From Candidatus Obscuribacteraceae bacterium (lineage in GTDB: Bacteria; Cyanobacteriota; Vampirovibrionia; Obscuribacterales; Obscuribacteraceae), in NCBI GenBank assembly GCA_044226015.1, contig JBGAHS010000003.1, positions 704,001 to 768,000 on the forward strand: a stretch of 64,000 bases of DNA. Reading direction: 5' to 3'. Of this stretch, positions 1-64,000 are shown in pieces. Both the position numbers and the translations under genes were made by a program. The number at the start of each line of letters is the position of its first letter. Within the stretch, counting starts at the first letter, position 1. The notes under the pieces are model-generated. The model ran no database searches and was not told where the DNA came from. It saw only the letters and a list, made by a program, of their open reading frames with translations.

Positions 1-2
1 AG

Positions 3-1235
3 GGCCTGGCCGGTCTTGCTGAACAGGTCGGCCATGGAGGCGAAGAGTTCCTCCGGCGTCAGCACGGTCTGCGTCACTTCGCTGCCGAAGTAGTCGCGGT
101 CTTCGACCGGGATCTTGTCACCGTTGATGGTGACCTTCTCCGTGGTCAGCAGGGCGATGGCACGCTCGGCGCCGGCGACGCTGAAGATGTTCGCCTTGGC
201 AGCAGCGGCCTTGGCTTCGGCGAGTAGAGCCTTCGCCACTTCGTTCTGAGCGCTGAGGTTCGCCCAGAAGCCGACCGCCTCGGTATAGACCTTGAGGGTC
301 TTGTTCTTGAACTTCGACTTCCAGTCGGTGCCCTGCGAGACGAGGAACGGCTTGTACTCGCCCTCGAGCTCGATGTAGTTGCCGTTGGACTTGTTGAACT
401 TCTCTTCGGTGTCCTTGATGAGCGCTTCGGCACGAGCCTTGGCGCGACGCAGACGCAGGAACAGGAAGAGGAAGAGACCGATCACCGCAGCGCTCGGCAC
501 GCCGATCATCACGATGGTGGTCATCTGCTTCTGACGCTCGGCAGCATCGAGGACAGCCTTCTCGTGGTCGATGCGGTCTTGCTCGGCACGCGCTTGAGCA
601 TCACGCTCGGCGGCCTGACGAGCCTGTTCGGCACGAATGCGGTCTTGCTCGGCAGCTTCACGAGCCGCGATCGTCCGGTCGATGCCGCTGTTCACGTTCT
701 TGATCACCTGCAGCATCGCCGCACGAGGATTCGACGGCATGAACTGCTTCAGCGCAGGCGTCACCGGACCGTTGATCTTGTCGCTCAGTCGCGCGTGGTC
801 GAAACCATAGCTCACGAGCGTAGGACCGGAGTAAGCAGCGACCGAACCCTTGTTGGGGTTCTGCGCGTTGCGGACCCAGACCACGACCATGAAGTTCTGG
901 TTCGGGAAGTTCGACAGCCCGGACCAGCGCGGAACGAGGTCGTCGACCACATCACGAGCAGGAACACCGGTGGTGTTCAAGTCGTAGTCGCGCTCGACGG
1001 CAATGACGAAGACCTCGAGCTTGTGAGCCTTCTGAAGAGTCTTCACCTCGTCGTTCATGCCGCTGAAGTCGACGGGATAGGAGGAATGATGTTCGAGCGC
1101 CGGGTCCACGTAGACGTGGGTGGCGGGGTCGAACTTCGGCAGCCAGTTACTCGCGGCTTGTGCCGAGGCGGGGGCGATGGCTGCGACAAGCAGCAGCATC
1201 ATCCCCACAATGAGACGTTGCAAATTTTGGAACAT
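3..1235 (-). CDS. Secreted/membrane protein with a TPM(DUF477)-like N-terminal domain, coiled coil and one TM helix; partial, runs off the window start
   Basis: Not in the ORF track because there is no stop inside the window. Manual translation from ATG 1235 (RBS GGAGAAAG): MFQNLQRLIVGMMLLLVAAIAPASAQAA signal peptide, then a globular domain (HVYVDP...LEVFVIAV...FMVVVWV), AEQDRIRAEQARQAAE coiled coil and TM segment IVMIGVPSAAVIGLFLFLFLRLRR. The TPM call is by resemblance only. Confidence 0.8.
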   Translation of the reverse strand, partial: MFQNLQRLIVGMMLLLVAAIAPASAQAASNWLPKFDPATHVYVDPALEHHSSYPVDFSGMNDEVKTLQKAHKLEVFVIAVERDYDLNTTGVPARDVVDDLVPRWSGLSNFPNQNFMVVVWVRNAQNPNKGSVAAYSGPTLVSYGFDHARLSDKINGPVTPALKQFMPSNPRAAMLQVIKNVNSGIDRTIAAREAAEQDRIRAEQARQAAERDAQARAEQDRIDHEKAVLDAAERQKQMTTIVMIGVPSAAVIGLFLFLFLRLRRAKARAEALIKDTEEKFNKSNGNYIELEGEYKPFLVSQGTDWKSKFKNKTLKVYTEAVGFWANLSAQNEVAKALLAEAKAAAAKANIFSVAGAERAIALLTTEKVTINGDKIPVEDRDYFGSEVTQTVLTPEELFASMADLFSKTGQA

Positions 1236-2579
1236 TCACTTTCTCCAGTTAGAGGTTGTGAGAACACAACGCTTCACAGCGCTGCTGTCCACTGGTTAGG
1301 CTGCAACCGAAGATGCAACCATGAGAAACTCAACACCGACTCTCAACCGAAACACCCCGCACGACCTGTTGATCGTTGTTTTGCAAATTTTTGACTTGAG
1401 GTAGAAATCGTGTGGGGGTTGCTGCGTTGTGGTTTTCGAGAGAGAAGACGTGTTGGAACATCACCCTAACCAAAAGGGTTGGAACAGATCAGCATATAGT
1501 TACGGGAACTTGACATTGTTACAGGCACTGGTCGCACACACATTCCATGCCAAAATCGCTGCCAACACAGCAAACAACAGGCTCCTTGAGATCCTGAACA
1601 AAACCTTTATTTAAGTGGTTTTATCTCCGCTTGACTAGTGGAGCTATGCGTTATCAGAGCTAGCGGATTTTCTCATTTCATCCAATAGCGCAAAAGCAGA
1701 TATATTGGCTATACAAGCGGCTTGGGAAGCACAGGCCAATACTGCAAAATCTGCAGAAATATATTGCATTCATATGCACGTGTGCAAAGCAGAAAGAACA
1801 GTGCAAGAACGGCTTCAAATGCAGAACTTCACGACTGTTCTGTAAAGACATAAGTCATCTGTCTGAAAAAGCAATTCAGAGATTATCTACTGAATGAGTG
1901 CTTAAGCCCTATATTCAGCCGCTACAAAACGATCCGAGAATCCCTTTGTTTAACTATGCCGAATGAAGTCCGTCCCAACGCGTTGCGTTTCTTTCGGCCT
2001 AACTGCTGTATTAGGAAGAGGAAAGGACTATCAGTTTGAACTTAATCGGCCATAGTGAGATCCTCGACTATCATGCTTTCAGCAGTAGAGCTTAGCTCAA
2101 TCAACTTTGCTTCAACGGAACTTGAAATTGCAGTTGAACTACCAGCTTTTGATGTGACAGCCGCTGGCAATACGGCAAATTCTTGGAAGCAGGTTGGAAG
2201 CCACTTAGAAGGGCTTTGGCAAAGCGCCCTCAATATGGCTGGAAACGAGAATGCAAGACCTACAAACAAAGGCAAAATGACCAGAAGAGCTCGCAAAATA
2301 GCCAGACTTAAGAAGATCGCCTGAGATTGTGACCTCATCGACTTACAAAATCACAATAGTCCGGTCCAGTGAAAATCACGTGTGAAAGAGACCCAAAATT
2401 TGACCGGCTTTCCAACTTCAACAAAGCATCCGTGAGGCAGCTGACTCTAGCAAGCAAGAGTGAGAAGACTCGTACCCAAGCCGAATTTCACAAAGAACAT
2501 ACAAGAGCATTAGTTCTCTAAATTGGCATCAGGAATACAAAAGGATATTGTTCTACGCAACGTTATAGTATGACAATCG

Positions 2580-2627
2580 AAAAAAGTCATGTGATGGAAA
2601 TGCCCGAAGGCACTCCACCACACGACC
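2580..2627 (-). terminator. Intrinsic terminator of the 2668-3090 gene
   Basis: Minus strand GTCGTGTGGTGGAGTGCC-TTCG-GGCATTTCCATCACATGAC followed by T7. Confidence 0.85.
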
Positions 2628-2667
2628 GAAGTCTAGCGTGTTACTGCGTCAAGCGCAGGTTTACCGC

Positions 2668-3090
2668 TTACTTCTTCGCATCACCGACGATGGCGGCGAG
2701 GCGCGCGCGAAGAGCCAGAGCGCGGGTGCGCTCGTAGTCTTCGGCGGAATCGAGGCCGGCGCGGGCCTTGTCGAGAGCAGCGCGAGCCACTTCGAAGGCC
2801 TTGAGCGAGGCATCGAGTTCCGCGATCTTCGCAGACGCAGTGTCCTTGTCGACGTTGCCGGTGCCGGTGGCGACCGCGAGCAGGGCGAGTTCACCGGTCA
2901 GAGCCGAGAAACCGACAGAGCTGGCAGCAGCGGACGACGCGAGAGCAGCAGCAGCCTCGCCGGAAACGGCGTTGGAGACGGCGGCTTCGGCAGCGAGGTG
3001 CTTCGTGTGCAGGTCAGCCTTGGCGGCTTCGTACGCAGCGAGAGCGCCCTGGAACGTTGCGAGAGCGGAGGGAATGTTGGTGGTGGACAT
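2668..3090 (-). CDS. Alanine-rich all-helical hypothetical protein (140 aa)
   Basis: GC-rich optimised codons, RBS GAAAGG, own terminator. Confidence 0.8.
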   Translation of the reverse strand: MSTTNIPSALATFQGALAAYEAAKADLHTKHLAAEAAVSNAVSGEAAAALASSAAASSVGFSALTGELALLAVATGTGNVDKDTASAKIAELDASLKAFEVARAALDKARAGLDSAEDYERTRALALRARLAAIVGDAKK

Positions 3091-4313
3091 AGGTATTTGC
3101 CTTTCTGGGTTTGGTTCTTAGAACCGTTTAGAACAGACAGACTCCAGACGTTTGCCTGAAGTACTAGACCTGAAATCCCACATTCAATACGAATCGGCAC
3201 ACATCAAAGCGCACTAAACGGGAGTTAAATTGTTCGGGTTGCTTTGAAGTTGCCGGGTTTCGAAAGAAGAGAGAGGAATAACAGGTAGGACTCGAAGATA
3301 GCCTGTTTAGACAAGCGAAACCAAGAACAATTTCAAGCGTTCCAGATCGGCTGAAGAGCTAGACCTGCATGACTTCTCGGGCTGTTGCTCGGGTCGGAGA
3401 TGTCAGGTTTTTTACTGAACCGGTCGCTATCGCAGCTATGACAGCCACTAAAGATTATCCTCCTTTTGATTCTGCTCCCTAGCTGCCAGCATATACGTGA
3501 TTTGCGCTAGCCATCTCTTCGAAGGCTAGCGGGATTTGTATAGTGCTCACGATGTCGCCAGGATGGTCGCGTCCGAGGTTTCGGATCCCAAAGGGATGGC
3601 CTCGCCCCCAGGATTCCAAATTGATCTATATGATCAGGAGTTGCTTGCCTGCCCCCTGCCCCAAATCATACTACGCGCTTTAGTACAACAATCAAAAACA
3701 CCAGCTCGAAAGTTCTTCCGAACCGCAAGAAGAAAAATCCTATACATAGGATCCAAAACAGCCACTCTCAGCTGACTTACAGCCATTCGTAAAATACGAT
3801 TTTCATTAACGGCCTAACGAAGCGAGCCTCTCAGAAAACCTCTTGAGAACTGAGCAAATATCGATTTGGTAAGCCGCGCTAATACGCTGGGCATCAGAGT
3901 TTTACTTAGAAAGCGATAATGAGACCATTCAATATCAAAAGCCATCTCACAACAAATTCCTAATATTTGGGGCTTTACAGCCTTTTTTGCCACGTCTATC
4001 ACCCCTACGCCCAAGGGCATACTGAGCAATTAATATTTTGCATTGAAGTAAACGCTCTTCTTAATATTGTAATTACCCAGTTAACAAATCCCAGCCCCCC
4101 CTCAGAAACCAGCCCCCAAAAGCGTTCCCAAAAAAGTTCAATTAACAGATTGCCTCTAAAAGAGTGCACAGAGCTAAACCGCTCACTGGAATCTGACCAA
4201 GGCTGTTTAAGAGGAGCAAGCTGCTTCTCTAGTCCCTCGCAAGAAGGACCGTTTTTCACCAGCAAGCCGCCCGTGTGTGGCTGGCAACTTTTTTCCTCAA
4301 CCGGAGAAAACAC

Positions 4314-5303
4314 ATGCATGTACCAATCTTTCTTCATCCGGTCGTCGGCATCGCGACTGGACTCATCGGGCTCGGAGTACTCTGGGCTCGAAGCAGAAGG
4401 CAGCCCGCAGTGCAGCACTCACAGGTCGGTATCCACACCAACCTGCGAAGCTTCCCACTGGTCGGCTGGCTGCCTTCGTTGTTCTACCTCTGCCTCATCG
4501 CTTCTCTGTCCGGGCTGCTCGCCTGGCCTGTGTTCAAAGAAAGCGTTGAGCAGCGGCACGTCGAAACGCGGGATGTCCTGCTGAGCGTTGACCAATCGGG
4601 TTCGATGGGTGGCGCGATTCAGGCCGGCCCTCCGCAAGACCTCAACTGGCCCCCAGACAAAGGAACATTCCGGCGACTGGACCTGGCACAATACGCAGTG
4701 CAACTGTTCGTCTCAAAGCGAGCTGGTGACCGCGTCGGTCTCACTGTCTTCGACGACAAGACCTATCGGCACTACCCGATGACAGACGACTTGAAGATCA
4801 TCATCCGTAAAGCCGAGTTGATCAGCAAGAACACCGGCGGTGGCACCAACTTCGAAAGTCCTACCGGACCAATCGCCACAGCCATCGAGCACTTCCGAAC
4901 CTGGGGCAAAGCCAAAACCAAAGTCCTGATTCTGGTCACGGACGGTGAAGCTCCAATTTCAGATGAGCGGATGGCCGAGCTCGTGAAAGAGATGAAGGCT
5001 GTCGGCGGAAAAATCTATGTCCTCGGCATCGGTGAGGACTGGACTAACCCGTCGGACTTCACGAGCAGCCAAACTGAACCACTCCGCAAGATTGTCGCAG
5101 CCCTCGGTGGCAAATGTTTCGCTGTCGGAGACGCGAAGCAAATGGCAGAGGCGCTATCGGTGGTCGATCAACTCGAAAAATCGCAGGTCGTGCTCGAGCG
5201 CAGCACGGTCTACCAGGACGCCTACCAGTACTTCGCTGCGGCGTCGGTTCTTTCTCTTCTCCTGCTAGCCGCGTCGGTGCTCGTCACCCGCGAGCTGGTC
5301 TAA
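4314..5303 (+). CDS. vWA-domain membrane protein, BatA-like (operon copy 1)
   Basis: MIDAS DQSGS, DRVGLTVF, GGGTN, LILVTDG, N- and C-terminal TM segments; RBS GGAG before ATG 4314. Confidence 0.9.
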   Translation: MHVPIFLHPVVGIATGLIGLGVLWARSRRQPAVQHSQVGIHTNLRSFPLVGWLPSLFYLCLIASLSGLLAWPVFKESVEQRHVETRDVLLSVDQSGSMGGAIQAGPPQDLNWPPDKGTFRRLDLAQYAVQLFVSKRAGDRVGLTVFDDKTYRHYPMTDDLKIIIRKAELISKNTGGGTNFESPTGPIATAIEHFRTWGKAKTKVLILVTDGEAPISDERMAELVKEMKAVGGKIYVLGIGEDWTNPSDFTSSQTEPLRKIVAALGGKCFAVGDAKQMAEALSVVDQLEKSQVVLERSTVYQDAYQYFAAASVLSLLLLAASVLVTRELV

Positions 5304-5322
5304 CCAAAAGGAGCCTACACCT

Positions 5323-5958
5323 ATGAAAATGTTCAAGAAATGGCGCCAGCTCACCGGGCTGGTGCTCGCCGCAGTGCTTGGAGGCGTGCTGCTCTTCGGG
5401 TCGAGCAAACTCAACTCGTGGGAGTCGCCCCAGGTCATTGCCTACAACCATGGCATCGCTGCTATGAAGGAAGGCAAGGTCGATGAGGCCATGCTTGCCT
5501 TCGACAAGAGCCTCGATGCCTACGCATCCATGGCGCAACGAGAGAGCACGGAATCCAAGCTCTACCCGAGCCGTTCCACTGAACTCGCTGCGCTTGCTCA
5601 GAGCAAGAAAGCGATTCTCTACCTGATGAAGCAGAAGCCCGAACTCGCGGTGAAAGCTTTCAAGGAGAGCATCCAACTCAACCCGGGAAGCATTGAAAGC
5701 GAGCAGCTGAGCCAGCTGTTCGTGGACGAACCGCTTACCAGCAACGACATCAGTCGCCTGAGCGACCAGTCCAGCGTGGTCAAACACAACCTGGAGCTGT
5801 TGTTCAAGAAGAACCAATCTCTCGCACAGGGCGAAGGGAAAGGCAAGGGCAAGGGCAAAGGCAAGCCCGGCGACAAAGAAGGAAAAGAAGGAAACGAGCC
5901 AGCTCCGGGCAGCAAACCTGGTCCTGGTTCCGGCAAGAGCAACCCTAACGCCATCTAA
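5323..5958 (+). CDS. TPR-like membrane-anchored protein, BatC-like, with G/K/P-rich tail
   Basis: N-terminal TM, YNHGIAAM...FDKS and AVKAFKESIQLNP TPR-like helices, HNLELL followed by a low-complexity tail. Confidence 0.75.
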   Translation: MKMFKKWRQLTGLVLAAVLGGVLLFGSSKLNSWESPQVIAYNHGIAAMKEGKVDEAMLAFDKSLDAYASMAQRESTESKLYPSRSTELAALAQSKKAILYLMKQKPELAVKAFKESIQLNPGSIESEQLSQLFVDEPLTSNDISRLSDQSSVVKHNLELLFKKNQSLAQGEGKGKGKGKGKPGDKEGKEGNEPAPGSKPGPGSGKSNPNAI

Positions 5959-5977
5959 CTGGCAGGAGGAACAAGCC

Positions 5978-7033
5978 ATGCATTTTACTCACATGGAATT
6001 TGCCTGGCTCGCTCTCTTGCTGCCAGTTCTGGGCGCGGCGCTCTACGCCGGGCACAAGCTGCGCATGCAAGCAAAGCGAGTTTACGGCACAGAAAACCTG
6101 CTGGAACGCTTCCAGCAAACTCAAAAACGCACGCTGCCGAGCTGGATCCACATGCTCGGTATCTTCTGCGTGGGTGCTTTACTCGTCATCGCTGCGATGG
6201 GTCCGACAACGAACCTGACCAAGCAGCGCGTCTCAGACGGCTCGGTGCAAGCCGTAGTCGTCCTGGACGTTTCTCGCTCTATGGCTGCTGAAGATTATCG
6301 GGAATCGATGCCAGCTGACGCTGGACAGAAACCCGACCTGAATCAGCCCTGGGGTAGCCGACTCGACATGGCGAAGTACCAGATTCTCAAAGTGATGCAA
6401 TCGATTCAGGGCAACCAGTTGGGCATCGTCAATTACGCCGAAAAGGGCTTCCCTCAGGCGGACTTGACCCCCGACTTCACTGCTCTGGATTTCATTGTCA
6501 GAAACTGGGTGACTCAGGGAAATGCACCGGGCGAAGGCTCGCACTACGACAACGGCATCAACGAAGCGCTCGAGATGTTCAAGCGCGATGCTGACCCGTC
6601 TAAAAAGAAGGTGCTCATCCTCATGTCTGACGGCGGCTTCGACGGGAAACCGGACGAGCTTGCCAAAGTCGTTGAGGAACTCAACAAGCAAAACGTGAAG
6701 GTCGTTATCATCGGACTCGGCATGCCGGGAGCCAACGCTATCCCCATCTATGTGGACGGCAAGCTCACGGGCTACATGAAGGCTGAGGACAAAGTGATCA
6801 CGACCTCTTACGAGGAAGACAACCTGCGTCAGCTGGCTGCGATGACGCACGGGTCGTACCACCACGTGGACACGACTCCTGGCAGCCAAAAAATCGCGAT
6901 TGACTGGAGCAACGAAGTTGGTGGTTCGCGCATTGAAATGCGCGGTACGCCGCTTTTCCCTTACTTCGGTGGGGCGGCGCTCGGTCTCGCGGTGATTCTT
7001 TCCATTGCCGGTTTAGTGCGCAAGAAGGACTGA
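5978..7033 (+). CDS. vWA-domain membrane protein, BatB-like (copy 1)
   Basis: MIDAS LDVSRSM, SRLDMAK, LILMSDG, two N-terminal and one C-terminal TM segments. Confidence 0.9.
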   Translation: MHFTHMEFAWLALLLPVLGAALYAGHKLRMQAKRVYGTENLLERFQQTQKRTLPSWIHMLGIFCVGALLVIAAMGPTTNLTKQRVSDGSVQAVVVLDVSRSMAAEDYRESMPADAGQKPDLNQPWGSRLDMAKYQILKVMQSIQGNQLGIVNYAEKGFPQADLTPDFTALDFIVRNWVTQGNAPGEGSHYDNGINEALEMFKRDADPSKKKVLILMSDGGFDGKPDELAKVVEELNKQNVKVVIIGLGMPGANAIPIYVDGKLTGYMKAEDKVITTSYEEDNLRQLAAMTHGSYHHVDTTPGSQKIAIDWSNEVGGSRIEMRGTPLFPYFGGAALGLAVILSIAGLVRKKD

Positions 7034-7160
7034 GCACAAATCAGCAGGTGAGTGCCTGCTGCAGTTTCTTCCCCCAGAGCGGAGTCGTGTTGACTCCGCT
7101 TCTTTGCGCTGGCTTATCGCTCGAACACTCGAGCCAAACCTTTTCACTGGAGTTTTGAAC

Positions 7161-8195
7161 ATGACTGCTAACACCATCATCAACCCGATCAGCCGCACCC
7201 TGACCCAGGTCCGCAAGGTCGTCATCGGTTACCCGACCATGACCGAACTCGTGGCCTACGCTCTCTACGCCGACGGTCACGTCCTTCTCGAAGGTCTGCC
7301 CGGTCTGGCCAAAACGGTGACGGCTCGCGGCTTCGGTCGCGCCATCGAAGGCGCCGAATGGTCCCGTATTCAGATGAAGCCCGACATCCTGCCGTCCGAC
7401 ATCGTCGGTGCGGAAGTCTTCAGCAAGAAGACGCAGGAATTCAGCGTCCGCAAGGGACCGATCTTCGCCAACATCGTCCTGGCGGACGAAATCAACCGTG
7501 CTGCTCCTCGCTCGCAGTCGGCTCTGCTGGAAGCCATGGCGGAAAAGAGCACCTCGCTCGCCGGTCAGACCTTCCGCATGCCCGACCTGTTCTGCGTGCT
7601 CGCCACCATGAACCCGATCGAGCAGGAAGGTACCTACCCGCTGCCCGAAGCGCAGCTGGACCGCTTCCTCTTCAAGGTCACGATGGGCTACGCTCCTCGT
7701 GATGCTTACAAGGCGATGCTGAACAACCAGAAGACGCTCAAGGGCAGCGACCCGCACAAGGACATCGTCGCGGACGTGACGGTGAACGAAGTGCTGGCTG
7801 CTCGCGCCGCCATCAACGAAGTGCACGTCAGCTCTGCCGCCCAGGACTACATCCTGGACTTGGTGGATGCCAGCCGTCCGTCGGACCAGATGTTCACCAA
7901 GTTCGTCTCGCTGACCGGTGCCGAAGGCAAGAAGTTTGCCGAAGCGGTGCAGGTCGGTGGCTCGCCTCGTGCTTACCAGGCTGTTCAGATCACCGCACAG
8001 GTGCGCGCCTTCCACATGGGCCGCAGCTTCGTGCTGCCGGAAGACATCCAGTACGTCGCTGGCTCTGTGCTCCGTCACCGCCTGATCCTGAACCGCAAGG
8101 CTCGCATGGACGGCAAGTACACCACGGACGATGCCGTCAAGGCGCTGGTCGCCGGCGTGCCGTTCCACAACAACCTGGCTGACTACCAGGGCTAA
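7161..8195 (+). CDS. moxR: MoxR-family AAA+ ATPase (copy 1)
   Basis: GLPGLAKT Walker A, LADEINR Walker B, NPIEQEGTYPLPEAQLDRF, GGSPR, VLRHR. Confidence 0.95.
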   Translation: MTANTIINPISRTLTQVRKVVIGYPTMTELVAYALYADGHVLLEGLPGLAKTVTARGFGRAIEGAEWSRIQMKPDILPSDIVGAEVFSKKTQEFSVRKGPIFANIVLADEINRAAPRSQSALLEAMAEKSTSLAGQTFRMPDLFCVLATMNPIEQEGTYPLPEAQLDRFLFKVTMGYAPRDAYKAMLNNQKTLKGSDPHKDIVADVTVNEVLAARAAINEVHVSSAAQDYILDLVDASRPSDQMFTKFVSLTGAEGKKFAEAVQVGGSPRAYQAVQITAQVRAFHMGRSFVLPEDIQYVAGSVLRHRLILNRKARMDGKYTTDDAVKALVAGVPFHNNLADYQG

Positions 8196-8205
8196 GCCCC
8201 CGTCA

Positions 8206-8279
8206 AAGCAGGCTCGTCGCCTGCCCACCCATGCCACCATCATCGGTGGCATGGGTAGCGGGTTGGCCTGCTTCTTTTC
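8206..8279 (+). other. Long intergenic hairpin after moxR copy 1 (stabiliser or attenuating terminator)
   Basis: Core stem ACCCATGCCACC/GGTGGCATGGGT, outer arms AAGCAGGC/GCCTGCTT, then CTTTT. Confidence 0.7.
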
Positions 8280-8350
8280 TCAGACCTGTCTCGCGAGCTG
8301 GCACATCGCCAGCCGTTAGAAAGGGCAACGTTTTTGAGAGGACCAATCTT

Positions 8351-9292
8351 ATGAAAACACAGACCGAACTGGAGATTGAAAACATTCTCCAGCGCATCGC
8401 GTTCTGCGCTATTCCGATCAACTGGAAGTCGGAAAACCCGATGCCCGGTGTCGGAGAGCGCAAGAGTCGCTATCGCGGTCCGGGGGCTGACTACGTGGAG
8501 TTCGTGCCATTCGAAGATGGTGACGACCCACGCCACATCAACTGGGCAATGACGGCACGCGCTACCGATGACGATGTCATCTGGCGTACCGTTCATCAGG
8601 AAGAGAAGGAAATTCGGAGCGTGGTGCTGGTGAAAGCCGGCCACTCGATGGATTTCGGCACGGTGCGCACGACCAAGCGCCACGTGGCTGCGGAGATGGC
8701 TGCGTCCATCTACTTCGCGCTGGACAAGACCCGTGACAAAGCGGGGCTCATCTTGTACTCGCGTGATGCCGTACTTCAGGACCTGCCTTGCCGTCAGGCG
8801 ATGAGCACCCTCTACCCTGCGCTGGAATCAATCATCGAATGCGACCCTTACGCACCCACTGCAATCGAGCAGCAAGGTGACGGGTTGTCTAAAGCGCTCA
8901 GCGGATTGCCGACGCAACGCTCGCTCGTCTTCATCGTCTCCGACTTCGAAGACATGAGTGAGAAAGACTGGCGTGAACTGGGCAACGCCGCTTGCTATCA
9001 CGACGTGGTCTGCATCTACGTGCAAGACCGTCGTGAGCGCGAGCTTCCCCCACTGCCGGGCATGCTCGGCTTCCTGGGCTGCTTCTACCGGATTCAGGAC
9101 TACAGCGGCCGCTCTCGTCTCATCTGGAATAACGCCCGCACCCGCCGTATCTACAGCGACAACTTCAAGAAGCACGAGGCGAAAATCCTCTCTGCTCTGG
9201 AAGAACGTCTCTGCCAGACGATGGTTGTGAGCACCGAAGAGGGCGATGCAGCCATCCCCAAAATCCTCGACCTGTTCACAGGTCACTGCTGA
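8351..9292 (+). CDS. DUF58 family protein (MoxR-associated, vWA-like; copy 1)
   Basis: GADYVEFVPFEDGDDPRHINW, SMDFGT, FIVSDF, HDVV; immediately follows moxR. Confidence 0.9.
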   Translation: MKTQTELEIENILQRIAFCAIPINWKSENPMPGVGERKSRYRGPGADYVEFVPFEDGDDPRHINWAMTARATDDDVIWRTVHQEEKEIRSVVLVKAGHSMDFGTVRTTKRHVAAEMAASIYFALDKTRDKAGLILYSRDAVLQDLPCRQAMSTLYPALESIIECDPYAPTAIEQQGDGLSKALSGLPTQRSLVFIVSDFEDMSEKDWRELGNAACYHDVVCIYVQDRRERELPPLPGMLGFLGCFYRIQDYSGRSRLIWNNARTRRIYSDNFKKHEAKILSALEERLCQTMVVSTEEGDAAIPKILDLFTGHC

Positions 9293-9303
9293 AAGGTAAA
9301 CAC

Positions 9304-10341
9304 ATGAAAAACAACAAATTCCTTTCTATGATGTTCGCCGCCCTCTTCGCGATTGGGTTCTTCGCCGCTGGCAACAGCCCGGCGATGGCCCAGTCGGAAG
9401 ACGATGGCTTCCCGTTTCCACCGCAGCAAGAAGCTGCGGCTCCGGCGCCCCAGAACCCGATGGTCAAGTCGATGGACTCGGGGCGCCTCATCATCGCCGT
9501 CGGTTCACCGCGTAACTTCGGTTACCGCATCGGCGACCTGATTCCCGTGACGATGGTGGTGTCCGCGGACAAGAACGTGCAAGTCAACCTCGAAGCGATT
9601 CGTCGCAAGACGCTAAGCTCGGAGGGCTCGGACTTCGAACTTGTCGGGGCACCATCGGTAGTGCAAGAGCAGCAAGGTGAGAAAACCATCTGGCGCGTGC
9701 AGCTCTTACTGCGCAGCTGGGTAATCAAACCGGTGCTCGTGTTCAACTGCGACTTCCACTTCGCCAGCGAGCTGCTGCCCGACGGTAAGACCCCCAACTG
9801 GCGGCCGGTCAGCTCACCTGACTTTGTTGTGGAGATGTCAAACATCGCTACCGAAGCAGCAAAGGAACTGCTGCCCGGCGACATGGACTTGAAGGAGAGT
9901 CCTAAGCCGGCGCTGGTGCAACCGCTGAAATATGCGGGTTATCTGGCGTTCTCGCTGCTGCCTGCATGGTTGCTCTGGCAGCTCTGGTGCCGCGTGCGTC
10001 CGCGTCGCCCGGTGACGACAGCTGAACGCGCCTGGATGGAGTTCGATCAGGTCATGGCAGATGCACAGTCTGCTGGTGGTCTGAAGTACGAACACCTCTT
10101 CCGTATCTCGGGCACTTTGCGCAGCTACCTGTGCATCGAAGCTGTACCGACTTCGGAAGTGGCCATCCCGCTTGAGCAGTTCTTCTCGATGCATGATGAC
10201 CGCCTCGAGCTGATGACCATCACGGTCAGTGCACTCTCCAAACTGGAACGCGCTCTCTACAGCAAGAGCGAACTCACCAGCGAAGAGCAGTTCACTCTGA
10301 TGCGCGAAATCGAGCGCATCGTGCCACGACCGCTCAACTAA
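9304..10341 (+). CDS. Exported protein with C-terminal TM, BatD/DUF4381-like (copy 1)
   Basis: Signal peptide, GYRIGDLIPVTM beta domain, TM at YAGYLAFSLLPAWLLW, cytoplasmic helical tail; usual position after DUF58. Confidence 0.7.
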   Translation: MKNNKFLSMMFAALFAIGFFAAGNSPAMAQSEDDGFPFPPQQEAAAPAPQNPMVKSMDSGRLIIAVGSPRNFGYRIGDLIPVTMVVSADKNVQVNLEAIRRKTLSSEGSDFELVGAPSVVQEQQGEKTIWRVQLLLRSWVIKPVLVFNCDFHFASELLPDGKTPNWRPVSSPDFVVEMSNIATEAAKELLPGDMDLKESPKPALVQPLKYAGYLAFSLLPAWLLWQLWCRVRPRRPVTTAERAWMEFDQVMADAQSAGGLKYEHLFRISGTLRSYLCIEAVPTSEVAIPLEQFFSMHDDRLELMTITVSALSKLERALYSKSELTSEEQFTLMREIERIVPRPLN

Positions 10342-10541
10342 CCAAGACGAACGAGACGCTAAGAATCGTTCAATACCGCAACAGGGGTCCTCGGTAATTC
10401 ACTGAGGACCCCTGAGCTTTTCCCGAGTCAGCATCGAGCCAGAGTCCTCGCACCAAATGCGGTGCGGGGACTCTGGCGTTTCTCTGGAGTTTTTATCCCG
10501 CGACAGTCAGTCGCAACACCACTAGATTGGAGAGAATCCAA

Positions 10542-12059
10542 ATGAAAAAGACACTTTTGAGCTTTATTGCTCTCGGCGCGTTCGCCGTCGGCAGCATCTT
10601 CTACACCGCCCCGGTGAACGCTCAAGCTCCCGCAGGCGGTCCTGTCATCAACAGCCCGGCGGCACCACCTCCGGTGGCGAAGCCCCAAGCGGCGTTCGAT
10701 GGTCCGTCCCTCTACAAGGCTGCCTTCGAGCAGATCCGTGACTTGCACATCGAACTCAGCACTCCGGAGAAGGTCGCCGCCTTCACCAAGGAGTGGGAAC
10801 ATAAGTTCGACCAGACCGGAGAACTCAAAACTGAGGAAGGCACTGACAAAGCCATTCTCAAGATGATGCAGTCTCTCGGTCAACGCTTCGACTACAGCTT
10901 CGACAAGGAAGCCACCCAAGCCGAAGCCAACCAGGTCGACGCCACGCTCATCGGCATCGGCGCGACGATGAAGCTGAACAAGCTTGCCGAAATCGTCAAG
11001 TCACTGCCGAAGGACTCGAAGCCTGAGGACGTGAAGAAAGCAATCGCCATCAGCAATGAGAACCACTTGCTCATCGAAGAGCCTCTGGAAGGTGGACCTG
11101 CTGAAAAGGCAGGGTTGAAGCCTGGCGACATCGTCCGCAAGGTCGACGACAAAGACGTGAACGGCATGCAAATGACTGAAGCCATCAAGTCCATCAAGGG
11201 CAAGGAAGGCACCTCAGTCAAGCTCACGATTGAACGAACGACTGATGGCAAGACTGAAACCCTGGATGTGACTGTCGGTCGCGCCAAGGTGACGGTTCCG
11301 GATGCAACGTTCAAAGACCTGGGCGACGGCATGTCCTATGTCCGTCTGCGCGACTTCATGTCGAAAAACGCCGTCAAGGAAATGAATGACGCACTGAAGA
11401 AGGCAGCTAAGGGCAAGGGTCTCATCCTCGACCTGCGCGGTAACCCCGGCGGTAGCCTGACGGCTGTCCTGACGATGTGCGGCATGCTCATGGAAGATGG
11501 TCCGATTCTTGTGACTCGGTCTCGCAACGGTGACCGCATCACCGAAGAAGAAATCGTTCTGAACAAAAAGTTCGTACAGAACATTTCTCCGTCCGCCAGC
11601 GACCCCAACAACCTGGAAATCTCGGCTGGTCCTCGCACCAAGCTCATCATCCCCGCCGACATGCCCATCGTGGTGTTGGTTGATGAGGGCTCGGCAAGTG
11701 CTTCCGAAATTCTCTCGGGTGCTCTGCAACACAATCACCGCGCCACCGTTGTCGGCATGCCGACCGTTGGTAAGGGCGTTGGTCAAACCGTAGTGAAGTT
11801 GCCCTTCGGCCGCAGTCTCCATGTCACGAGCTTTGAATTCATCCCCGGTCGTACTCCCAACGACTGGATCGGTGTGATTCCCAACGTCAAAATCGAGCGC
11901 GGCGAAGACCCCAAGGTCGACGCTCAACTCGACAAGGCGAAGGAACTCATCGTTCCGATGATAAAGGCAGTGGAAGACACGCGCACTCAGCGCGACGAAC
12001 AACTCAAGAAGCATCATGAGGAGTTCGAGAAGGAACTGAAGGAACGCAACAAGAACTAA
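10542..12059 (+). CDS. S41 (CtpA/Prc-like) carboxy-terminal processing protease with PDZ domain
   Basis: Signal peptide, PDZ (PAEKAGLKPGD), LDLRGNPGG, catalytic SASASE and GKG. Confidence 0.92.
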   Translation: MKKTLLSFIALGAFAVGSIFYTAPVNAQAPAGGPVINSPAAPPPVAKPQAAFDGPSLYKAAFEQIRDLHIELSTPEKVAAFTKEWEHKFDQTGELKTEEGTDKAILKMMQSLGQRFDYSFDKEATQAEANQVDATLIGIGATMKLNKLAEIVKSLPKDSKPEDVKKAIAISNENHLLIEEPLEGGPAEKAGLKPGDIVRKVDDKDVNGMQMTEAIKSIKGKEGTSVKLTIERTTDGKTETLDVTVGRAKVTVPDATFKDLGDGMSYVRLRDFMSKNAVKEMNDALKKAAKGKGLILDLRGNPGGSLTAVLTMCGMLMEDGPILVTRSRNGDRITEEEIVLNKKFVQNISPSASDPNNLEISAGPRTKLIIPADMPIVVLVDEGSASASEILSGALQHNHRATVVGMPTVGKGVGQTVVKLPFGRSLHVTSFEFIPGRTPNDWIGVIPNVKIERGEDPKVDAQLDKAKELIVPMIKAVEDTRTQRDEQLKKHHEEFEKELKERNKN

Positions 12060-12153
12060 GTTTCTCGTGCTGAGACCGCAAGGTCTCGAACTCAACCAGG
12101 GGAGCCAGCATTGGGCTGGCTCCCCGTTTTTCTTTCACAGGAGATTCTGTTTT

Positions 12154-13737
12154 ATGAAAATCACAACTGCAATCGCCGCTCTGCTGCTGACCCTGAGCAT
12201 GGGCACTGCCAATGCGCAGGTCCCGCAAGACGAGAGCCTCGCGCCGCCGTCTCAGGAGAACAACAAGCCCGCTGTGACGATGCCTCAGCAGCAGGCAGAG
12301 CCGACCGAAGACGAAGACGAAGAGATCATCATCATTCCCGGACCCAAAATCGGCAAGCCGGGCAAGCCGCAGATGACACCTGCGATGTTCGAGATGCTCT
12401 ACCAGGCTGTCTGGGCGAAGGTCGGCAAGGAATATCAGGACCCCTACAAGCTCAACGAATGGGCGTCCTGGCAGAACAAATACAAGGGCAAGCTGAAGAC
12501 GCCGGAAGACCTCGACGCAGCCATCAAGGACATGCTCGGCAGCTTGAAAGACCGCTGGACCGTTTACTACGCACCTAGCGACCTGAAGGCCCAAGAAAAG
12601 GCGCACAAGGAAGGCATGCTCAGCGTCGGCATGCTCGTTCGCAAGCACAGCGACAACCTCTGGCACATCGACAACCTCTCCTTCAACTCGCCAGCGATGC
12701 TGTCCAAGTTGCGGGAAGGTGATGTGATCAAGTCAGTCAATGGCAAGCAACTCGACACGCTCAACGCCAGCCAGGTTTCCGACCTGCTCAAAGGCAAGGA
12801 AGGGGAGAAGCTGGCCATCGTTGCGGTGATGGATGGTGCAGAGCAAACCGTCGAGTTGACATTTGCACCGCAAGGTGAGGATGAAGTCGCGCTTGGTATG
12901 CTTCCCGGCAACATCCTGTACATTCGGCTGCCCACCTTCGTTTCGGAAGAGACGGTAGGCGAGTTCATGCAGGCGCTGGGACAGGCCTGGGAAGCGTCGC
13001 AAGGACAAATCAACGGGCTTGTCTTCGACTTGCGTTACAACTCGGGGGGGCTGGTGACCATGGCACTCTCGGTCTCGTCGGCGTTCCTTGAGAATGGCAC
13101 CGTGACTGCTACCACGACTCGGCAGGACCGCAGCGTTCAGGAGACTCGTTACAACGTGATTCCTGTGCCGCATTACCTTGAGTCGCGAATGCCGAAGGAC
13201 GCGGCGATGTTCACACACTTCCTGCAGACGGTACCAATGGTGGTGCTGACCAACGGTTCAACTGCAAGTGCTTCGGAAATCACCACCGGTGCTCTGAAGG
13301 ATAACGGACGAGCCTATGTCATCGGAACCCACACTTTCGGAAAAGCAGTGGGCTACACTCGGGAAGGAATGCCGAACGGTGGGGTGCTGCAGGTCACAAA
13401 CCTCAGCTATCTCACGCCGAACGGTTCCAACATCGCAGACAAGGGCATCATGCCCGACAAGGTTGTGAACCAACCTCGTGGTCAAGCCATCATGGGTGAA
13501 AACGACGAGCAACTGCAAGCCGCTCACGAGCATCTGATGAAGATTGCCGTTCAGCGTGCTAAGCAGCTCGCCGACGCTCAGAAGCTGTCCACGAAGGGAC
13601 ACACCGATGTCGACGCAAAGAAGTCCGCGCCATTTGTCTGGCATCCGCTGTACATCCTACTTGCCACTGTCGGCGGTAGCTCTGTACTGCTGCTTGTTCT
13701 CTTTGGCGCAAGCAAGCTGAAGCGCAGCAAGCGCTAA
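12154..13737 (+). CDS. S41 protease with PDZ domain and C-terminal TM anchor
   Basis: Signal peptide, DLRYNSGG, TASASEI, TFGKA, C-terminal hydrophobic helix plus KLKRSKR. Confidence 0.9.
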   Translation: MKITTAIAALLLTLSMGTANAQVPQDESLAPPSQENNKPAVTMPQQQAEPTEDEDEEIIIIPGPKIGKPGKPQMTPAMFEMLYQAVWAKVGKEYQDPYKLNEWASWQNKYKGKLKTPEDLDAAIKDMLGSLKDRWTVYYAPSDLKAQEKAHKEGMLSVGMLVRKHSDNLWHIDNLSFNSPAMLSKLREGDVIKSVNGKQLDTLNASQVSDLLKGKEGEKLAIVAVMDGAEQTVELTFAPQGEDEVALGMLPGNILYIRLPTFVSEETVGEFMQALGQAWEASQGQINGLVFDLRYNSGGLVTMALSVSSAFLENGTVTATTTRQDRSVQETRYNVIPVPHYLESRMPKDAAMFTHFLQTVPMVVLTNGSTASASEITTGALKDNGRAYVIGTHTFGKAVGYTREGMPNGGVLQVTNLSYLTPNGSNIADKGIMPDKVVNQPRGQAIMGENDEQLQAAHEHLMKIAVQRAKQLADAQKLSTKGHTDVDAKKSAPFVWHPLYILLATVGGSSVLLLVLFGASKLKRSKR

Positions 13738-13837
13738 GCACACGACAACCAGAGAGAGGGTCGATACAATACTCGACCCTCTCTTCTGGCTCGGCTTTCA
13801 TACCAGTTCAAACAAACACTAACCTGGAGGCAGAGTC

Positions 13838-14188
13838 ATGCGCGTTCCACAATACTTCGGACTGAACGATTGGGCAAAGAAGCTCGTGACAAGGAAACAG
13901 AAGGTCCGCGAGTTCGGCGTACAGGTCTTCGCTGACGGCAAGCGCAAGCGCTTCAACCGCTGGCGTCGGGTTCCTGTCGCGCGAGTGCAAGATGCCGGCG
14001 TCATCAAAGGCATCGGACACATCGTCGCCAAACTTCATCGCTACACTCTTCCCGGCGGCGAGGTGCTTACCGAATACGTCCAAGCTGTGGTTCCCTGCGG
14101 CGGACCTTGCTACTACATCGCACTCAAAGACAAACACGGCAAGGTCGTACAAGAGTCGCTCTGGAGCAAAGACGAACTCACGGGTTGA
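13838..14188 (+). CDS. Small hypothetical protein, family member 1 of 3 in the window
   Basis: QYFGLNDWA...LHRYTLPGGEV..EYVQ..CGGPCYYIALKDKHG; closely similar to 34681-35037. Confidence 0.85.
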   Translation: MRVPQYFGLNDWAKKLVTRKQKVREFGVQVFADGKRKRFNRWRRVPVARVQDAGVIKGIGHIVAKLHRYTLPGGEVLTEYVQAVVPCGGPCYYIALKDKHGKVVQESLWSKDELTG

Positions 14189-14237
14189 ACCGGTGTAGTT
14201 CCAGCAAGGTGCTAAACACACACTGCTGAGGCAAGAG

Positions 14238-14273
14238 AAAGTGGCGCAGAGCGAAAGCTTTGCGTCACTTTTT
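14238..14273 (+). terminator. Intrinsic terminator ending operon copy 1
   Basis: AAAGTGGCGCAGAGC-GAAA-GCTTTGCGTCACTTTTT. Confidence 0.85.
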
Positions 14274-14376
14274 CTGCTTTTTCATCTTTTTGGATTCTCA
14301 GGGCAAAATCCAATTCAAGAAAAAAATGAGGCTTTATACTATATGCCTAAATAGATCAAACGGAAAGAAAGAAGGA

Positions 14377-14407
14377 TGCGAAAGGGGCATTTGCAGCCCC
14401 TCTCGCA
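14377..14407 (-). terminator. Terminator of the 14414-14800 gene
   Basis: Minus strand TGCGAGAGGGGC...GCCCCTTTCGCA followed by pyrimidine tract. Confidence 0.65.
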
Positions 14408-14413
14408 AAACCT

Positions 14414-14800
14414 TCAGTCCTTCTTCTCCTTATCCTCAGGGCAGCGACGGCGAGCCATGCGCCAGAGCGCTTCGTTGAAGCGGCGATGGCTTTCGCGACG
14501 GTTCTTCACTTCTTCCCGAGCCATAGCGCCCATCAGCATGACGGCCGCTGAAATGGGAATCAGGAAGAATGAGATGAAGAGCGACGCAACGCCGATGGCT
14601 GCGAAGGGAACCCAGGTGAAGACGAACTCGGGAGAGCGCATCAAAGTCACCGCGAAGATGACGAAGAAAACGCAAGCCCCGTTGAACCATGAGCTGAAGA
14701 AGCCGTTCCACCCCTGGCCCTCCCCCCAGTAGCGCTCGAATGAGTTGCGCGTCTGACGGAAGAACCAGTAGTCGGGATGAAGTGCTCTGAGCCATTCCAT
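14414..14800 (-). CDS. Hypothetical membrane protein (128 aa)
   Basis: Two hydrophobic segments, GC-rich codons, RBS GGAG. Confidence 0.75.
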   Translation of the reverse strand: MEWLRALHPDYWFFRQTRNSFERYWGEGQGWNGFFSSWFNGACVFFVIFAVTLMRSPEFVFTWVPFAAIGVASLFISFFLIPISAAVMLMGAMAREEVKNRRESHRRFNEALWRMARRRCPEDKEKKD

Positions 14801-15076
14801 GGCAGAACTCCGTATTTGAAGCTTCTATTTTGTTTGCTTTGCTCTCAGGTAAGTCCAGATTTCCAAATCCGAGAAGATGGACTTAGAAGCAACAGGATTC
14901 AGGCTAGTTGGATTTGAGAGTTTTCCTGATTGCCTCGAAAGAAAAGAAATTGAACTAAGAGCAGTCTCCACTTTAGAAAGTTTGGGCTCATGAATTCAAG
15001 TTTTTCTGGACTGGGCCGATGCAAATTAGCTCTGGAACGGGCTTTCTTAGAGCGTTTAAAATACAAAAAGCGAAAT

Positions 15077-15116
15077 AGCGCAGGGCTGGCAAGTCAAAGA
15101 CTGCCAGCCCCGTGCT
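15077..15116 (-). terminator. Terminator of the 15.1-17.7 kb minus-strand unit
   Basis: GGGCTGGCA/TGCCAGCCC stem with T-rich tail on the minus strand. Confidence 0.7.
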
Positions 15117-15146
15117 TCTTTCTAGCCTAGCGAATGCGCTTGATGC

Positions 15147-15674
15147 TCAGCTCTGCTTGAAGCTGAAGAGCCCATCGAGGAACGACCAGAGCGGCGCCAG
15201 TTCGAAGTCGCTGGGGTCATAGAGAGCGGCGCGGAACTCGGGATACTCCTGGCAATAGCGCTGGAATTTCTCGGGCTTGTTCTTGCGGCTGCTCACGCCG
15301 TTGGCACCGCGGTCGCAGAGCTTGACGATGATGGACTTGCGATTGGAAGCGATGCGCGGAAGGCTGATCTTCTTCTTCTCTTCGCGAGTACCCGTTTTGG
15401 GATCGCTCAGGCAATCGACGATGGCGCAGACGGTCGCCGGGAAGCCGACATTGTACATGTCGCGCACCGAACGCCCCGTGTCTTCCGGCACGTCATGAGC
15501 CTGACAGCCCATCATGACTTCGAGGTCGTCACCGAAGCCGAACGCAACAGCGAAGCTGGCGACAATGTCGAGATGACCTTCGCCGTAGCTCTTGCCCTCG
15601 TAGTCCTGACCGACACGACGGTGTTGTTCGTGACACCAGTGTCGCGCCTTTTTGTAACTTATTGTTCCAGACAT
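15147..15674 (-). CDS. Stand-alone HD-domain protein of RelA/SpoT hydrolase (small alarmone hydrolase/Mesh1-like) type
   Basis: H..Q.Y...SY..H, AHDVPEDT (HDxxED), IVKLCDR..N. Confidence 0.8.
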   Translation of the reverse strand: MSGTISYKKARHWCHEQHRRVGQDYEGKSYGEGHLDIVASFAVAFGFGDDLEVMMGCQAHDVPEDTGRSVRDMYNVGFPATVCAIVDCLSDPKTGTREEKKKISLPRIASNRKSIIVKLCDRGANGVSSRKNKPEKFQRYCQEYPEFRAALYDPSDFELAPLWSFLDGLFSFKQS

Positions 15675-15739
15675 GAGATTTCTCCCTTGCAGAAAACATC
15701 TGAGAGTCACCACGGATGGTGACTCTCTGTTTGCGGCGA

Positions 15740-15976
15740 CTAGCGTCGACGCGAGTTGACAGCCGGACGCAACACCGGGGGCATAAGCCCACCGGCAGCG
15801 ACGGCCGCGAGCGCCTCGGCGAAGCTCGCCACGGGCGGCACGTAGATGGCCGGCACCTGGTTGCGAATCAGCCGAAAGCGCGCGTTGAACTCCTCGACAC
15901 GGCGCAGGCGACCGAAGACGGGGCGCTCGAAGTCGCGGTTGTCGACGACGACGGACGGACGGAAACCATTGCTCAT
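15740..15976 (-). CDS. Hypothetical protein (78 aa)
   Basis: RBS AGGAG, GC-rich codons, co-oriented within the unit. Confidence 0.65.
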   Translation of the reverse strand: MSNGFRPSVVVDNRDFERPVFGRLRRVEEFNARFRLIRNQVPAIYVPPVASFAEALAAVAAGGLMPPVLRPAVNSRRR

Positions 15977-16017
15977 GTTTTGCTCCTGTGTTTCAGTGTG
16001 ACAGAATCGTGAAGCGA

Positions 16018-16497
16018 TCAGGCAGCGAGAATCTGCTGCAGACGGTCGCTCGTGAGTTCACCATCGCGCTGCAGCTCGGCGCTGATCGTGTCGATGAGCC
16101 CGCGATTGTCGTTGATGAGATTGCAGGCATTCACCATGCAATCCACCAGAATCTGCCGGTCATAGTCCGGGCTTTCGCAGCGCCAGTTGGGCTTCGTCGT
16201 GTCGGCACAGCGCAGCGCAAGCTCCCTGGCCTGGTCCATCTCGGAGCCAAAGCTGGTCATCTGGCTCTCGGGGTCGAAGAGGCGCTCGGCGACGAAGCCG
16301 CTGACAGCGACGGTGATCTGGCGCCGCATCTCCTGTTCGGAGATTTCGGCGACAGCGTCGGTGCCAGCGAAGTGAACGAACGCTTCCTCGTCCGGCGGGT
16401 CGAGCTTCAGCAGCGTGACCGGGGGTCCGTCGAGAGCCGCGTTGATCATCGTAATCGCGCTGACGTGCATCGCGACGGCAAGATTGGACTGATTCAT
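16018..16497 (-). CDS. Stand-alone FtsH/M41 peptidase-like domain, apparently inactive
   Basis: AVAMHVSAITM in place of AYHEAGH; ITVAVSGFVAERLF; SEMDQA; NRGLIDTISAELQRDGELTSD. Confidence 0.7.
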   Translation of the reverse strand: MNQSNLAVAMHVSAITMINAALDGPPVTLLKLDPPDEEAFVHFAGTDAVAEISEQEMRRQITVAVSGFVAERLFDPESQMTSFGSEMDQARELALRCADTTKPNWRCESPDYDRQILVDCMVNACNLINDNRGLIDTISAELQRDGELTSDRLQQILAA

Positions 16498-16570
16498 CTT
16501 TCACCTTGAGTTGGAAGTTTTGCCAACGAAGCCACCACCAGCGGTGACTCCCATTCTGCGGCGTCTGCGC

Positions 16571-17326
16571 TCAGGAAGCCGAAACTTCGCTGAGCGTGCC
16601 GCGGCGAATCAGGCACGACAGGAGATGCATGCGCCCGGAGAAGGCTTTCGCCTCGTTGAGAACGCGCGCCGCTGCGCTCATATCGCGCGCCTCGACATGC
16701 GACTGCACACGCTCGAGAGCAGCACGCGATTTCTCGCGCAGCTCGGACGGGTCGGCCGCGAACGTGATGAAGCCACGAAGCGAGTTGCTGGAGTCCGTCT
16801 CGTCGGTGGACTTCAGAGTACGAGCCTCGACCTTGCTGTCACGCTCGAACGCACGCCGGGCATTGACGAGTTCGTCGAGGAACCAGTTGGCCGTGCGAAT
16901 GTCGCCGTCGACCTGGAACTGCAGCAAGAAGGCCTTGTCGATGTCGGCACAGACGGAGGGATCCACCGCGACCAGACCGGACTCATCGAGCAGATGGCTG
17001 TACGAGGAAGTGCTGGCGAGCGAGTCGGCGATCCCCTTTTCGAAGGCGCTCACGTCGAAGCCCCGAGCCGCAAGCCGGGTCAACTCGGTGCGGATGCGCT
17101 CGCCGACGCCGAAGTAGGAGCTCGAGATCGTGCCGAAGTCACGGAACTCCAGGTCGACGATGTCGTCGTCGGCAGCGAAATTCCCGGCGGGGAAGTCCAC
17201 GAAGAGGCAGGCGTGCTCGCTCGGGTCGCGCCCGATGAAATTGCAGACCGGTCCGCTCGGGAACTCCCCATCACGAACCAGCTCGTTGAAGTCGCCGACA
17301 ACGAAATCGAGGGTTTGATCAACCAT
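16571..17326 (-). CDS. Hypothetical protein (about 250 aa)
   Basis: RBS CAGGAG before ATG 17326; GC-rich codons. Confidence 0.75.
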   Translation of the reverse strand: MVDQTLDFVVGDFNELVRDGEFPSGPVCNFIGRDPSEHACLFVDFPAGNFAADDDIVDLEFRDFGTISSSYFGVGERIRTELTRLAARGFDVSAFEKGIADSLASTSSYSHLLDESGLVAVDPSVCADIDKAFLLQFQVDGDIRTANWFLDELVNARRAFERDSKVEARTLKSTDETDSSNSLRGFITFAADPSELREKSRAALERVQSHVEARDMSAAARVLNEAKAFSGRMHLLSCLIRRGTLSEVSAS

Positions 17327-17395
17327 GATGATTTCTCCTGCTTGGAAGGCACTTTGTGCCCTGGGTTTCATCAAAAGATCGGCCGCCTGAAGAGG

Positions 17396-17698
17396 TCAGT
17401 CGATGTGAAGTTCCAGCCGCAGCTCAGCTGCTACAGCCTCGGCAAGAGCAAGAACCTTGCCCTCGTCGTCAGTCCAGCACTCGAAAGCGCTGAAACCTTC
17501 ATGGCGAATCTGGTTGAACACCAGCGGTATGCCAGACTTCTTCGCCAGATCAGTCACGGTGTACTCGAAGTCCCAACGCTCAGAATCTGGAATTTCCAGA
17601 GAGCAGGGCCGGTGAGCGACAAAGCCACTGTCGTTAGCAAGGTTTTCACCGAGCAAGAACCAGTGATTGCCGTCGTACTTGTTGAGTCGCAATTTCAT
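17396..17698 (-). CDS. Hypothetical protein (100 aa)
   Basis: RBS AGGAG; first gene of the minus-strand unit. Confidence 0.75.
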   Translation of the reverse strand: MKLRLNKYDGNHWFLLGENLANDSGFVAHRPCSLEIPDSERWDFEYTVTDLAKKSGIPLVFNQIRHEGFSAFECWTDDEGKVLALAEAVAAELRLELHID

Positions 17699-18265
17699 CG
17701 CATGTTTCTCCTGTTAGTCTTGCAATCAGCAGAGAACCGCAAGGGAAACGGCAAATAGTCAGCATTCTGACTGCTTGCCGTTTCTCTCATGCTCTTAACA
17801 GAAAGCGAAGACGCGCGATTGTTTGTTAGTGAACGAGACAAGGAGATCCATCAAGATGGTAAGAAGACTAGAGGCAAGAAGCTTGATGGATAGATGTTTG
17901 TAGAGGATCTCCCTGGTGTTTGCGAAAGGCAATGAAAGTGTGATTTAAACCTAACAAAATCTATGGCCCAAACAAAATTCTCTGCGTCGTGCCCACAGAG
18001 CACAAGCCAGTGTTCATGCGCCTTTCCGGCGAGCACCGTTCTACCCATGGCAACAACACGTAGTAGCCTGGCTAGTACATCCTAAATGAGCACTCAGTTG
18101 CAGCGAAAATGCACATACAGAAACTGAAAATGAGTGTCTTTATTTAAGGAAAAACTGCATATTTAGCCAGCTGTAAAAGCCCTGCTATAGGTTACCAAGA
18201 AAGACCTTTATTGGGTTTGTGTGGTAAATTCATCAGCTATTCGGTCGACTGATGAGCGGAAGAAA

Positions 18266-19720
18266 ATGGAATTCCCAATTGCACTTGATCCCGAATCACC
18301 TATTCCAATCTACCTTCAGATTTCAAAAGCGCTGAAGGAGCACATCTTGTCTGGGGCTCTGGCAAAGGGAAGCAAGCTACCATCGACGCAATCACTTGCA
18401 GAGACCTTATCAGTCGGACGCAGTACAGTCGTGAAAGCATATGAGGATTTGAATAGTCAGGGATATTCAGTTGCTGTCGCCGGTGGCGGAACCTTCGTAA
18501 GTAATCGAGCAATTAAAATCACTGGCGCAGTTGCACCACAGAGAGACTTCCGCAATGCAAGTTTATCCAAATACGGAAAAGAACTTCTCCACATTGCTGG
18601 AAGCGGCGCAACATCAGTAGAAAACGAAATGCTGAACTATGGCGCACCTCCAGTAGACCTACTGCCTATAAAAAGCTGGAAGCAGCTTCTAATAAGCGAA
18701 TGCGAGGAATTCGATATTCAAAGCGGCGATTGGATTCCTGAGCCCTTTGGACTCTATCGCTGCCGCGCTGCAGTAGCCGAGTTCCTCTGCAGAAACAAGG
18801 GGCTCAAATGCAGTCCCGAGCAAGTGATGATTTTCGCTGGCTGCAAGGAGTCTTTTGCAGTCGCCACCAAGTTGCTGGTTGACCCAGGTGACGCAGTAGC
18901 GATCGAGAACCCGAGTTATGAAGATCCCCGGAATTTGTTCGCGTTATCTAGAGCAGAGATTCAGCCAATAAATTGCGATGACCAGGGCATGATTGTGGAC
19001 GAACTCTTTGCGCAAAATAGACCTGCGCGATTTGTTTACGTCACGCCATCCCAGGACCCCACGGGAGTTGTGATGCCAATGAACAGGCGCAAAGCGCTGA
19101 TGGATTGGGCTCAAGAGAATGACACCTATATATGGGAAGAGGGATGGGATAGCGACTATAGCTATGGCTCAGCTCCACTACCTGCGGTGCAGAGCCTGGA
19201 CACACGCGGCAATGTTATTTACTCATACAGCTTCTGGAAAACACTCTATCCTTTAGTAACCCTCGGTGTACTTGTTTTACCGCCGCAACTGATCAACAGT
19301 TTTGAAAAGGCCAGACAAATCGGCGATATTCAGTTCTCCATGTTAGAGCAAAAAGCGCTAGCTAAATTTATTCAGGGTGGACACATGGAAAAGCACCTGA
19401 AGAAAACCAAACGAATTTTTGAAGAGCGGCGAAAAATTCTGCTTGAATGCTTGCTTCAAGAATTTCGCGGCAATATCGAAATTCCGAAGCAGAGTGCGGC
19501 CCTTCACCTTTGCGTGCGCTTTGCCAGCAGTTTCGAAAGAAAGAATTTGATCGCAGCGGCGCAGGCATGCAAACTTCCGTTTTATCCCAGCGCTGGATAT
19601 TACATGCAGGACGAACGCAATAACGAATTTCTGATGCCCTTTACTCTGCTTACCAGCGAAGCTCTTATTCAGAGGGTTCGAGATTTTGTGAATACGCTTC
19701 AAAGTACAGCCAGAGCCTGA
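18266..19720 (+). CDS. MocR/GabR-family (GntR HTH plus PLP aminotransferase-like) transcriptional regulator
   Basis: PIYLQI..LPST..LA..L.V.RSTVVKAY..L..QGY HTH; IENPSY, YVTPS.DPTG, SFWKTL.P. Confidence 0.92.
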   Translation: MEFPIALDPESPIPIYLQISKALKEHILSGALAKGSKLPSTQSLAETLSVGRSTVVKAYEDLNSQGYSVAVAGGGTFVSNRAIKITGAVAPQRDFRNASLSKYGKELLHIAGSGATSVENEMLNYGAPPVDLLPIKSWKQLLISECEEFDIQSGDWIPEPFGLYRCRAAVAEFLCRNKGLKCSPEQVMIFAGCKESFAVATKLLVDPGDAVAIENPSYEDPRNLFALSRAEIQPINCDDQGMIVDELFAQNRPARFVYVTPSQDPTGVVMPMNRRKALMDWAQENDTYIWEEGWDSDYSYGSAPLPAVQSLDTRGNVIYSYSFWKTLYPLVTLGVLVLPPQLINSFEKARQIGDIQFSMLEQKALAKFIQGGHMEKHLKKTKRIFEERRKILLECLLQEFRGNIEIPKQSAALHLCVRFASSFERKNLIAAAQACKLPFYPSAGYYMQDERNNEFLMPFTLLTSEALIQRVRDFVNTLQSTARA

Positions 19721-20777
19721 GCCAAAATCACACAATTACACAGTTTCGCATGTGAGGATTCGCAGTCTGTGATATCGCCGCTACGCCTGCGCGCTGCGCT
19801 ACCATGCGTGGTATCACGTAGATCTTCGGGCCGTTTTTTCGGATCCAGAAAGTGCATCGCATCTGCTCAGAGAGACTCTCGTTTCAGCAGGCGCTTATCC
19901 GGCAGAATCCCGATGGATAGCCGCTTATAGCGACACAAGACTCTAGACACAGTTCAAAGATCATAGAGTCCGGACAAAAAAACTTCGGGAAAACAAAAAT
20001 GAGTCGAAAACAAAAATGAGGCACTTTGAATTGTAACGCGCCTTCGATTGAGCTTATGGACCGAGATTGCCCATAAAGGAAAAACAAATTCTTGAGCAAG
20101 CGATTTTGAAAAAAATGCAAAAACAGAAACTACTGCGATCAAAAAGTGACGAGAAAACGGAAAAACTCCAATTTTGTAAATCGGAGATCAGCTCGCTTGA
20201 GACGCGGATTTCAGGATGCAACGATTTGCGTAACAGCTAGCAGTCTTCACAATTTCAAGAAAAGTTGTTTCTGTTAGCGCTAGTAAAAGCTGTTTGCAGT
20301 ACAGGCAAAAAAGCAGTTTGTACCTGGGCCAGAATCGGCTGAACAAGCTGATTTCACTAGAGCACTGTGTAAAAACCGATCTGCACAATTACACAGTCTC
20401 GATCTGTGAATGGTATCAGATCAAACAGCTATTTCCAAAATCTCGCAGATCCTGTAGTCAGAAGGCTTTCGGGGTCTGCGAAGCTGCGATAAACATCAAT
20501 CATTTCACTTCTTGTGTAAAGAATGCAAAGCATTGTAAAGAGATTCTCCATGCAGCCCTTTTGCAGTGCCGAAAACGCTTGCTATCACTACGTCATGGAT
20601 CAATCAAAAACACGAGCGAGAAAAATTGCGTTCTGAATCTACCTAAAAGGAAGTTTTGGATCTGCGCGTACATATTGCTACTCTGAACTCACGTTTCGTT
20701 TTTCTTTATCTTTCGGAAATTCCCTCAACCCCTTTTCCCAACAAACTTTCATTCGAACATTTCGCTACCCAGTAGGG

Positions 20778-20912
20778 TGCAGTTCAGTACGCCAGCTACG
20801 TTCGACACATGTTCGAGCCTGCTAGGTTCATAACGCGTGTCGAAACGGACGCGCTCTGACTGCAATGTCTGCGGACAAAGTGTACAGACCGTGTCCTTAA
20901 CCTAACTGGCGT
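20778..20912 (+). promoter_or_regulatory. Structured 5' leader of operon copy 2
   Basis: Several complementary segments (see findings); extended -10-like TGCTACTCT near 20676-20684. Confidence 0.45.
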
Positions 20913-20953
20913 TGCAGGAAGCAATGTCGGTATCTCTCTTCATGGAGGTTCTA

Positions 20954-22069
20954 ATGACCGAACTCTTCCTGAGGCCTTATGCCGTGATCTTCCTCATCCT
21001 GGTCGCACCCTTCGTCTTCGGGTGGGCTCACAGGCAGATCACGATTCGTCATTCGTCCCTTAAGCCTCAGAAGGGACTGCGGACTCACAGCCTGCTCATC
21101 ATGGCAGCGTCTGTCTGTCTTGCACTTATGACGACCAACCTCACCATCGCTCTGATGGGACCCAAAGTCCCCGATGCGAAGGTGGAACACATCGCTGTTA
21201 TTCGGAAGGTCTGCCTCTTCATCGACCGCTCCGGTTCCATGACAGCGGTTCTCACCGAAGGCGCGAAAGAGCTGTCCGAAGACGAAGCTGCCGCCAAGTC
21301 TACCGCTGGTGCTACCGTCGGCGGCGGCGGCAACGACAAGCTCAGCCTCAACAGCGGCAACGGCGAAGATACAGAGGGCAAGTCCGACAAGGACCTGACC
21401 CGCATCGATGCTGCCCAGCTCGCGGCGCGTTACATCATCCGCAACCGGATGACGGACAACCCGAACGAGACGGACCAGTTCTGCATCTGGACCTTCGACA
21501 CCGATTCCTATAATCTGGCTCCGCTCAGCAACGACAAAAACGCGCTGCTGAAACGCGCCACGCACATCAGCGAGAACGTCGGCGGCGGCACCAACTTCGC
21601 TGGACCGTACGGCTACATCTCGGGAATCGGACCGTTGCAGAAGGCGTCGGACTTCTTCGGCAAGTACGCCACGCCCGACAGCGTCTCGGTGGTGATTCTC
21701 ATCACCGACGGTGAGGACGGCTTCCCGGAGGAACGCAAAAATCAGCTCCTCCAGCTGTTCAAGCAGCAGAAGCTGCGATTCTATGTCATCGGTCTCGGCG
21801 ACGGATGGAAAGAGGGTAACAACCTCGACCTCCAGAAATTCGCTGACGCGATTCATAAGGATGACCCGACCAACGGACTCGTTTTCCGTGCGTCGAATCC
21901 TGGTGCGATGCGCGCTGCGATGGAGACCATCAACAAGCTCGAGAAGGCGCAAGAGGTTGTGCTGGACCAGCAGGAATATAAGGAGATCTTCCAATACTTC
22001 TTGTATGCCGCCGCTGCGTTCGGTGCTCTTTTCGTGCTGCTCGCGCTAGCCGCGCGGCGTGTCCCGTAA
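20954..22069 (+). CDS. vWA-domain membrane protein, BatA-like (operon copy 2)
   Basis: MIDAS IDRSGSM, GGGTNF, ILITDGED; paralog of 4314-5303. Confidence 0.9.
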   Translation: MTELFLRPYAVIFLILVAPFVFGWAHRQITIRHSSLKPQKGLRTHSLLIMAASVCLALMTTNLTIALMGPKVPDAKVEHIAVIRKVCLFIDRSGSMTAVLTEGAKELSEDEAAAKSTAGATVGGGGNDKLSLNSGNGEDTEGKSDKDLTRIDAAQLAARYIIRNRMTDNPNETDQFCIWTFDTDSYNLAPLSNDKNALLKRATHISENVGGGTNFAGPYGYISGIGPLQKASDFFGKYATPDSVSVVILITDGEDGFPEERKNQLLQLFKQQKLRFYVIGLGDGWKEGNNLDLQKFADAIHKDDPTNGLVFRASNPGAMRAAMETINKLEKAQEVVLDQQEYKEIFQYFLYAAAAFGALFVLLALAARRVP

Positions 22070-22082
22070 AGGAGGACTGATT

Positions 22083-22664
22083 ATGAAGCATCTGAAAAGC
22101 CCGAGAAGCTGGGTGATCATCAGCTTCCTGGTCGGGTTCGTCCTGACCATGACAGGCTGGGTCTGGTGGGAACAGCAAACCCCCCAGACGCAGTACTACA
22201 ACAAGGGTCTCATCGCCTACAACACGGGCAACTGGGACCTGGCAGTTCGGCACTTCGACCGCTCGGTCGCAGAGTTCAACTCCGCCGACACTGCCGACAA
22301 AAGCGTCCTCAAGGCGCCGGCGTCGGTCGAGATGGCAGCTCTGGCTCAGTTCCACAAGTTCATGGCTCTCCTGAAAATGAAGAACGCCAAGTTGGCGGTC
22401 GACGCTATTAAGGAAAGCCTGAAGCTGAGCAGCGAGATGAACCTGAAGAAGTACCAGCTCAGCGACAGCGAACTGCGTCGCATCCAGGAACAGCGCTTCG
22501 ACGCGCAGACGGACCTGGAGATTCTCTTCAAGCAACAGGAGCAGATGGCACAGGGTGAAGGCAAGAACGGGAAGAAGCCCGGTCAGCCGCAGCCTGGCGA
22601 CAAGCCTGCCGACGACCCGGGCAATCAGCAGGGTTCCGGAAAGGGCAATCGCAACCAGCTCTAG
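22083..22664 (+). CDS. TPR-like membrane-anchored protein, BatC-like (copy 2)
   Basis: YNKGLIAY...FDRS, MAALAQ, AVDAIKESLKL, DLEILF, QGEGK tail; paralog of 5323-5958. Confidence 0.75.
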   Translation: MKHLKSPRSWVIISFLVGFVLTMTGWVWWEQQTPQTQYYNKGLIAYNTGNWDLAVRHFDRSVAEFNSADTADKSVLKAPASVEMAALAQFHKFMALLKMKNAKLAVDAIKESLKLSSEMNLKKYQLSDSELRRIQEQRFDAQTDLEILFKQQEQMAQGEGKNGKKPGQPQPGDKPADDPGNQQGSGKGNRNQL

Positions 22665-22677
22665 ATAGGAGACCACC

Positions 22678-23805
22678 ATGCTTGGTATCTCATTCATGGT
22701 GCCCTATCTGTTCTGGATAGGGGCACCACTCGTGCTCCTTGCCGGACTCGCTCTGGCTTGGTACAGCACTAAGCTCACCGAGAGCACTCGTTCGTATTTC
22801 GGTGAGCTTGCTCTTCTTGGTCCGCTGAGCCCGAAGACGGTGAAGCAGACCCGTTCGCTCTGGGCACAGTGGATCGCGTTCTTCGTGATTCTCGTGACCG
22901 CTGCCGCTGGTCCCAGTGGCAATGACACGCCGTCGCTGGCACGTGCCGGCGCTCTGCAGGTCATGATGGTCTACGATGTGTCCAACTCGTGCGGCGCGGA
23001 AGACTACCGCGCCTACGTCCCGCCTGCACCCGGTCAAGAAGTACCTGGCTCGATGTACGCGTGGGGAACTCGCTGCGACATGGCGAGGCTCATCACCGAG
23101 CGCGACCTGCTTCCGATGTTGAAAGACAACGAAGTCGGTCTCGTCACGGTGGCGGGCGTCGGCTACAACATGTGGGACCTCACCAGGGACCACGGAGGTG
23201 CGCTCAAGTACGAGTTGCAGAACTTCCTGAAACCTGGTGCCGCTCCTGGTGGCGGTGCTGATTACACCAGCGGACTGCGAACCGCGCTCAAGGGTTTCGA
23301 CTCGATGGGCAAAGACGACAGCAAAGAGCGCTTCATCGTGCTTTTCGCTGACGGCGGTTTCACCGGCGACCCGGCTGAACTGGACAAGGTTCTGGCTGAG
23401 TTGAACAAGCGCAAGATTCACCTCCTCATCGTGGGGCTCGGCGGTTTGACACCGATTTCGGTGCCGACTTACGACTCGACGACCAAGCAGCGCAACGGTG
23501 CCTACGAAGGTACGACTGCTTACGAGAAGGCGACTCTCGAGCACATGCGCGATGTGGTGCAGGGCTCTGTCCTCATCCACGCCGCTCCGGGTTCTGGTCC
23601 GGTCACGTACAACTTCCCTGCCAAGGCGGGTGGGCTGTACGCTGTGCCGAAGCAGTCCAACCTCTACCCCTGGCTTCTGCTGGTCGACATGCTGCTCCTC
23701 GTGAGCATCACGTTCGGCGGCGGTGGCTTGCCTCGTCGCAGCCTGGTCGTGCCGCTCTTCAAAGAGCCGTACGACTGGGTCAAGGGGAAAATCAGCCGGT
23801 CCTAG
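22678..23805 (+). CDS. vWA-domain membrane protein, BatB-like (copy 2)
   Basis: YDVSNS, AEDYR, WGTRCDMA, ADGGF; paralog of 5978-7033. Confidence 0.9.
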   Translation: MLGISFMVPYLFWIGAPLVLLAGLALAWYSTKLTESTRSYFGELALLGPLSPKTVKQTRSLWAQWIAFFVILVTAAAGPSGNDTPSLARAGALQVMMVYDVSNSCGAEDYRAYVPPAPGQEVPGSMYAWGTRCDMARLITERDLLPMLKDNEVGLVTVAGVGYNMWDLTRDHGGALKYELQNFLKPGAAPGGGADYTSGLRTALKGFDSMGKDDSKERFIVLFADGGFTGDPAELDKVLAELNKRKIHLLIVGLGGLTPISVPTYDSTTKQRNGAYEGTTAYEKATLEHMRDVVQGSVLIHAAPGSGPVTYNFPAKAGGLYAVPKQSNLYPWLLLVDMLLLVSITFGGGGLPRRSLVVPLFKEPYDWVKGKISRS

Positions 23806-23867
23806 TACCGCGCAGTTTCTTCAACTCACGGCAAGGATTCCCCTTGCATACAAGAAGGATTGAAATC

Positions 23868-24944
23868 ATGACGAATCTCTCGCATGACGAACTCCGCGCG
23901 AAGTGCCAGAAGGTGCTGGCGGAGTACAACAAGTATGTCTACGGCTACGAAGACATCGGTCAGAAGCTGCTGATCGCGATCATCGCCGGTCGCGTCTGCC
24001 ACATCCTGACCGAAGGCGTTCCCGGTCTCGCCAAGACGCACAGCGTCAAGGTGATGTCCTACGCCATCGACGGCATGAGCTCCACGCGCATCCAGTTCAC
24101 CCCGGACATGATGCCCAAGGAGATCACCGGCGCCAAGATTCTCGACCTCGAGACCCGCAAGTCCCACATCGAATGGGGACCGATCCGCGGCGTCAACCTG
24201 GTCGTTGCCGACGAAATCAACCGCGGCAAGACCAACACGCAGTCGGCTCTTCTGGAGGCGATGGGTGAAGGTCAGGTCACGGTCGCCGGCGTTCGCGAAA
24301 AGATGGCCAACCCCTTCGTGGTCATGGCCACGCAGAACCCCATCGAACAGGAAGGCACCAACCCGCTGCCCGAAGCGCAGCACGACCGCTTCCTGTTCAA
24401 GATCGTCTTCGACTACGCCAGCGAAGACGCCGAGCTCAAGATTCTCGAGAACTCGGACCTCGGCGACTCCTCGGTCTACGACAAGATCGAGGCGCACATG
24501 TCGAAGGACGAAATCCTCGCCGCGCGCGCCTTCGTGGACTCGAGCATCAACGCGTCTCGCACGTTCAACAACTACCTGCTCAAGGTCTGCCGGACCACCC
24601 GTCCGGACAAGCCCGAGTTCAAGGAGTTCTGCGAGAAGCACCCGGAGCTGGCCAAGATCATGAACATGGTCAAGGTCGGCGTCGGTCCTCGTGCTCTGCA
24701 GGGTCTGCAGCGCGCGTGCAAGGTGCAGGCGTTCCTCTTCGGCAAGACCGAGGACGGCGCCGCGCGCGACTACGTCATGCCGGAAGACCTCAAGGCTCTC
24801 GCGCATGCCGTTCTTCGCCACCGCATCATCATGAAGGAGGAGGCTGCCTACACCAAGGGCGGTGCCGTCACTTCCGATGATGTGATCAAGGCGATTCTCG
24901 ACAACGTCTTCCCGATCGAGGACGTTCGCGAGTACAAGCGGTAA
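23868..24944 (+). CDS. moxR: MoxR-family AAA+ ATPase (copy 2)
   Basis: GVPGLAKT, RIQFTPD, ADEINR, QNPIEQEGTNPLPEAQHDRF. Confidence 0.95.
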   Translation: MTNLSHDELRAKCQKVLAEYNKYVYGYEDIGQKLLIAIIAGRVCHILTEGVPGLAKTHSVKVMSYAIDGMSSTRIQFTPDMMPKEITGAKILDLETRKSHIEWGPIRGVNLVVADEINRGKTNTQSALLEAMGEGQVTVAGVREKMANPFVVMATQNPIEQEGTNPLPEAQHDRFLFKIVFDYASEDAELKILENSDLGDSSVYDKIEAHMSKDEILAARAFVDSSINASRTFNNYLLKVCRTTRPDKPEFKEFCEKHPELAKIMNMVKVGVGPRALQGLQRACKVQAFLFGKTEDGAARDYVMPEDLKALAHAVLRHRIIMKEEAAYTKGGAVTSDDVIKAILDNVFPIEDVREYKR

Positions 24945-24956
24945 GAAGTTCTCCCG

Positions 24957-24999
24957 GGCTGGGTCATAGACTCGACATGTTCGAGCACTAGACCCAGCC
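24957..24999 (+). other. Intergenic hairpin after moxR copy 2
   Basis: GGCTGGGTC...CTCGA-CATGT-TCGAG...GACCCAGCC. Confidence 0.7.
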
Positions 25000-25067
25000 T
25001 TGCCTGTTGGGCGAGGGGGATTTACCGCGGTTTCTGATTCCCCAATGTCCAACAGTGGAGACTTCCA

Positions 25068-26084
25068 ATGGACCGCGAAGAAAATCTCGACATCATTCTC
25101 GACCTTCGGCGAAAGATTGCAGAAGGGGAACTCACCATCCGCTGGCCCTCGAGCGAAATGCTCGCCAGCGCGCTCTTCCGCCGCAGCAACCGCAAGGGGC
25201 CCGGCGATGATCAGGATGGTCTCAAGGAATACGAGGCTGGCGATGACCTCCGGCACGCCGACTGGATCGCAACCGCGTCCGAGTCGGACCCGAGCATGGT
25301 CATCATCAAGACCTTCCACGAACCGCGGGTGGTGCGCTTCAACGTGCTGATGGACGTTCACCCGTCCATGAGCTTCGGCACCACCGGTTCGCTCAAGAGT
25401 CGTCTGGGCGCACTCTGCGCCGGCTGCGGACTGATCACCGCTGCCAAGGCGCGCGAGAGAATCAGCTACGTCACGTTTGCTGGGCAACCGGTGACCGTGC
25501 GCAGGAACCAGAGCGCGACCCGCGTTCTGACTGATTTCCTCATGCACGCCATCGAGGACGGCGATGCTGCCAACAAGGCGGCGGCGAACTCGGAAGGCGG
25601 CGGCATGGCTGCTGCCTTCGACACGATCAACAAGAAGCAGCGTTCGTTCGTGCTTCTTGTCTCCGACTTCGTCAACATGTCGGAGGACGACTGGGAGGCG
25701 CTGCGCGTGTCCGGCTTCAAGAACGACACCGTCGCGGTGTTCGTTCAGGACATCCGCGAGCGAGAGTTGCCTGAGGTTCCCTGGCCGGGAGCCAGCTACG
25801 CCTTCGAAGACCCGAGCGGCAACAAGAAAACGCTCTGGGTCACTCCGGACCATTCGCCCAAGATTCTCGCGGGCATCACCGGCTTCATCTCGAAGCTGGC
25901 GGCGCGTCTGCTCAAAGCTGACAGCGTCACCAGCCGCGAGAAGTACCGGCAGAACTTCCGGAAGCACGAGGCTCAGGTACTCGACCGCCTCGAATCCTAC
26001 GGCATCAAGACCGTGGTCGTGAGCACCGAAGCGGAGATGGACTCTGTTCATTCCCTGCTCAGGGTGCTGGCTAACAAGCGCTAG
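25068..26084 (+). CDS. DUF58 family protein (copy 2)
   Basis: EYEAGDDLRHADW, SMSFGT, LVSDF, QDIREREL. Confidence 0.9.
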   Translation: MDREENLDIILDLRRKIAEGELTIRWPSSEMLASALFRRSNRKGPGDDQDGLKEYEAGDDLRHADWIATASESDPSMVIIKTFHEPRVVRFNVLMDVHPSMSFGTTGSLKSRLGALCAGCGLITAAKARERISYVTFAGQPVTVRRNQSATRVLTDFLMHAIEDGDAANKAAANSEGGGMAAAFDTINKKQRSFVLLVSDFVNMSEDDWEALRVSGFKNDTVAVFVQDIRERELPEVPWPGASYAFEDPSGNKKTLWVTPDHSPKILAGITGFISKLAARLLKADSVTSREKYRQNFRKHEAQVLDRLESYGIKTVVVSTEAEMDSVHSLLRVLANKR

Positions 26085-26094
26085 GAGAAGCGAT

Positions 26095-27177
26095 ATGTTC
26101 AAAATGATCAGAAAGTTGACTCTGGCGCTGTCGTTGGCTGCACTCTCTTTCGCGGGAGTCGCATTCGCCGATGACAGCAGCTCGAAGCTCCCCGAACCGG
26201 TTTCGCCGGAGCGGGGCGCTGTCGTCGACGGGCGTGTCAACGTCTACATCGGAACGCCGCGCGTCAATGCCTACGGCATCGGCGACAGCATTCCGGTGAC
26301 GCTCGTCTTCGAGATGATTCCACCCAAGCCGGAGGAGCTCAACAGCACCCCGGCTGCTCCTACCCCCGAAGCTTCCAAGCCCGGCGAGCCCATCAAGGCA
26401 CCGGAGAAGAAGCTGCTGCCGATGCCGCGCATCGATGTCGAAGGTCTTCTCATGCAGGTTCAGTCTGCTGAGAAACTCGATGTCGACATGCTCGGCGGCG
26501 CCCAAGAGGTGCAGCGCTACACGCGCGACGGCAAGGAATATCTGCGTGTGGTGTTCTACGTCTGGACCTTCGTCACGACGAAGCAGACCCAGGTCGACGT
26601 GAAGGCGGACTTCATGTACGCCTATCAGGCCCTGGAAGACGGAACGCCCGACTGGAAGAAGGCAAGCTCGCCAACCATCCACGTCGGCATCCGCAAGACC
26701 GCCGCAGACAACCAGACCAGGATGCGCGAGGGTGACCTCACGCTGAAGGCGAGCCCTCGGGTCGCCGCAGCGCCGTACGCCCTGGTCGGCGGTGTTCTGC
26801 TTCTGCTGCCGCTCTTCGGCGCGCTCGCCTTGACCGGCTACCGCCGCTACATGGAGCCCAAGAAGCTGAACGCCAACGAAAGTGCCTGGGCCGAACTCGA
26901 CGCCATCTTCAACGAGGCGGCGAAGTCTGGCTACAACATCGACGTGTACAAGAGCATCTTCTTCGTGCTGCGCCGGCGCTTCAACGTGCTGGCTCTGGAC
27001 GGCAAGGAACTCTTCGCTGCAGTCAAGGCGCACCCGGACCTGGCGTCGGCTCAGTTCAGTGACATCGAAGCGGTCTTCGGCATGGAAGCCATCTTCTACG
27101 CCAAGAACGCCCGCGTCACCGACGAGCAGAACCTGGCATTCGTGGAGGGCATCAAGAAGCTCATCCCGCGCCACTAG
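26095..27177 (+). CDS. Exported protein with C-terminal TM, BatD/DUF4381-like (copy 2)
   Basis: Signal peptide, YGIGDSIPVTL, DGTPDW, GDLTLKASP, TM; paralog of 9304-10341. Confidence 0.7.
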   Translation: MFKMIRKLTLALSLAALSFAGVAFADDSSSKLPEPVSPERGAVVDGRVNVYIGTPRVNAYGIGDSIPVTLVFEMIPPKPEELNSTPAAPTPEASKPGEPIKAPEKKLLPMPRIDVEGLLMQVQSAEKLDVDMLGGAQEVQRYTRDGKEYLRVVFYVWTFVTTKQTQVDVKADFMYAYQALEDGTPDWKKASSPTIHVGIRKTAADNQTRMREGDLTLKASPRVAAAPYALVGGVLLLLPLFGALALTGYRRYMEPKKLNANESAWAELDAIFNEAAKSGYNIDVYKSIFFVLRRRFNVLALDGKELFAAVKAHPDLASAQFSDIEAVFGMEAIFYAKNARVTDEQNLAFVEGIKKLIPRH

Positions 27178-27236
27178 CCTGAGCCCCCAGGTGGGAGGCT
27201 CAGGTCTTCCACCTGGTTTCAACAAAGGAAAATGCC

Positions 27237-28832
27237 ATGAGAAAGATCATCTCAGGCGTGCTTGCCGCGACTCTCATGTCCGGCAGCATGCTTTTCTCGG
27301 GCGGGCAGGCTCTGGCTGCGGCACCGTATTGCCAGGCACTGAACCCGCAACCCGACACCCCGGAAGCTGCCCAGTTCTTGCAGCTCCTCAAGCAGTCGAG
27401 CGACCCCCATGTGGTCGCCGCGCAGATTCTCGACAAGGTCGCCCCGCTGCCGCCCGAAGCGCTGCAGCAGATCTACGACGAGACCTTCCAGTTCCTCGTC
27501 AACCACTACATCGACGACAGCAAGCTGGAGCACTTGAAAGAGTACCAGCATAAATATGATGGGAAGATTCAGACGCGCAAAGACCTCGAGTTGGCGCTGA
27601 AGGATCTGACCACGTCGATGGGCGACCGCTGGACCTGGTCGAAGGGCGCCTCGGACACCGTCAAGAGTGTCATGATGGCAATCTCGAAGCAGGTCAACTT
27701 CGGCATCAGCTTGCGCAAGCAGGATGATGGCAGCTTCAAGATCGAGGCGATGATGTACGGCTCGACGGCTCAGGCTTCCGGTCTGCGCGAGGGCGACACC
27801 GTTCTCTCGGTCAACGGGCGTGAGCTCAAGGGTCTCGACAAGGACACGGCGGAAGCCCTGCTCATCGGACCCATCGGCAACTCGCTCAAGGTGACCAGCA
27901 TTCAGGACGGCAAGACGGTGGAAGCCAGCTACACGCTGAGCGCCCCCGTGCCCAACGATGCCGGCGCCAAGCTGCTCGAGAACAATCTCGCCTACCTGAA
28001 GTTGCCCAACTTCATGAGCGACGAAGACTTCCAGAAGCTCGTCGGCTCCATGGGCGATATGGCTGCCACCACCCCCGGTGGTCTCCAGGGCATCGTGCTT
28101 GACCTCCGCTACAACGGCGGCGGTCAGGTCGAGATGGCCAAGACGCTGATTCGGCTGCTCATGTCGGAAGGCGTCGTGATTCAGGAGCTGGCTCGCGATG
28201 GTCGCGACCAGACCGAAACGAAGCTGACGCTGCGTCCGTACAACAGCATGGACACTCTGAAGTATCCGCCCAAGGTTATGGAGGTGCTGCAAGAGCTGCA
28301 GAAGCTTCCGCTGGTCATCCTGGTCAACGGCTCGTCCGCTTCGGCAGCGGAAATCACGACCGGCGCGCTGATGGACAGCCGTCCGAACACGCTGGTCATC
28401 GGTGAGCAGACCTTCGGCAAGTTCACCGAAATGCTGATGCAGGAACTGCCGACCTGTGGCAGCATCGCCGTCACCTCTGGGCGTTACACCACGCCCGACG
28501 GCAAGTGGCTGCAGAACGCCGGCATCACGCCGAACGTCATCGTGCATCAGCCGCGCGGCTCTACGGAAGACGCGCAGATGAAGGCGGCTATCGACTTCCT
28601 CGAGAAGAAGACCGCTTTCAACCCGGCCAACGTGGTGCAGAAGCCCGTGGACACGAAGGAATACTTCGGTCCCGTGCCCGCGCGCCCCGAGCCGCCCCAG
28701 GCCGACACCGACTATGTGCAGCTGGCGCGGGAAAACCGCACGTTGCTCATGCAGGTCGGCGTGGGTACGTTCCTGTCCGCAATTCTCGGCATCTTCCTGC
28801 TGCTCTCGCGGCGCCGGAAGGACGAGAAGTAA
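27237..28832 (+). CDS. S41 protease with PDZ domain and C-terminal TM anchor
   Basis: DLRYNGGG, SASAAEI, TFGK, C-terminal hydrophobic helix plus RRRKDEK. Confidence 0.9.
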   Translation: MRKIISGVLAATLMSGSMLFSGGQALAAAPYCQALNPQPDTPEAAQFLQLLKQSSDPHVVAAQILDKVAPLPPEALQQIYDETFQFLVNHYIDDSKLEHLKEYQHKYDGKIQTRKDLELALKDLTTSMGDRWTWSKGASDTVKSVMMAISKQVNFGISLRKQDDGSFKIEAMMYGSTAQASGLREGDTVLSVNGRELKGLDKDTAEALLIGPIGNSLKVTSIQDGKTVEASYTLSAPVPNDAGAKLLENNLAYLKLPNFMSDEDFQKLVGSMGDMAATTPGGLQGIVLDLRYNGGGQVEMAKTLIRLLMSEGVVIQELARDGRDQTETKLTLRPYNSMDTLKYPPKVMEVLQELQKLPLVILVNGSSASAAEITTGALMDSRPNTLVIGEQTFGKFTEMLMQELPTCGSIAVTSGRYTTPDGKWLQNAGITPNVIVHQPRGSTEDAQMKAAIDFLEKKTAFNPANVVQKPVDTKEYFGPVPARPEPPQADTDYVQLARENRTLLMQVGVGTFLSAILGIFLLLSRRRKDEK

Positions 28833-28904
28833 CGCCACCGCTGGTGGTGCTCTAACCGACAAGGCAAAGGCACCACCAGCCTTCCCTTGAGGAGGTACTT
28901 ATCT

Positions 28905-30152
28905 ATGGTCAATCGCAAGCTCGTTGCGGTCTGCCTGACGACGATCTCCATCCTGGGAGGCGCGCTGGCATACTGCTTCATCGGCGGCAACGCCGAAGGT
29001 CCCGACGTGAGGGACATGCTCAATGCGCCCAAGACGCGCATGCAGATGAACTTCTACGGAGCGGCTAAGACCGACTCCGGCAAGAGCGTCAGCGGGCTGA
29101 GCATCGGCTACGAGTACTACGACGATGCCGGAAAGCATCTGCGCAGTGCTCTGGAATACGAAGACGGCGCCACGGAAGACGTGTTCTACCGTGCCAACGG
29201 CACAAAAGACTGGAGCCGCGATTTCTACGCGGCTGCCGGCTCAGAGCGCGCGATTCTGCGCTCCAACGCCTGGTTTGCAGCAGACGGCAAGACCTACATC
29301 AAGCACGATGTCTATCATAAGGATGGCAGCATCGAGCGGCAGGGTCGCCTTCTGGCTGATGGGAAATATGAGCAGACGTACTTCTGCGCCGATGGCAAAA
29401 CCATTCAGCGCCAGCAGCTCTTCGGCTCGACCAGGAACTTCCTGTCGGAAAAGGCAATCTTCTGCGAGACGGGCAAAGCGATTCGCTCGGTCGAAGACGG
29501 CGAGTACGGCTCGAAGATTCTCACGCTCTTCCGCGAGGATGGCAGCATTGCCTCCAAGCAGACGATGCATGATGGCAGCGAATACGGACCCTTCTACACC
29601 GGTGACAGCTTCGACAAGGACGGCAAAATCGTCCTGCACTTCGAGCATGGTCCGTTCCAGAAAGAGGTGCAAACCCTGAAGGACGGCAAGCCGGATATGA
29701 AGTGGCTCGACGTGACTTACTACACCTACAAGCGCGAAATCTCGCGCCTCAATCCAGCCGACCCGAAGAAGAAGGTCTGGACACAGACCATAATGCCCGG
29801 CGAAAAGTACAGCCTGGATAACGGGAAGCTGAGCGTCATCACCGAATACGATGGCGAAGGAAAAGTCACCCGTGTAATCGAGATGAACGAGAACGGCAGC
29901 AAGCCGGCTCGCATCATCGTCTCGACTGCCGACGACAAGAAGAAGCTCGTCCACTACCTGGGCGATGACGGCAAAATCGTCAAAACAATGCTGCGCGACG
30001 ACAAGGACAAGAGCGAAACCCCGCAGGCGCTGCCCGCGGAGCTCGACTCGAAGATTCCCGTCGAAGAGCTGCAGAGCTACGCAAGACCGAGTTCTCCCGA
30101 ATGGGACGACGGTAACACGTCGACTAGCGACAAGGTCTACGACTTCCACTGA
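28905..30152 (+). CDS. Membrane-anchored beta-hairpin repeat protein (MORN-variant/YwqK-like), paralog A
   Basis: N-terminal TM, recurring (Y/F)xxDG turns. Confidence 0.7.
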   Translation: MVNRKLVAVCLTTISILGGALAYCFIGGNAEGPDVRDMLNAPKTRMQMNFYGAAKTDSGKSVSGLSIGYEYYDDAGKHLRSALEYEDGATEDVFYRANGTKDWSRDFYAAAGSERAILRSNAWFAADGKTYIKHDVYHKDGSIERQGRLLADGKYEQTYFCADGKTIQRQQLFGSTRNFLSEKAIFCETGKAIRSVEDGEYGSKILTLFREDGSIASKQTMHDGSEYGPFYTGDSFDKDGKIVLHFEHGPFQKEVQTLKDGKPDMKWLDVTYYTYKREISRLNPADPKKKVWTQTIMPGEKYSLDNGKLSVITEYDGEGKVTRVIEMNENGSKPARIIVSTADDKKKLVHYLGDDGKIVKTMLRDDKDKSETPQALPAELDSKIPVEELQSYARPSSPEWDDGNTSTSDKVYDFH

Positions 30153-30290
30153 GCCGCTTTGAAATCCGAGCTCGTAGCACAGCACCTGGGCACCGCCCAT
30201 GGTGCTGGCTGCAAGTTCCGAAGAGAAGTAGCTCCGTGCGATTCACGACTTAACCCAACGCGGAGATGCTCATAACAGGAAAGCACTGAT

Positions 30291-31679
30291 ATGAAACGCA
30301 CAACTGCAATTTCCTGCCTGGTGCTCGCCTGTCTTGCCGGCGTCACCACGGCAGCCTTGCAGGTTCGAACTCCTGCTCCGAATTCCGGACCGGACCTGCA
30401 AGACATGCTGAACACGCCGAAAACTGCGATGCAAATGCAGCTCTACTCGGCGAACCGCGACCCTGCCACAGGCAAGAGCGTCAGCGGCAAACAGCTCGGC
30501 TACGAGTACTACAAGAACGACGGCAAGACGAAATATCGCGCGAAGAACTTCTTCGAGAGCGGAGCAAGCGAAGAGCTCTACTTCCGCGATGACGGCAGCC
30601 TGGAAAAGGCTTTCGAATACTTCCCTCCCGTTGATGATGCCCCCGCCATTCTCAATGGCGCGGCGTCCTTCGAAGCTGACGGCAAGACCTACAAGAGCCA
30701 CCTCGTCTACAACGACAAGGGGGTTCGCGTGCGTCAGGGTCAGCTGCTCAGCTCAGGCGAATACCGGCAGACCTACTTCTGCGCCGATGGTTCCCGAGCA
30801 GAGAGCGAGCGCCTCTTCAATGCGAAGAAGGAGTTCGTCTCGGAGAAGCTCTACGACTGCTCCAACGGGCGGCTCATCGCCGAAATTCTGCCCAGCACTT
30901 ACTACGGGCAGCTGAAGGTTCTGCTCTACCGTGCCGATGGTACGCTCAAGGCAGACACGCTTCGCGACTACCAGGGCATCGGCGGCGTCGTCTACGACGT
31001 TGACGGACAGACCATCCTCTACGAATTCCGCGACGAACTCAGCTCTCGGTCGGTGAAGAAATTCACTCCCGACGGCAAGTTGATCGAGGAGTCGGCAAGC
31101 TCTTTCGGGCGCACCAGAATTGCCACGTACAATCCGACCACTGGCAAGCGAATTCGCTACCAGGAATGGAAAGAACGTCCTGGCGAGAATGGCGGTCCGA
31201 AGAAGCTTCTGCTGAGCCAGGTCACCGAGTACAATGACGACGCAGAAAATTCGCCCACGCGCGTGATCGAGATGAGCGGCGACGGCAAGTTGCCCGCCAG
31301 CGTCTCCATGCCGCTTCCGGCGAGCGTCGACCTCAAGTCGCTGACCCTGCCGAAAGTAGAAGGCGGGTTGGAGCAGCTCGAGAAGCTACGTTCGCAGATG
31401 AATCTCGTCAAGACGTTGGCTCCGGACGGCACGGTCACCAAGACCGAGCTGACCATCAACTACCAGTCCTGGAACAACACCGTGCAGCCGTCGACTGCAA
31501 CCGAGCGAATTTCTATCGACCCGCAGCTGCTCCGCATGCCGCAGGGTCAGGTGGATCTGCCGCAATTCGACAAGCTCGGTCCTGACCGGGTCTACGATTA
31601 CGGAACCAACGACAACCCCAACTCCTGGCCGACCACGTATCAGCAACGGTACATGGGCTACGGGATGGGCGGTCCGTAA
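30291..31679 (+). CDS. Membrane-anchored beta-hairpin repeat protein, paralog B
   Basis: Shares GPD..DMLN.PKT.MQM, GKSVSG..GYEYY, QTYFCADG and D.VYD with paralog A. Confidence 0.7.
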   Translation: MKRTTAISCLVLACLAGVTTAALQVRTPAPNSGPDLQDMLNTPKTAMQMQLYSANRDPATGKSVSGKQLGYEYYKNDGKTKYRAKNFFESGASEELYFRDDGSLEKAFEYFPPVDDAPAILNGAASFEADGKTYKSHLVYNDKGVRVRQGQLLSSGEYRQTYFCADGSRAESERLFNAKKEFVSEKLYDCSNGRLIAEILPSTYYGQLKVLLYRADGTLKADTLRDYQGIGGVVYDVDGQTILYEFRDELSSRSVKKFTPDGKLIEESASSFGRTRIATYNPTTGKRIRYQEWKERPGENGGPKKLLLSQVTEYNDDAENSPTRVIEMSGDGKLPASVSMPLPASVDLKSLTLPKVEGGLEQLEKLRSQMNLVKTLAPDGTVTKTELTINYQSWNNTVQPSTATERISIDPQLLRMPQGQVDLPQFDKLGPDRVYDYGTNDNPNSWPTTYQQRYMGYGMGGP

Positions 31680-31750
31680 AGCTCCTTCCTCAACAGGGTG
31701 ACCCAAGGTCACCCCTTATCTTCAACTCAGAGCTCATAAGGAGATTACCA

Positions 31751-32392
31751 ATGAGCAAGCAGAAAACTGTTCCGCTCTGGAGGAAGATCCTCTGGAGAGG
31801 GGTTGTGTTCCCCGTGTTCGCGCTCGGCATTCTCGCGGCCGGCAGCGTCGCCTATCTCGGCGGCATCACCGGTGGTGACAGCAACACCGTCCACAACGTC
31901 GTCGTCCTCGACGCGTCCAACGCCAAGTCCACCCAGGCCCAGATGCAGGCTGCTGCGCAGTCCGGCAAGCTGGTCTTCATGGAAATCTGCGACGGCGAGT
32001 TCTGCGCCGGTCAGACGGCCGAACTCGACAAGGTCGCCGAGAAGTACAAGGACAAGGTCTTCTTCGTGCAGGTGAAGCCCTCGCAGGTCGCGCCGCTGCT
32101 GCCGAAAATCGCGCAGCTGACGGGCGGTCGCCTGGCCTTCCCGATGCACTTCATCGACACCGGCAAGATGCCGCTGGTCGACGTGGGCATCAAGACCGCC
32201 GACGAACTCGACAAGATGGTCGAGGTCGCCCTCAAGGTCAAGTCTGGCGAAATCCAGATTCAGTCGGCGCCCAGCAGCGACGACACCGCGCCGGCCAACA
32301 AGGACGGCGATGCTTCTGCCAAACCCGAGACGCCCGCCAAGAAGGACGATGGCGCTCTCCCCGCAACCACGACTTCGCCCAACGGCAAGTAA
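31751..32392 (+). CDS. Membrane-anchored thioredoxin-fold protein with CX4C motif
   Basis: N-terminal TM; KLVFMEICDGEFC..Q..ELDKVAEKYKDKVFFVQV; AFP cis-Pro loop. Confidence 0.75.
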   Translation: MSKQKTVPLWRKILWRGVVFPVFALGILAAGSVAYLGGITGGDSNTVHNVVVLDASNAKSTQAQMQAAAQSGKLVFMEICDGEFCAGQTAELDKVAEKYKDKVFFVQVKPSQVAPLLPKIAQLTGGRLAFPMHFIDTGKMPLVDVGIKTADELDKMVEVALKVKSGEIQIQSAPSSDDTAPANKDGDASAKPETPAKKDDGALPATTTSPNGK

Positions 32393-32423
32393 GTCGAACT
32401 GATATCCTGAAGGAGTCACTACA

Positions 32424-34286
32424 ATGTTGACCAATCCTGGCCTCATTCTGCTCGTCGTCGGTCTGCTCGGACTCGCCGGCATGTTCTGCTTCAACGACAA
32501 GTTCCGCAAGGAGCTCGGTCGCACCGCGTTCAAGTGGCGCTGGATGTTCCTCATCCCCGCCAGCATCTACGCCGTCACCTCCATCTTCCTCGGCGTCGGC
32601 ACCACCAACTCCCTCGTTCCCGGCGCCCTCGGTGCCGTCCTGCAGATCGTCATGATGATGTTCATGATGGTCATCCAGTGGGTCGCCATGATGTGGATCA
32701 TGGCGCGTCCGAAGATCGACTGGTACATGCCGGGCGAAACCCTGGACAACCTGACCTGGGACGACTACGTCGGCAACGACGAGATCCGCGACAAGATGAA
32801 GGACCTGATGGACTTCCTGCAGGACCCGGACAAGTTCCGCGCCAAGGGTGCGAAGCTGCCGAAGGGTATCCTGATGCGCGGTGAGCCCGGCGTCGGCAAG
32901 ACCTACCTGGCCCGCATCATCGCCAACGAAGCCGGCGTTCCGATCGCCATCTGCGAGTCGAGCTCGATGCAGAGCCCGTTCGTCGCGGTCGGCGCCCTCA
33001 TGGTGAAGTCGCTCTACAAGAAGCTGCGCAAGCATGCTCTGACCTACGGTTCCGCCATCGTCTTCTTCGACGAAATCGATGCGATCGGCATGAGCCGTTC
33101 GCGTCAGGGTGGTGCTGGTGCTGCCATGTCCTTCATGGGTGGTGGCGCCGGCGGTGGCATCCTCAACGCGCTGCTCGGCGCGATGGATGGCATCAACTCC
33201 AACGAAGGCTTCATCGCCAAGACCGCTCGCCGCTTCGGCCTGCACAAGGCAAAGCCGGCCAACGCGACCGTCATCACCATCGGCGCCACCAACGCTCCTC
33301 TGGAAGCGCTGGACCCGGCTCTGATCCGTGAAGGTCGTCTGGACTGGAAGATCACCGTCACCTCCGCCGGTGACGAGGGTCGTGAGCAGCAGATCCGCTA
33401 CTTCCTCGGCAAGCGTCCGCACGACGAGTCCGTCGACGTGAAGGACCTGGTCTCGGACTTCCGTGGTGAGACCCCGGTCGCCATCGACACCTCGCTCAAC
33501 AACGCCATGATCCGCGCCATCCGTGCGGGTCGTGAGAAGATGAACTACAACGACGTCATCATGAGCCTCTGGGACCGCAACTTCGGCCTGCCGAGCCCCA
33601 TCACTCTGGGCGAGCTGGACAAGGAGCGCGTCGCCTACCACGAGGCTGGTCACGCTCTGGTCGCTGCTCTCTGGCCGATGACCGGCTGGAGCTGCTGGGG
33701 TGCGAGCATCCTGCCCCGCGACGGCGCCCTCGGCATGGTCATCACCAAGCCGTTCGCCGACGTGCACACCAACACCGAGGAAGACCTGTCCCGCCGCATC
33801 CTGCTGTCGGTCGCGTCCCGCGCGGTGGAGGAGCTGGTTCTGAAGATCAAGATGAACGGCTTCTCGGGCGACCTGCAGTCCGCGACCACGGTTGCGGTGC
33901 ACATGCTGTCGACCTACGGCATGGGCGAAGACCTGATCTCCTTCTCGGCGATCGGTCAGCAGACCTCGCCGGAAGTGCTCGCGCACGCCAAGCTCATCGT
34001 CAAGGCTCACCTCGAGCTGGCGAAGGAGCTGGTGACCGAGAACAAGGCCTGCGTCGAGGCGATCGCCAAGGGTCTGCTCGCTGAGCGTGACCTCGACGGC
34101 CACGCCGTGCGCAAGATCGCCGAAGCCACGGCGGTCACTTCCAAGGACATCGAAATCTGGCCGCGTGCGGCTGCGATCATCGAGCGTCTCAAGGAAGAGG
34201 CGAAGGCCAAGAAGGTGAAGGAGCGCATCGAGTTCGCCAAGGCCCTCAAGGCCGCCGGCGCCGATGACGCTTCGCTGCTCGGCTAA
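32424..34286 (+). CDS. ftsH: FtsH-type ATP-dependent zinc metalloprotease (AAA plus M41)
   Basis: GEPGVGKT, FFDEIDAIG, LDPALIREGRLD, AYHEAGH, RAVEE, SGDLQSAT; a divergent paralog rather than necessarily the housekeeping FtsH. Confidence 0.9.
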   Translation: MLTNPGLILLVVGLLGLAGMFCFNDKFRKELGRTAFKWRWMFLIPASIYAVTSIFLGVGTTNSLVPGALGAVLQIVMMMFMMVIQWVAMMWIMARPKIDWYMPGETLDNLTWDDYVGNDEIRDKMKDLMDFLQDPDKFRAKGAKLPKGILMRGEPGVGKTYLARIIANEAGVPIAICESSSMQSPFVAVGALMVKSLYKKLRKHALTYGSAIVFFDEIDAIGMSRSRQGGAGAAMSFMGGGAGGGILNALLGAMDGINSNEGFIAKTARRFGLHKAKPANATVITIGATNAPLEALDPALIREGRLDWKITVTSAGDEGREQQIRYFLGKRPHDESVDVKDLVSDFRGETPVAIDTSLNNAMIRAIRAGREKMNYNDVIMSLWDRNFGLPSPITLGELDKERVAYHEAGHALVAALWPMTGWSCWGASILPRDGALGMVITKPFADVHTNTEEDLSRRILLSVASRAVEELVLKIKMNGFSGDLQSATTVAVHMLSTYGMGEDLISFSAIGQQTSPEVLAHAKLIVKAHLELAKELVTENKACVEAIAKGLLAERDLDGHAVRKIAEATAVTSKDIEIWPRAAAIIERLKEEAKAKKVKERIEFAKALKAAGADDASLLG

Positions 34287-34352
34287 TCACTGAGCACGAA
34301 CCGCTCACAGCGGGGACCGGGCAAACGCTCGGTCCCCGTTCACAACTATGGA

Positions 34353-34391
34353 GAGACGGAAAGCCCCAGTGGCTTTCCGTCTTCCTTTTTT
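34353..34391 (+). terminator. Terminator of operon copy 2
   Basis: AGACGGAAAGCC/GGCTTTCCGTCT stem plus T tract; another hairpin at 34311-34338. Confidence 0.8.
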
Positions 34392-34680
34392 ACATTTTCG
34401 GCTTCTACTTCTAATAGTGAGTTTTGCCGAAACAGCCTGCATTTCTTTGCAGACTGCTTCGCTAAAGCTCCCGCGATCGCAGCGTGGAATTGATATCCAG
34501 GACTGTCGATATCTCAAACGAAAAACTCGAACACTTCAGTGTTCCTGTCTATCTTGCAAACGCATGTACAAAAACGAATTCGCAGAATTCGTCTGGACTG
34601 CGACATCTCCTGTCCTGGAGAGACGCGAGCAATGGTGCCCGCGTAGATTCCACTCAAGCAACTGACCAAAGGAGGTCACT

Positions 34681-35037
34681 ATGTCTCGCTGCGATCAATA
34701 CGTCGGTCTGAACGCCTGGGCTAGCCGCTTTGTCACCCGCAAGGTCAAGGTTCGCGAACAGGGCGTGCGCTACTTCGCCGATGGTTCGAAGCAGAGCTTC
34801 AACCGTTGGCGGCGCATGCCTGTCGCGCGCTGCGAACACGCTGGTATCATCCGCGGTGCCTGGAAACCCGAAGTCGCGAAGCTTCACCGCTACACGATGC
34901 CGAACGGCGAAGTGTATGTGGAATTCGTGCAAGCTGCCCCCTGGTGCGGTGGTCCCAACTACTTCATCGCGCTCAAGGACAAGCACGGGCAGGTCGTTCA
35001 AGAGTCCCTCTGGACCGACGAGGAGATTCAGGGCTAG
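34681..35037 (+). CDS. Small hypothetical protein, family member 2 of 3
   Basis: QYVGLNAWA...LHRYTMPNGEVYVEFVQAAPWCGGPNYFIALKDKHG; RBS AAGGAGG. Confidence 0.88.
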   Translation: MSRCDQYVGLNAWASRFVTRKVKVREQGVRYFADGSKQSFNRWRRMPVARCEHAGIIRGAWKPEVAKLHRYTMPNGEVYVEFVQAAPWCGGPNYFIALKDKHGQVVQESLWTDEEIQG

Positions 35038-35144
35038 CACCCTGGTCTTCTAAGGGAACTGCAGACAGGAGGGCGGTGTGCTTCGGCGCGCTGCCCTCCT
35101 GTTGTTTCGCCTCGCCAATTCGATCAATCTCAGAAGAGGGAAAT

Positions 35145-35537
35145 ATGGAAGAACTCATCAAGCGACTTTTCGCCGCATCTTTCGCGGCAGTTACGGCCGG
35201 CGCTCTTTTCGCCGTCTTCTACAACGGACTTTCCGGTCGCTACATGATCGGCTACGACTACGACAGCACCATCTGGATTGGCGCCGCCTTCGGACTGCTG
35301 ACCACCGCCGGGCTCGCCATCAGCGGGGCTCTGAAGAAAGGCGTGAAGTGGCCGCGCATCGTCTTCTCCGGCTTCGGCACGGGCGCTCTGCTCTATCTCG
35401 CCAACGTCTGGCTGAGCCTGAACGCCGGCTTCACGCTGAAGGGACTGGCGGTCGTCTCCGGCTACGGCGGATTCTGCGCGGCGTTCATCGCGCTTTTCCT
35501 CTGGTCGGTCTTCGCGCCGCTTCCTTCCCAGGAATAA
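35145..35537 (+). CDS. Small four-TM membrane protein
   Basis: True start MEELIKRL at ATG 35145 (RBS GAGGG); four Gly-rich hydrophobic segments. Confidence 0.8.
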   Translation: MEELIKRLFAASFAAVTAGALFAVFYNGLSGRYMIGYDYDSTIWIGAAFGLLTTAGLAISGALKKGVKWPRIVFSGFGTGALLYLANVWLSLNAGFTLKGLAVVSGYGGFCAAFIALFLWSVFAPLPSQE

Positions 35538-35545
35538 GCGCACGG

Positions 35546-35581
35546 AAAGTGGCAGTTGAGCGAAAGCTCTCTGTCACTTTT
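35546..35581 (+). terminator. Intrinsic terminator, homologous to 14238-14273
   Basis: AAAGTGGCAGTTGAGC-GAAA-GCTCTCTGTCACTTTT. Confidence 0.8.
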
Positions 35582-35654
35582 CGACTTTTAAATCACAAAA
35601 TTCGCGCATCTCAAACCCATTCTTGTCTTTTAAACGCCTTTTTGTCTTTTAAAT

Positions 35655-38150
35655 TCACTCTGATTGACTGCCAGAATCTCGTCGGCTAGTCAGCAAAAGA
35701 GAGACGAACGCGCAAACGTAGAACAAGACGCCGCAAATAAATGAAAGTTGAATTCCAGCGAGCATTGCCACAATTATTGCCAGCACTGAGGTCCAAACTG
35801 ATGATGCACCGTTTATGCCCCAGAGCCACGGAGTAAGCGCCGGAGCCTGCTTGAGGGCGACTCTCATACCAGCAGGAAAGCCACTGCCAAGAGCCAGTCC
35901 GAGAGGAAAAAGCAAAGCAACGGCGCTAAGAATTCGCCCGCTGATTTGATATTCCACGCCAGCATCTAAAATGCCACCAGATACGCTGGCATACAAAACG
36001 AGCAAAAGCAGAATGATCGCTGGCGCTGCTACTGCTTGAATCTTGCCTTTGCTAATCCAAACCTCAGACAGAGCACTTCCTACTCCGGTAGAAAGTAAGA
36101 GAGCGAAAAGAACAACGGAAAGACCATAAACAGGATGCCCAAGGAAAATTGTCAGCCTCTCAATTTGAGACATCTCAATAAACATGAAGCCAGCACCGAT
36201 GCAAAAAAAGTATGCCAATAGATACTTCGAACTTTTGATCAGCTCTTTGTCGCTGCTCTGAAGATAGGGAATTCTGATGCAATAAACAGCGATGACAAAA
36301 GTTGCAAGTCCTGCCACAAGCAAAAGCAAGCCAGCCATTATATTGCTTATGTTCATGTTGCGTGCAAAAGCTTGCGGGTCAGTCAAATGAGCCAGACTGA
36401 TTGGCTGAAAGAAAAACGGACTATCATCCGTAGGAGCCTGCAGGTTGAAGGGCACGGAAGCAGCGGCCTTGGCGGGGTCTTCTCCTCTGGCTAAAGCAGC
36501 AAGTATTGGGTCTTTAGAATTATGCAAATCGTACATAAGTTCAAAGCCCATATCAGCTGCATACTGTTCTATCTTTTTGTAATCATCTTCTGAAAATGAG
36601 TCTGGAGAAAGAAGCAAGGTTCCCACACCATCGGGAATCATGTTTTCTTTCAAAGGCATATTGCGCAAAACAATGATGTGAGAAGAAGGATCCTTCCCTT
36701 GCAATTTCAAACTGTGTGCCGAAAGAGCCACAAGCCGGTAAAACTCTGATGGAATGCCGTGTGCGTACCATCGCGACACGGTCAAAACACCATGTGGCTT
36801 TAAGTGATTCAACAAAATTCGAAAAGACTCGACAGTATAGAGCCCATTTTCAGACAGAGTATAGGCACCGCTAGCAGTGGCAGCCCAGGTGTCAATCATC
36901 GACACCTGAATAATGTCAAACTTACTTTGAGTTCTGGTGATATAGCTGCGCGCCTCATCGTTTACTAGCGTAACGCGCGAGTTTGATTTCAGGTGGCCGC
37001 TGTAGTCCGCAAAGCGATCATGCACAGTGTTTAATATGTTTTCGTTGATATCGATCGCTGTCACATGACTATCACCAAATATCAGCGCAGACAGCAAATC
37101 TTTGCCGCCACCAGCTCCCACAATAGCGGTTTCAGACGCTGGGCGAATATAGTGCACCGCATTCGAGATTTCGTATTTAAGATGGTCTACTACACTTGCA
37201 TCTCCAGAAAATTTCAGTATGGGTGTTGCGGCCCCTCCATCAATGTCCAGATATAAGAACCTGGCTTTCACTCCCGCAACACGTGGGCTAAGTCCATAGG
37301 GATCGGCAACGCTCATTGCCTCTCCATCTCCGAAAACTCTCACACGCGAAAATGAATTCCAGAGATGATAAAGGTTCGCAGACTCTCTCAGTCCTTTTGT
37401 CCACCCAATCGTAATCAATGGGTGCTGGCTGCGGTATGTCATAGCTTGAACTGCTGTTCCTAAAGCGAAGAGCAGCGAACAAACAATTGCAAGCAAACTC
37501 AAGTTCTTGTTTTTTTCTGGACTTGAGCAATTGAACAGCAACGCTGCCAGAGACGCTACCGCTGAGATCATAAACACACAACTAATACCATCCATCAGCC
37601 TCAAGGCCCAGACCAGAGCCAAACACCCGAGGGCGGCGCCAACAAGGTCTGCAGCATATAGCGCAGCAACCTGTTTGGGAAAGCGCGTCAAACAAAGCGA
37701 AATCACAATTCCGCTTGCACTAAAGGCCGCTATGGTAAAAGGTATTGTCACAAGTAACGCCAGCACCATGATTACCGCAGCATTAGCATCACCAAGCAAA
37801 TAGGGAAAGTACAAATGCACAAGAATAGCTAGTGCAGCAAGAATGCTGAAGCCTGCAGAAAACAGAGACATATGTTCACTGCTGCGTTCTTGCGTGAAAA
37901 AAGCAGGGCGCAAATATACGGCGATGCCTCCAGCGGCAAGTCCAGTAATAGTCACAGAGATTGATAGAAAAGCAAAGTGATACCAGGTAGTAACACTAAA
38001 AATGCGGGTGAGCAAGACCTCATACATGAGCGTTGCCATAGCCAGCAAGAATAGACCCGCAAACGTGCGAAAATTTGCCACTTCGAAAACTCTTTCAGAT
38101 AGTAATACCGAACTAATCGATCTTACACGATAGGGATCTAAGTCGGCCAC
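35655..38150 (-). CDS. Polytopic membrane protein with central spermidine-synthase-like SAM-dependent domain
   Basis: Multiple TM segments at both ends; VGAGGGKD, DINE, DEARSYI, FDIIQ, LSENGLYTVE; start uncertain. Confidence 0.88.
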   Translation of the reverse strand: MADLDPYRVRSISSVLLSERVFEVANFRTFAGLFLLAMATLMYEVLLTRIFSVTTWYHFAFLSISVTITGLAAGGIAVYLRPAFFTQERSSEHMSLFSAGFSILAALAILVHLYFPYLLGDANAAVIMVLALLVTIPFTIAAFSASGIVISLCLTRFPKQVAALYAADLVGAALGCLALVWALRLMDGISCVFMISAVASLAALLFNCSSPEKNKNLSLLAIVCSLLFALGTAVQAMTYRSQHPLITIGWTKGLRESANLYHLWNSFSRVRVFGDGEAMSVADPYGLSPRVAGVKARFLYLDIDGGAATPILKFSGDASVVDHLKYEISNAVHYIRPASETAIVGAGGGKDLLSALIFGDSHVTAIDINENILNTVHDRFADYSGHLKSNSRVTLVNDEARSYITRTQSKFDIIQVSMIDTWAATASGAYTLSENGLYTVESFRILLNHLKPHGVLTVSRWYAHGIPSEFYRLVALSAHSLKLQGKDPSSHIIVLRNMPLKENMIPDGVGTLLLSPDSFSEDDYKKIEQYAADMGFELMYDLHNSKDPILAALARGEDPAKAAASVPFNLQAPTDDSPFFFQPISLAHLTDPQAFARNMNISNIMAGLLLLVAGLATFVIAVYCIRIPYLQSSDKELIKSSKYLLAYFFCIGAGFMFIEMSQIERLTIFLGHPVYGLSVVLFALLLSTGVGSALSEVWISKGKIQAVAAPAIILLLLVLYASVSGGILDAGVEYQISGRILSAVALLFPLGLALGSGFPAGMRVALKQAPALTPWLWGINGASSVWTSVLAIIVAMLAGIQLSFICGVLFYVCAFVSLLLTSRRDSGSQSE

Positions 38151-38618
38151 TTTACTAGGCCAGCAAACAGGTTTTGGGATTTTCCAATGATCCTAGCTCA
38201 AGCTAGCGCAGACTGGGCGAAACGAGCTATCGTAGGTTCCCATGCTTAGATCTGCAGTTCTGAATCGCAAAATTATCAGCAGCAAGACGTTGTTAGCAAC
38301 AGTGGTGCAGCGGCACTAATGATGTGCGGCCCGATTTTCTGTCTAATCTGGAAAGAAAGAGCCGCTAAACGCCCAAAACGTCCGCCTGGCGGGGTTACAT
38401 CTCACTCATCTACTTGCATGGCTGATGCACTGGTGGCTAAGGTGGTGGCGTCACTCCATATTGCCGATCCGGTAAAGAACTCCCGAACACGCGCATAGCT
38501 CACACTCTTCATCACATCAAGCGAACCTGAGGTATCGCTAAGGAGAGTTGGCTTGCTGTTTGTTCTGGAATTCTTGTCGGCAGGGAAACATAACAAACCA
38601 ACGCAGAAAGGTTTTCTC

Positions 38619-39884
38619 ATGAATACCAAATCCGGTTCCGCTTCACCGCGGAAGCTTTCTCATGCCGCGCGTATCGACCGTCTCGGCAATGTTGCCGTGA
38701 ACGTCGGCCTCGGCCTTCAGCCCGGTCAGGAACTCATTCTCTCGGCCCCGGTCGAAGCGCTTCCTCTGGTTCGCGCCATCACCGAGCACGCCTACAAGGC
38801 GGGCGCTCCCGCGGTGCACACGTTCTACACGGACGAGCAATCGACGCTGGCGCGCTACAAGTTCGCTCACGACCACACCTTCGACCACGCGGCCACCTGG
38901 CTCGTCGACGGCATGGCCTCCGCCCTTCGCAACGGTGCGGCTCGCCTCTCCATCACCGGCAGCCACCCTTCGTTGCTCGCCGAACAAGACCCCAGCAAGG
39001 TGGGACGAGCCATGAAGGCTTCGTCTGCCGCCAGCCGCGGGGTCGCGAAAATCATCGGCGGCTTCGAGGTCAACTGGTCCATCGTGTCCTTCGCCAGCCC
39101 GGCCTGGGCCCGAATGGTCTTCCCGCACCTGCCCGAGAAGCAAGCCGTCAAGGCTCTTTGGGAAGCCATCTTCGCCGCATCGCGCGTCAACTGCGAAGAC
39201 CCGGTGGCCGAATGGAAGGCGCACAATAAGGCGCTCGCCACCCGCACCGCCTGGCTCAACGACAAGCGCTTCTCCACCCTGCACTTCAAGGGTCCCGGCA
39301 CCGACCTGAAGGTCGGCCTGGCCGACGACCACACCTGGTGCGGCGGCGCAGAGAAAGCAAGAAACGGTGTCGTCTGCAATCCGAACATCCCCACCGAGGA
39401 GGTGTTCACGACGCCGCACATGCTGCGCACCGAGGGCTACGTCAGCTCCACCAAGCCGCTCTCGAACAATGGCGCCCTCATGGACGGCATCCGCGTTCGA
39501 TTCGAAGGCGGTCGCATCGTCGAAGCGAGCGCAAGCAAGGGTCAGGACGCTCTCGATCGCATGATCAACGCGGACGAAGGCGCGCGCCGGCTGGGTGAAG
39601 TTGCCCTGGTGCCGCACTCCTCGCCCATCTCGGCCAGCGGCGTGCTGTTCTACAACACGCTCTACGACGAGAACGCCGCCAGCCACATCGCGCTGGGTCG
39701 TGCGTACAACACCTGCATCAGCAACGGCGGCAACATGAGCCAGGACGAGCTGAGCAGCCGTGGCTCGAACGACAGCGTCATTCACGTCGACTGGATGATC
39801 GGCTCTGACAAGGTCGACGTCGACGGCATCAACGCCGACGGCAGCGTCGAGCCGGTGATGCGCAAGGGTGAGTGGGCGCAGTAA
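38619..39884 (+). CDS. Aminopeptidase, M29 family (AmpS/AmpT/PepS type)
   Basis: NIPTEEVFT, LGEVALV, NTLYDENAASHIALG, SVIHVDWMIG. Confidence 0.93.
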   Translation: MNTKSGSASPRKLSHAARIDRLGNVAVNVGLGLQPGQELILSAPVEALPLVRAITEHAYKAGAPAVHTFYTDEQSTLARYKFAHDHTFDHAATWLVDGMASALRNGAARLSITGSHPSLLAEQDPSKVGRAMKASSAASRGVAKIIGGFEVNWSIVSFASPAWARMVFPHLPEKQAVKALWEAIFAASRVNCEDPVAEWKAHNKALATRTAWLNDKRFSTLHFKGPGTDLKVGLADDHTWCGGAEKARNGVVCNPNIPTEEVFTTPHMLRTEGYVSSTKPLSNNGALMDGIRVRFEGGRIVEASASKGQDALDRMINADEGARRLGEVALVPHSSPISASGVLFYNTLYDENAASHIALGRAYNTCISNGGNMSQDELSSRGSNDSVIHVDWMIGSDKVDVDGINADGSVEPVMRKGEWAQ

Positions 39885-40029
39885 GGGTCAATTCCTGAAC
39901 AGGAGGTCCGCCATCATATCCGGTGCGCGGACCTCCTACTTTCCTAGCGTACCATCAGCAACTTTGGTGGCAGAACGGGTCTAACGATGCTGCTCTGCCA
40001 CCTTCCATGCTGATTCCCAAAAGGAGGAC

Positions 40030-40332
40030 ATGATGTCCTGGTACACCGGAAAAGTGCTTCAAATCCAAACGGAGGCGAAGTCAACCACCACAACCGAAAA
40101 ATCTCTGCTTTCGTGCAAGACCAGCACAACGACCGAAACGGTCTATTACCTGCTGATCCAAATCGAAGAACACAAGCAACCGATCGCCCTGCGAGGTTCC
40201 GCAAAATGGATGCCGGAACTTCCGCTTGTCCTGGTCGGCGACACCATCAGCTTCACCATTCCGCGCAACTCCGCGCAGTATGGATTTGCACAACTCAGCA
40301 TCCATTTCAACAAAAGAGAGCCCAACAAATGA
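40030..40332 (+). CDS. Hypothetical beta-rich protein (100 aa)
   Basis: RBS AAGGAGG; ATGA overlap with the next gene. Confidence 0.75.
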   Translation: MMSWYTGKVLQIQTEAKSTTTTEKSLLSCKTSTTTETVYYLLIQIEEHKQPIALRGSAKWMPELPLVLVGDTISFTIPRNSAQYGFAQLSIHFNKREPNK

Positions 40333-40685
40333 AAACCCTCTACTCCTTCGTCGGCGGCATGGCTGCCTCCGCAGTCGCATTCCTCGCCGTCAACGAATTC
40401 GTCGTCAACAACGTCTTCACGTTCTGGCCCTCGCTTCTGGTCGGCGCCGCCTTCGGCTTCATCAGCAGCCTCGTCCTCGGCGTGACCGACACGACCAAGC
40501 TGGTGCCGGCCGGCATCACTTCCGGGCTGAGCCTCGCGGGCTTCATCGCCATTCTCGGCGGTATCGCTTCGCTGAGCGCTGGCGCCGGTGCAGGACTGCT
40601 CTCGCTGCCTGCCGCGATCGCCGTCTTCGGCTTTGTCGGTGTCATGGGAGGCATCGGTTACTCGCTCGGCAACAAGCTGGGCTGA
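40329..40685 (+). CDS. Small four-TM membrane protein
   Basis: Start MKTLYSF overlaps the upstream stop; Gly-rich TM segments. Confidence 0.8.
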   Translation: MKTLYSFVGGMAASAVAFLAVNEFVVNNVFTFWPSLLVGAAFGFISSLVLGVTDTTKLVPAGITSGLSLAGFIAILGGIASLSAGAGAGLLSLPAAIAVFGFVGVMGGIGYSLGNKLG

Positions 40686-40702
40686 GCCGACTTCTTGGGT
40701 GC

Positions 40703-40888
40703 TCAGGCATTGGGGAAACTCAGTGCCTGAGCACTTTTCTCGAACTCAGAGATTAAGATGAACTCCCTCAATCGCGTCCTCTTCGTAGCCATTTCATCCA
40801 TCTTTTTTTCTTTTTGCATTTTAAATATGCTGACACCATATACAATGGCACACAACACAACACCGAATATGACACCATCACGTTTCAT
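40703..40888 (-). CDS. Possible small single-TM protein (61 aa)
   Basis: RBS-like GAGGGTG and an N-terminal hydrophobic helix, but the 3' end runs into a terminator hairpin. Confidence 0.35.
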   Translation of the reverse strand: MKRDGVIFGVVLCAIVYGVSIFKMQKEKKMDEMATKRTRLREFILISEFEKSAQALSFPNA

Positions 40889-41010
40889 TTGTTTTCACCC
40901 TCAGCTTGCTACCGACCATAGTAGATACACATGAAATTATTGAATCGCGCGAGTCCCCACGAGCAAGATCGGGTAGATCTTGCTAAGACAAATACTCTGC
41001 TGGAGCGTAA

Positions 41011-42642
41011 ATGAATAGACCGACAAAGCAAAATGTAAACACTAAGCTACCAATGATTTATCACACTCCAGGGCTGAAAGAGTTAAATCAAATGGCTCAA
41101 ATGGCACAGACCTACCCGGGCGAATTGATTGAGCAGAGCTGGATGATCGAACCCCAGGTTTTTATATTGACTGCTTTTCGTGGCGGCTCAGGCAACCGTG
41201 GAATCATGACCGCCAAAAAAACAAGCTCCAGTGAGACCACTTGGACTCTTACAAGCAAAGCATCAATCACGTCCCATACAAATCACGAATGGACTCAGGT
41301 AAGTTCTGACGTTGAATTTATCGACAATTTGCTCTCAGTTCTGCCAATAAGATCCGCAGCGACAGCTCCAGAAAACCCTCCGACGCAAGCGCAGCAGGGA
41401 CACGAGCCGTACAGGCAAGAACAAGGAATTACCCAGCAACAAAATGCAAATTCGGCGCCAATATCACAAGGCGGACAAGCTAACTTTGCGTCGTCTTTTG
41501 CGCAAACAGAATCACCCAACAATATAGCGCTTTCTGGCAACTTTCGTACAAGTGATTTGAGCGCGACTTTGCGCACCATTGTCATGTCACGTATGACCGG
41601 CTGTTTAGAAGTTCACGACAAACTTGACGAATTATCCTTGTTTTTTGAGGAAGGACTACTCGTACATGCACAGTACGAAAGCACACTTACTGGCGCAGTA
41701 GTTGCAGTTGGAGATCAAGTCTTGCTTGAGCTAATAGTTCGAGACAGCGGTGATTTTGATTTTCGCCCAGGAAAATGCGTTCCTGAGAGAACAATTCGTG
41801 CCACTTTCGAAGCACTTTTTGAGCAAGCGAAAGCAATTAAGACTTACTGGAAAGAACTGCAAACGAAAGGCATCGATATTGACTCGTCGCTGCAACGCAC
41901 CCAGAATCTGACTCGCGAGCAATTTGAAGCTGTTACAAGAAGAGGAATTCAAGTAAATCAGAATCTTCAAGCCGCGTTTTATCTCGAGTCCGCAAACAAG
42001 AAAACACTCGGAGATATTGCATCAAAACTGAATCTGACATTGACCACCTGGGTTCCAATTTTATACAACCTGATCAAACTCGAACTCGTTTCTGCAAGCA
42101 GTTCTCAAAATGCGGTGATGGATCGATCAGGAATTGTGATCGACGAAATCAAGGTAAATCATGCTCGAAACAACATTGTTCGTATCGAGTCAGGGATGAT
42201 CAGCTACGATTTGTTCATCCACTTTTTGCAGATGGAATTCGAAAGAGCAAAAAAGAGAGCTGATCATTTTTTCTCAGTGATTGTTTTCTCAATTCAAGAT
42301 ATGCATACCGGCGAACCACTATCTGTATTGAGCGTTGGGAAATTAACCGACACAATAGAAAGTGCCAAGGACAAGTTGGACCTCCTGGCACATTTCAGAG
42401 AACATGACTTTATTATTCTCAGTCCATTCTGCACAGCACAACAATGCGCTGCCCTGGCAGAAAAAATCGCAAGTTCAATTAAAGGAGCAAATCTGGAGGG
42501 AATACAGGGACGAGATTTGCGCCTGGCTCTGGGCGTTGCGTCTTATCCACAAAGCAATAATCTTGTTTCTTTGTTGGAAAACGCAGAAGCTGCAAAAAAC
42601 AAAGCCGCTCAAAACAATGTACTGGTTTCAATACACGCTTAG
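41011..42642 (+). CDS. DUF4388-like domain plus degenerate GGDEF domain protein
   Basis: LSGNF..SDL...MTGCLEV..LFFEEGLLVHA, GDFDF; C-terminal LQMEFERAKK...HFREHDFIIL...LGVASYP. Confidence 0.8.
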   Translation: MNRPTKQNVNTKLPMIYHTPGLKELNQMAQMAQTYPGELIEQSWMIEPQVFILTAFRGGSGNRGIMTAKKTSSSETTWTLTSKASITSHTNHEWTQVSSDVEFIDNLLSVLPIRSAATAPENPPTQAQQGHEPYRQEQGITQQQNANSAPISQGGQANFASSFAQTESPNNIALSGNFRTSDLSATLRTIVMSRMTGCLEVHDKLDELSLFFEEGLLVHAQYESTLTGAVVAVGDQVLLELIVRDSGDFDFRPGKCVPERTIRATFEALFEQAKAIKTYWKELQTKGIDIDSSLQRTQNLTREQFEAVTRRGIQVNQNLQAAFYLESANKKTLGDIASKLNLTLTTWVPILYNLIKLELVSASSSQNAVMDRSGIVIDEIKVNHARNNIVRIESGMISYDLFIHFLQMEFERAKKRADHFFSVIVFSIQDMHTGEPLSVLSVGKLTDTIESAKDKLDLLAHFREHDFIILSPFCTAQQCAALAEKIASSIKGANLEGIQGRDLRLALGVASYPQSNNLVSLLENAEAAKNKAAQNNVLVSIHA

Positions 42643-42651
42643 GCTAGCAAT

Positions 42652-43689
42652 CTATTTTTTCTTGGGTCCAAACCAGGTGAAATGAGGTCTGTCACCTGGC
42701 ACATTGTGAACAAAATTCTCTCTCGTTAGCGCTTCACGTACTTTGGGATCATCGTAATTATCAACATCAATGGAAATTCCATCTTCGTGCTGTGAATGTC
42801 GTTTTGCATGAGGCTGACCCGGCGCACATTTACTGATCAACTCCCGATCAATTGCTCTGCGTCCTGCGCCATTCATGTTTCTGAGTTGAATTGGATGGTT
42901 GCCATTATCGACCAGCCAGTGCTGAGCTCGCATCAATGCATCGGCCGTGCCTTTAGCTAGCCAAAATTCCTGCGTTTCTGGTTCGCACTTAGGAGTGCGC
43001 CGGAAGCCTTGTCCACCCTCAATATGTGAATTATCAATATATACAGCGTTTGGAACGACCTTAGTAACTATTGCTTGATCCTTCACTGGTCTCGTATCAA
43101 AAACAAGAGTGCCACCCTGAGGCTCTGCAAGATGTTTTTGAATTTCAAAGTTAAGACTCTTGCTTAGTTCGTCAATATGTCTCTCGCTAAAAGGTCCATC
43201 TTTTTTCTGGGCGAGTGCCTTCAAGAACAAGTCCAGCTCATTTTCATTTTTAGGCAAAAGCTCATCATGAACAGTCAGCTTGTCGGGATTCTTGCCTCTA
43301 TCCATTTGTAGAGCTCGGGCTGCAGCCGCCATAGCTTCAAGTTCATCAAGCTCAACCGCTCTTCCAAGAATGTCCTGGCCAACCCTTTTCATTACTTGTT
43401 GGTAGCCCTCACCTGGTTGTGGTCGGGAATTTTCCCTGCTTTCTTTAGTCCAGAAAAGGGGCTTACCTACTTCAAGGTGATCACTATCTTTGTCAGATTC
43501 AACTAGCTCTAAATTGCCTAGTTTTCCATCACTAGCTAAGTGTTTACTCTGCTCGGCTGATTGATTGAGCGACCCAGCCCTTTTGTTTTTGTCTTGTGCG
43601 GAAATCGACAGCTCGCTTCCAGCATCCGAAACAGCCTTATCATCTTGCCTTTCGGGCGCAGCAATAATTTGTCTTTCTCGTCCAGCCAT
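42652..43689 (-). CDS. Protein with C-terminal M15/VanY-like (LAS) zinc peptidase domain
   Basis: AGRR, SQHEDGISIDV (SxHxxGxxxD), DRPHF. Confidence 0.65.
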   Translation of the reverse strand: MAGRERQIIAAPERQDDKAVSDAGSELSISAQDKNKRAGSLNQSAEQSKHLASDGKLGNLELVESDKDSDHLEVGKPLFWTKESRENSRPQPGEGYQQVMKRVGQDILGRAVELDELEAMAAAARALQMDRGKNPDKLTVHDELLPKNENELDLFLKALAQKKDGPFSERHIDELSKSLNFEIQKHLAEPQGGTLVFDTRPVKDQAIVTKVVPNAVYIDNSHIEGGQGFRRTPKCEPETQEFWLAKGTADALMRAQHWLVDNGNHPIQLRNMNGAGRRAIDRELISKCAPGQPHAKRHSQHEDGISIDVDNYDDPKVREALTRENFVHNVPGDRPHFTWFGPKKK

Positions 43690-44021
43690 TCAAATCACCC
43701 CGTGTGGATCTGAATTTCAACACAAGACAATCTGATCACCAATCGTAAAAACCCGAAGCAAAGCGGCTCAAACAATTAATTCGCTCTCAACTGCGTCCCA
43801 AAAGTCTTCTGCTCACCAGTTTTTGGAACACGCATTTTTTTACTCTGACTGGAATTTCCAAATGAGCAGGTTCAAGAATCCCCGAGCTGATCCAATTCCT
43901 GGCGCCAAACGCAATGCAGTGGTTTGCATTTTTCCAGCACAAAGCTGTTGAGCCGATTCAAACACGCAAAATAATTCGTGTATGACAAAACATGCAAGCA
44001 GGCTAAAAGATCCCCAAAAGA

Positions 44022-44043
44022 AAACCCCGGGAACCCCGGGGTT
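44022..44043 (-). terminator. Terminator of hup
   Basis: AACCCCGGG/CCCGGGGTT stem with T tract on the minus strand. Confidence 0.7.
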
Positions 44044-44099
44044 GAATGGATGTTGGGACTGTTAGTTCCTAACCTAATCTCACCTAATTCTTGAAGAGA

Positions 44100-44510
44100 T
44101 TATCTCTTCTTTCCACCTTTTTTAGCTTTTTTAGCTGGCTTAGCAGCAGCCTTTTTGGCTGGCTTTGCAGCAGCTTTCTTAGCTGGCTTTTCAGCCTTTG
44201 CCTTAGCAACGAGGTTCAATGATGGTTGCTTAGCGCGGCCATTAACGATGTCCTTGAGTTCCTTGCCTGCACGGAAAGCCGGTACTTTAGCAGCAGCGAT
44301 CTTCAGCGGGGCGAGGGTACGAGGGTTACGGCCTGTGCGTGCTTTGCGTTGACGGCGCTCGAAGGTACCAAAACCAACAAGGGTCACCTTGTCGCCCTTG
44401 GAGAGAGCACCAGTAACTGCGTGGATAAATGCGGACAATGTACGTGTAACTTCGGACTTTGGTTGCTCAGTGAGTTTTGCCACTTGATCAACGAGCTCAG
44501 CTCGATTCAT
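44100..44510 (-). CDS. hup: HU DNA-binding protein with Lys/Ala-rich C-terminal tail
   Basis: MNRAELV, LVGFGTF, RTGRNPRT, PAFRAGKELK; PAKKA repeats. Confidence 0.95.
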   Translation of the reverse strand: MNRAELVDQVAKLTEQPKSEVTRTLSAFIHAVTGALSKGDKVTLVGFGTFERRQRKARTGRNPRTLAPLKIAAAKVPAFRAGKELKDIVNGRAKQPSLNLVAKAKAEKPAKKAAAKPAKKAAAKPAKKAKKGGKKR

Positions 44511-44958
44511 TTACGTTCCTCCTTCGAGAATACTCATCCCGACCCATTCGCAAGAGAGAATATCATCACGATCACCTTTAGACAAGTGATTCTGACTGGA
44601 AATCATCAAATTTCTTTTTTCGTTATTCTCTCAAACGGACAGACCAAGGGCATCGCCACAAAGACCAAAAATGCCGCATACATAGACAGGGCATGGATAG
44701 CAGCGATCCGTAGCCATCTGATTCATCATTTAAGCAAAATGCGGATGCTGTCCGGTTTATATACTTCTGTGACAAAGACATATATGCTTAGACGCGCTGT
44801 CAAGAATGTGCGAAAAGGTCATTCCCAAGCCTCGCGACAAAAATAGCAGTTATAATAAACGCTGCGCCCGAGAACGCAAAAGACGCAAAAGGCTGATTCA
44901 CAGTGCCTTTAAGCTGTCACCCAAAATTTCCGAAAAGAGCTGGAGCATATAAATGAAT

Positions 44959-46179
44959 ATGAAATCGTCAACAAAAATTTCCGAAATTTTGATCTCGAGC
45001 ACAATCTTTTTTTTCTCGGCAAATAATTTTGCCCTGGCAGCTGAGGGAACTGCCACTGCCAAGCAATTGCCTGCAACAAGCCAATCTAGCGCTGCCGACG
45101 TTAGCAACGGAGTTAGAAATACTCACCCCATTGTCACAAATGACTGGCTAATGTACCGTCAAAATCCCGACCATTGTTCCAGCATCTACGCAGATCAAAT
45201 CTTGCCGATGTCAGGAAAACTCAAATGGAGTTTTCCCGCCGAAGGGGGTATCGACTCAAGTGCAGCCATATTCCACGGAGTAATTTATGTTGGCTGCGAC
45301 GACTACTATCTTTACGCAATCGATTCAAAAACAAAGCAAGCGCTCTGGCACCAAAAATTAGGGTCGAGCATAAAGTCATCGCCCATGGTGATGAACAATG
45401 TAGTGTATGTAGGCTGTGAAGACGGAAAGCTTTATGCTCTAGATGCCCGAACAGGCAAAGAAATCTGGAATTTCGCCGCTACACAAAAAATTTCCTCTTC
45501 GCCAGTGCCCTGCTTAAACAATGTTCTGGTTGGTAGCTGGGACAATAACCTTTACGCAGTCGATATGAAAACAGGTCAGCTCAGTTTCAAATTTGAAACT
45601 CAAGGCAGAGTGGTAGCCTCACCTACTGTAGGACCAGATAATACAGTGTATGTGGCTTCTCACGACGGTAATGTCTACGCCATCAATGGACAAACCGGAG
45701 CTGAACTTTGGAAGTTTCATACTCAGAACAAAGTATATGCAACACCAATGCTAATGGATGGCTTGCTCTACTTCGGAAGCTGGGACAAAACCTTCTACGC
45801 CATCGAAGCTGCCAGCGGAAAACTCAAGTGGAAAGTAACAGGGGCTGAGACTTTCAGCATTTCAGCAGCAGGTGCCAGAGGCAAAGTCTACATCGGCAAC
45901 GACGACTTAAAAATGTATTGCTACGACGCTAAAACAAGCAAGCTTTTCTGGAAAACACCAATCAATAGCCCAATTCCGTTGCTTTCATCATCACCATCAC
46001 TGTCAGGTGGTTACCTCTATGTGGGTAGCTCTGATTCAAACGTGTATTGCCTCGATACCCACAATGGTGGCATTAAGTGGAAGTACAAAACTCAAAGACC
46101 TATTATCAGCTCACCAGCAATAGGTCAAAAGTTTTTAATAGTGGGCAGCCAGGATGGCAACCTATATTGTATTGAATAG
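44959..46179 (+). CDS. PQQ-like repeat beta-propeller (BamB-like) exported protein
   Basis: Repeated SSP...VYVG..DG.LYA.D..TG...W.F; signal-like N terminus. Confidence 0.88.
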   Translation: MKSSTKISEILISSTIFFFSANNFALAAEGTATAKQLPATSQSSAADVSNGVRNTHPIVTNDWLMYRQNPDHCSSIYADQILPMSGKLKWSFPAEGGIDSSAAIFHGVIYVGCDDYYLYAIDSKTKQALWHQKLGSSIKSSPMVMNNVVYVGCEDGKLYALDARTGKEIWNFAATQKISSSPVPCLNNVLVGSWDNNLYAVDMKTGQLSFKFETQGRVVASPTVGPDNTVYVASHDGNVYAINGQTGAELWKFHTQNKVYATPMLMDGLLYFGSWDKTFYAIEAASGKLKWKVTGAETFSISAAGARGKVYIGNDDLKMYCYDAKTSKLFWKTPINSPIPLLSSSPSLSGGYLYVGSSDSNVYCLDTHNGGIKWKYKTQRPIISSPAIGQKFLIVGSQDGNLYCIE

Positions 46180-46192
46180 GAACGCCAATAAT

Positions 46193-48169
46193 TTAGCTAG
46201 CAGCTTCTGGTTTGACGTCTAACTTCATGTCATCAATCTTCCAGTCATTTAGCTCTTTGTCTTTACCGATAACAAAAAGATCAAATCCAGAACCTTTATC
46301 ATAAAAAACTCTTCTATCTACTTTGATGACGACCTTCTGATCATCAGCCTGAACTACTCGAGTTGCTTCTGTGGGAATCAGAGTTTGTCCGTTCGGCAAA
46401 ACTGTCATTGGCACCGCTAGATTTAGTGCCGACTGATCACTGACCTCCCTGTAGTTAGTGAATTTGGCTTTGCTTAAGCTCTGAGCAAATTTCTTTCTCG
46501 ACTCTGTATCGGAGCCTGGAAAATTCTTTTTGATGTAACTGCTGCTGAGCACATCATACGCTTCGTCACATCCGCTCTCATCCTTCATAGACAGCTTGTC
46601 AAAATAATTGAGCACGATGTTGTTTGCCGCGGTCACATTAGCATCTTCTGCCAGGGCTGAGGGATCTTTTGTTTTGTTGACGTCTGGATTGAGGTTCTCA
46701 ACCAGGTCTCCGCCGCTAAGGTCACCCAGGTATTTCACATCCCAAATTGACCCTACAGAAAGAGCTTTCACGTTTATTTTGGCTTTATGCGTATTCGTTA
46801 AATGCACGACTTCATCGCCATTTTTTGCAGTTTCTGGATGTAAGTCGACTTCGGTAACGAAGATTTTTTTGTTAGCAGATTTTGTACGCAAGAAATAAAC
46901 GGTTCCCTTGCACCCCTGGGGCAGAACTTTGCTTCCAGATGAGGAAAACATGAAAAAGGCACCAACACCAAGTGCAGCAACCACTGCCAGGCCAGCTCCG
47001 ATCATCGCAATCGGCGGCTTTGATGCCGGCTCTGGAGAAGCGCCGCCTTGCCTGATTGTGCTTATACTTTGTGAGCCCGAGCGCAAAGTATCAAGGTCTG
47101 CTTTCTTCACTGGTTGAGTCGCATCAGCGCTCATTGCGGCTAGCATGTGGATACTCGCCTTACCCTGCCCAGTTATGGCATAGTTGAGATCTTCTTTGAA
47201 CTGCTGCATGCTGTGATAACGGTGTGAAACTTCTTTCTCAAGCGCCTTAAAAACCACACTTTGCAAATTAAGCGGCAGATTTAACTCAGGACAAAATGAC
47301 TCAAAAGTGGGCGGTGGATCAGATAGGTGCTTAGATGCCGTCTGAACAACGTTCTGCCCTTTGAAAGGAGGACGTCCTGTCAGCGACTCGAACAGCGTGA
47401 TTCCGAGTGAGTAAATATCAGAACTTGGCTCTAAGGGCTTACCCATACATTGTTCAGGACTCATGTAAATAGGGCTGCCGAAAACTTCACCAGTTTTCGT
47501 AAGGTGCTGAGATTCCTTGCCTGACCACGGCATCAACTTTGCCAATCCGAAATCAAGCACTTTGACTACTTCTTCGCCGTCATTAGTACTTGCAAGAAGA
47601 AGGATATTGCTTGGCTTGATATCACGATGAACTACACCTTTTTGATGCGCGTAGTGTAATCCATCCATCACCTGAGAAAAAATTCGCAAGCAACGCACAG
47701 GATTTAAAGGACCTTCACGTCTCAGTAATTCTGCCAGGCTCTCTCCCTGCAAATACTCCATCACTAGAAACGGCTGCTTGCCATCGACCATGCCATAGTC
47801 GAGTTGCGTTATCAGGTTTGGATGTTTCAAATCTGCTGCAGCACTCGCTTCTTGTTGAAATCGCTTTACACTGACCTTGTCTTCCGACAATTGAGCGTGC
47901 AACATTTTCACTGCAACAAAAGAATTTTTCTTGCTAATGTCTTCAGCCAGATAGACTTTCCCCATGCCTCCTTTGCCACAGAGTTCGAGGATTTTGTACT
48001 TATCCATAATCAGCGTATCTAAGTTCTCGTCACCACCGAACGGAACCAGATGTGTTCCATCATCAGGACACGTTGTTATCGCCCCGGTGAATGTCTTGTT
48101 GCAAGCCAGGCACATCTTTTGCAAAGATGCGTATTTGTCTCCTGGAGAAACTGAACCTGAAGAATCCAC
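46193..48169 (-). CDS. Membrane-anchored Hanks-type Ser/Thr protein kinase
   Basis: N-terminal CxxC..CP Zn knuckle, GKGGMG, AVK, HRDIKPSN, DFG, YMSPEQ, TM, extracytoplasmic C-terminal domain. Confidence 0.93.
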   Translation of the reverse strand: MDSSGSVSPGDKYASLQKMCLACNKTFTGAITTCPDDGTHLVPFGGDENLDTLIMDKYKILELCGKGGMGKVYLAEDISKKNSFVAVKMLHAQLSEDKVSVKRFQQEASAAADLKHPNLITQLDYGMVDGKQPFLVMEYLQGESLAELLRREGPLNPVRCLRIFSQVMDGLHYAHQKGVVHRDIKPSNILLLASTNDGEEVVKVLDFGLAKLMPWSGKESQHLTKTGEVFGSPIYMSPEQCMGKPLEPSSDIYSLGITLFESLTGRPPFKGQNVVQTASKHLSDPPPTFESFCPELNLPLNLQSVVFKALEKEVSHRYHSMQQFKEDLNYAITGQGKASIHMLAAMSADATQPVKKADLDTLRSGSQSISTIRQGGASPEPASKPPIAMIGAGLAVVAALGVGAFFMFSSSGSKVLPQGCKGTVYFLRTKSANKKIFVTEVDLHPETAKNGDEVVHLTNTHKAKINVKALSVGSIWDVKYLGDLSGGDLVENLNPDVNKTKDPSALAEDANVTAANNIVLNYFDKLSMKDESGCDEAYDVLSSSYIKKNFPGSDTESRKKFAQSLSKAKFTNYREVSDQSALNLAVPMTVLPNGQTLIPTEATRVVQADDQKVVIKVDRRVFYDKGSGFDLFVIGKDKELNDWKIDDMKLDVKPEAAS

Positions 48170-48234
48170 TGATACACCTGCTAATCACTGGCATGTTACA
48201 ACATGAGCACGAGTTTGGCTAACAAAAACAGCAA

Positions 48235-48936
48235 TTATTTTTTGTTAGCTGAGGGCGGAGCTGCTTCGTCCGAGCCTTCTTTTGGCAAATCCTCCTCGTC
48301 ATCAGCATTTCCTTTCTTTTCAGTCTGCTTTTTCTTGAAAGTCTCCGTATTTTGCTTGGCAGCAGCCTGCGCCCTGGCTGTCTTTAGAGCCGCAATGTAA
48401 TCTGGTACCTGCATCAAATAAGTCATTGGTTCAATATACTGGTTCGAATCGTGTTTAATCACTGTGTAGTGAACATGCACGCCCGTCGAACGGCCAGTAG
48501 AACCCGCAAAACCAATAACTTGACCTCTTCTCACCCACATACCCGGTTGCACAGCGTATGCATTCAAATGTCCTACGATTGTTCGTATGTTCGGATAGGG
48601 GTGATAAACCTCTACGGCAACCCCAAGGTTTCCTCTATAACCAACTCTAGTCACAATTCCATCAAGCAGGTTGAACACTTTATCGTTTAATTTTGCGCCA
48701 AGATCGACGCCATTATGAAAGTCACCCTTGCCAGTTACTGGATGAACACGAAACCCTGCTTTAGACGTGACCTGACCCATTCCCACAGGGGTGTAGACCT
48801 GATTGTCCAACATTGGTGAGACCAGAAAGCAGGGAACATAATAGCCTTCAAAATAATAAGCTGATGCCGGCGACGTGAAGCCCAGCAGAACGGCAAATAA
48901 CGCTAATAAGGCTGATTTATGCTTCCAGGTTGTCAT
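48235..48936 (-). CDS. M23 family metallopeptidase
   Basis: HNGVD, GHL, GSTGRSTGVHVHY. Confidence 0.92.
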   Translation of the reverse strand: MTTWKHKSALLALFAVLLGFTSPASAYYFEGYYVPCFLVSPMLDNQVYTPVGMGQVTSKAGFRVHPVTGKGDFHNGVDLGAKLNDKVFNLLDGIVTRVGYRGNLGVAVEVYHPYPNIRTIVGHLNAYAVQPGMWVRRGQVIGFAGSTGRSTGVHVHYTVIKHDSNQYIEPMTYLMQVPDYIAALKTARAQAAAKQNTETFKKKQTEKKGNADDEEDLPKEGSDEAAPPSANKK

Positions 48937-49046
48937 GACACCTCAAGAGCCTTAAGTACGAGAGATTCATACCACGATTGACAAAGTCGTATATAAGAAT
49001 GGCTCAGAACAAGAAATTTCGCGTGATAATTTACGCTTTGAAGAAA

Positions 49047-50495
49047 CTATGAGGACAACGCTTCATCCAGTAACTTATTCACAAGCTCGGTGTTAGCCTT
49101 GCCTTTGCTGGCTTTCATTATTGCTCCAACAAAAAATTGGCGCACCTTCACTTTACCACTCTTAAATTCTGCAAGCTGATTCGGGTTGTCGGCCAGAGCC
49201 TTGTTGATCATTTCCCGGAGTAAACCTTCGTCTGAAACTTGTGCCAACCCTTTTGCGGAAACATATGCAGAAATCGAAACAGGTTCGGCGTCGGCAGCCA
49301 TGGCTAATACGTCGAGCAGCACCTGCTTTCCGGTACTTGAATTTAAAAGACCCGAGCTTACATTGTCTACGATATCTTTCAAATTGAGCGGGCTCAGCCT
49401 TGTTTCACTGAGTGTTTTCTTCGCTTCATTTAGATAGCCCATGCAAGGACCAAGCAAAAGATTCGCAGTTTGTTTGGCAGCAGCGCCTTCCTTCACCGAA
49501 GCGTCATAGAAGTCAGCGAGTTCTTTATTTTCAACGAGCTGTCCAGCATCAGCAGCTGACAACGCATACTCGCTGACATAACGCTGCCGTCTGGCTTCTG
49601 GAAGTTCTGGAATAGTCTCCCTTATTGCTTGTACCAGGTCTCTGCTAATTAGCATCGGAACCAGGTCAGGCTCTGGAAAATATCTGTAATCATGAGCATC
49701 TTCTTTCGACCTCATTGGAAAAGTGGACTGTGTCCCCTCATTCCAAAGACGGGTTTCCTGAATCACTTTTTCGCCTTTGCTAAGCAGTGCAATCTGGCGA
49801 TCAATCTCAGATTGAATTGCCCTCTGCACGGCCTTAAAGCTATTCATGTTTTTGATTTCGGCCTTGGTGCCTAACTTTTCCTCGCCTTTTGGCCTTATGG
49901 AAACATTAGCGTCACAGCGAAAACTTCCTTCTTCTAAATTGCCATCACAAACATCGAGGTAGCGAAGAATAGTACGCAGCTCTGTCAGGTAGTCTCTGGC
50001 TTCCTCTGGTGTTCTCATGTCGGGTTCACTAACTATTTCAAGCAAAGGAACACCCGTGCGGTTGAAATCAGCAAGGCTGTAGTCAGAGCCATGTAAGCCA
50101 GCTGCACCTTGATGCACTAGCTTGCCAGCATCTTCTTCCAAATGGGCGCGATGAATTCTGACCTTACGCTCGCCCACTACCAAATAGCCGTTCTTGCAAA
50201 CCGGCTGATCGTACTGCGAGACTTGATAAGCTTTCGGCAGGTCAGCATAAAAGTAATTTTTTCTGTCGAATTTGCTATTTTCTGAAATTTCGCAATTGAG
50301 TGCGATACCACATTTGATACCATACTCCAGAGCTTTCCTATTCAGCACAGGCAGAACACCTGGCATACCCAAACAAACGGGGCAGACCTGCTCGTTAGGA
50401 CCTGCGCCAAATTCAGTTGAACAAGAACAGAAAATCTTTGACTTTGTTTTCAGTTGAGCATGTACTTCTAGCCCAATGACTGCTTCGAATTCCAT
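49047..50495 (-). CDS. gatB: Asp/Glu-tRNA amidotransferase subunit B
   Basis: IGLEVHAQL, FDRKNYFY, HLEEDAGK, RCDANVS, DYRYFPEPDL. Confidence 0.97.
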   Translation of the reverse strand: MEFEAVIGLEVHAQLKTKSKIFCSCSTEFGAGPNEQVCPVCLGMPGVLPVLNRKALEYGIKCGIALNCEISENSKFDRKNYFYADLPKAYQVSQYDQPVCKNGYLVVGERKVRIHRAHLEEDAGKLVHQGAAGLHGSDYSLADFNRTGVPLLEIVSEPDMRTPEEARDYLTELRTILRYLDVCDGNLEEGSFRCDANVSIRPKGEEKLGTKAEIKNMNSFKAVQRAIQSEIDRQIALLSKGEKVIQETRLWNEGTQSTFPMRSKEDAHDYRYFPEPDLVPMLISRDLVQAIRETIPELPEARRQRYVSEYALSAADAGQLVENKELADFYDASVKEGAAAKQTANLLLGPCMGYLNEAKKTLSETRLSPLNLKDIVDNVSSGLLNSSTGKQVLLDVLAMAADAEPVSISAYVSAKGLAQVSDEGLLREMINKALADNPNQLAEFKSGKVKVRQFFVGAIMKASKGKANTELVNKLLDEALSS

Positions 50496-50590
50496 AGAAT
50501 AGCCCCAAACCCGATAGAAGCCTATGAGTTTACTACTATTGCCTTGATTGATCTGCAACTCTTAAGCAATTCATCGAGAAAGATAGATTT

Positions 50591-51889
50591 TTAGTTGAAG
50601 CCGCCTGAGTTATTAACCGAGGTACCGTCCTGCAAAGTCTCTCTTGTCTTACCTTCCATTCCTGGCTTCATGAACATCATTTGGAACAAAGGAGCTCGCT
50701 TGCCCAGTATGTAGTGAAGCTGTTTAGCAGCGACATCAACGTCAGAAGCTGCGGTCTTCACTTTGTTCATTGTCTGCGTGAGATCAGCCTTGAATGCGGG
50801 GTCTGTCAACATGGTGTTAGCCTTGTTCATGGCTTCTTTTGCATTGTTCATCATGTCTTTCACGTCTGAACGTAAGCCCTGATCATCAGCCAGTTTGTTC
50901 ACAACTTGCATAGATTGTCTTATCTGCTCTGAGGAAGTTTGAATTTTTCCAAGCATGGTGAGCAAATCTTGGCGCAGTTCTTTGTCTTTCACACTTGAGT
51001 TCAAATCAGAAATCGCTGCCTGAACCGAGCTTGCTGTCTTATGCGCAAGCTCCACAGTATCCTTCAGGTCTTTAGTCAACGCAGGATTGTCGAGAATTTT
51101 ACTGACCTTACTGTTAGTTGTTGAAACACCGCGCGCAAGCTCAGTGACTGATTGAAAGCTGGTTTTACCCTCAGTCAGGAAAGCGTTTGCATTGTCTGTG
51201 ACTCTTTCCGCTCTTTCGGCAGTTTTTCCAAATTTATTGGCCATGGCTCCGACGTTATCTGAAGCTTTGCGAAGACTTGCAGTAACTGCAGGCATACTAT
51301 CGAGATTCTTGTCCAGCTTTTCTGCGGCCAGGGAAAGGTGCTTGACGGCTAATCCAGCCTCTTCAGGAGACAGCGATGAGGCTATACCATTGAGCTTTGT
51401 AGCAATGTTATTAACCACCAACTCGACTCTAACTGGGTCTTTCCCCTCAACGACAACATCTTTATTCATCGGAGGCGACTCGGCTGAGCCAAGCTGAGGA
51501 AGCGTGATCTCAATATATTTGGCACCAACAAGGCCGAGTGTTTGAATCGTGATTTCGGCGTTTTGTGGAATTGGGAGCTCCTTCAAACCAGTCACTTTCA
51601 TCTGAGCATAAACTTTCGGAAGCTTTGCTTCAGCTGCGGTGGCATCAGGAGGCTCCTTAAGCCCTTCTGGCAACTTAAAGCTAATCTGACTCACGGTGCC
51701 AACCCGCACCCCCTGGACATTCACCGTCGCGTTGTTGCTCAATCCAGCCAAGTCATGAAAGCGCACCCAAAATATTTGTGGTGGGTCAAAAAGGGAAAAA
51801 CTCTTCAGCCAGGCGAGTCCATAAAGGAGCATCATGATAGCGCCCAGGGCGAAAAATCCAACGCGAAGTTCAAAGTTCTCTCGTGCCAT
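50591..51889 (-). CDS. mlaD: MCE/MlaD family lipid-transport substrate-binding protein with long helical region
   Basis: VGFF TM, F.D.AGL...VQGVRVG, LGLVGAKYIEI. Confidence 0.9.
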   Translation of the reverse strand: MARENFELRVGFFALGAIMMLLYGLAWLKSFSLFDPPQIFWVRFHDLAGLSNNATVNVQGVRVGTVSQISFKLPEGLKEPPDATAAEAKLPKVYAQMKVTGLKELPIPQNAEITIQTLGLVGAKYIEITLPQLGSAESPPMNKDVVVEGKDPVRVELVVNNIATKLNGIASSLSPEEAGLAVKHLSLAAEKLDKNLDSMPAVTASLRKASDNVGAMANKFGKTAERAERVTDNANAFLTEGKTSFQSVTELARGVSTTNSKVSKILDNPALTKDLKDTVELAHKTASSVQAAISDLNSSVKDKELRQDLLTMLGKIQTSSEQIRQSMQVVNKLADDQGLRSDVKDMMNNAKEAMNKANTMLTDPAFKADLTQTMNKVKTAASDVDVAAKQLHYILGKRAPLFQMMFMKPGMEGKTRETLQDGTSVNNSGGFN

Positions 51890-51901
51890 TAGTCCATCCT
51901 G

Positions 51902-52654
51902 TTATGCATCTAGCATTGGTCCTTCTTTTGTCGCGTGAGCAAACTGGTGAATATAGGGATTATTAGATTCCTGAGCATCCTCAGGAGTTCCTTCCCATAC
52001 TATTTTGCCAGCATGCATCATGATTATTCTCTCTGCAGTGCGAGTCCAAGTGGAAAATTGGTGAGTAACTACAATCGAAGCTGCGTGCAACTCCTTTTCT
52101 AGCTCAATAATATAATCTTCCACGATGGTTGACATTACAGGATCGAGTCCTGTGGTCGGTTCGTCATAGAGAATAATTTTAGGGTTATAAACCACAGCTC
52201 GCGCAAAGCTTGTACGCTTTTGCTGACCGCCCGATAGCTCGCTCGGGAAGTGGTCAAGGTGGTCGCCTAAACCCACAAGTTCCAGAGTCTTCTGAATCTG
52301 GGACGCCTTGTCAGCCTTGCTCATCTTACGCCCTCGCAGGGCAAGCTCAAGATTCTCACGAACCGTATATGAATTTAACAAGGCAGAACCCTGAAACACG
52401 AGCCCAATCTCGTTTTTGTCTACTTCAATCTCACCAGAGTCGGGCTCAAGCAAGCCACAGAGAATCTTGAGAATGGTCGACTTTCCACAACCAGAAGGTC
52501 CAATGATTCCCAGCGTTTCCCCGGGATATACCTCAAAGCTAATACCGCGTAGAACGGGACGCCCATCGAAACTCTTATGGACGTTTCGAAACACTATTGC
52601 CGGGCTAGCCTCTTTGTACTTTCCAGTCACAGAGCCATCCTCATCTCGGTGCAT
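51902..52654 (-). CDS. mlaF: MlaF-type ABC ATPase
   Basis: GPSGCGKS, LSGGQQKR, YDEPTTGLDP; lies between mlaE and mlaD. Confidence 0.9.
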   Translation of the reverse strand: MHRDEDGSVTGKYKEASPAIVFRNVHKSFDGRPVLRGISFEVYPGETLGIIGPSGCGKSTILKILCGLLEPDSGEIEVDKNEIGLVFQGSALLNSYTVRENLELALRGRKMSKADKASQIQKTLELVGLGDHLDHFPSELSGGQQKRTSFARAVVYNPKIILYDEPTTGLDPVMSTIVEDYIIELEKELHAASIVVTHQFSTWTRTAERIIMMHAGKIVWEGTPEDAQESNNPYIHQFAHATKEGPMLDA

Positions 52655-53480
52655 AGGTCAGCGAAGTGACCACGAAATTGAAGATAAAGATCATCGTCAT
52701 TGTCCACACAATTGAGCGTGTAGTTGCGATGCCCACATCTTCTGCTCCCCCACGCGTACTCAAGCCAATGGCGCACGAGAAGATCGTGACTATGGTTCCG
52801 TTGATGAAGGCTTTGAGAAAATGAACGACAAAATCTCGCTCAAGAATTGTTTGCTTGACCGAGTCCAGAAATGTAGCTGGCGGAACATTAGCCGCACTGG
52901 CTGCAATGTTGATGCCGGCGATCAAACCAATAAACATTGCATATACCGAAAGTGCTGGCATCATGAGAATGCCGGCTAAATATCGAGGCACCACCAAAAA
53001 CTCGACAGGATCAATTCTCATAACATGCAGCGCATCGATTTGCTCTGTAATCATCATGGTCGTCAGCTCTGCAGCAATTGATGAGCCAACACGCCCAGCC
53101 ATCATGACTCCTGCGGTAATTGGTCCAATTTCACGAATGAGTGCCAGTGACACCACGCCGCCAATTGCGGTATCAGCTCCAAACAAAACAAGTTCTCTGG
53201 AAATCTGCAAAGACATTGCAAAACCGGTAAATAGAGCCGTCAGCCCGACAACGAGAAAGGACTTGAGCCCGATCATCTCGCACTGCCTTATGGTTTCTGC
53301 AAACTCAATTTTTCCTTTGAAAATTGCCACCCAGACTTTGACCAGCAAAATGATGGCAAGACCAATCATTCGCACGCCGCTGCCGAAGTACGCCTCAAGG
53401 AAAAGAAATGGGTTTGTTATCCGCTTCTTTTTTCTGGATTCGAATTTTGGGGCATCTACAGCCGATGAACCGTTTGACAA
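52641..53480 (-). CDS. mlaE: MlaE-type ABC permease
   Basis: IREIGP, GRVGSSIAAEL..M.ITEQIDAL, GGAEDVG.ATT; start uncertain (TTG 53480 proposed). Confidence 0.9.
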   Translation of the reverse strand: MSNGSSAVDAPKFESRKKKRITNPFLFLEAYFGSGVRMIGLAIILLVKVWVAIFKGKIEFAETIRQCEMIGLKSFLVVGLTALFTGFAMSLQISRELVLFGADTAIGGVVSLALIREIGPITAGVMMAGRVGSSIAAELTTMMITEQIDALHVMRIDPVEFLVVPRYLAGILMMPALSVYAMFIGLIAGINIAASAANVPPATFLDSVKQTILERDFVVHFLKAFINGTIVTIFSCAIGLSTRGGAEDVGIATTRSIVWTMTMIFIFNFVVTSLTYAPR

Positions 53481-53807
53481 CCAACAAACCCCGCGTCTCT
53501 TCGTAGTACGTTTTAGCAATTTCAAAACGCCTAGCATAACCAATGCATACAGTTTCTGCACTGTTTGCTTGTAAATCTGCGAGAGAAACTCTTTACTGGC
53601 GCCAATCTAACGGTTCTAGAATCTATTTCATCTAACTGGACAGCAGAAGTCTGAGCCAGTCAGGGGAAATTCCCCAGCATTCAAAACCTAACGCAGAAGC
53701 CCATTTTCCGCTCCTGTCGCCTTCATGCGTGATTTCCCCAGTGAATTTTAGCTTCAGTTAAGCTTAAATCCTTTCTGTAACGTTGGTCCGCTTAACGGCA
53801 TTTCGGC

Positions 53808-54482
53808 ATGAACCATCAAGACCCAGGCGATCTCAGTATCGAATCTCTTTTCTCAAGCAGAGGACCGCTAGATTTCAATAGCAGTGCTTTTAAAGCGTCC
53901 CCCGAGCTGAGAGAACTTCAAGAGCGATTCATCAAAGCCAAAAACGAAAAACAGAGCATGTCAATCATGGGCAGCTGCCTTGCCATGGCCAACCCCATCA
54001 TGCCGCTGGGTTTTCTCGCCACCTTGTTCCTTCTGGGCAAAATGGATGGAATGGATAAGGATCCCTTCGCCCTTGAAATGGGTGGAAACAAGACGCTCAA
54101 AGGAGAGATGGCACGAATCGCCGCTGCAGAAGCCTTGCTTCGCAAGCGCAAAGAAAGCGGAGAGGATCCTGAATCGAATGCCTATCTCAAATACGCATCC
54201 AGAGAACTGGCTATGCGTCCGTATAAATCAGCTTTGCGACCACTGAGAGCAAACGAAAAACGCGTAATTCCCAACAAACAATCGCGCGAAAACCTTGGCA
54301 CTAACAGTTTTTTCATCACCAAGGAAAAGCAAGCTAAAATGCGCGAGATAAAGAAGCAGAAAATTCTTCTTGAAAGTATTGCCCAGAAAGAAAGAGAAGA
54401 GCAGAATCTGGCTGAGGCTAGCCAGATTTCGCAAAAATTAGAGTTGCTAGACAAACTCTTGAACAAGATGGAAAAATCCTAA
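53808..54482 (+). CDS. Hypothetical protein (224 aa)
   Basis: Long ORF with a charged helical C terminus. Confidence 0.65.
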   Translation: MNHQDPGDLSIESLFSSRGPLDFNSSAFKASPELRELQERFIKAKNEKQSMSIMGSCLAMANPIMPLGFLATLFLLGKMDGMDKDPFALEMGGNKTLKGEMARIAAAEALLRKRKESGEDPESNAYLKYASRELAMRPYKSALRPLRANEKRVIPNKQSRENLGTNSFFITKEKQAKMREIKKQKILLESIAQKEREEQNLAEASQISQKLELLDKLLNKMEKS

Positions 54483-54664
54483 CCCTGCGAAGTCCAGGAT
54501 CCGCACCCAAGCAGAGCGAATCGGTTTGAAATATGGCCGGTCAATTATCTCCAGTCTTATGAACGCGAAACTTGACTGATTAATCTGAAATCGCCTACTT
54601 ATTCACCAATAGACCGCTTCAAACAGAAAATTTCTGGGTAAATCATGCAGCGTGGACATCTTTC

Positions 54665-55327
54665 GTGATGGAGACGGAAGTGCAGGACAATTACATTAAA
54701 GCGGGAAGTCCAGACACCCCCGCTGATGAATTGAGAGCTCTTATAGCTGACAACGACCCTTCGGTCAGGAGGCGACTTGCAGAAAACCCACACACTCCGG
54801 AAGATGTACTACTCAAACTAGCGGTAGACGAGAATACAGAGGTCAGATGCGCCGTGGCCGATCATGATAGTGCACCAAGAGAAGTACTTGAAAAACTAGT
54901 AAGCGACGATGATGTCCAGGTTCGCTATGCGGTCGCTGGTCAATACTCTTTGCCAGTAGACCTCCTGGAGAAGCTATCCACCAGTGATGAGAACCCCTAC
55001 GTGCGTGACCACGCCAGGCGAACACTGGAAGGAATTTTTCTTGAGCAAGCACTGAATGAAGCAGGCTTTGTTCCGAAAGCTGGCGCTAAAGAAAAGCTAG
55101 GAGACTTGCTCAGCGACGCCGGAGTCTTAACCGAAGAGCAAATTTTGGAACTTGTGAGAATTGCCGGAGAACGTGGCGTTCCTTTGGGGCACGCCCTGGT
55201 TGAATCGCGCTGCGTTAGCAGGTCGGTAGTTGTTGCTGCACTGAAAGCACAACTCAGCGTCAGAGATGGCAGCATGACGCACCAGGACGCTGTATACAAT
55301 GTCAAACACGTTTGGGGTAAGCCCTGA
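54665..55327 (+). CDS. HEAT/LRV-repeat protein with C-terminal MshEN/GSPII_N-like segment
   Basis: Repeats VRxxxA.N..TP..L..L..D; KLGDLLSDAGVLTEEQI and PLGHALV. Confidence 0.8.
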   Translation: MMETEVQDNYIKAGSPDTPADELRALIADNDPSVRRRLAENPHTPEDVLLKLAVDENTEVRCAVADHDSAPREVLEKLVSDDDVQVRYAVAGQYSLPVDLLEKLSTSDENPYVRDHARRTLEGIFLEQALNEAGFVPKAGAKEKLGDLLSDAGVLTEEQILELVRIAGERGVPLGHALVESRCVSRSVVVAALKAQLSVRDGSMTHQDAVYNVKHVWGKP

Positions 55328-55350
55328 GAACCAATTTAGTAAATCGTACT

Positions 55351-55390
55351 AAACAAAAGAGCCGACCTCGAAAGGTCGGCTCTTTTGTTT
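55351..55390. terminator. Bidirectional intrinsic terminator
   Basis: Perfect 18-bp stem AAACAAAAGAGCCGACCT-CGAA-AGGTCGGCTCTTTTGTTT between convergent genes. Confidence 0.9.
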
Positions 55391-55403
55391 CACAAGGAAT
55401 CTC

Positions 55404-56804
55404 TCACGCGACAGAACCCTCAGGAAGTGCAGTTAGTTCAGGAACCTGGACATCACGATTACGATTCAAATTGGTGCCAACAACTTCACCGTTTGTTTCA
55501 GGAAGCCAGAATGCAGTAATGAATCCAATTCCATAAACCAGAGCGAGTGTAGCGCTGGCATAAGCATAAGAACCGTGATAGAAAGCAATGAGCTGAGCAC
55601 CAAAAAGTGCCAATACTGCCGCAAAAATTCTTCCAGCACCAAAACAAATACCCGTTGCAGTTGCTAAGACTGATGTTTTAAAAGCTTCTGGAATATAAAC
55701 TTGCAAGCCCGACCACTGCATGTTGATCAATGCGCCAGCAAGAGCGCACCAGATTAGCAATGGCGTTCCATAAGAATGAACGAGCAAAAACATGCTTATT
55801 GTTGCGAGCATGCCACCACCAAAGCCTATCTTAAAAGTGTTTGCACGGCCGAGCTTCTGCACCATAATCGGTGAAAGAAAACAACCAAGCAGACCACCAA
55901 GACTGAATATGGTGGTTGCCCAACTGCGTTCTTCAATGGCGAGAGTTCCAGATAATTGATTAACCCAGGCCGGTATCCACGCTACACATGCCCAATAGCC
56001 CACAACTGCTGATGAGCCCAGAACAGCTGTAAGCAATAGACGCTTGCGGTCTTCGCCTTGAATCAATTCGAGTATCGGATGACGAACCAGAGCTTGATCG
56101 TGCTCGTCCAAGTCTTCCTTCTTACGAGATTTAAGGCTCTTTCTCAACGCATCAACTTCTTCAAAAGAGTTCGATTCCTGCATGTTAGAGCGAATATATA
56201 AAGTCAACAAAGCAGGAATGACGCCAGCCACGAAGAGCCACCGCCATCCGTGCGGACCAAGCAACATGTTGGCCAATGCAGATAGCATCAAACCTACATT
56301 GAATGAACTTTCAAGCGCACAGGCGGCCCACAGCCGCCCCTTCTTGCTCCAGAACTCGGAGATCACAACACCACCAAGACAAATTTCGCCCCCGATTCCG
56401 CAGCCTACAAGAAAGCGACAAGCAGCGAACTCCACCCAGTTATGCGCCAGTGCGCAGAATCCGGTGGCTACAGAATAAATCAAAATTGTCAACATCATTG
56501 TCTTGCGACGACCAATTCGATCAGCAACTACTCCAAAACCGATTGCGCCGAAAAACCAACCGAGCATGAAGATTGCAAGCACAAGAGAGCCTGTCTGCCC
56601 GACCGCTATGTCTGACTTGTTATTGATGAGTTCCGAAATCGCTGGAACCAGAGCTATAAAATAAAGCGATGCATCCATCGCATCGAAAGCTTCACCGAGC
56701 CAGGCCGCTAGCAAAGCATGCCAGTGAGCATGTTTCTTGCCGCCTTCGATCTGTTCTTTCGCCTCTGCCAAACTCGAAATCGGTTTCTTGTCGCATGCAA
56801 TCAT
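55404..56804 (-). CDS. MFS transporter (aromatic acid/sugar porter-like)
   Basis: FDAMD, GVVADRIGRRK, RFLVGCGIGGE, about 12 TM segments; RBS AGGAG before ATG 56804. Confidence 0.9.
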   Translation of the reverse strand: MIACDKKPISSLAEAKEQIEGGKKHAHWHALLAAWLGEAFDAMDASLYFIALVPAISELINNKSDIAVGQTGSLVLAIFMLGWFFGAIGFGVVADRIGRRKTMMLTILIYSVATGFCALAHNWVEFAACRFLVGCGIGGEICLGGVVISEFWSKKGRLWAACALESSFNVGLMLSALANMLLGPHGWRWLFVAGVIPALLTLYIRSNMQESNSFEEVDALRKSLKSRKKEDLDEHDQALVRHPILELIQGEDRKRLLLTAVLGSSAVVGYWACVAWIPAWVNQLSGTLAIEERSWATTIFSLGGLLGCFLSPIMVQKLGRANTFKIGFGGGMLATISMFLLVHSYGTPLLIWCALAGALINMQWSGLQVYIPEAFKTSVLATATGICFGAGRIFAAVLALFGAQLIAFYHGSYAYASATLALVYGIGFITAFWLPETNGEVVGTNLNRNRDVQVPELTALPEGSVA

Positions 56805-56987
56805 GTGCTGACTATCTCCTCTAATGACCTTGCAATCATGAGGGAGGCTGCGTGACATATCCGTTGTAGGACTTGCGGAAAATACGAGCAACGAGCTGCA
56901 AAATGAGCAATTTAATCTTTAAAAGCAAACATGCCGCCTAAAACAGCAGCATGCCTTGCGCTATTCGTTGCCACTTTATTTGGTGGC

Positions 56988-58043
56988 TTATTTTTTCGGG
57001 TCCTTCCAGGACTCTTGACCAACACGAAATGCAATCAATGGCTTGGATGCGCCGTCTTGAACCACCCAGACCAGTGGTGGCTTGTCCATTTTGAAGGATC
57101 TCTCGATAGGAGCAAGACTTCTGGTCATTCCCATTCCCAACCCCTGTTTGATCTCAGCACCGTTTTGATCAAAATCTGCTGAAGTAAAAATCTTTGCCTG
57201 CGTCACTGAAAGTCCGCCATTGGCTTGCATTCCCAAGAGCTGAGGAACGTCTCCCTCATCTCGGACCTTCATCTTTGGAATAACAGCTTTCGAATACTCA
57301 TCACTCGGCGTGTTCTTGCCTGGCGTAAGCTCAAATGCGGCTTTATAAGCGGAATAGCCCTTCATGTCGCCATCTGCAGGGGACATGTACATCGTTATAC
57401 CTTTTGCATCATCTCTATAGACTTCAATTACGGTCTTACCATTTACATTAAACGACTTAACGCTCTTCTCGAAGGCATCAAACTCTTTGTCTTTGCCAGA
57501 CTCATCTTTGGCAGTCAGCTTCGTTTCCTTGCCCTTCCAGTCAGCCTTGAAGTCGAAAACGCCACCAGCAGCGACACCATCAGGACCAACATCTTTTAGC
57601 TTGATCGGGATGCCGTGTCGTGCAAACATTTCATTGACTTTGTCTGAGCCACCGGCTTGAGCCGCTCCATCCAACAAACCAAGTTTCTTCAGAGCATCTA
57701 CTTCTGGACCCAGAGAGGCTGACTGGTTTAACAACTCTCTCTGTGCTTTGTTAATTGGTTTCCAATTAGGATCTGTTTTGAGGTCACCCTTCATTGCCTC
57801 AGTAAGCGCAGCAAACACATAAGGACTAGGTGGCAAGGTGCCTGCACCGGCAACCTTATCACCCCAGGCAGGACCTTCCTTGGCACTATCGTTAACACGT
57901 GCTGGAGACTGTTTGTCAGTTGCAGGAATTCTATCTGCAGCAACTTTCGACCAGGGATTTTCTGTAGCCGTGTCCTTGCTTGGCTCAGCCTCTTTTTGCT
58001 GGAAAGGAGATGCTTTTCTGTGTTCTGCTGCTTCGCCGGCCAT
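56988..58043 (-). CDS. Divergent serpin-like protein
   Basis: FDFKADW, IPKMKV, DFDQNGAE...MTRSL...FKMDKPPLVWV resemble serpin motifs F(K)GxW, PKF, EEGTEA and FxADRPF. Confidence 0.55.
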   Translation of the reverse strand: MAGEAAEHRKASPFQQKEAEPSKDTATENPWSKVAADRIPATDKQSPARVNDSAKEGPAWGDKVAGAGTLPPSPYVFAALTEAMKGDLKTDPNWKPINKAQRELLNQSASLGPEVDALKKLGLLDGAAQAGGSDKVNEMFARHGIPIKLKDVGPDGVAAGGVFDFKADWKGKETKLTAKDESGKDKEFDAFEKSVKSFNVNGKTVIEVYRDDAKGITMYMSPADGDMKGYSAYKAAFELTPGKNTPSDEYSKAVIPKMKVRDEGDVPQLLGMQANGGLSVTQAKIFTSADFDQNGAEIKQGLGMGMTRSLAPIERSFKMDKPPLVWVVQDGASKPLIAFRVGQESWKDPKK

Positions 58044-58348
58044 ACTCTTACCCCTCGTTACCAGAGCCTGAGCTCCAGATACTATTTACCCAATGACTCG
58101 CAACCCGATCGAAAACCTTAACTGGATCACATTTTGCGGGAATTTCATCGCAGAGTAACTGTGTATTAACGCAGAAATTAAGCTAGAACCTGCATTTTTA
58201 CTGGACCTTTAAAATACAAAAAGCGCTGGAAAAGCAGATGATTCGGTTGTTTCAACACGAACACGCCGCAATGGGCCAGAATATTTTGTAGCGGGCATAC
58301 CTCTAACGGATCCCCAACAGTTTAAAACTGAAAAAGGTCGAAAAAGTA

Positions 58349-58376
58349 CAGAAAGGGGCTGAAAAGCCCCTCTCTG
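58349..58376 (-). terminator. Terminator of the 58425-59063 gene
   Basis: CAGAGAGGGGCT/AGCCCCTTTCTG stem followed by T tracts. Confidence 0.7.
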
Positions 58377-58424
58377 CATGGCGACACGTTCAGATGGATC
58401 CATCGTCATGCGTCACCCAGACAC

Positions 58425-59063
58425 TCAGTTCTTTAACCGGTCAAATGCCACTGCACCGTCCGCAAGAGCATCTTTCTTGCTACCCACTTTGCCAGTTTCC
58501 AGCACACAGGAACGGAGCAGTTTGTCCTGGACCCGGTAAGCGGCCCGAACTTCGTAGTAAAACCCACCGGCCACACCCCTTACCCACAACTGAGTTTCCT
58601 GCGTTCCCTTCAGTTCGCGCTTCACTAAGGCAAGGGTGTTATTTTCCTTCGGGTAGAGGTCTCGGAAGAACCTGGCGATGATTCTTGCGGGAAGAATCAG
58701 AACCAGACTGCAGGGAAGCGCGAGAATTGCAGTCACCGCCATGGTACAGAGCGTATCGAACACTCCCTCACCCGGGCGCCACCAGCTGCTCATGAGAATG
58801 CCGAGGCAGGCGAGGTAGCAAGCAGCAGCCAGAGAATCGAGATTGCTTGCCACACGAATCGGCAGGAAGACGGCCAGTCGAATCAGTAACGCGATGAGCA
58901 TCGAGCCGAAGAGCGAGATGAATGCAGCACAGCCAACCGTCAGAAGGAGGTCTGCAGCACCGTTAATTCCATCCCACCAGTTCCACAGCAGCAGCCCGAA
59001 GCAGAGCAGAAAAGAGAAAGCTGCCAGATTGAAGTGACCGCCCGTTTTAGCTTGCGCTCTCAA
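58425..59063 (-). CDS. Membrane protein (4 TM segments plus soluble C terminus)
   Basis: TTG start with RBS AGGAG; hydrophobic segments. Confidence 0.75.
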   Translation of the reverse strand: MRAQAKTGGHFNLAAFSFLLCFGLLLWNWWDGINGAADLLLTVGCAAFISLFGSMLIALLIRLAVFLPIRVASNLDSLAAACYLACLGILMSSWWRPGEGVFDTLCTMAVTAILALPCSLVLILPARIIARFFRDLYPKENNTLALVKRELKGTQETQLWVRGVAGGFYYEVRAAYRVQDKLLRSCVLETGKVGSKKDALADGAVAFDRLKN

Positions 59064-59303
59064 TGAAGTCTCCTATTTGAATTGTTTTCGAACGAGAGGA
59101 ACGAACAAATTCGTTCCAATCAAGATTGGTAAAGCAGTGATGGAGAATGCTCGTTAGCTAGATTTTGATGTAGTTCCTTTCTTTGGAGAGTGAATTAAAG
59201 TAAGGTATGCACACTCTCACTTCCCGAGACTGCTCTTCAAGCAAGAGTATGCGGAAGCTACCAGCAACTCCGGCCGAAATTCCTTGCTGAACTGCGCAAG
59301 CTT

Positions 59304-60374
59304 CTAAGGTTGATGCGTCGAAGCTGGTGTAGTCCTGTGCCCTGGCTGCAAAATGCTCCATCCCACCAAACACACAAACAACGCCAGAGCGATCAGTATG
59401 CAGCCGCTGATGACACTCATTAGCTTTGAGTCTTTTTGCTCATGGAGATTTTCTTCCTCGATTTGTTGAAGGTCTCTCTCAATGATGGCTTTCGCCATGC
59501 TCTCGTATTCATCAACTGGATGCGCTTTCACTTTGCCAGTTTCAACAAAACTCTCAATATCTGCAACTAATTCTGCAAAAGATTGATATCGATTAGCAGG
59601 ATTTTTCTGCAATGCTTTCCAACAAATCGATTCCAACGCCGGGCTGAATTGGCTACCAAACCTGGTTTCGTTAAAGCGCTTGGGATATTCGTTTACCTGC
59701 TTATACACAACAGCGTAGGGATCATCATCAGTGAAAGTCTTTTCTCCTGTGAGCATCTCATAGAAAACACAAGCAGCTACACATATCTCACTGCGTTGAT
59801 CAAGAGGCAGATGTCTTCCATGCTCTGGACTCATATAATGAACGAATTTGATCGACTCTTCAGCTTTCTTATCGATGAAAGCAGCCTTCTCTATTTCAAC
59901 TAAAACGGCGAAATCAGTCAGTTTCAGCTCGCCATCATCTTGCACCAGAATGCTTGCAGGAGAAAGCGCAGCGTGCATTCGACCGTTCTCATGCAAGTAT
60001 GCTAGTGCGCCTGCAATTTGCCGCATCTGAGCAACGATTTTTTCTTGAGATTGCGAGCCTTTTCTGATGATGCTCGCAAGACTTTCGGCAGAGACGAACT
60101 CACTCACTACAATTGGACTGCCACTATCCTCAACTCCCAGCTCGATTAGAGCTAAGAGGTTGGGATGACTCAATTTCTTGAGATCAGCAGTTTCGCTCTT
60201 AAATTTCGAAATTGAATCATCATCTTGTGCCTGGTAATCAGTGAGTTGCTTGAGTGCAAAAACATTTCCACTCAGTTCATCAAGCGCTTTGTGAGCAATT
60301 CCTGAGCCGTAATCTGTAAGAGAATCCAGCCGCCTGTAGCGATTAAGATAAAGCACCTTTTCCTGAGCTGACAT
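59304..60374 (-). CDS. Ser/Thr kinase-like protein, probably a pseudokinase, with C-terminal TM
   Basis: ALK, LSHPNL and YMSPEH retained; catalytic loop reads HAALSPAS and DFG reads DFA; start MSAQEK. Confidence 0.85.
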   Translation of the reverse strand: MSAQEKVLYLNRYRRLDSLTDYGSGIAHKALDELSGNVFALKQLTDYQAQDDDSISKFKSETADLKKLSHPNLLALIELGVEDSGSPIVVSEFVSAESLASIIRKGSQSQEKIVAQMRQIAGALAYLHENGRMHAALSPASILVQDDGELKLTDFAVLVEIEKAAFIDKKAEESIKFVHYMSPEHGRHLPLDQRSEICVAACVFYEMLTGEKTFTDDDPYAVVYKQVNEYPKRFNETRFGSQFSPALESICWKALQKNPANRYQSFAELVADIESFVETGKVKAHPVDEYESMAKAIIERDLQQIEEENLHEQKDSKLMSVISGCILIALALFVCLVGWSILQPGHRTTPASTHQP

Positions 60375-60537
60375 ATTCTCTGCCTTGCTGTTTGCGAATA
60401 GAACAGTAGCAAAACAAGAAGCATCAATAAAGCTAGAGAGGCAAAAAAGATGAAAAAAGAACATAAAGCAGAACGAAAAAGCGCTTTTTAAAGTCAAAAA
60501 GTGGATGAAGAACTTTCCGCCAGTGCTTTAAAATGCG

Positions 60538-60572
60538 AAAAGAGGAGGGGAGCTATTGCTAGCCACCCTCCC
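60538..60572 (-). terminator. Terminator of the small-gene array
   Basis: Minus strand GGAGGGTGGCTA/TAGCTCCCCCTCC followed by TCTTTT. Confidence 0.65.
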
Positions 60573-60593
60573 AAGTCCTTGTCCTTTCCTGCT

Positions 60594-60857
60594 TTACCAG
60601 GTTCTCATTTCGGCCGGTGTCCAGAGAAACTCTGTCGGCTTGTCGCCTTCCCGGTCGTGGAGAGATACGAAGTAGACGTTAGTGATGCTCTGCGCCACGT
60701 CCTGCAGATACTCGGTGTAAACCCGACCATCGGGCAGGGTGTAGCGACGCAGGGGCTCGAAGACCGCCGACAAGCTGCCGACGACCTCAACCTTGCAGGC
60801 GGTTTGAACGAGCTGCTTGGCGCATTCATTCAAACCTGCATAACGACTTCTTCTCAT
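60594..60857 (-). CDS. Small hypothetical protein, shorter family member 3 of 3
   Basis: YAGLNECA...LRRYTLPDGRVYTEYLQ...YFVSLHD.EG...LWT. Confidence 0.8.
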   Translation of the reverse strand: MRRSRYAGLNECAKQLVQTACKVEVVGSLSAVFEPLRRYTLPDGRVYTEYLQDVAQSITNVYFVSLHDREGDKPTEFLWTPAEMRTW

Positions 60858-60899
60858 CAGAAAGCTCCGTTGTGAAAACCGAAGAGAGATTGCCCGAGC

Positions 60900-61073
60900 T
60901 TAGTGCTCGGAGCGCTTACCGGCGACGTTCATCAGAACGATGATGCCAAGGACGAGCCCTGCCGTCAGCACATTGCCGACGAACTGCTTGCCGCTCTTCA
61001 ACGCGCGGATGACGCGAGAACGCGGCGCGGTGGGCTCTTCGATGAGCGTGGGGTTCAGAATGATGTCGTGCAT
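60900..61073 (-). CDS. Small single-TM protein (57 aa)
   Basis: MHDIILNPTLIEEPTAPRSRVIRALKSGKQFVGNVLTAGLVLGIIVLMNVAGKRSEH; RBS GGAGA. Confidence 0.7.
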   Translation of the reverse strand: MHDIILNPTLIEEPTAPRSRVIRALKSGKQFVGNVLTAGLVLGIIVLMNVAGKRSEH

Positions 61074-61119
61074 AGGTTCATTTCTCCGTGTGGTGGTGAA
61101 GCGTTATCGTTCTTCGCGA

Positions 61120-61194
61120 TTAGCTGCGGATGTTGCGAGCACCGATCAGCATGATGGCGAAGATGATGAGGACGATGAAAGCGAGAGCTTCCAT
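61120..61194 (-). CDS. Membrane microprotein (24 aa)
   Basis: MEALAFIVLIIFAIMLIGARNIRS; RBS AAGGAG; C-ending codons. Confidence 0.7.
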   Translation of the reverse strand: MEALAFIVLIIFAIMLIGARNIRS

Positions 61195-61230
61195 TTAGTT
61201 TCTCCTTGTTTGTTCGATAGACGAAATCCG

Positions 61231-61296
61231 CTATCTGCCGACCAATTGAATCAGCAGCAGAAAGAGGATCATGAGGAATACCAAAACTGCAGGCAT
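61231..61296 (-). CDS. Membrane microprotein (21 aa)
   Basis: MPAVLVFLMILFLLLIQLVGR; RBS AGGA. Confidence 0.55.
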   Translation of the reverse strand: MPAVLVFLMILFLLLIQLVGR

Positions 61297-61332
61297 TGGA
61301 TGTTTCCTGTACGACTTTCCTACGACTCGGTC

Positions 61333-61428
61333 TCAGCCTTTCTTGCGACGCTTGATCTCGCCGATGACGGCGACAACTCCGGCGCCGATGAAGAAGGCAA
61401 TGAGGACCGCTCCGATAACGTGTTCCAT
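61333..61428 (-). CDS. Membrane microprotein (31 aa)
   Basis: MEHVIGAVLIAFFIGAGVVAVIGEIKRRKKG; RBS GGAAAGG. Confidence 0.7.
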   Translation of the reverse strand: MEHVIGAVLIAFFIGAGVVAVIGEIKRRKKG

Positions 61429-61469
61429 GCTAGTGACCTTTCCTTGTTTCTTGCTTGTTCAGTTGAATT

Positions 61470-61727
61470 TCAGTCCTTCCGGCAGATGCTACGCAGAACG
61501 TAGATCAGTGACTGCAGCGGAATCGAGAGCAGAAGCAGCCCGATGGCCACAATCCAGAAGCTGAAGAGCGAGTAGAAGGCAGCCAACACGGCGGTTCCGA
61601 AGAGCCCACCGAGGCTGTCAATTCCCGACCACATGCAGGACATCCAGAGGATGAACGTGATCAGGAACGAGAGAGGACCGAGAATGCTCTGGTGCCACTC
61701 TTTCTTCTCAGAAGAGTTCTGGTTCAT
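61470..61727 (-). CDS. Small membrane protein (85 aa)
   Basis: Hydrophobic; resembles the N-terminal half of 58425-59063. Confidence 0.7.
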   Translation of the reverse strand: MNQNSSEKKEWHQSILGPLSFLITFILWMSCMWSGIDSLGGLFGTAVLAAFYSLFSFWIVAIGLLLLSIPLQSLIYVLRSICRKD

Positions 61728-61748
61728 TCAAGTTTCTTTGCGCTGAAA

Positions 61749-61826
61749 TCAGTTGATGTCGATTACTCGGGTTTTTGCACTGAGCTGGCGTGAGCCGAAG
61801 AGCAGATGCATGAGCTTGAGGAGCAT
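61749..61826 (-). CDS. Microprotein (25 aa)
   Basis: MLLKLMHLLFGSRQLSAKTRVIDIN; RBS AAGGA overlapping the upstream stop. Confidence 0.5.
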   Translation of the reverse strand: MLLKLMHLLFGSRQLSAKTRVIDIN

Positions 61827-61835
61827 GGCGATTCC

Positions 61836-62042
61836 TTACTTGCGCTTGCGGTTCTTCGTGCTGTACCTCTCCACGCCCATCATGTCGAGCATGCCCCAGA
61901 GGCTGACGAGCGCGGTGCCCATGAAGACAGCGCTGGTAGCACCCCAGAGTAGAACCTTCTGGGCGGGGTCCAGGTTGCCGAAAGCGTTGGTGAGCGCGGC
62001 GACGACAGCCAGGACGAAAAGAATGATCATGTTGATCTTCAT
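61836..62042 (-). CDS. Small two-TM protein (68 aa)
   Basis: Two hydrophobic helices and basic tail; RBS AAGGGA. Confidence 0.75.
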   Translation of the reverse strand: MKINMIILFVLAVVAALTNAFGNLDPAQKVLLWGATSAVFMGTALVSLWGMLDMMGVERYSTKNRKRK

Positions 62043-62138
62043 CTGTTACTTCCCTTTAGCAGGAGCCAGTGTGCTAGGCGAACTTACTTGAATCTGCCAG
62101 GAAGCGTGATCACGAGGACCACGCTTCCTGCAGCCGCT

Positions 62139-62489
62139 TCAGGTGCTGGACCTCGCGATCGCAGCAGCCTCTCGGGCGTAGCGGATGCCCTCCTGGCGCT
62201 TAGCCTTGATCATCCCAGCCGACACGACGAGACGGGTGCTGGCGCCGCTGAAATGCAAGCAATAGCGAGCAGTTTCGAGCAGGCGACGGCAGTCATCGTT
62301 GTGCGGCGCGTTGCGTCCGACGATCTCCTCGGCATCGCGAATCTCATTGCTGAGTTGCTCGCTGAGCTGGTGGATCTCTTCGGGAGTCGTGGTGTCCTTC
62401 TTCTGGGTCAACAGAAGATAGAGGAAACCAGCGATGACAACGCCGGCGATGAGGGCGGGCTGAATGAACTCAGGATGCGAAAGCAGCAT
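62139..62489 (-). CDS. Single-TM hypothetical protein (116 aa)
   Basis: N-terminal TM, helical C-terminal domain; RBS AAGGA. Confidence 0.75.
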   Translation of the reverse strand: MLLSHPEFIQPALIAGVVIAGFLYLLLTQKKDTTTPEEIHQLSEQLSNEIRDAEEIVGRNAPHNDDCRRLLETARYCLHFSGASTRLVVSAGMIKAKRQEGIRYAREAAAIARSST

Positions 62490-63090
62490 GACGCTGTTCC
62501 TTCATTTGTAGCTCGAAGCCTTCGGCCGTATTACCGATAGGCATCACATGCGAATGCTCTGGTAATTGAATTGACTTGGTATTAGCGACTTGAGGTTGTG
62601 CTTGATGTCTCGGTAGATGAGATTCGGATGTGATATCTCCAGTAAAATTAAAATGGCTTAGTAGAGTCAATGCCACCACATTTGGAGCTGAAAACAGCCC
62701 AATCTTGTGCTGTCTAGATGCCGGGGATACTGGGCCAGCTTATATTCTGCACAGAATCAACTCGTGCAGCTTGCGCAGTGCCAATTCTGGAACAATCAAA
62801 ACTAGTATTCGTTCGCGAAAAAAGACTTCGCTGGAACATGCACAGGTAGAGGCTTTTGCAATGGTTCTTTCAGCCAGCGTAGCGATCAACACCAAACCAA
62901 TCCTCCTCCCCACATGCAAAATTAGCACCGGAAGCAGGAACAGAGTGCTGAGCAAGAAAGCGAATTGAAAGCATCAAAAAGGACGTTTTAAAATGCAAAA
63001 AGCAAACGAGATCTGAGACTGAAAAAAAATCGGATCCAAAAAACCACTACAACGCACACAGGCAAAAGGTCCAAAAAGTTCAAAAAGACT

Positions 63091-63139
63091 AAAAAGCCAA
63101 GTGGCTCAGGTGCTTTTAAGGCAACCCGAACCACCCGGC
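63091..63139 (-). terminator. Terminator of pepF
   Basis: Minus strand GCCGGGTGGTTCGGGT/ACCTGAGCCACTTGGC plus TTTTT. Confidence 0.7.
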
Positions 63140-63162
63140 AATTTAGCAGAACTACAGCCTGA

Positions 63163-64000
63163 TTACTTAGCCGGCTGCGCAGCCAAGTTCTCGAACTCCG
63201 CAATGTAGTTCTCGAAGACGTTCAGCGCCTGCTGAATTGGAGCCGGCGTGGAGAGATCCACACCTGCACCTTTGAGCAGGTCGAGACTGTACTGCGAAGA
63301 GCCACCCGAAAGGAAACGCAGATAGCGTTCCATGGCGGGCTTGCCTTCAGCGATGATTTGCTGAGACAAAGCCACTGCCGCCGAGATGCCCGTCGCATAC
63401 TGGTAGACGTAGAACGAGCTGTAGAAGTGGGGAATTCTCGCCCACTCAATCTCAACCAGGTCATCAACCTTCGCAACGGCACCGTAGTAGCGCTCGTTGA
63501 GGTCCTTGTACAGACCGCAGAGCAGCTCAGGAGTGAGAGCTTCGCCAGCTTCAGCGCGAGCGTGAGCTTCCTTCTCAAACTCGGCGAAAAGCGTCTGACG
63601 GAAGAGAGTTGCCCTGAAACCGTCGAGCGCATGATTGATGATGTACATCTTCAAGTTGCGGTCTTCGGTGTTCTTGAGCAGATAATCAGTCAGCAGCATC
63701 TCGTTGCAGATGGAAGCGACTTCTGCCACGAACAACGTGTAGTTGCCATAGCAGTAAGGCTGATTCTGCCGAGTCAGGAACGAGTGCATCGAGTGTCCGG
63801 CTTCGTGAATCAGCGTGAACATGGAATCCATGCTGTCCTGCCAGTTCAAAAGCATGAACGGATGTGTCGAGTACGAGCCCCAGCTGTACGCACCAGAACG
63901 CTTGTTGGCGTTTTCGTGCACGTCAACCCAGCGCTGATCGAAACCGCGCATCAGAGTGTCGACGTATTCCTTGCCCAGGGGAGCCAGCGCTTCGAGGCAC
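63163..64000 (-). CDS. pepF: Oligoendopeptidase F (M3B), partial, 5' end outside the window
   Basis: KRSGAYS, TLIHEAGHSMHS, FVAEVAS, WARIPHFY..FYVYQYATG. Confidence 0.93.
   Translation of the reverse strand, partial: CLEALAPLGKEYVDTLMRGFDQRWVDVHENANKRSGAYSWGSYSTHPFMLLNWQDSMDSMFTLIHEAGHSMHSFLTRQNQPYCYGNYTLFVAEVASICNEMLLTDYLLKNTEDRNLKMYIINHALDGFRATLFRQTLFAEFEKEAHARAEAGEALTPELLCGLYKDLNERYYGAVAKVDDLVEIEWARIPHFYSSFYVYQYATGISAAVALSQQIIAEGKPAMERYLRFLSGGSSQYSLDLLKGAGVDLSTPAPIQQALNVFENYIAEFENLAAQPAK

Follow-up and report, generated by a model that had tools for sequence, protein, structure and literature searches.

Two copies of a MoxR–vWA gene cluster with linked S41 proteases in an Obscuribacterales genome

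The window analysed here, 64,000 nucleotides of a Candidatus Obscuribacteraceae genome, holds two copies of an operon that are old duplicates within one bacterium. Sequence comparison identifies their shared core as the six-gene machine common to the bat and mxaRSACKL operons, with its two halves swapped and BatD lost, and gene neighbourhoods in related genomes indicate that its protease link is real inside the Obscuribacterales lineage. The combination of this swapped MoxR–vWA core with dedicated S41 proteases appears to be a variant of the known bat/mxa kind, in which chaperone and S41 protease may act jointly on proteins of the cell envelope. For Bat-type MoxR–vWA operons, of which few clients and little of the mechanism have been established, this family offers a constant, assayable partner enzyme.

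The six-gene core and its two copies

Both copies run vWA–TPR–vWA–MoxR–DUF58–A–S41, gene for gene and with diverged proteins, as the initial annotation had reported (Table 1; genes C, K, L, R, S and A). Pfam finds VWA, TPR, VWA, AAA_3 (MoxR), DUF58 and S41+PDZ in both, with no family for the sixth gene, and agrees with the earlier count of two S41 genes in copy 1 and one in copy 2; AAA+M41 is found on the FtsH gene. All 19 genes are present at the positions first given and lie on the same strand. Between copies, the core proteins are 23–39% identical (vWA1 26%, TPR 32%, vWA2 33%, MoxR 39%, DUF58 29%, A 23%), and the copy-2 S41 is 33% identical to S41b and 27% to S41a of copy 1. A recent tandem duplication is ruled out because the copies fall in separate deep clades of the trees. 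A third copy, outside the window at C6:400.7-404.3 kb, has vWA–TPR–vWA–A only. The swapped order recurs in dozens of related genomes and is therefore not due to chance; the permutation is conserved, as had been proposed from the window.

Table 1. Features of the two clusters and their flanks in the window.
Feature	Position	Strand
Copy 1 gene C, BatA/MxaC-like vWA; two N-terminal and one C-terminal membrane helices; MIDAS DxSxS intact	4314..5303	+
Copy 1 gene K, BatC-like short TPR; N-terminal membrane anchor; flexible G/K/P tail, hydrophobic last residue	5323..5958	+
Copy 1 gene L, BatB/MxaL-like vWA; three membrane helices; MIDAS intact	5978..7033	+
Copy 1 gene R, MoxR AAA+ ATPase; Walker A/B and arginine-finger motifs retained	7161..8195	+
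Copy 1 gene S, DUF58 (MxaS position); no membrane helix; MIDAS degenerate	8351..9292	+
Copy 1 gene A, MxaA/pre-batA homologue (initially BatD-like)	9304..10341	+
Two strong RNA hairpins, A to S41a gap; weak T-run on second	10382..10477	+
S41a, PDZ tail-specific protease; N-terminal hydrophobic signal; no C-terminal anchor; Ser-Lys dyad retained	10542..12059	+
Terminator-like hairpin and T-run, S41a to S41b gap	12099..12125	+
S41b, PDZ tail-specific protease; C-terminal membrane helix; dyad S372/K397	12154..13737	+
Small gene 3' of copy 1; 74/116 residues identical to 34681-35037	13838..14188	+
Terminator-like site after small gene	14234-14275	
Copy 2 gene C (BatA/MxaC-like vWA)	20954..22069	+
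Copy 2 gene K (BatC-like TPR)	22083..22664	+
Copy 2 gene L (BatB/MxaL-like vWA)	22678..23805	+
Copy 2 MoxR ATPase	23868..24944	+
Copy 2 DUF58 (Pfam)	25068..26084	+
Copy 2 gene A (MxaA-like)	26095..27177	+
Copy 2 S41, S41b type (C-terminal membrane helix), dyad retained	27237..28832	+
Exported protein, no known family; weak MORN-like lead; 35% identical to gene 30291..31679	28905..30152	+
Second exported protein, same family as 28905..30152	30291..31679	+
Membrane-anchored protein with CxxxxC	31751..32392	+
Divergent FtsH-like AAA+ zinc protease; three N-terminal membrane helices; HEAGH motif	32424..34286	+
Terminator-like site 3' of FtsH-like gene	34353-34383	

The sixth protein had been labelled BatD-like, a label that has to be dropped: its profile match to BatD is 8.3%, against 96.9% (over 238 columns) to MxaA and 95.6% to the hypothetical gene preceding batA, and a four-sequence BatD profile that matched bat loci found nothing in the called proteome or at Obscuribacterales loci. 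'MxaA protein' is also its third match in the ESM Atlas. No likeness to the short DUF4381 protein was seen (1.7%, one DUF4381 sequence). Copy 1 gene A is predicted to encode a signal peptide, a beta-sandwich, a membrane helix and a helical C-terminal domain; a fold search returned generic beta-sandwich matches only. That A is a homologue of MxaA and of the pre-batA gene, and not BatD, points to the bat/mxa six-gene machine.

Gene C matches BatA (99.9%) and MxaC (99.0%), and gene L matches BatB (99.9%) and MxaL (97.3%), with PDB 3ibs as its best solved relative. Gene K, whose product is about 200 aa long, starts with a membrane helix and has a single Pfam TPR, matches BatC at 96.6%; it occupies the MxaK position and is TPR-like, but its match to the one MxaK sequence used is 0.7%. 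These homologues of BatA, BatB and BatC score under the Leptospira-specific NCBIfam cut-offs. The MIDAS motif DxSxS is present in 92 of 93 C and 94 of 95 L proteins. Most MoxRs of these clusters, whose Walker motifs were read from aligned columns, group in the MoxR tree with bat MoxRs (0.93), nearer to these than to MxaR. The matches to BatA, BatB and BatC and this tree bear out the bat-type ancestry first suggested. Gene maps of the window and related clusters show no seventh core gene.

With the Bacteroides aerotolerance (bat) operon, made up of moxR, DUF58, a hypothetical gene and batA–E, the window copies have MoxR and DUF58 in common, but bat runs R-S-A-C-L-K where they run C-K-L-R-S-A, and it has BatD, whereas the window clusters have neither BatD nor any further core gene; S41 genes occupy the place of batD/batE, and genomes here hold several paralogous clusters, some without ATPase. 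The mxaRSACKL operon shows the same six positions and the same C-K-L block, and homologues of MxaR, S, A, C and L are present in the window core; here, by contrast, the halves are swapped, the neighbours are proteases, and one MxaF query found no MxaF-like gene in the genome (92% complete). The closest relatives outside Obscuribacterales are R-S-A-C-K-L clusters of sediment bacteria (L125, L141 and eight metagenome loci), with A at 81–84 bits, K at 97.7% and no BatD match; unlike the window clusters, they are unswapped and have no adjoining S41. The permutation is thus swapped relative to bat, as had been claimed, but its vWA–TPR–vWA block has the mxaCKL order, and it is less strange than first thought, given R-S-A-C-K-L clusters of the same protein family in another phylum.

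Linkage of S41 proteases to the core

An S41 gene directly follows A in 44 of the 52 full clusters having downstream sequence and in none of 36 C-K-L-A clusters, where A stands right behind the second vWA gene without MoxR–DUF58 between; after merging at 70% identity, the counts are 32 of 40 and 0 of 24. The linkage inferred from two copies is thereby conserved in related genomes, in which the absence of S41 beside this MoxR subfamily was looked for and its presence found. Kinship makes the 44 clusters non-independent: they come from one order, reflect few ancestral events and were chosen by likeness to the window. Cluster range rests on the L alignment, since those of A and C were too diverse to be used in scanning loci. 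The lowest S41 score among the 44 is 300 bits; weak 'S41' matches of 16–30 bits turned out to come from PDZ domains in RseP, DegP and a nuclease-like protein, none of them among the 44.

Of the eight full clusters in which no S41 adjoins A, one continues with FtsH, in two the second gene encodes a rhomboid, and another carries an S41b just upstream on the opposite strand. According to the vWA2 tree, C-K-L-A arose at least three times, and one such clade, whose A genes lack MoxR–DUF58 in front and both S41s behind, is nested in S41-bearing clusters (support 0.999). Exported proteins of other kinds, among them amidases and the MORN-like proteins, are encoded next to C-K-L-A copies.

The linked S41s fall into two clades, one unanchored (0.993) and one anchored (0.982), both separate from four host CtpA-like genes that stand without such a cluster. 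Their distances track those of the core (rho 0.49–0.75; core versus core 0.70–0.76; 17 clusters, median identity about 40%). The linked S41s thus look like dedicated clades, found mostly beside the core and diverged along with it. Other neighbours are less constant (at best 12 of 23 upstream and, downstream, 7 of 33 real genes); among putatively exported enzymes, only the S41s adjoin the core constantly. None of the R-S-A-C-K-L, bat and mxa clusters examined in other phyla has an S41 beside it. Two bat clusters examined adjoin arylsulfatase genes.

S41 proteases are not known to need a metal. Their Ser-Lys dyad is intact in all three window S41s and in 71 of 78 linked S41s; six that have lost one of its residues nevertheless remain next to the core, consistent with a role in binding. 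The window S41s score 143–214 against TIGR00225, below its cut-off of 218.6, and begin with hydrophobic stretches (read from the sequence and a hydropathy scan). Modelling S41b as a complex with three partners, the vWA domains of C and L and A's outer domain, gave a score of 0.00, which is evidence in neither direction.

FtsH, initially counted as part of the system, does adjoin copy 2 but is a minor partner, found with 6 of 52 full clusters. The FtsH-like protein has a membrane anchor, an AAA+ domain and the HExxH zinc site, scores 262.9 against TIGR01241, below the cut-off of 600 for housekeeping FtsH, and is 31% identical to a host FtsH. The protein encoded just before it has no Pfam match, a thioredoxin profile match of 7%, a model pLDDT of 43.5 and CxxxxC, not CxxC; a thioredoxin fold is possible. 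For the two preceding 'repeat proteins', the MORN-like lead is the only one.

Transcription signals and genomic setting

Hairpins before the S41 genes had been named as a possible stop to transcription. Across 44 core–S41 gaps no conserved terminator was found; a hairpin with T-run occurs in two of them. Copy 1 is, however, one of these two, and its terminator-like site between S41a and S41b is stronger than the hairpins before S41a. Hairpins also lie within the MoxR–DUF58 gap of copy 2 (z -5.6), and therefore hairpins alone do not mark operon ends.

The cluster lies in a GC3-rich gene set in which 13 of 114 scanned genes encode proteases, so a protease neighbour is not rare there. High-expression codon bias was rejected as the source of this richness (translation GTPases have GC3 0.42–0.52), as was phage origin: none of 39 candidate stretches in viral contigs held a vWA2 relative, and the contigs gave eight distant S41 matches (26–32%). 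A, K, the repeat genes and the small genes have no PHROG match. The openly readable literature, without supplements, yielded no paper on a MoxR–S41 operon or on this cluster in Melainabacteria.

Possible roles of the protease link

Related machines give some guidance. The Mxa set inserts Ca2+ into methanol dehydrogenase, thus maturing a periplasmic enzyme; the client gene lies in the same cluster, all six genes are required, and how cytoplasmic MxaR and MxaS act on a periplasmic enzyme is stated as open (available text of PMC12276312). In the mycobacterial ripAB-moxR1-DUF58-vWA locus, a MoxR–DUF58–vWA operon is constantly beside exported peptidase genes, as here; moxR1 lies downstream of ripAB and MoxR1 binds and chaperones RipA, but the client is an NlpC/P60 peptidase exported by Tat and the core has three genes, with no TPR or MxaA-like gene described in the available part of PMC12067865. 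S41 proteases frequently require TPR adaptors, as in the LbcA–CtpA and NlpI–Prc pairs of a PDZ-gated S41 and a TPR protein (PMC8764530, sections available). K is a possible delivery partner of this kind, although those adaptors are outer-membrane lipoproteins with 4–11 TPRs whereas K is anchored by an N-terminal membrane helix and carries one or two TPRs, and the window locus also encodes an ATPase and vWA proteins. One BatA homologue has its vWA domain on the periplasmic side of the membrane (PMC5700661, in part).

A plausible reading, if somewhat short of probable, is that a VWA/TPR complex in the membrane, driven by MoxR, passes envelope proteins on to the S41s for trimming or removal, the coupling running from chaperone to protease. 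MoxR and DUF58 would act in the cytoplasm; protein A, with one domain on each side, would transmit the ATP-driven step across the membrane; two MIDAS vWA domains would hold the client; and K or the C-terminal anchor of S41b would tether the protease to the complex. C-K-L-A copies, which lack the ATPase, would be modules for particular clients that borrow motor and protease in trans. The split between full and C-K-L-A clusters, the dedicated S41 clades and their tracking of the core, the retained dyad-deficient S41s, the lack of an equally constant neighbour, the FtsH, rhomboid or upstream S41b of S41-less full clusters and the nested clade that lost genes on either side of A all favour such a hand-off. 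Yet this support is gene context from one order with few ancestral events; homologous R-S-A-C-K-L, bat and mxa clusters work without any S41, the region is rich in proteases, and copy 1 has its hairpins and terminator-like site. If the hand-off holds, it adds an energy-coupled route to envelope proteolysis. Bat and mxa appear to share one six-gene core, in which the MxaA-like protein is a candidate membrane coupler, and natural deletions (ATPase-less and protease-less copies) separate the modules. In both studied precedents, mxa and moxR1, as far as those sources describe them, the neighbouring enzyme is client and not effector, and a hand-off has to face the converse, unlikely but worth weight, that the machine folds, activates or assembles the S41s after export, for example as an S41a/S41b oligomer. 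The arylsulfatase neighbours of bat clusters, the missing MxaF-like gene beside otherwise constant S41s and the exported neighbours of C-K-L-A copies would suit S41 clients; a Ser-Lys dyad, where the Mxa set inserts Ca2+, and four host CtpA-like proteases without such a cluster would not, and FtsH/rhomboid replacement in three clusters fits a shared proteolysis theme better than one client type.

It is also rather unlikely that the link is passive, an S41 pair having landed once behind the operon in an Obscuribacterales ancestor and been copied along without shared function. The linkage persists to about 40% identity while other neighbours turn over, S41 loss accompanies MoxR–DUF58 loss across a retained A gene, and hairpins, which separate copy 1 genes, occur inside the copy 2 core as well; set against this are a landing site in a protease-rich block of foreign-looking genes, S41-less homologues in other phyla, the eight exceptions among full clusters and an unrelated upstream gene in 12 of 23 clusters, so that neighbourhoods persist among kin. 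A long shot is a machine that degrades periplasmic proteins at the expense of ATP and plays the part of ClpXP in a compartment lacking ATP: the cytoplasmic MoxR motor would work via the MxaA-like protein on outer vWA grips feeding S41a/S41b, the choice of client would fall to paralogous C-K-L-A modules, and all of this would form part of a compositionally foreign gene set, rich in proteases and lipases, with which Obscuribacterales may digest prey or dead cells. Slimmer still is the chance that the machine itself is regulated by the S41s, whose binding or cleavage of the exposed C-terminus of K (or C) would control its assembly or turnover. The flexible tail of K closes with a hydrophobic residue in all 41 S41-linked clusters (Ile/Leu in 39; genome background 9%), and non-polar, unconstrained C-termini are the classical Prc signal (bioRxiv 10.1101/2020.03.31.019315, available part). 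But this ending is equally conserved with no S41 near, in 24 of 24 deep C-K-L-A and 12 of 12 R-S-A-C-K-L clusters (two genome and ten metagenome loci), and the last residue of BatC is Trp; the ending is older than the S41 link, does not discriminate as an S41-specific signal and bears on the hand-off as well. The hydrophobic tail of K more likely binds inside the machine.

A bat/mxa core with exchanged halves

The order vWA-TPR-vWA-MoxR-DUF58-unknown-S41, reported in the initial annotation to occur twice, with two S41 genes in copy 1 and one in copy 2, was confirmed as two co-directional runs by the ORF list and a Pfam scan, and the clear divergence claimed for the copies amounts to 23-39% identity, gene for gene. 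The genes are named here by Mxa position as C (vWA1), K (TPR), L (vWA2), R (MoxR), S (DUF58) and A; start codons for the feature table were picked from translations, and all are ATG. Because of this divergence, and because the vWA2 and MoxR trees each place the copies in different deep clades, they are old paralogues in tandem. The tandem recurs, with the same intervening regulator gene, in another genome of the same genus. Downstream of copy 2, the ORF list and Pfam scan show a pair of paralogous genes for exported proteins, then one for a small CxxxxC protein with a membrane anchor and one for an FtsH-like protease. The small basic genes of no known family that lie 3' of both copies are identical at 74 of 116 positions, far above the core genes, and occur near clusters in several relatives.

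No Pfam or NCBIfam family was assigned to gene A. Its model, built from 35 sequences (mean pLDDT 87.9), starts with a helix at the N terminus, continues with a beta-sandwich and a single long helix, and ends in a helical domain. A relative of A at locus L125 gave one plasmid match (E 0.08), in Methylobacterium bullatum, to the gene that lies between DUF58 and the first vWA gene in a cluster for methanol dehydrogenase; relatives of that gene carry the name MxaA. In profile-profile comparison, A matched MxaA at 96.9% over 238 columns and the hypothetical gene preceding batA of Parabacteroides at 95.6%, and the ESM Atlas independently ranked an 'MxaA protein' cluster third. Against BatD the match was just 8.3%, and the earlier 'BatD-like' label was rejected.

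The same method matched C to BatA and L to BatB at 99.9% each, above the scores with MxaC (99.0%) and MxaL (97.3%); K matched BatC at 96.6% and gave no match to the single MxaK sequence tried. Bat reference loci, with membership following the gene list of PMC7500135, are ordered R-S-A-C-L-K-D-E, and mxa loci R-S-A-C-K-L. Bat and mxa thus have a six-gene core in common, and the cluster in the window is this core with its halves swapped and BatD absent. As for the permutation proposed earlier, the swapped halves are conserved, but close relatives in the unswapped order R-S-A-C-K-L exist outside this phylum, at L125, at L141 and at 8 metagenome loci (K being undetected in one); none of these loci has an S41 gene beside it.

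Locations of the clusters and of neighbouring or related features (C-numbers, host contigs; L-numbers, mapped loci)
Feature	Location	Strand
Copy 1	window 4314-13737	
Copy 2	window 20954-28832	
K genes of copies 1 and 2	window 5323-5958; 22083-22664	
Small basic genes	window 13838-14188; 34681-35037	
Stand-alone HD-type phosphohydrolase between the copies, weakly RelA/SpoT-like	window 15147-15713	minus
1050-aa protein, no known family, with the small membrane proteins after it	window 1-1235; C6 698.7-705.2 kb	minus (window)
Third host copy, C-K-L-A	C6 400.7-404.3 kb	
Third-copy region, C-K-L-A then small membrane protein	L156:8606-14285 (host; C6 398.6-404.3 kb)	minus
GC3-rich mosaic	C6 ~390-853 kb (includes window); C9 1-60 kb; C8 714-735 kb; C1 1140-1287 kb	
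S41 gene within the S41b clade	C11:433881-435257	
MoxR-DUF58 pair, then CxxxxC protein and FtsH	L088:1-4735	

Linkage and phylogeny of the S41 proteases

Of the 42 distinct regions that a search with gene A gave, 40 were mapped, together with the best 80 of 143 L-alignment loci; the genomes are kindred and were selected by likeness to copy 1. The 116 A genes were reduced to 100 at 99% identity. Fifty-seven of these follow DUF58, with S41 next in 44, another gene in 8, a contig edge in 3 and the R-S-A-C-K-L type in 2. A further 42 follow L (one of the 100 is unplaced), and S41 adjoins A in none of the 36 with downstream sequence, the other 6 lying at contig edges; L047, among the 36, has R-S-A further down. 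The proposed S41 linkage was thus borne out in 44 of 52 full clusters (C-K-L-R-S-A), and at 70% identity in 32/40, versus 0/24 where A follows L. All 44 adjoining proteases are genuine S41s (at least 300 bits); 32 clusters carry two, 11 one and 1 three. The Ser-Lys dyad is kept in 71 of 78 linked S41s; one is truncated, and six that lack one of the two residues (L050, L084, L043, L038, L127, L144) are possible pseudo-proteases. The FtsH-like gene lies 3' of copy 2 as noted earlier, but FtsH was present in the fetched locus of just 6/52 full clusters. The MORN-like family occurs in the fetched loci of 10/52 full and 8/36 C-K-L-A clusters. At L088 the MoxR-DUF58 pair, without A, stands 5' of a full cluster.

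In a FastTree phylogeny of 77 of 99 S41-like proteins, the linked proteases form an unanchored clade (S41a, support 0.993), a C-terminally anchored clade (S41b, 0.982), and a third, small degenerate clade, all separate from four host CtpA-like genes. Also placed in the anchored clade are one gene of host type and two S41s located upstream of a core. The copy 2 protease is of the anchored type. The S41 on C11 lacks an anchor, has the codon use of host-type genes and is perhaps a relocated copy. Across 17 thinned two-protease clusters, S41 distances track those of L, A and R roughly as closely as the latter track one another, which shows joint inheritance and not co-evolution. C-K-L-A clusters form three distinct clades on the L tree, for which 78 of 97 rows were kept. 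The first branches from within S41-bearing clusters and has neither MoxR-DUF58, on one side of A, nor the S41 pair, on the other; the sister group of another had already lost its downstream S41. Locus L053 combines a copy-2-like core and copy-2-type S41 with a copy-1-type S41a (70% identical), a sign of exchange between paralogous clusters.

Genomic surroundings and range

The host genome measures 8.2 Mb and holds a third copy, C-K-L-A, without MoxR, DUF58 or S41; copies of this type in relatives often have a gene for a 4-TM holin-like protein or for an amidase after them. Gene A is present in 20/36 genomes of the same family, in 1/3 from a second family in that order and in 0/21 of the rest of the class, and weak matches to its C-terminal half occur in only 6/300 further genomes of the phylum. 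The L alignment, with one genome per species, confirmed 143 of 198 candidates; 64 of the best 80 carry Obscuribacterales, Melainabacteria or related cyanobacterial labels.

Cluster genes have a GC3 of 0.68-0.88, versus 0.42-0.52 for translation GTPases. With a rough caller, 234 of 6021 ORFs are of this GC3-rich type, 147 of them on the window's contig, interspersed as a mosaic among genes of host type. Among the 114 scanned (at least 140 aa, in fetched regions), 13 encode proteases or peptidases and about 20 lipid-degrading or lipid-handling enzymes. Protease types in the mosaic are M4, M48, M50, TldD/E, FtsH, ClpX-like and S41. It also contains SPFH pairs, a serpin, PrkA-YeaH-SpoVR and three lipid cassettes that are paralogues of each other (acyl-CoA dehydrogenase, AMP-binding, enoyl-CoA hydratase, acyltransferases, patatin). 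The mosaic may stem from a large foreign element that was absorbed in part, or may serve as a toolkit for feeding. The 1050-aa protein is divergent from copy 1, and several similar small membrane proteins come after it.

Candidate roles of the linked proteases

Walker and arginine-finger motifs are retained in MoxR, and the MIDAS is kept in 92/93 C and 94/95 L proteins; DUF58 has DxSxS in just 8/55. C and L have their membrane helices arranged 2+1, as in Borrelia BB0173, a protein with a vWA domain demonstrated to face the periplasm (PMC5700661); R and S lack membrane helices, and A is predicted to have one domain on each side of the membrane. Ca2+ loading of a periplasmic enzyme requires all six Mxa proteins (PMC12276312), and S41 proteases, CtpA and Prc among them, rely on adaptors with TPRs for activation and delivery (PMC8764530). 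Given the kept motifs, the BB0173-like topology, the Mxa requirement and this TPR dependence, we tentatively favour a reading in which the core would form a machine in the membrane, grip proteins of the envelope and hand them to the cluster's own S41.

The proteases might instead be clients of the machine, a reading for which mxaF and ripA offer precedents and which we consider rather unlikely. Kinship among the sampled genomes, chosen for likeness to copy 1, and the protease-rich surroundings would suit S41s that are passengers with no functional link, as would an unrelated upstream gene likewise retained in 12/23 clusters; we regard this, too, as rather unlikely. Two strong hairpins 5' of S41a and a hairpin with T-run 5' of S41b in copy 1 also speak for passengers, but most gaps contain hairpins, among them that between MoxR and DUF58 in copy 2, and a crude scan found one with a T-run in just 2/44 A-to-S41 gaps. 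That the S41s clip the tail of K is improbable, because the tail end is just as conserved where S41 is absent.

All parts belong to known families, and the cluster is of the Bat/Mxa MoxR-VWA kind; what appears to be new is the swapped core with dedicated S41 clades and ATPase-less (C-K-L-A) satellites, of which we found no description in the open-access literature. In each type of cluster checked, the last residue of K is hydrophobic, and that of BatC is Trp; the conserved free C-terminus of K may dock inside the putative machine.
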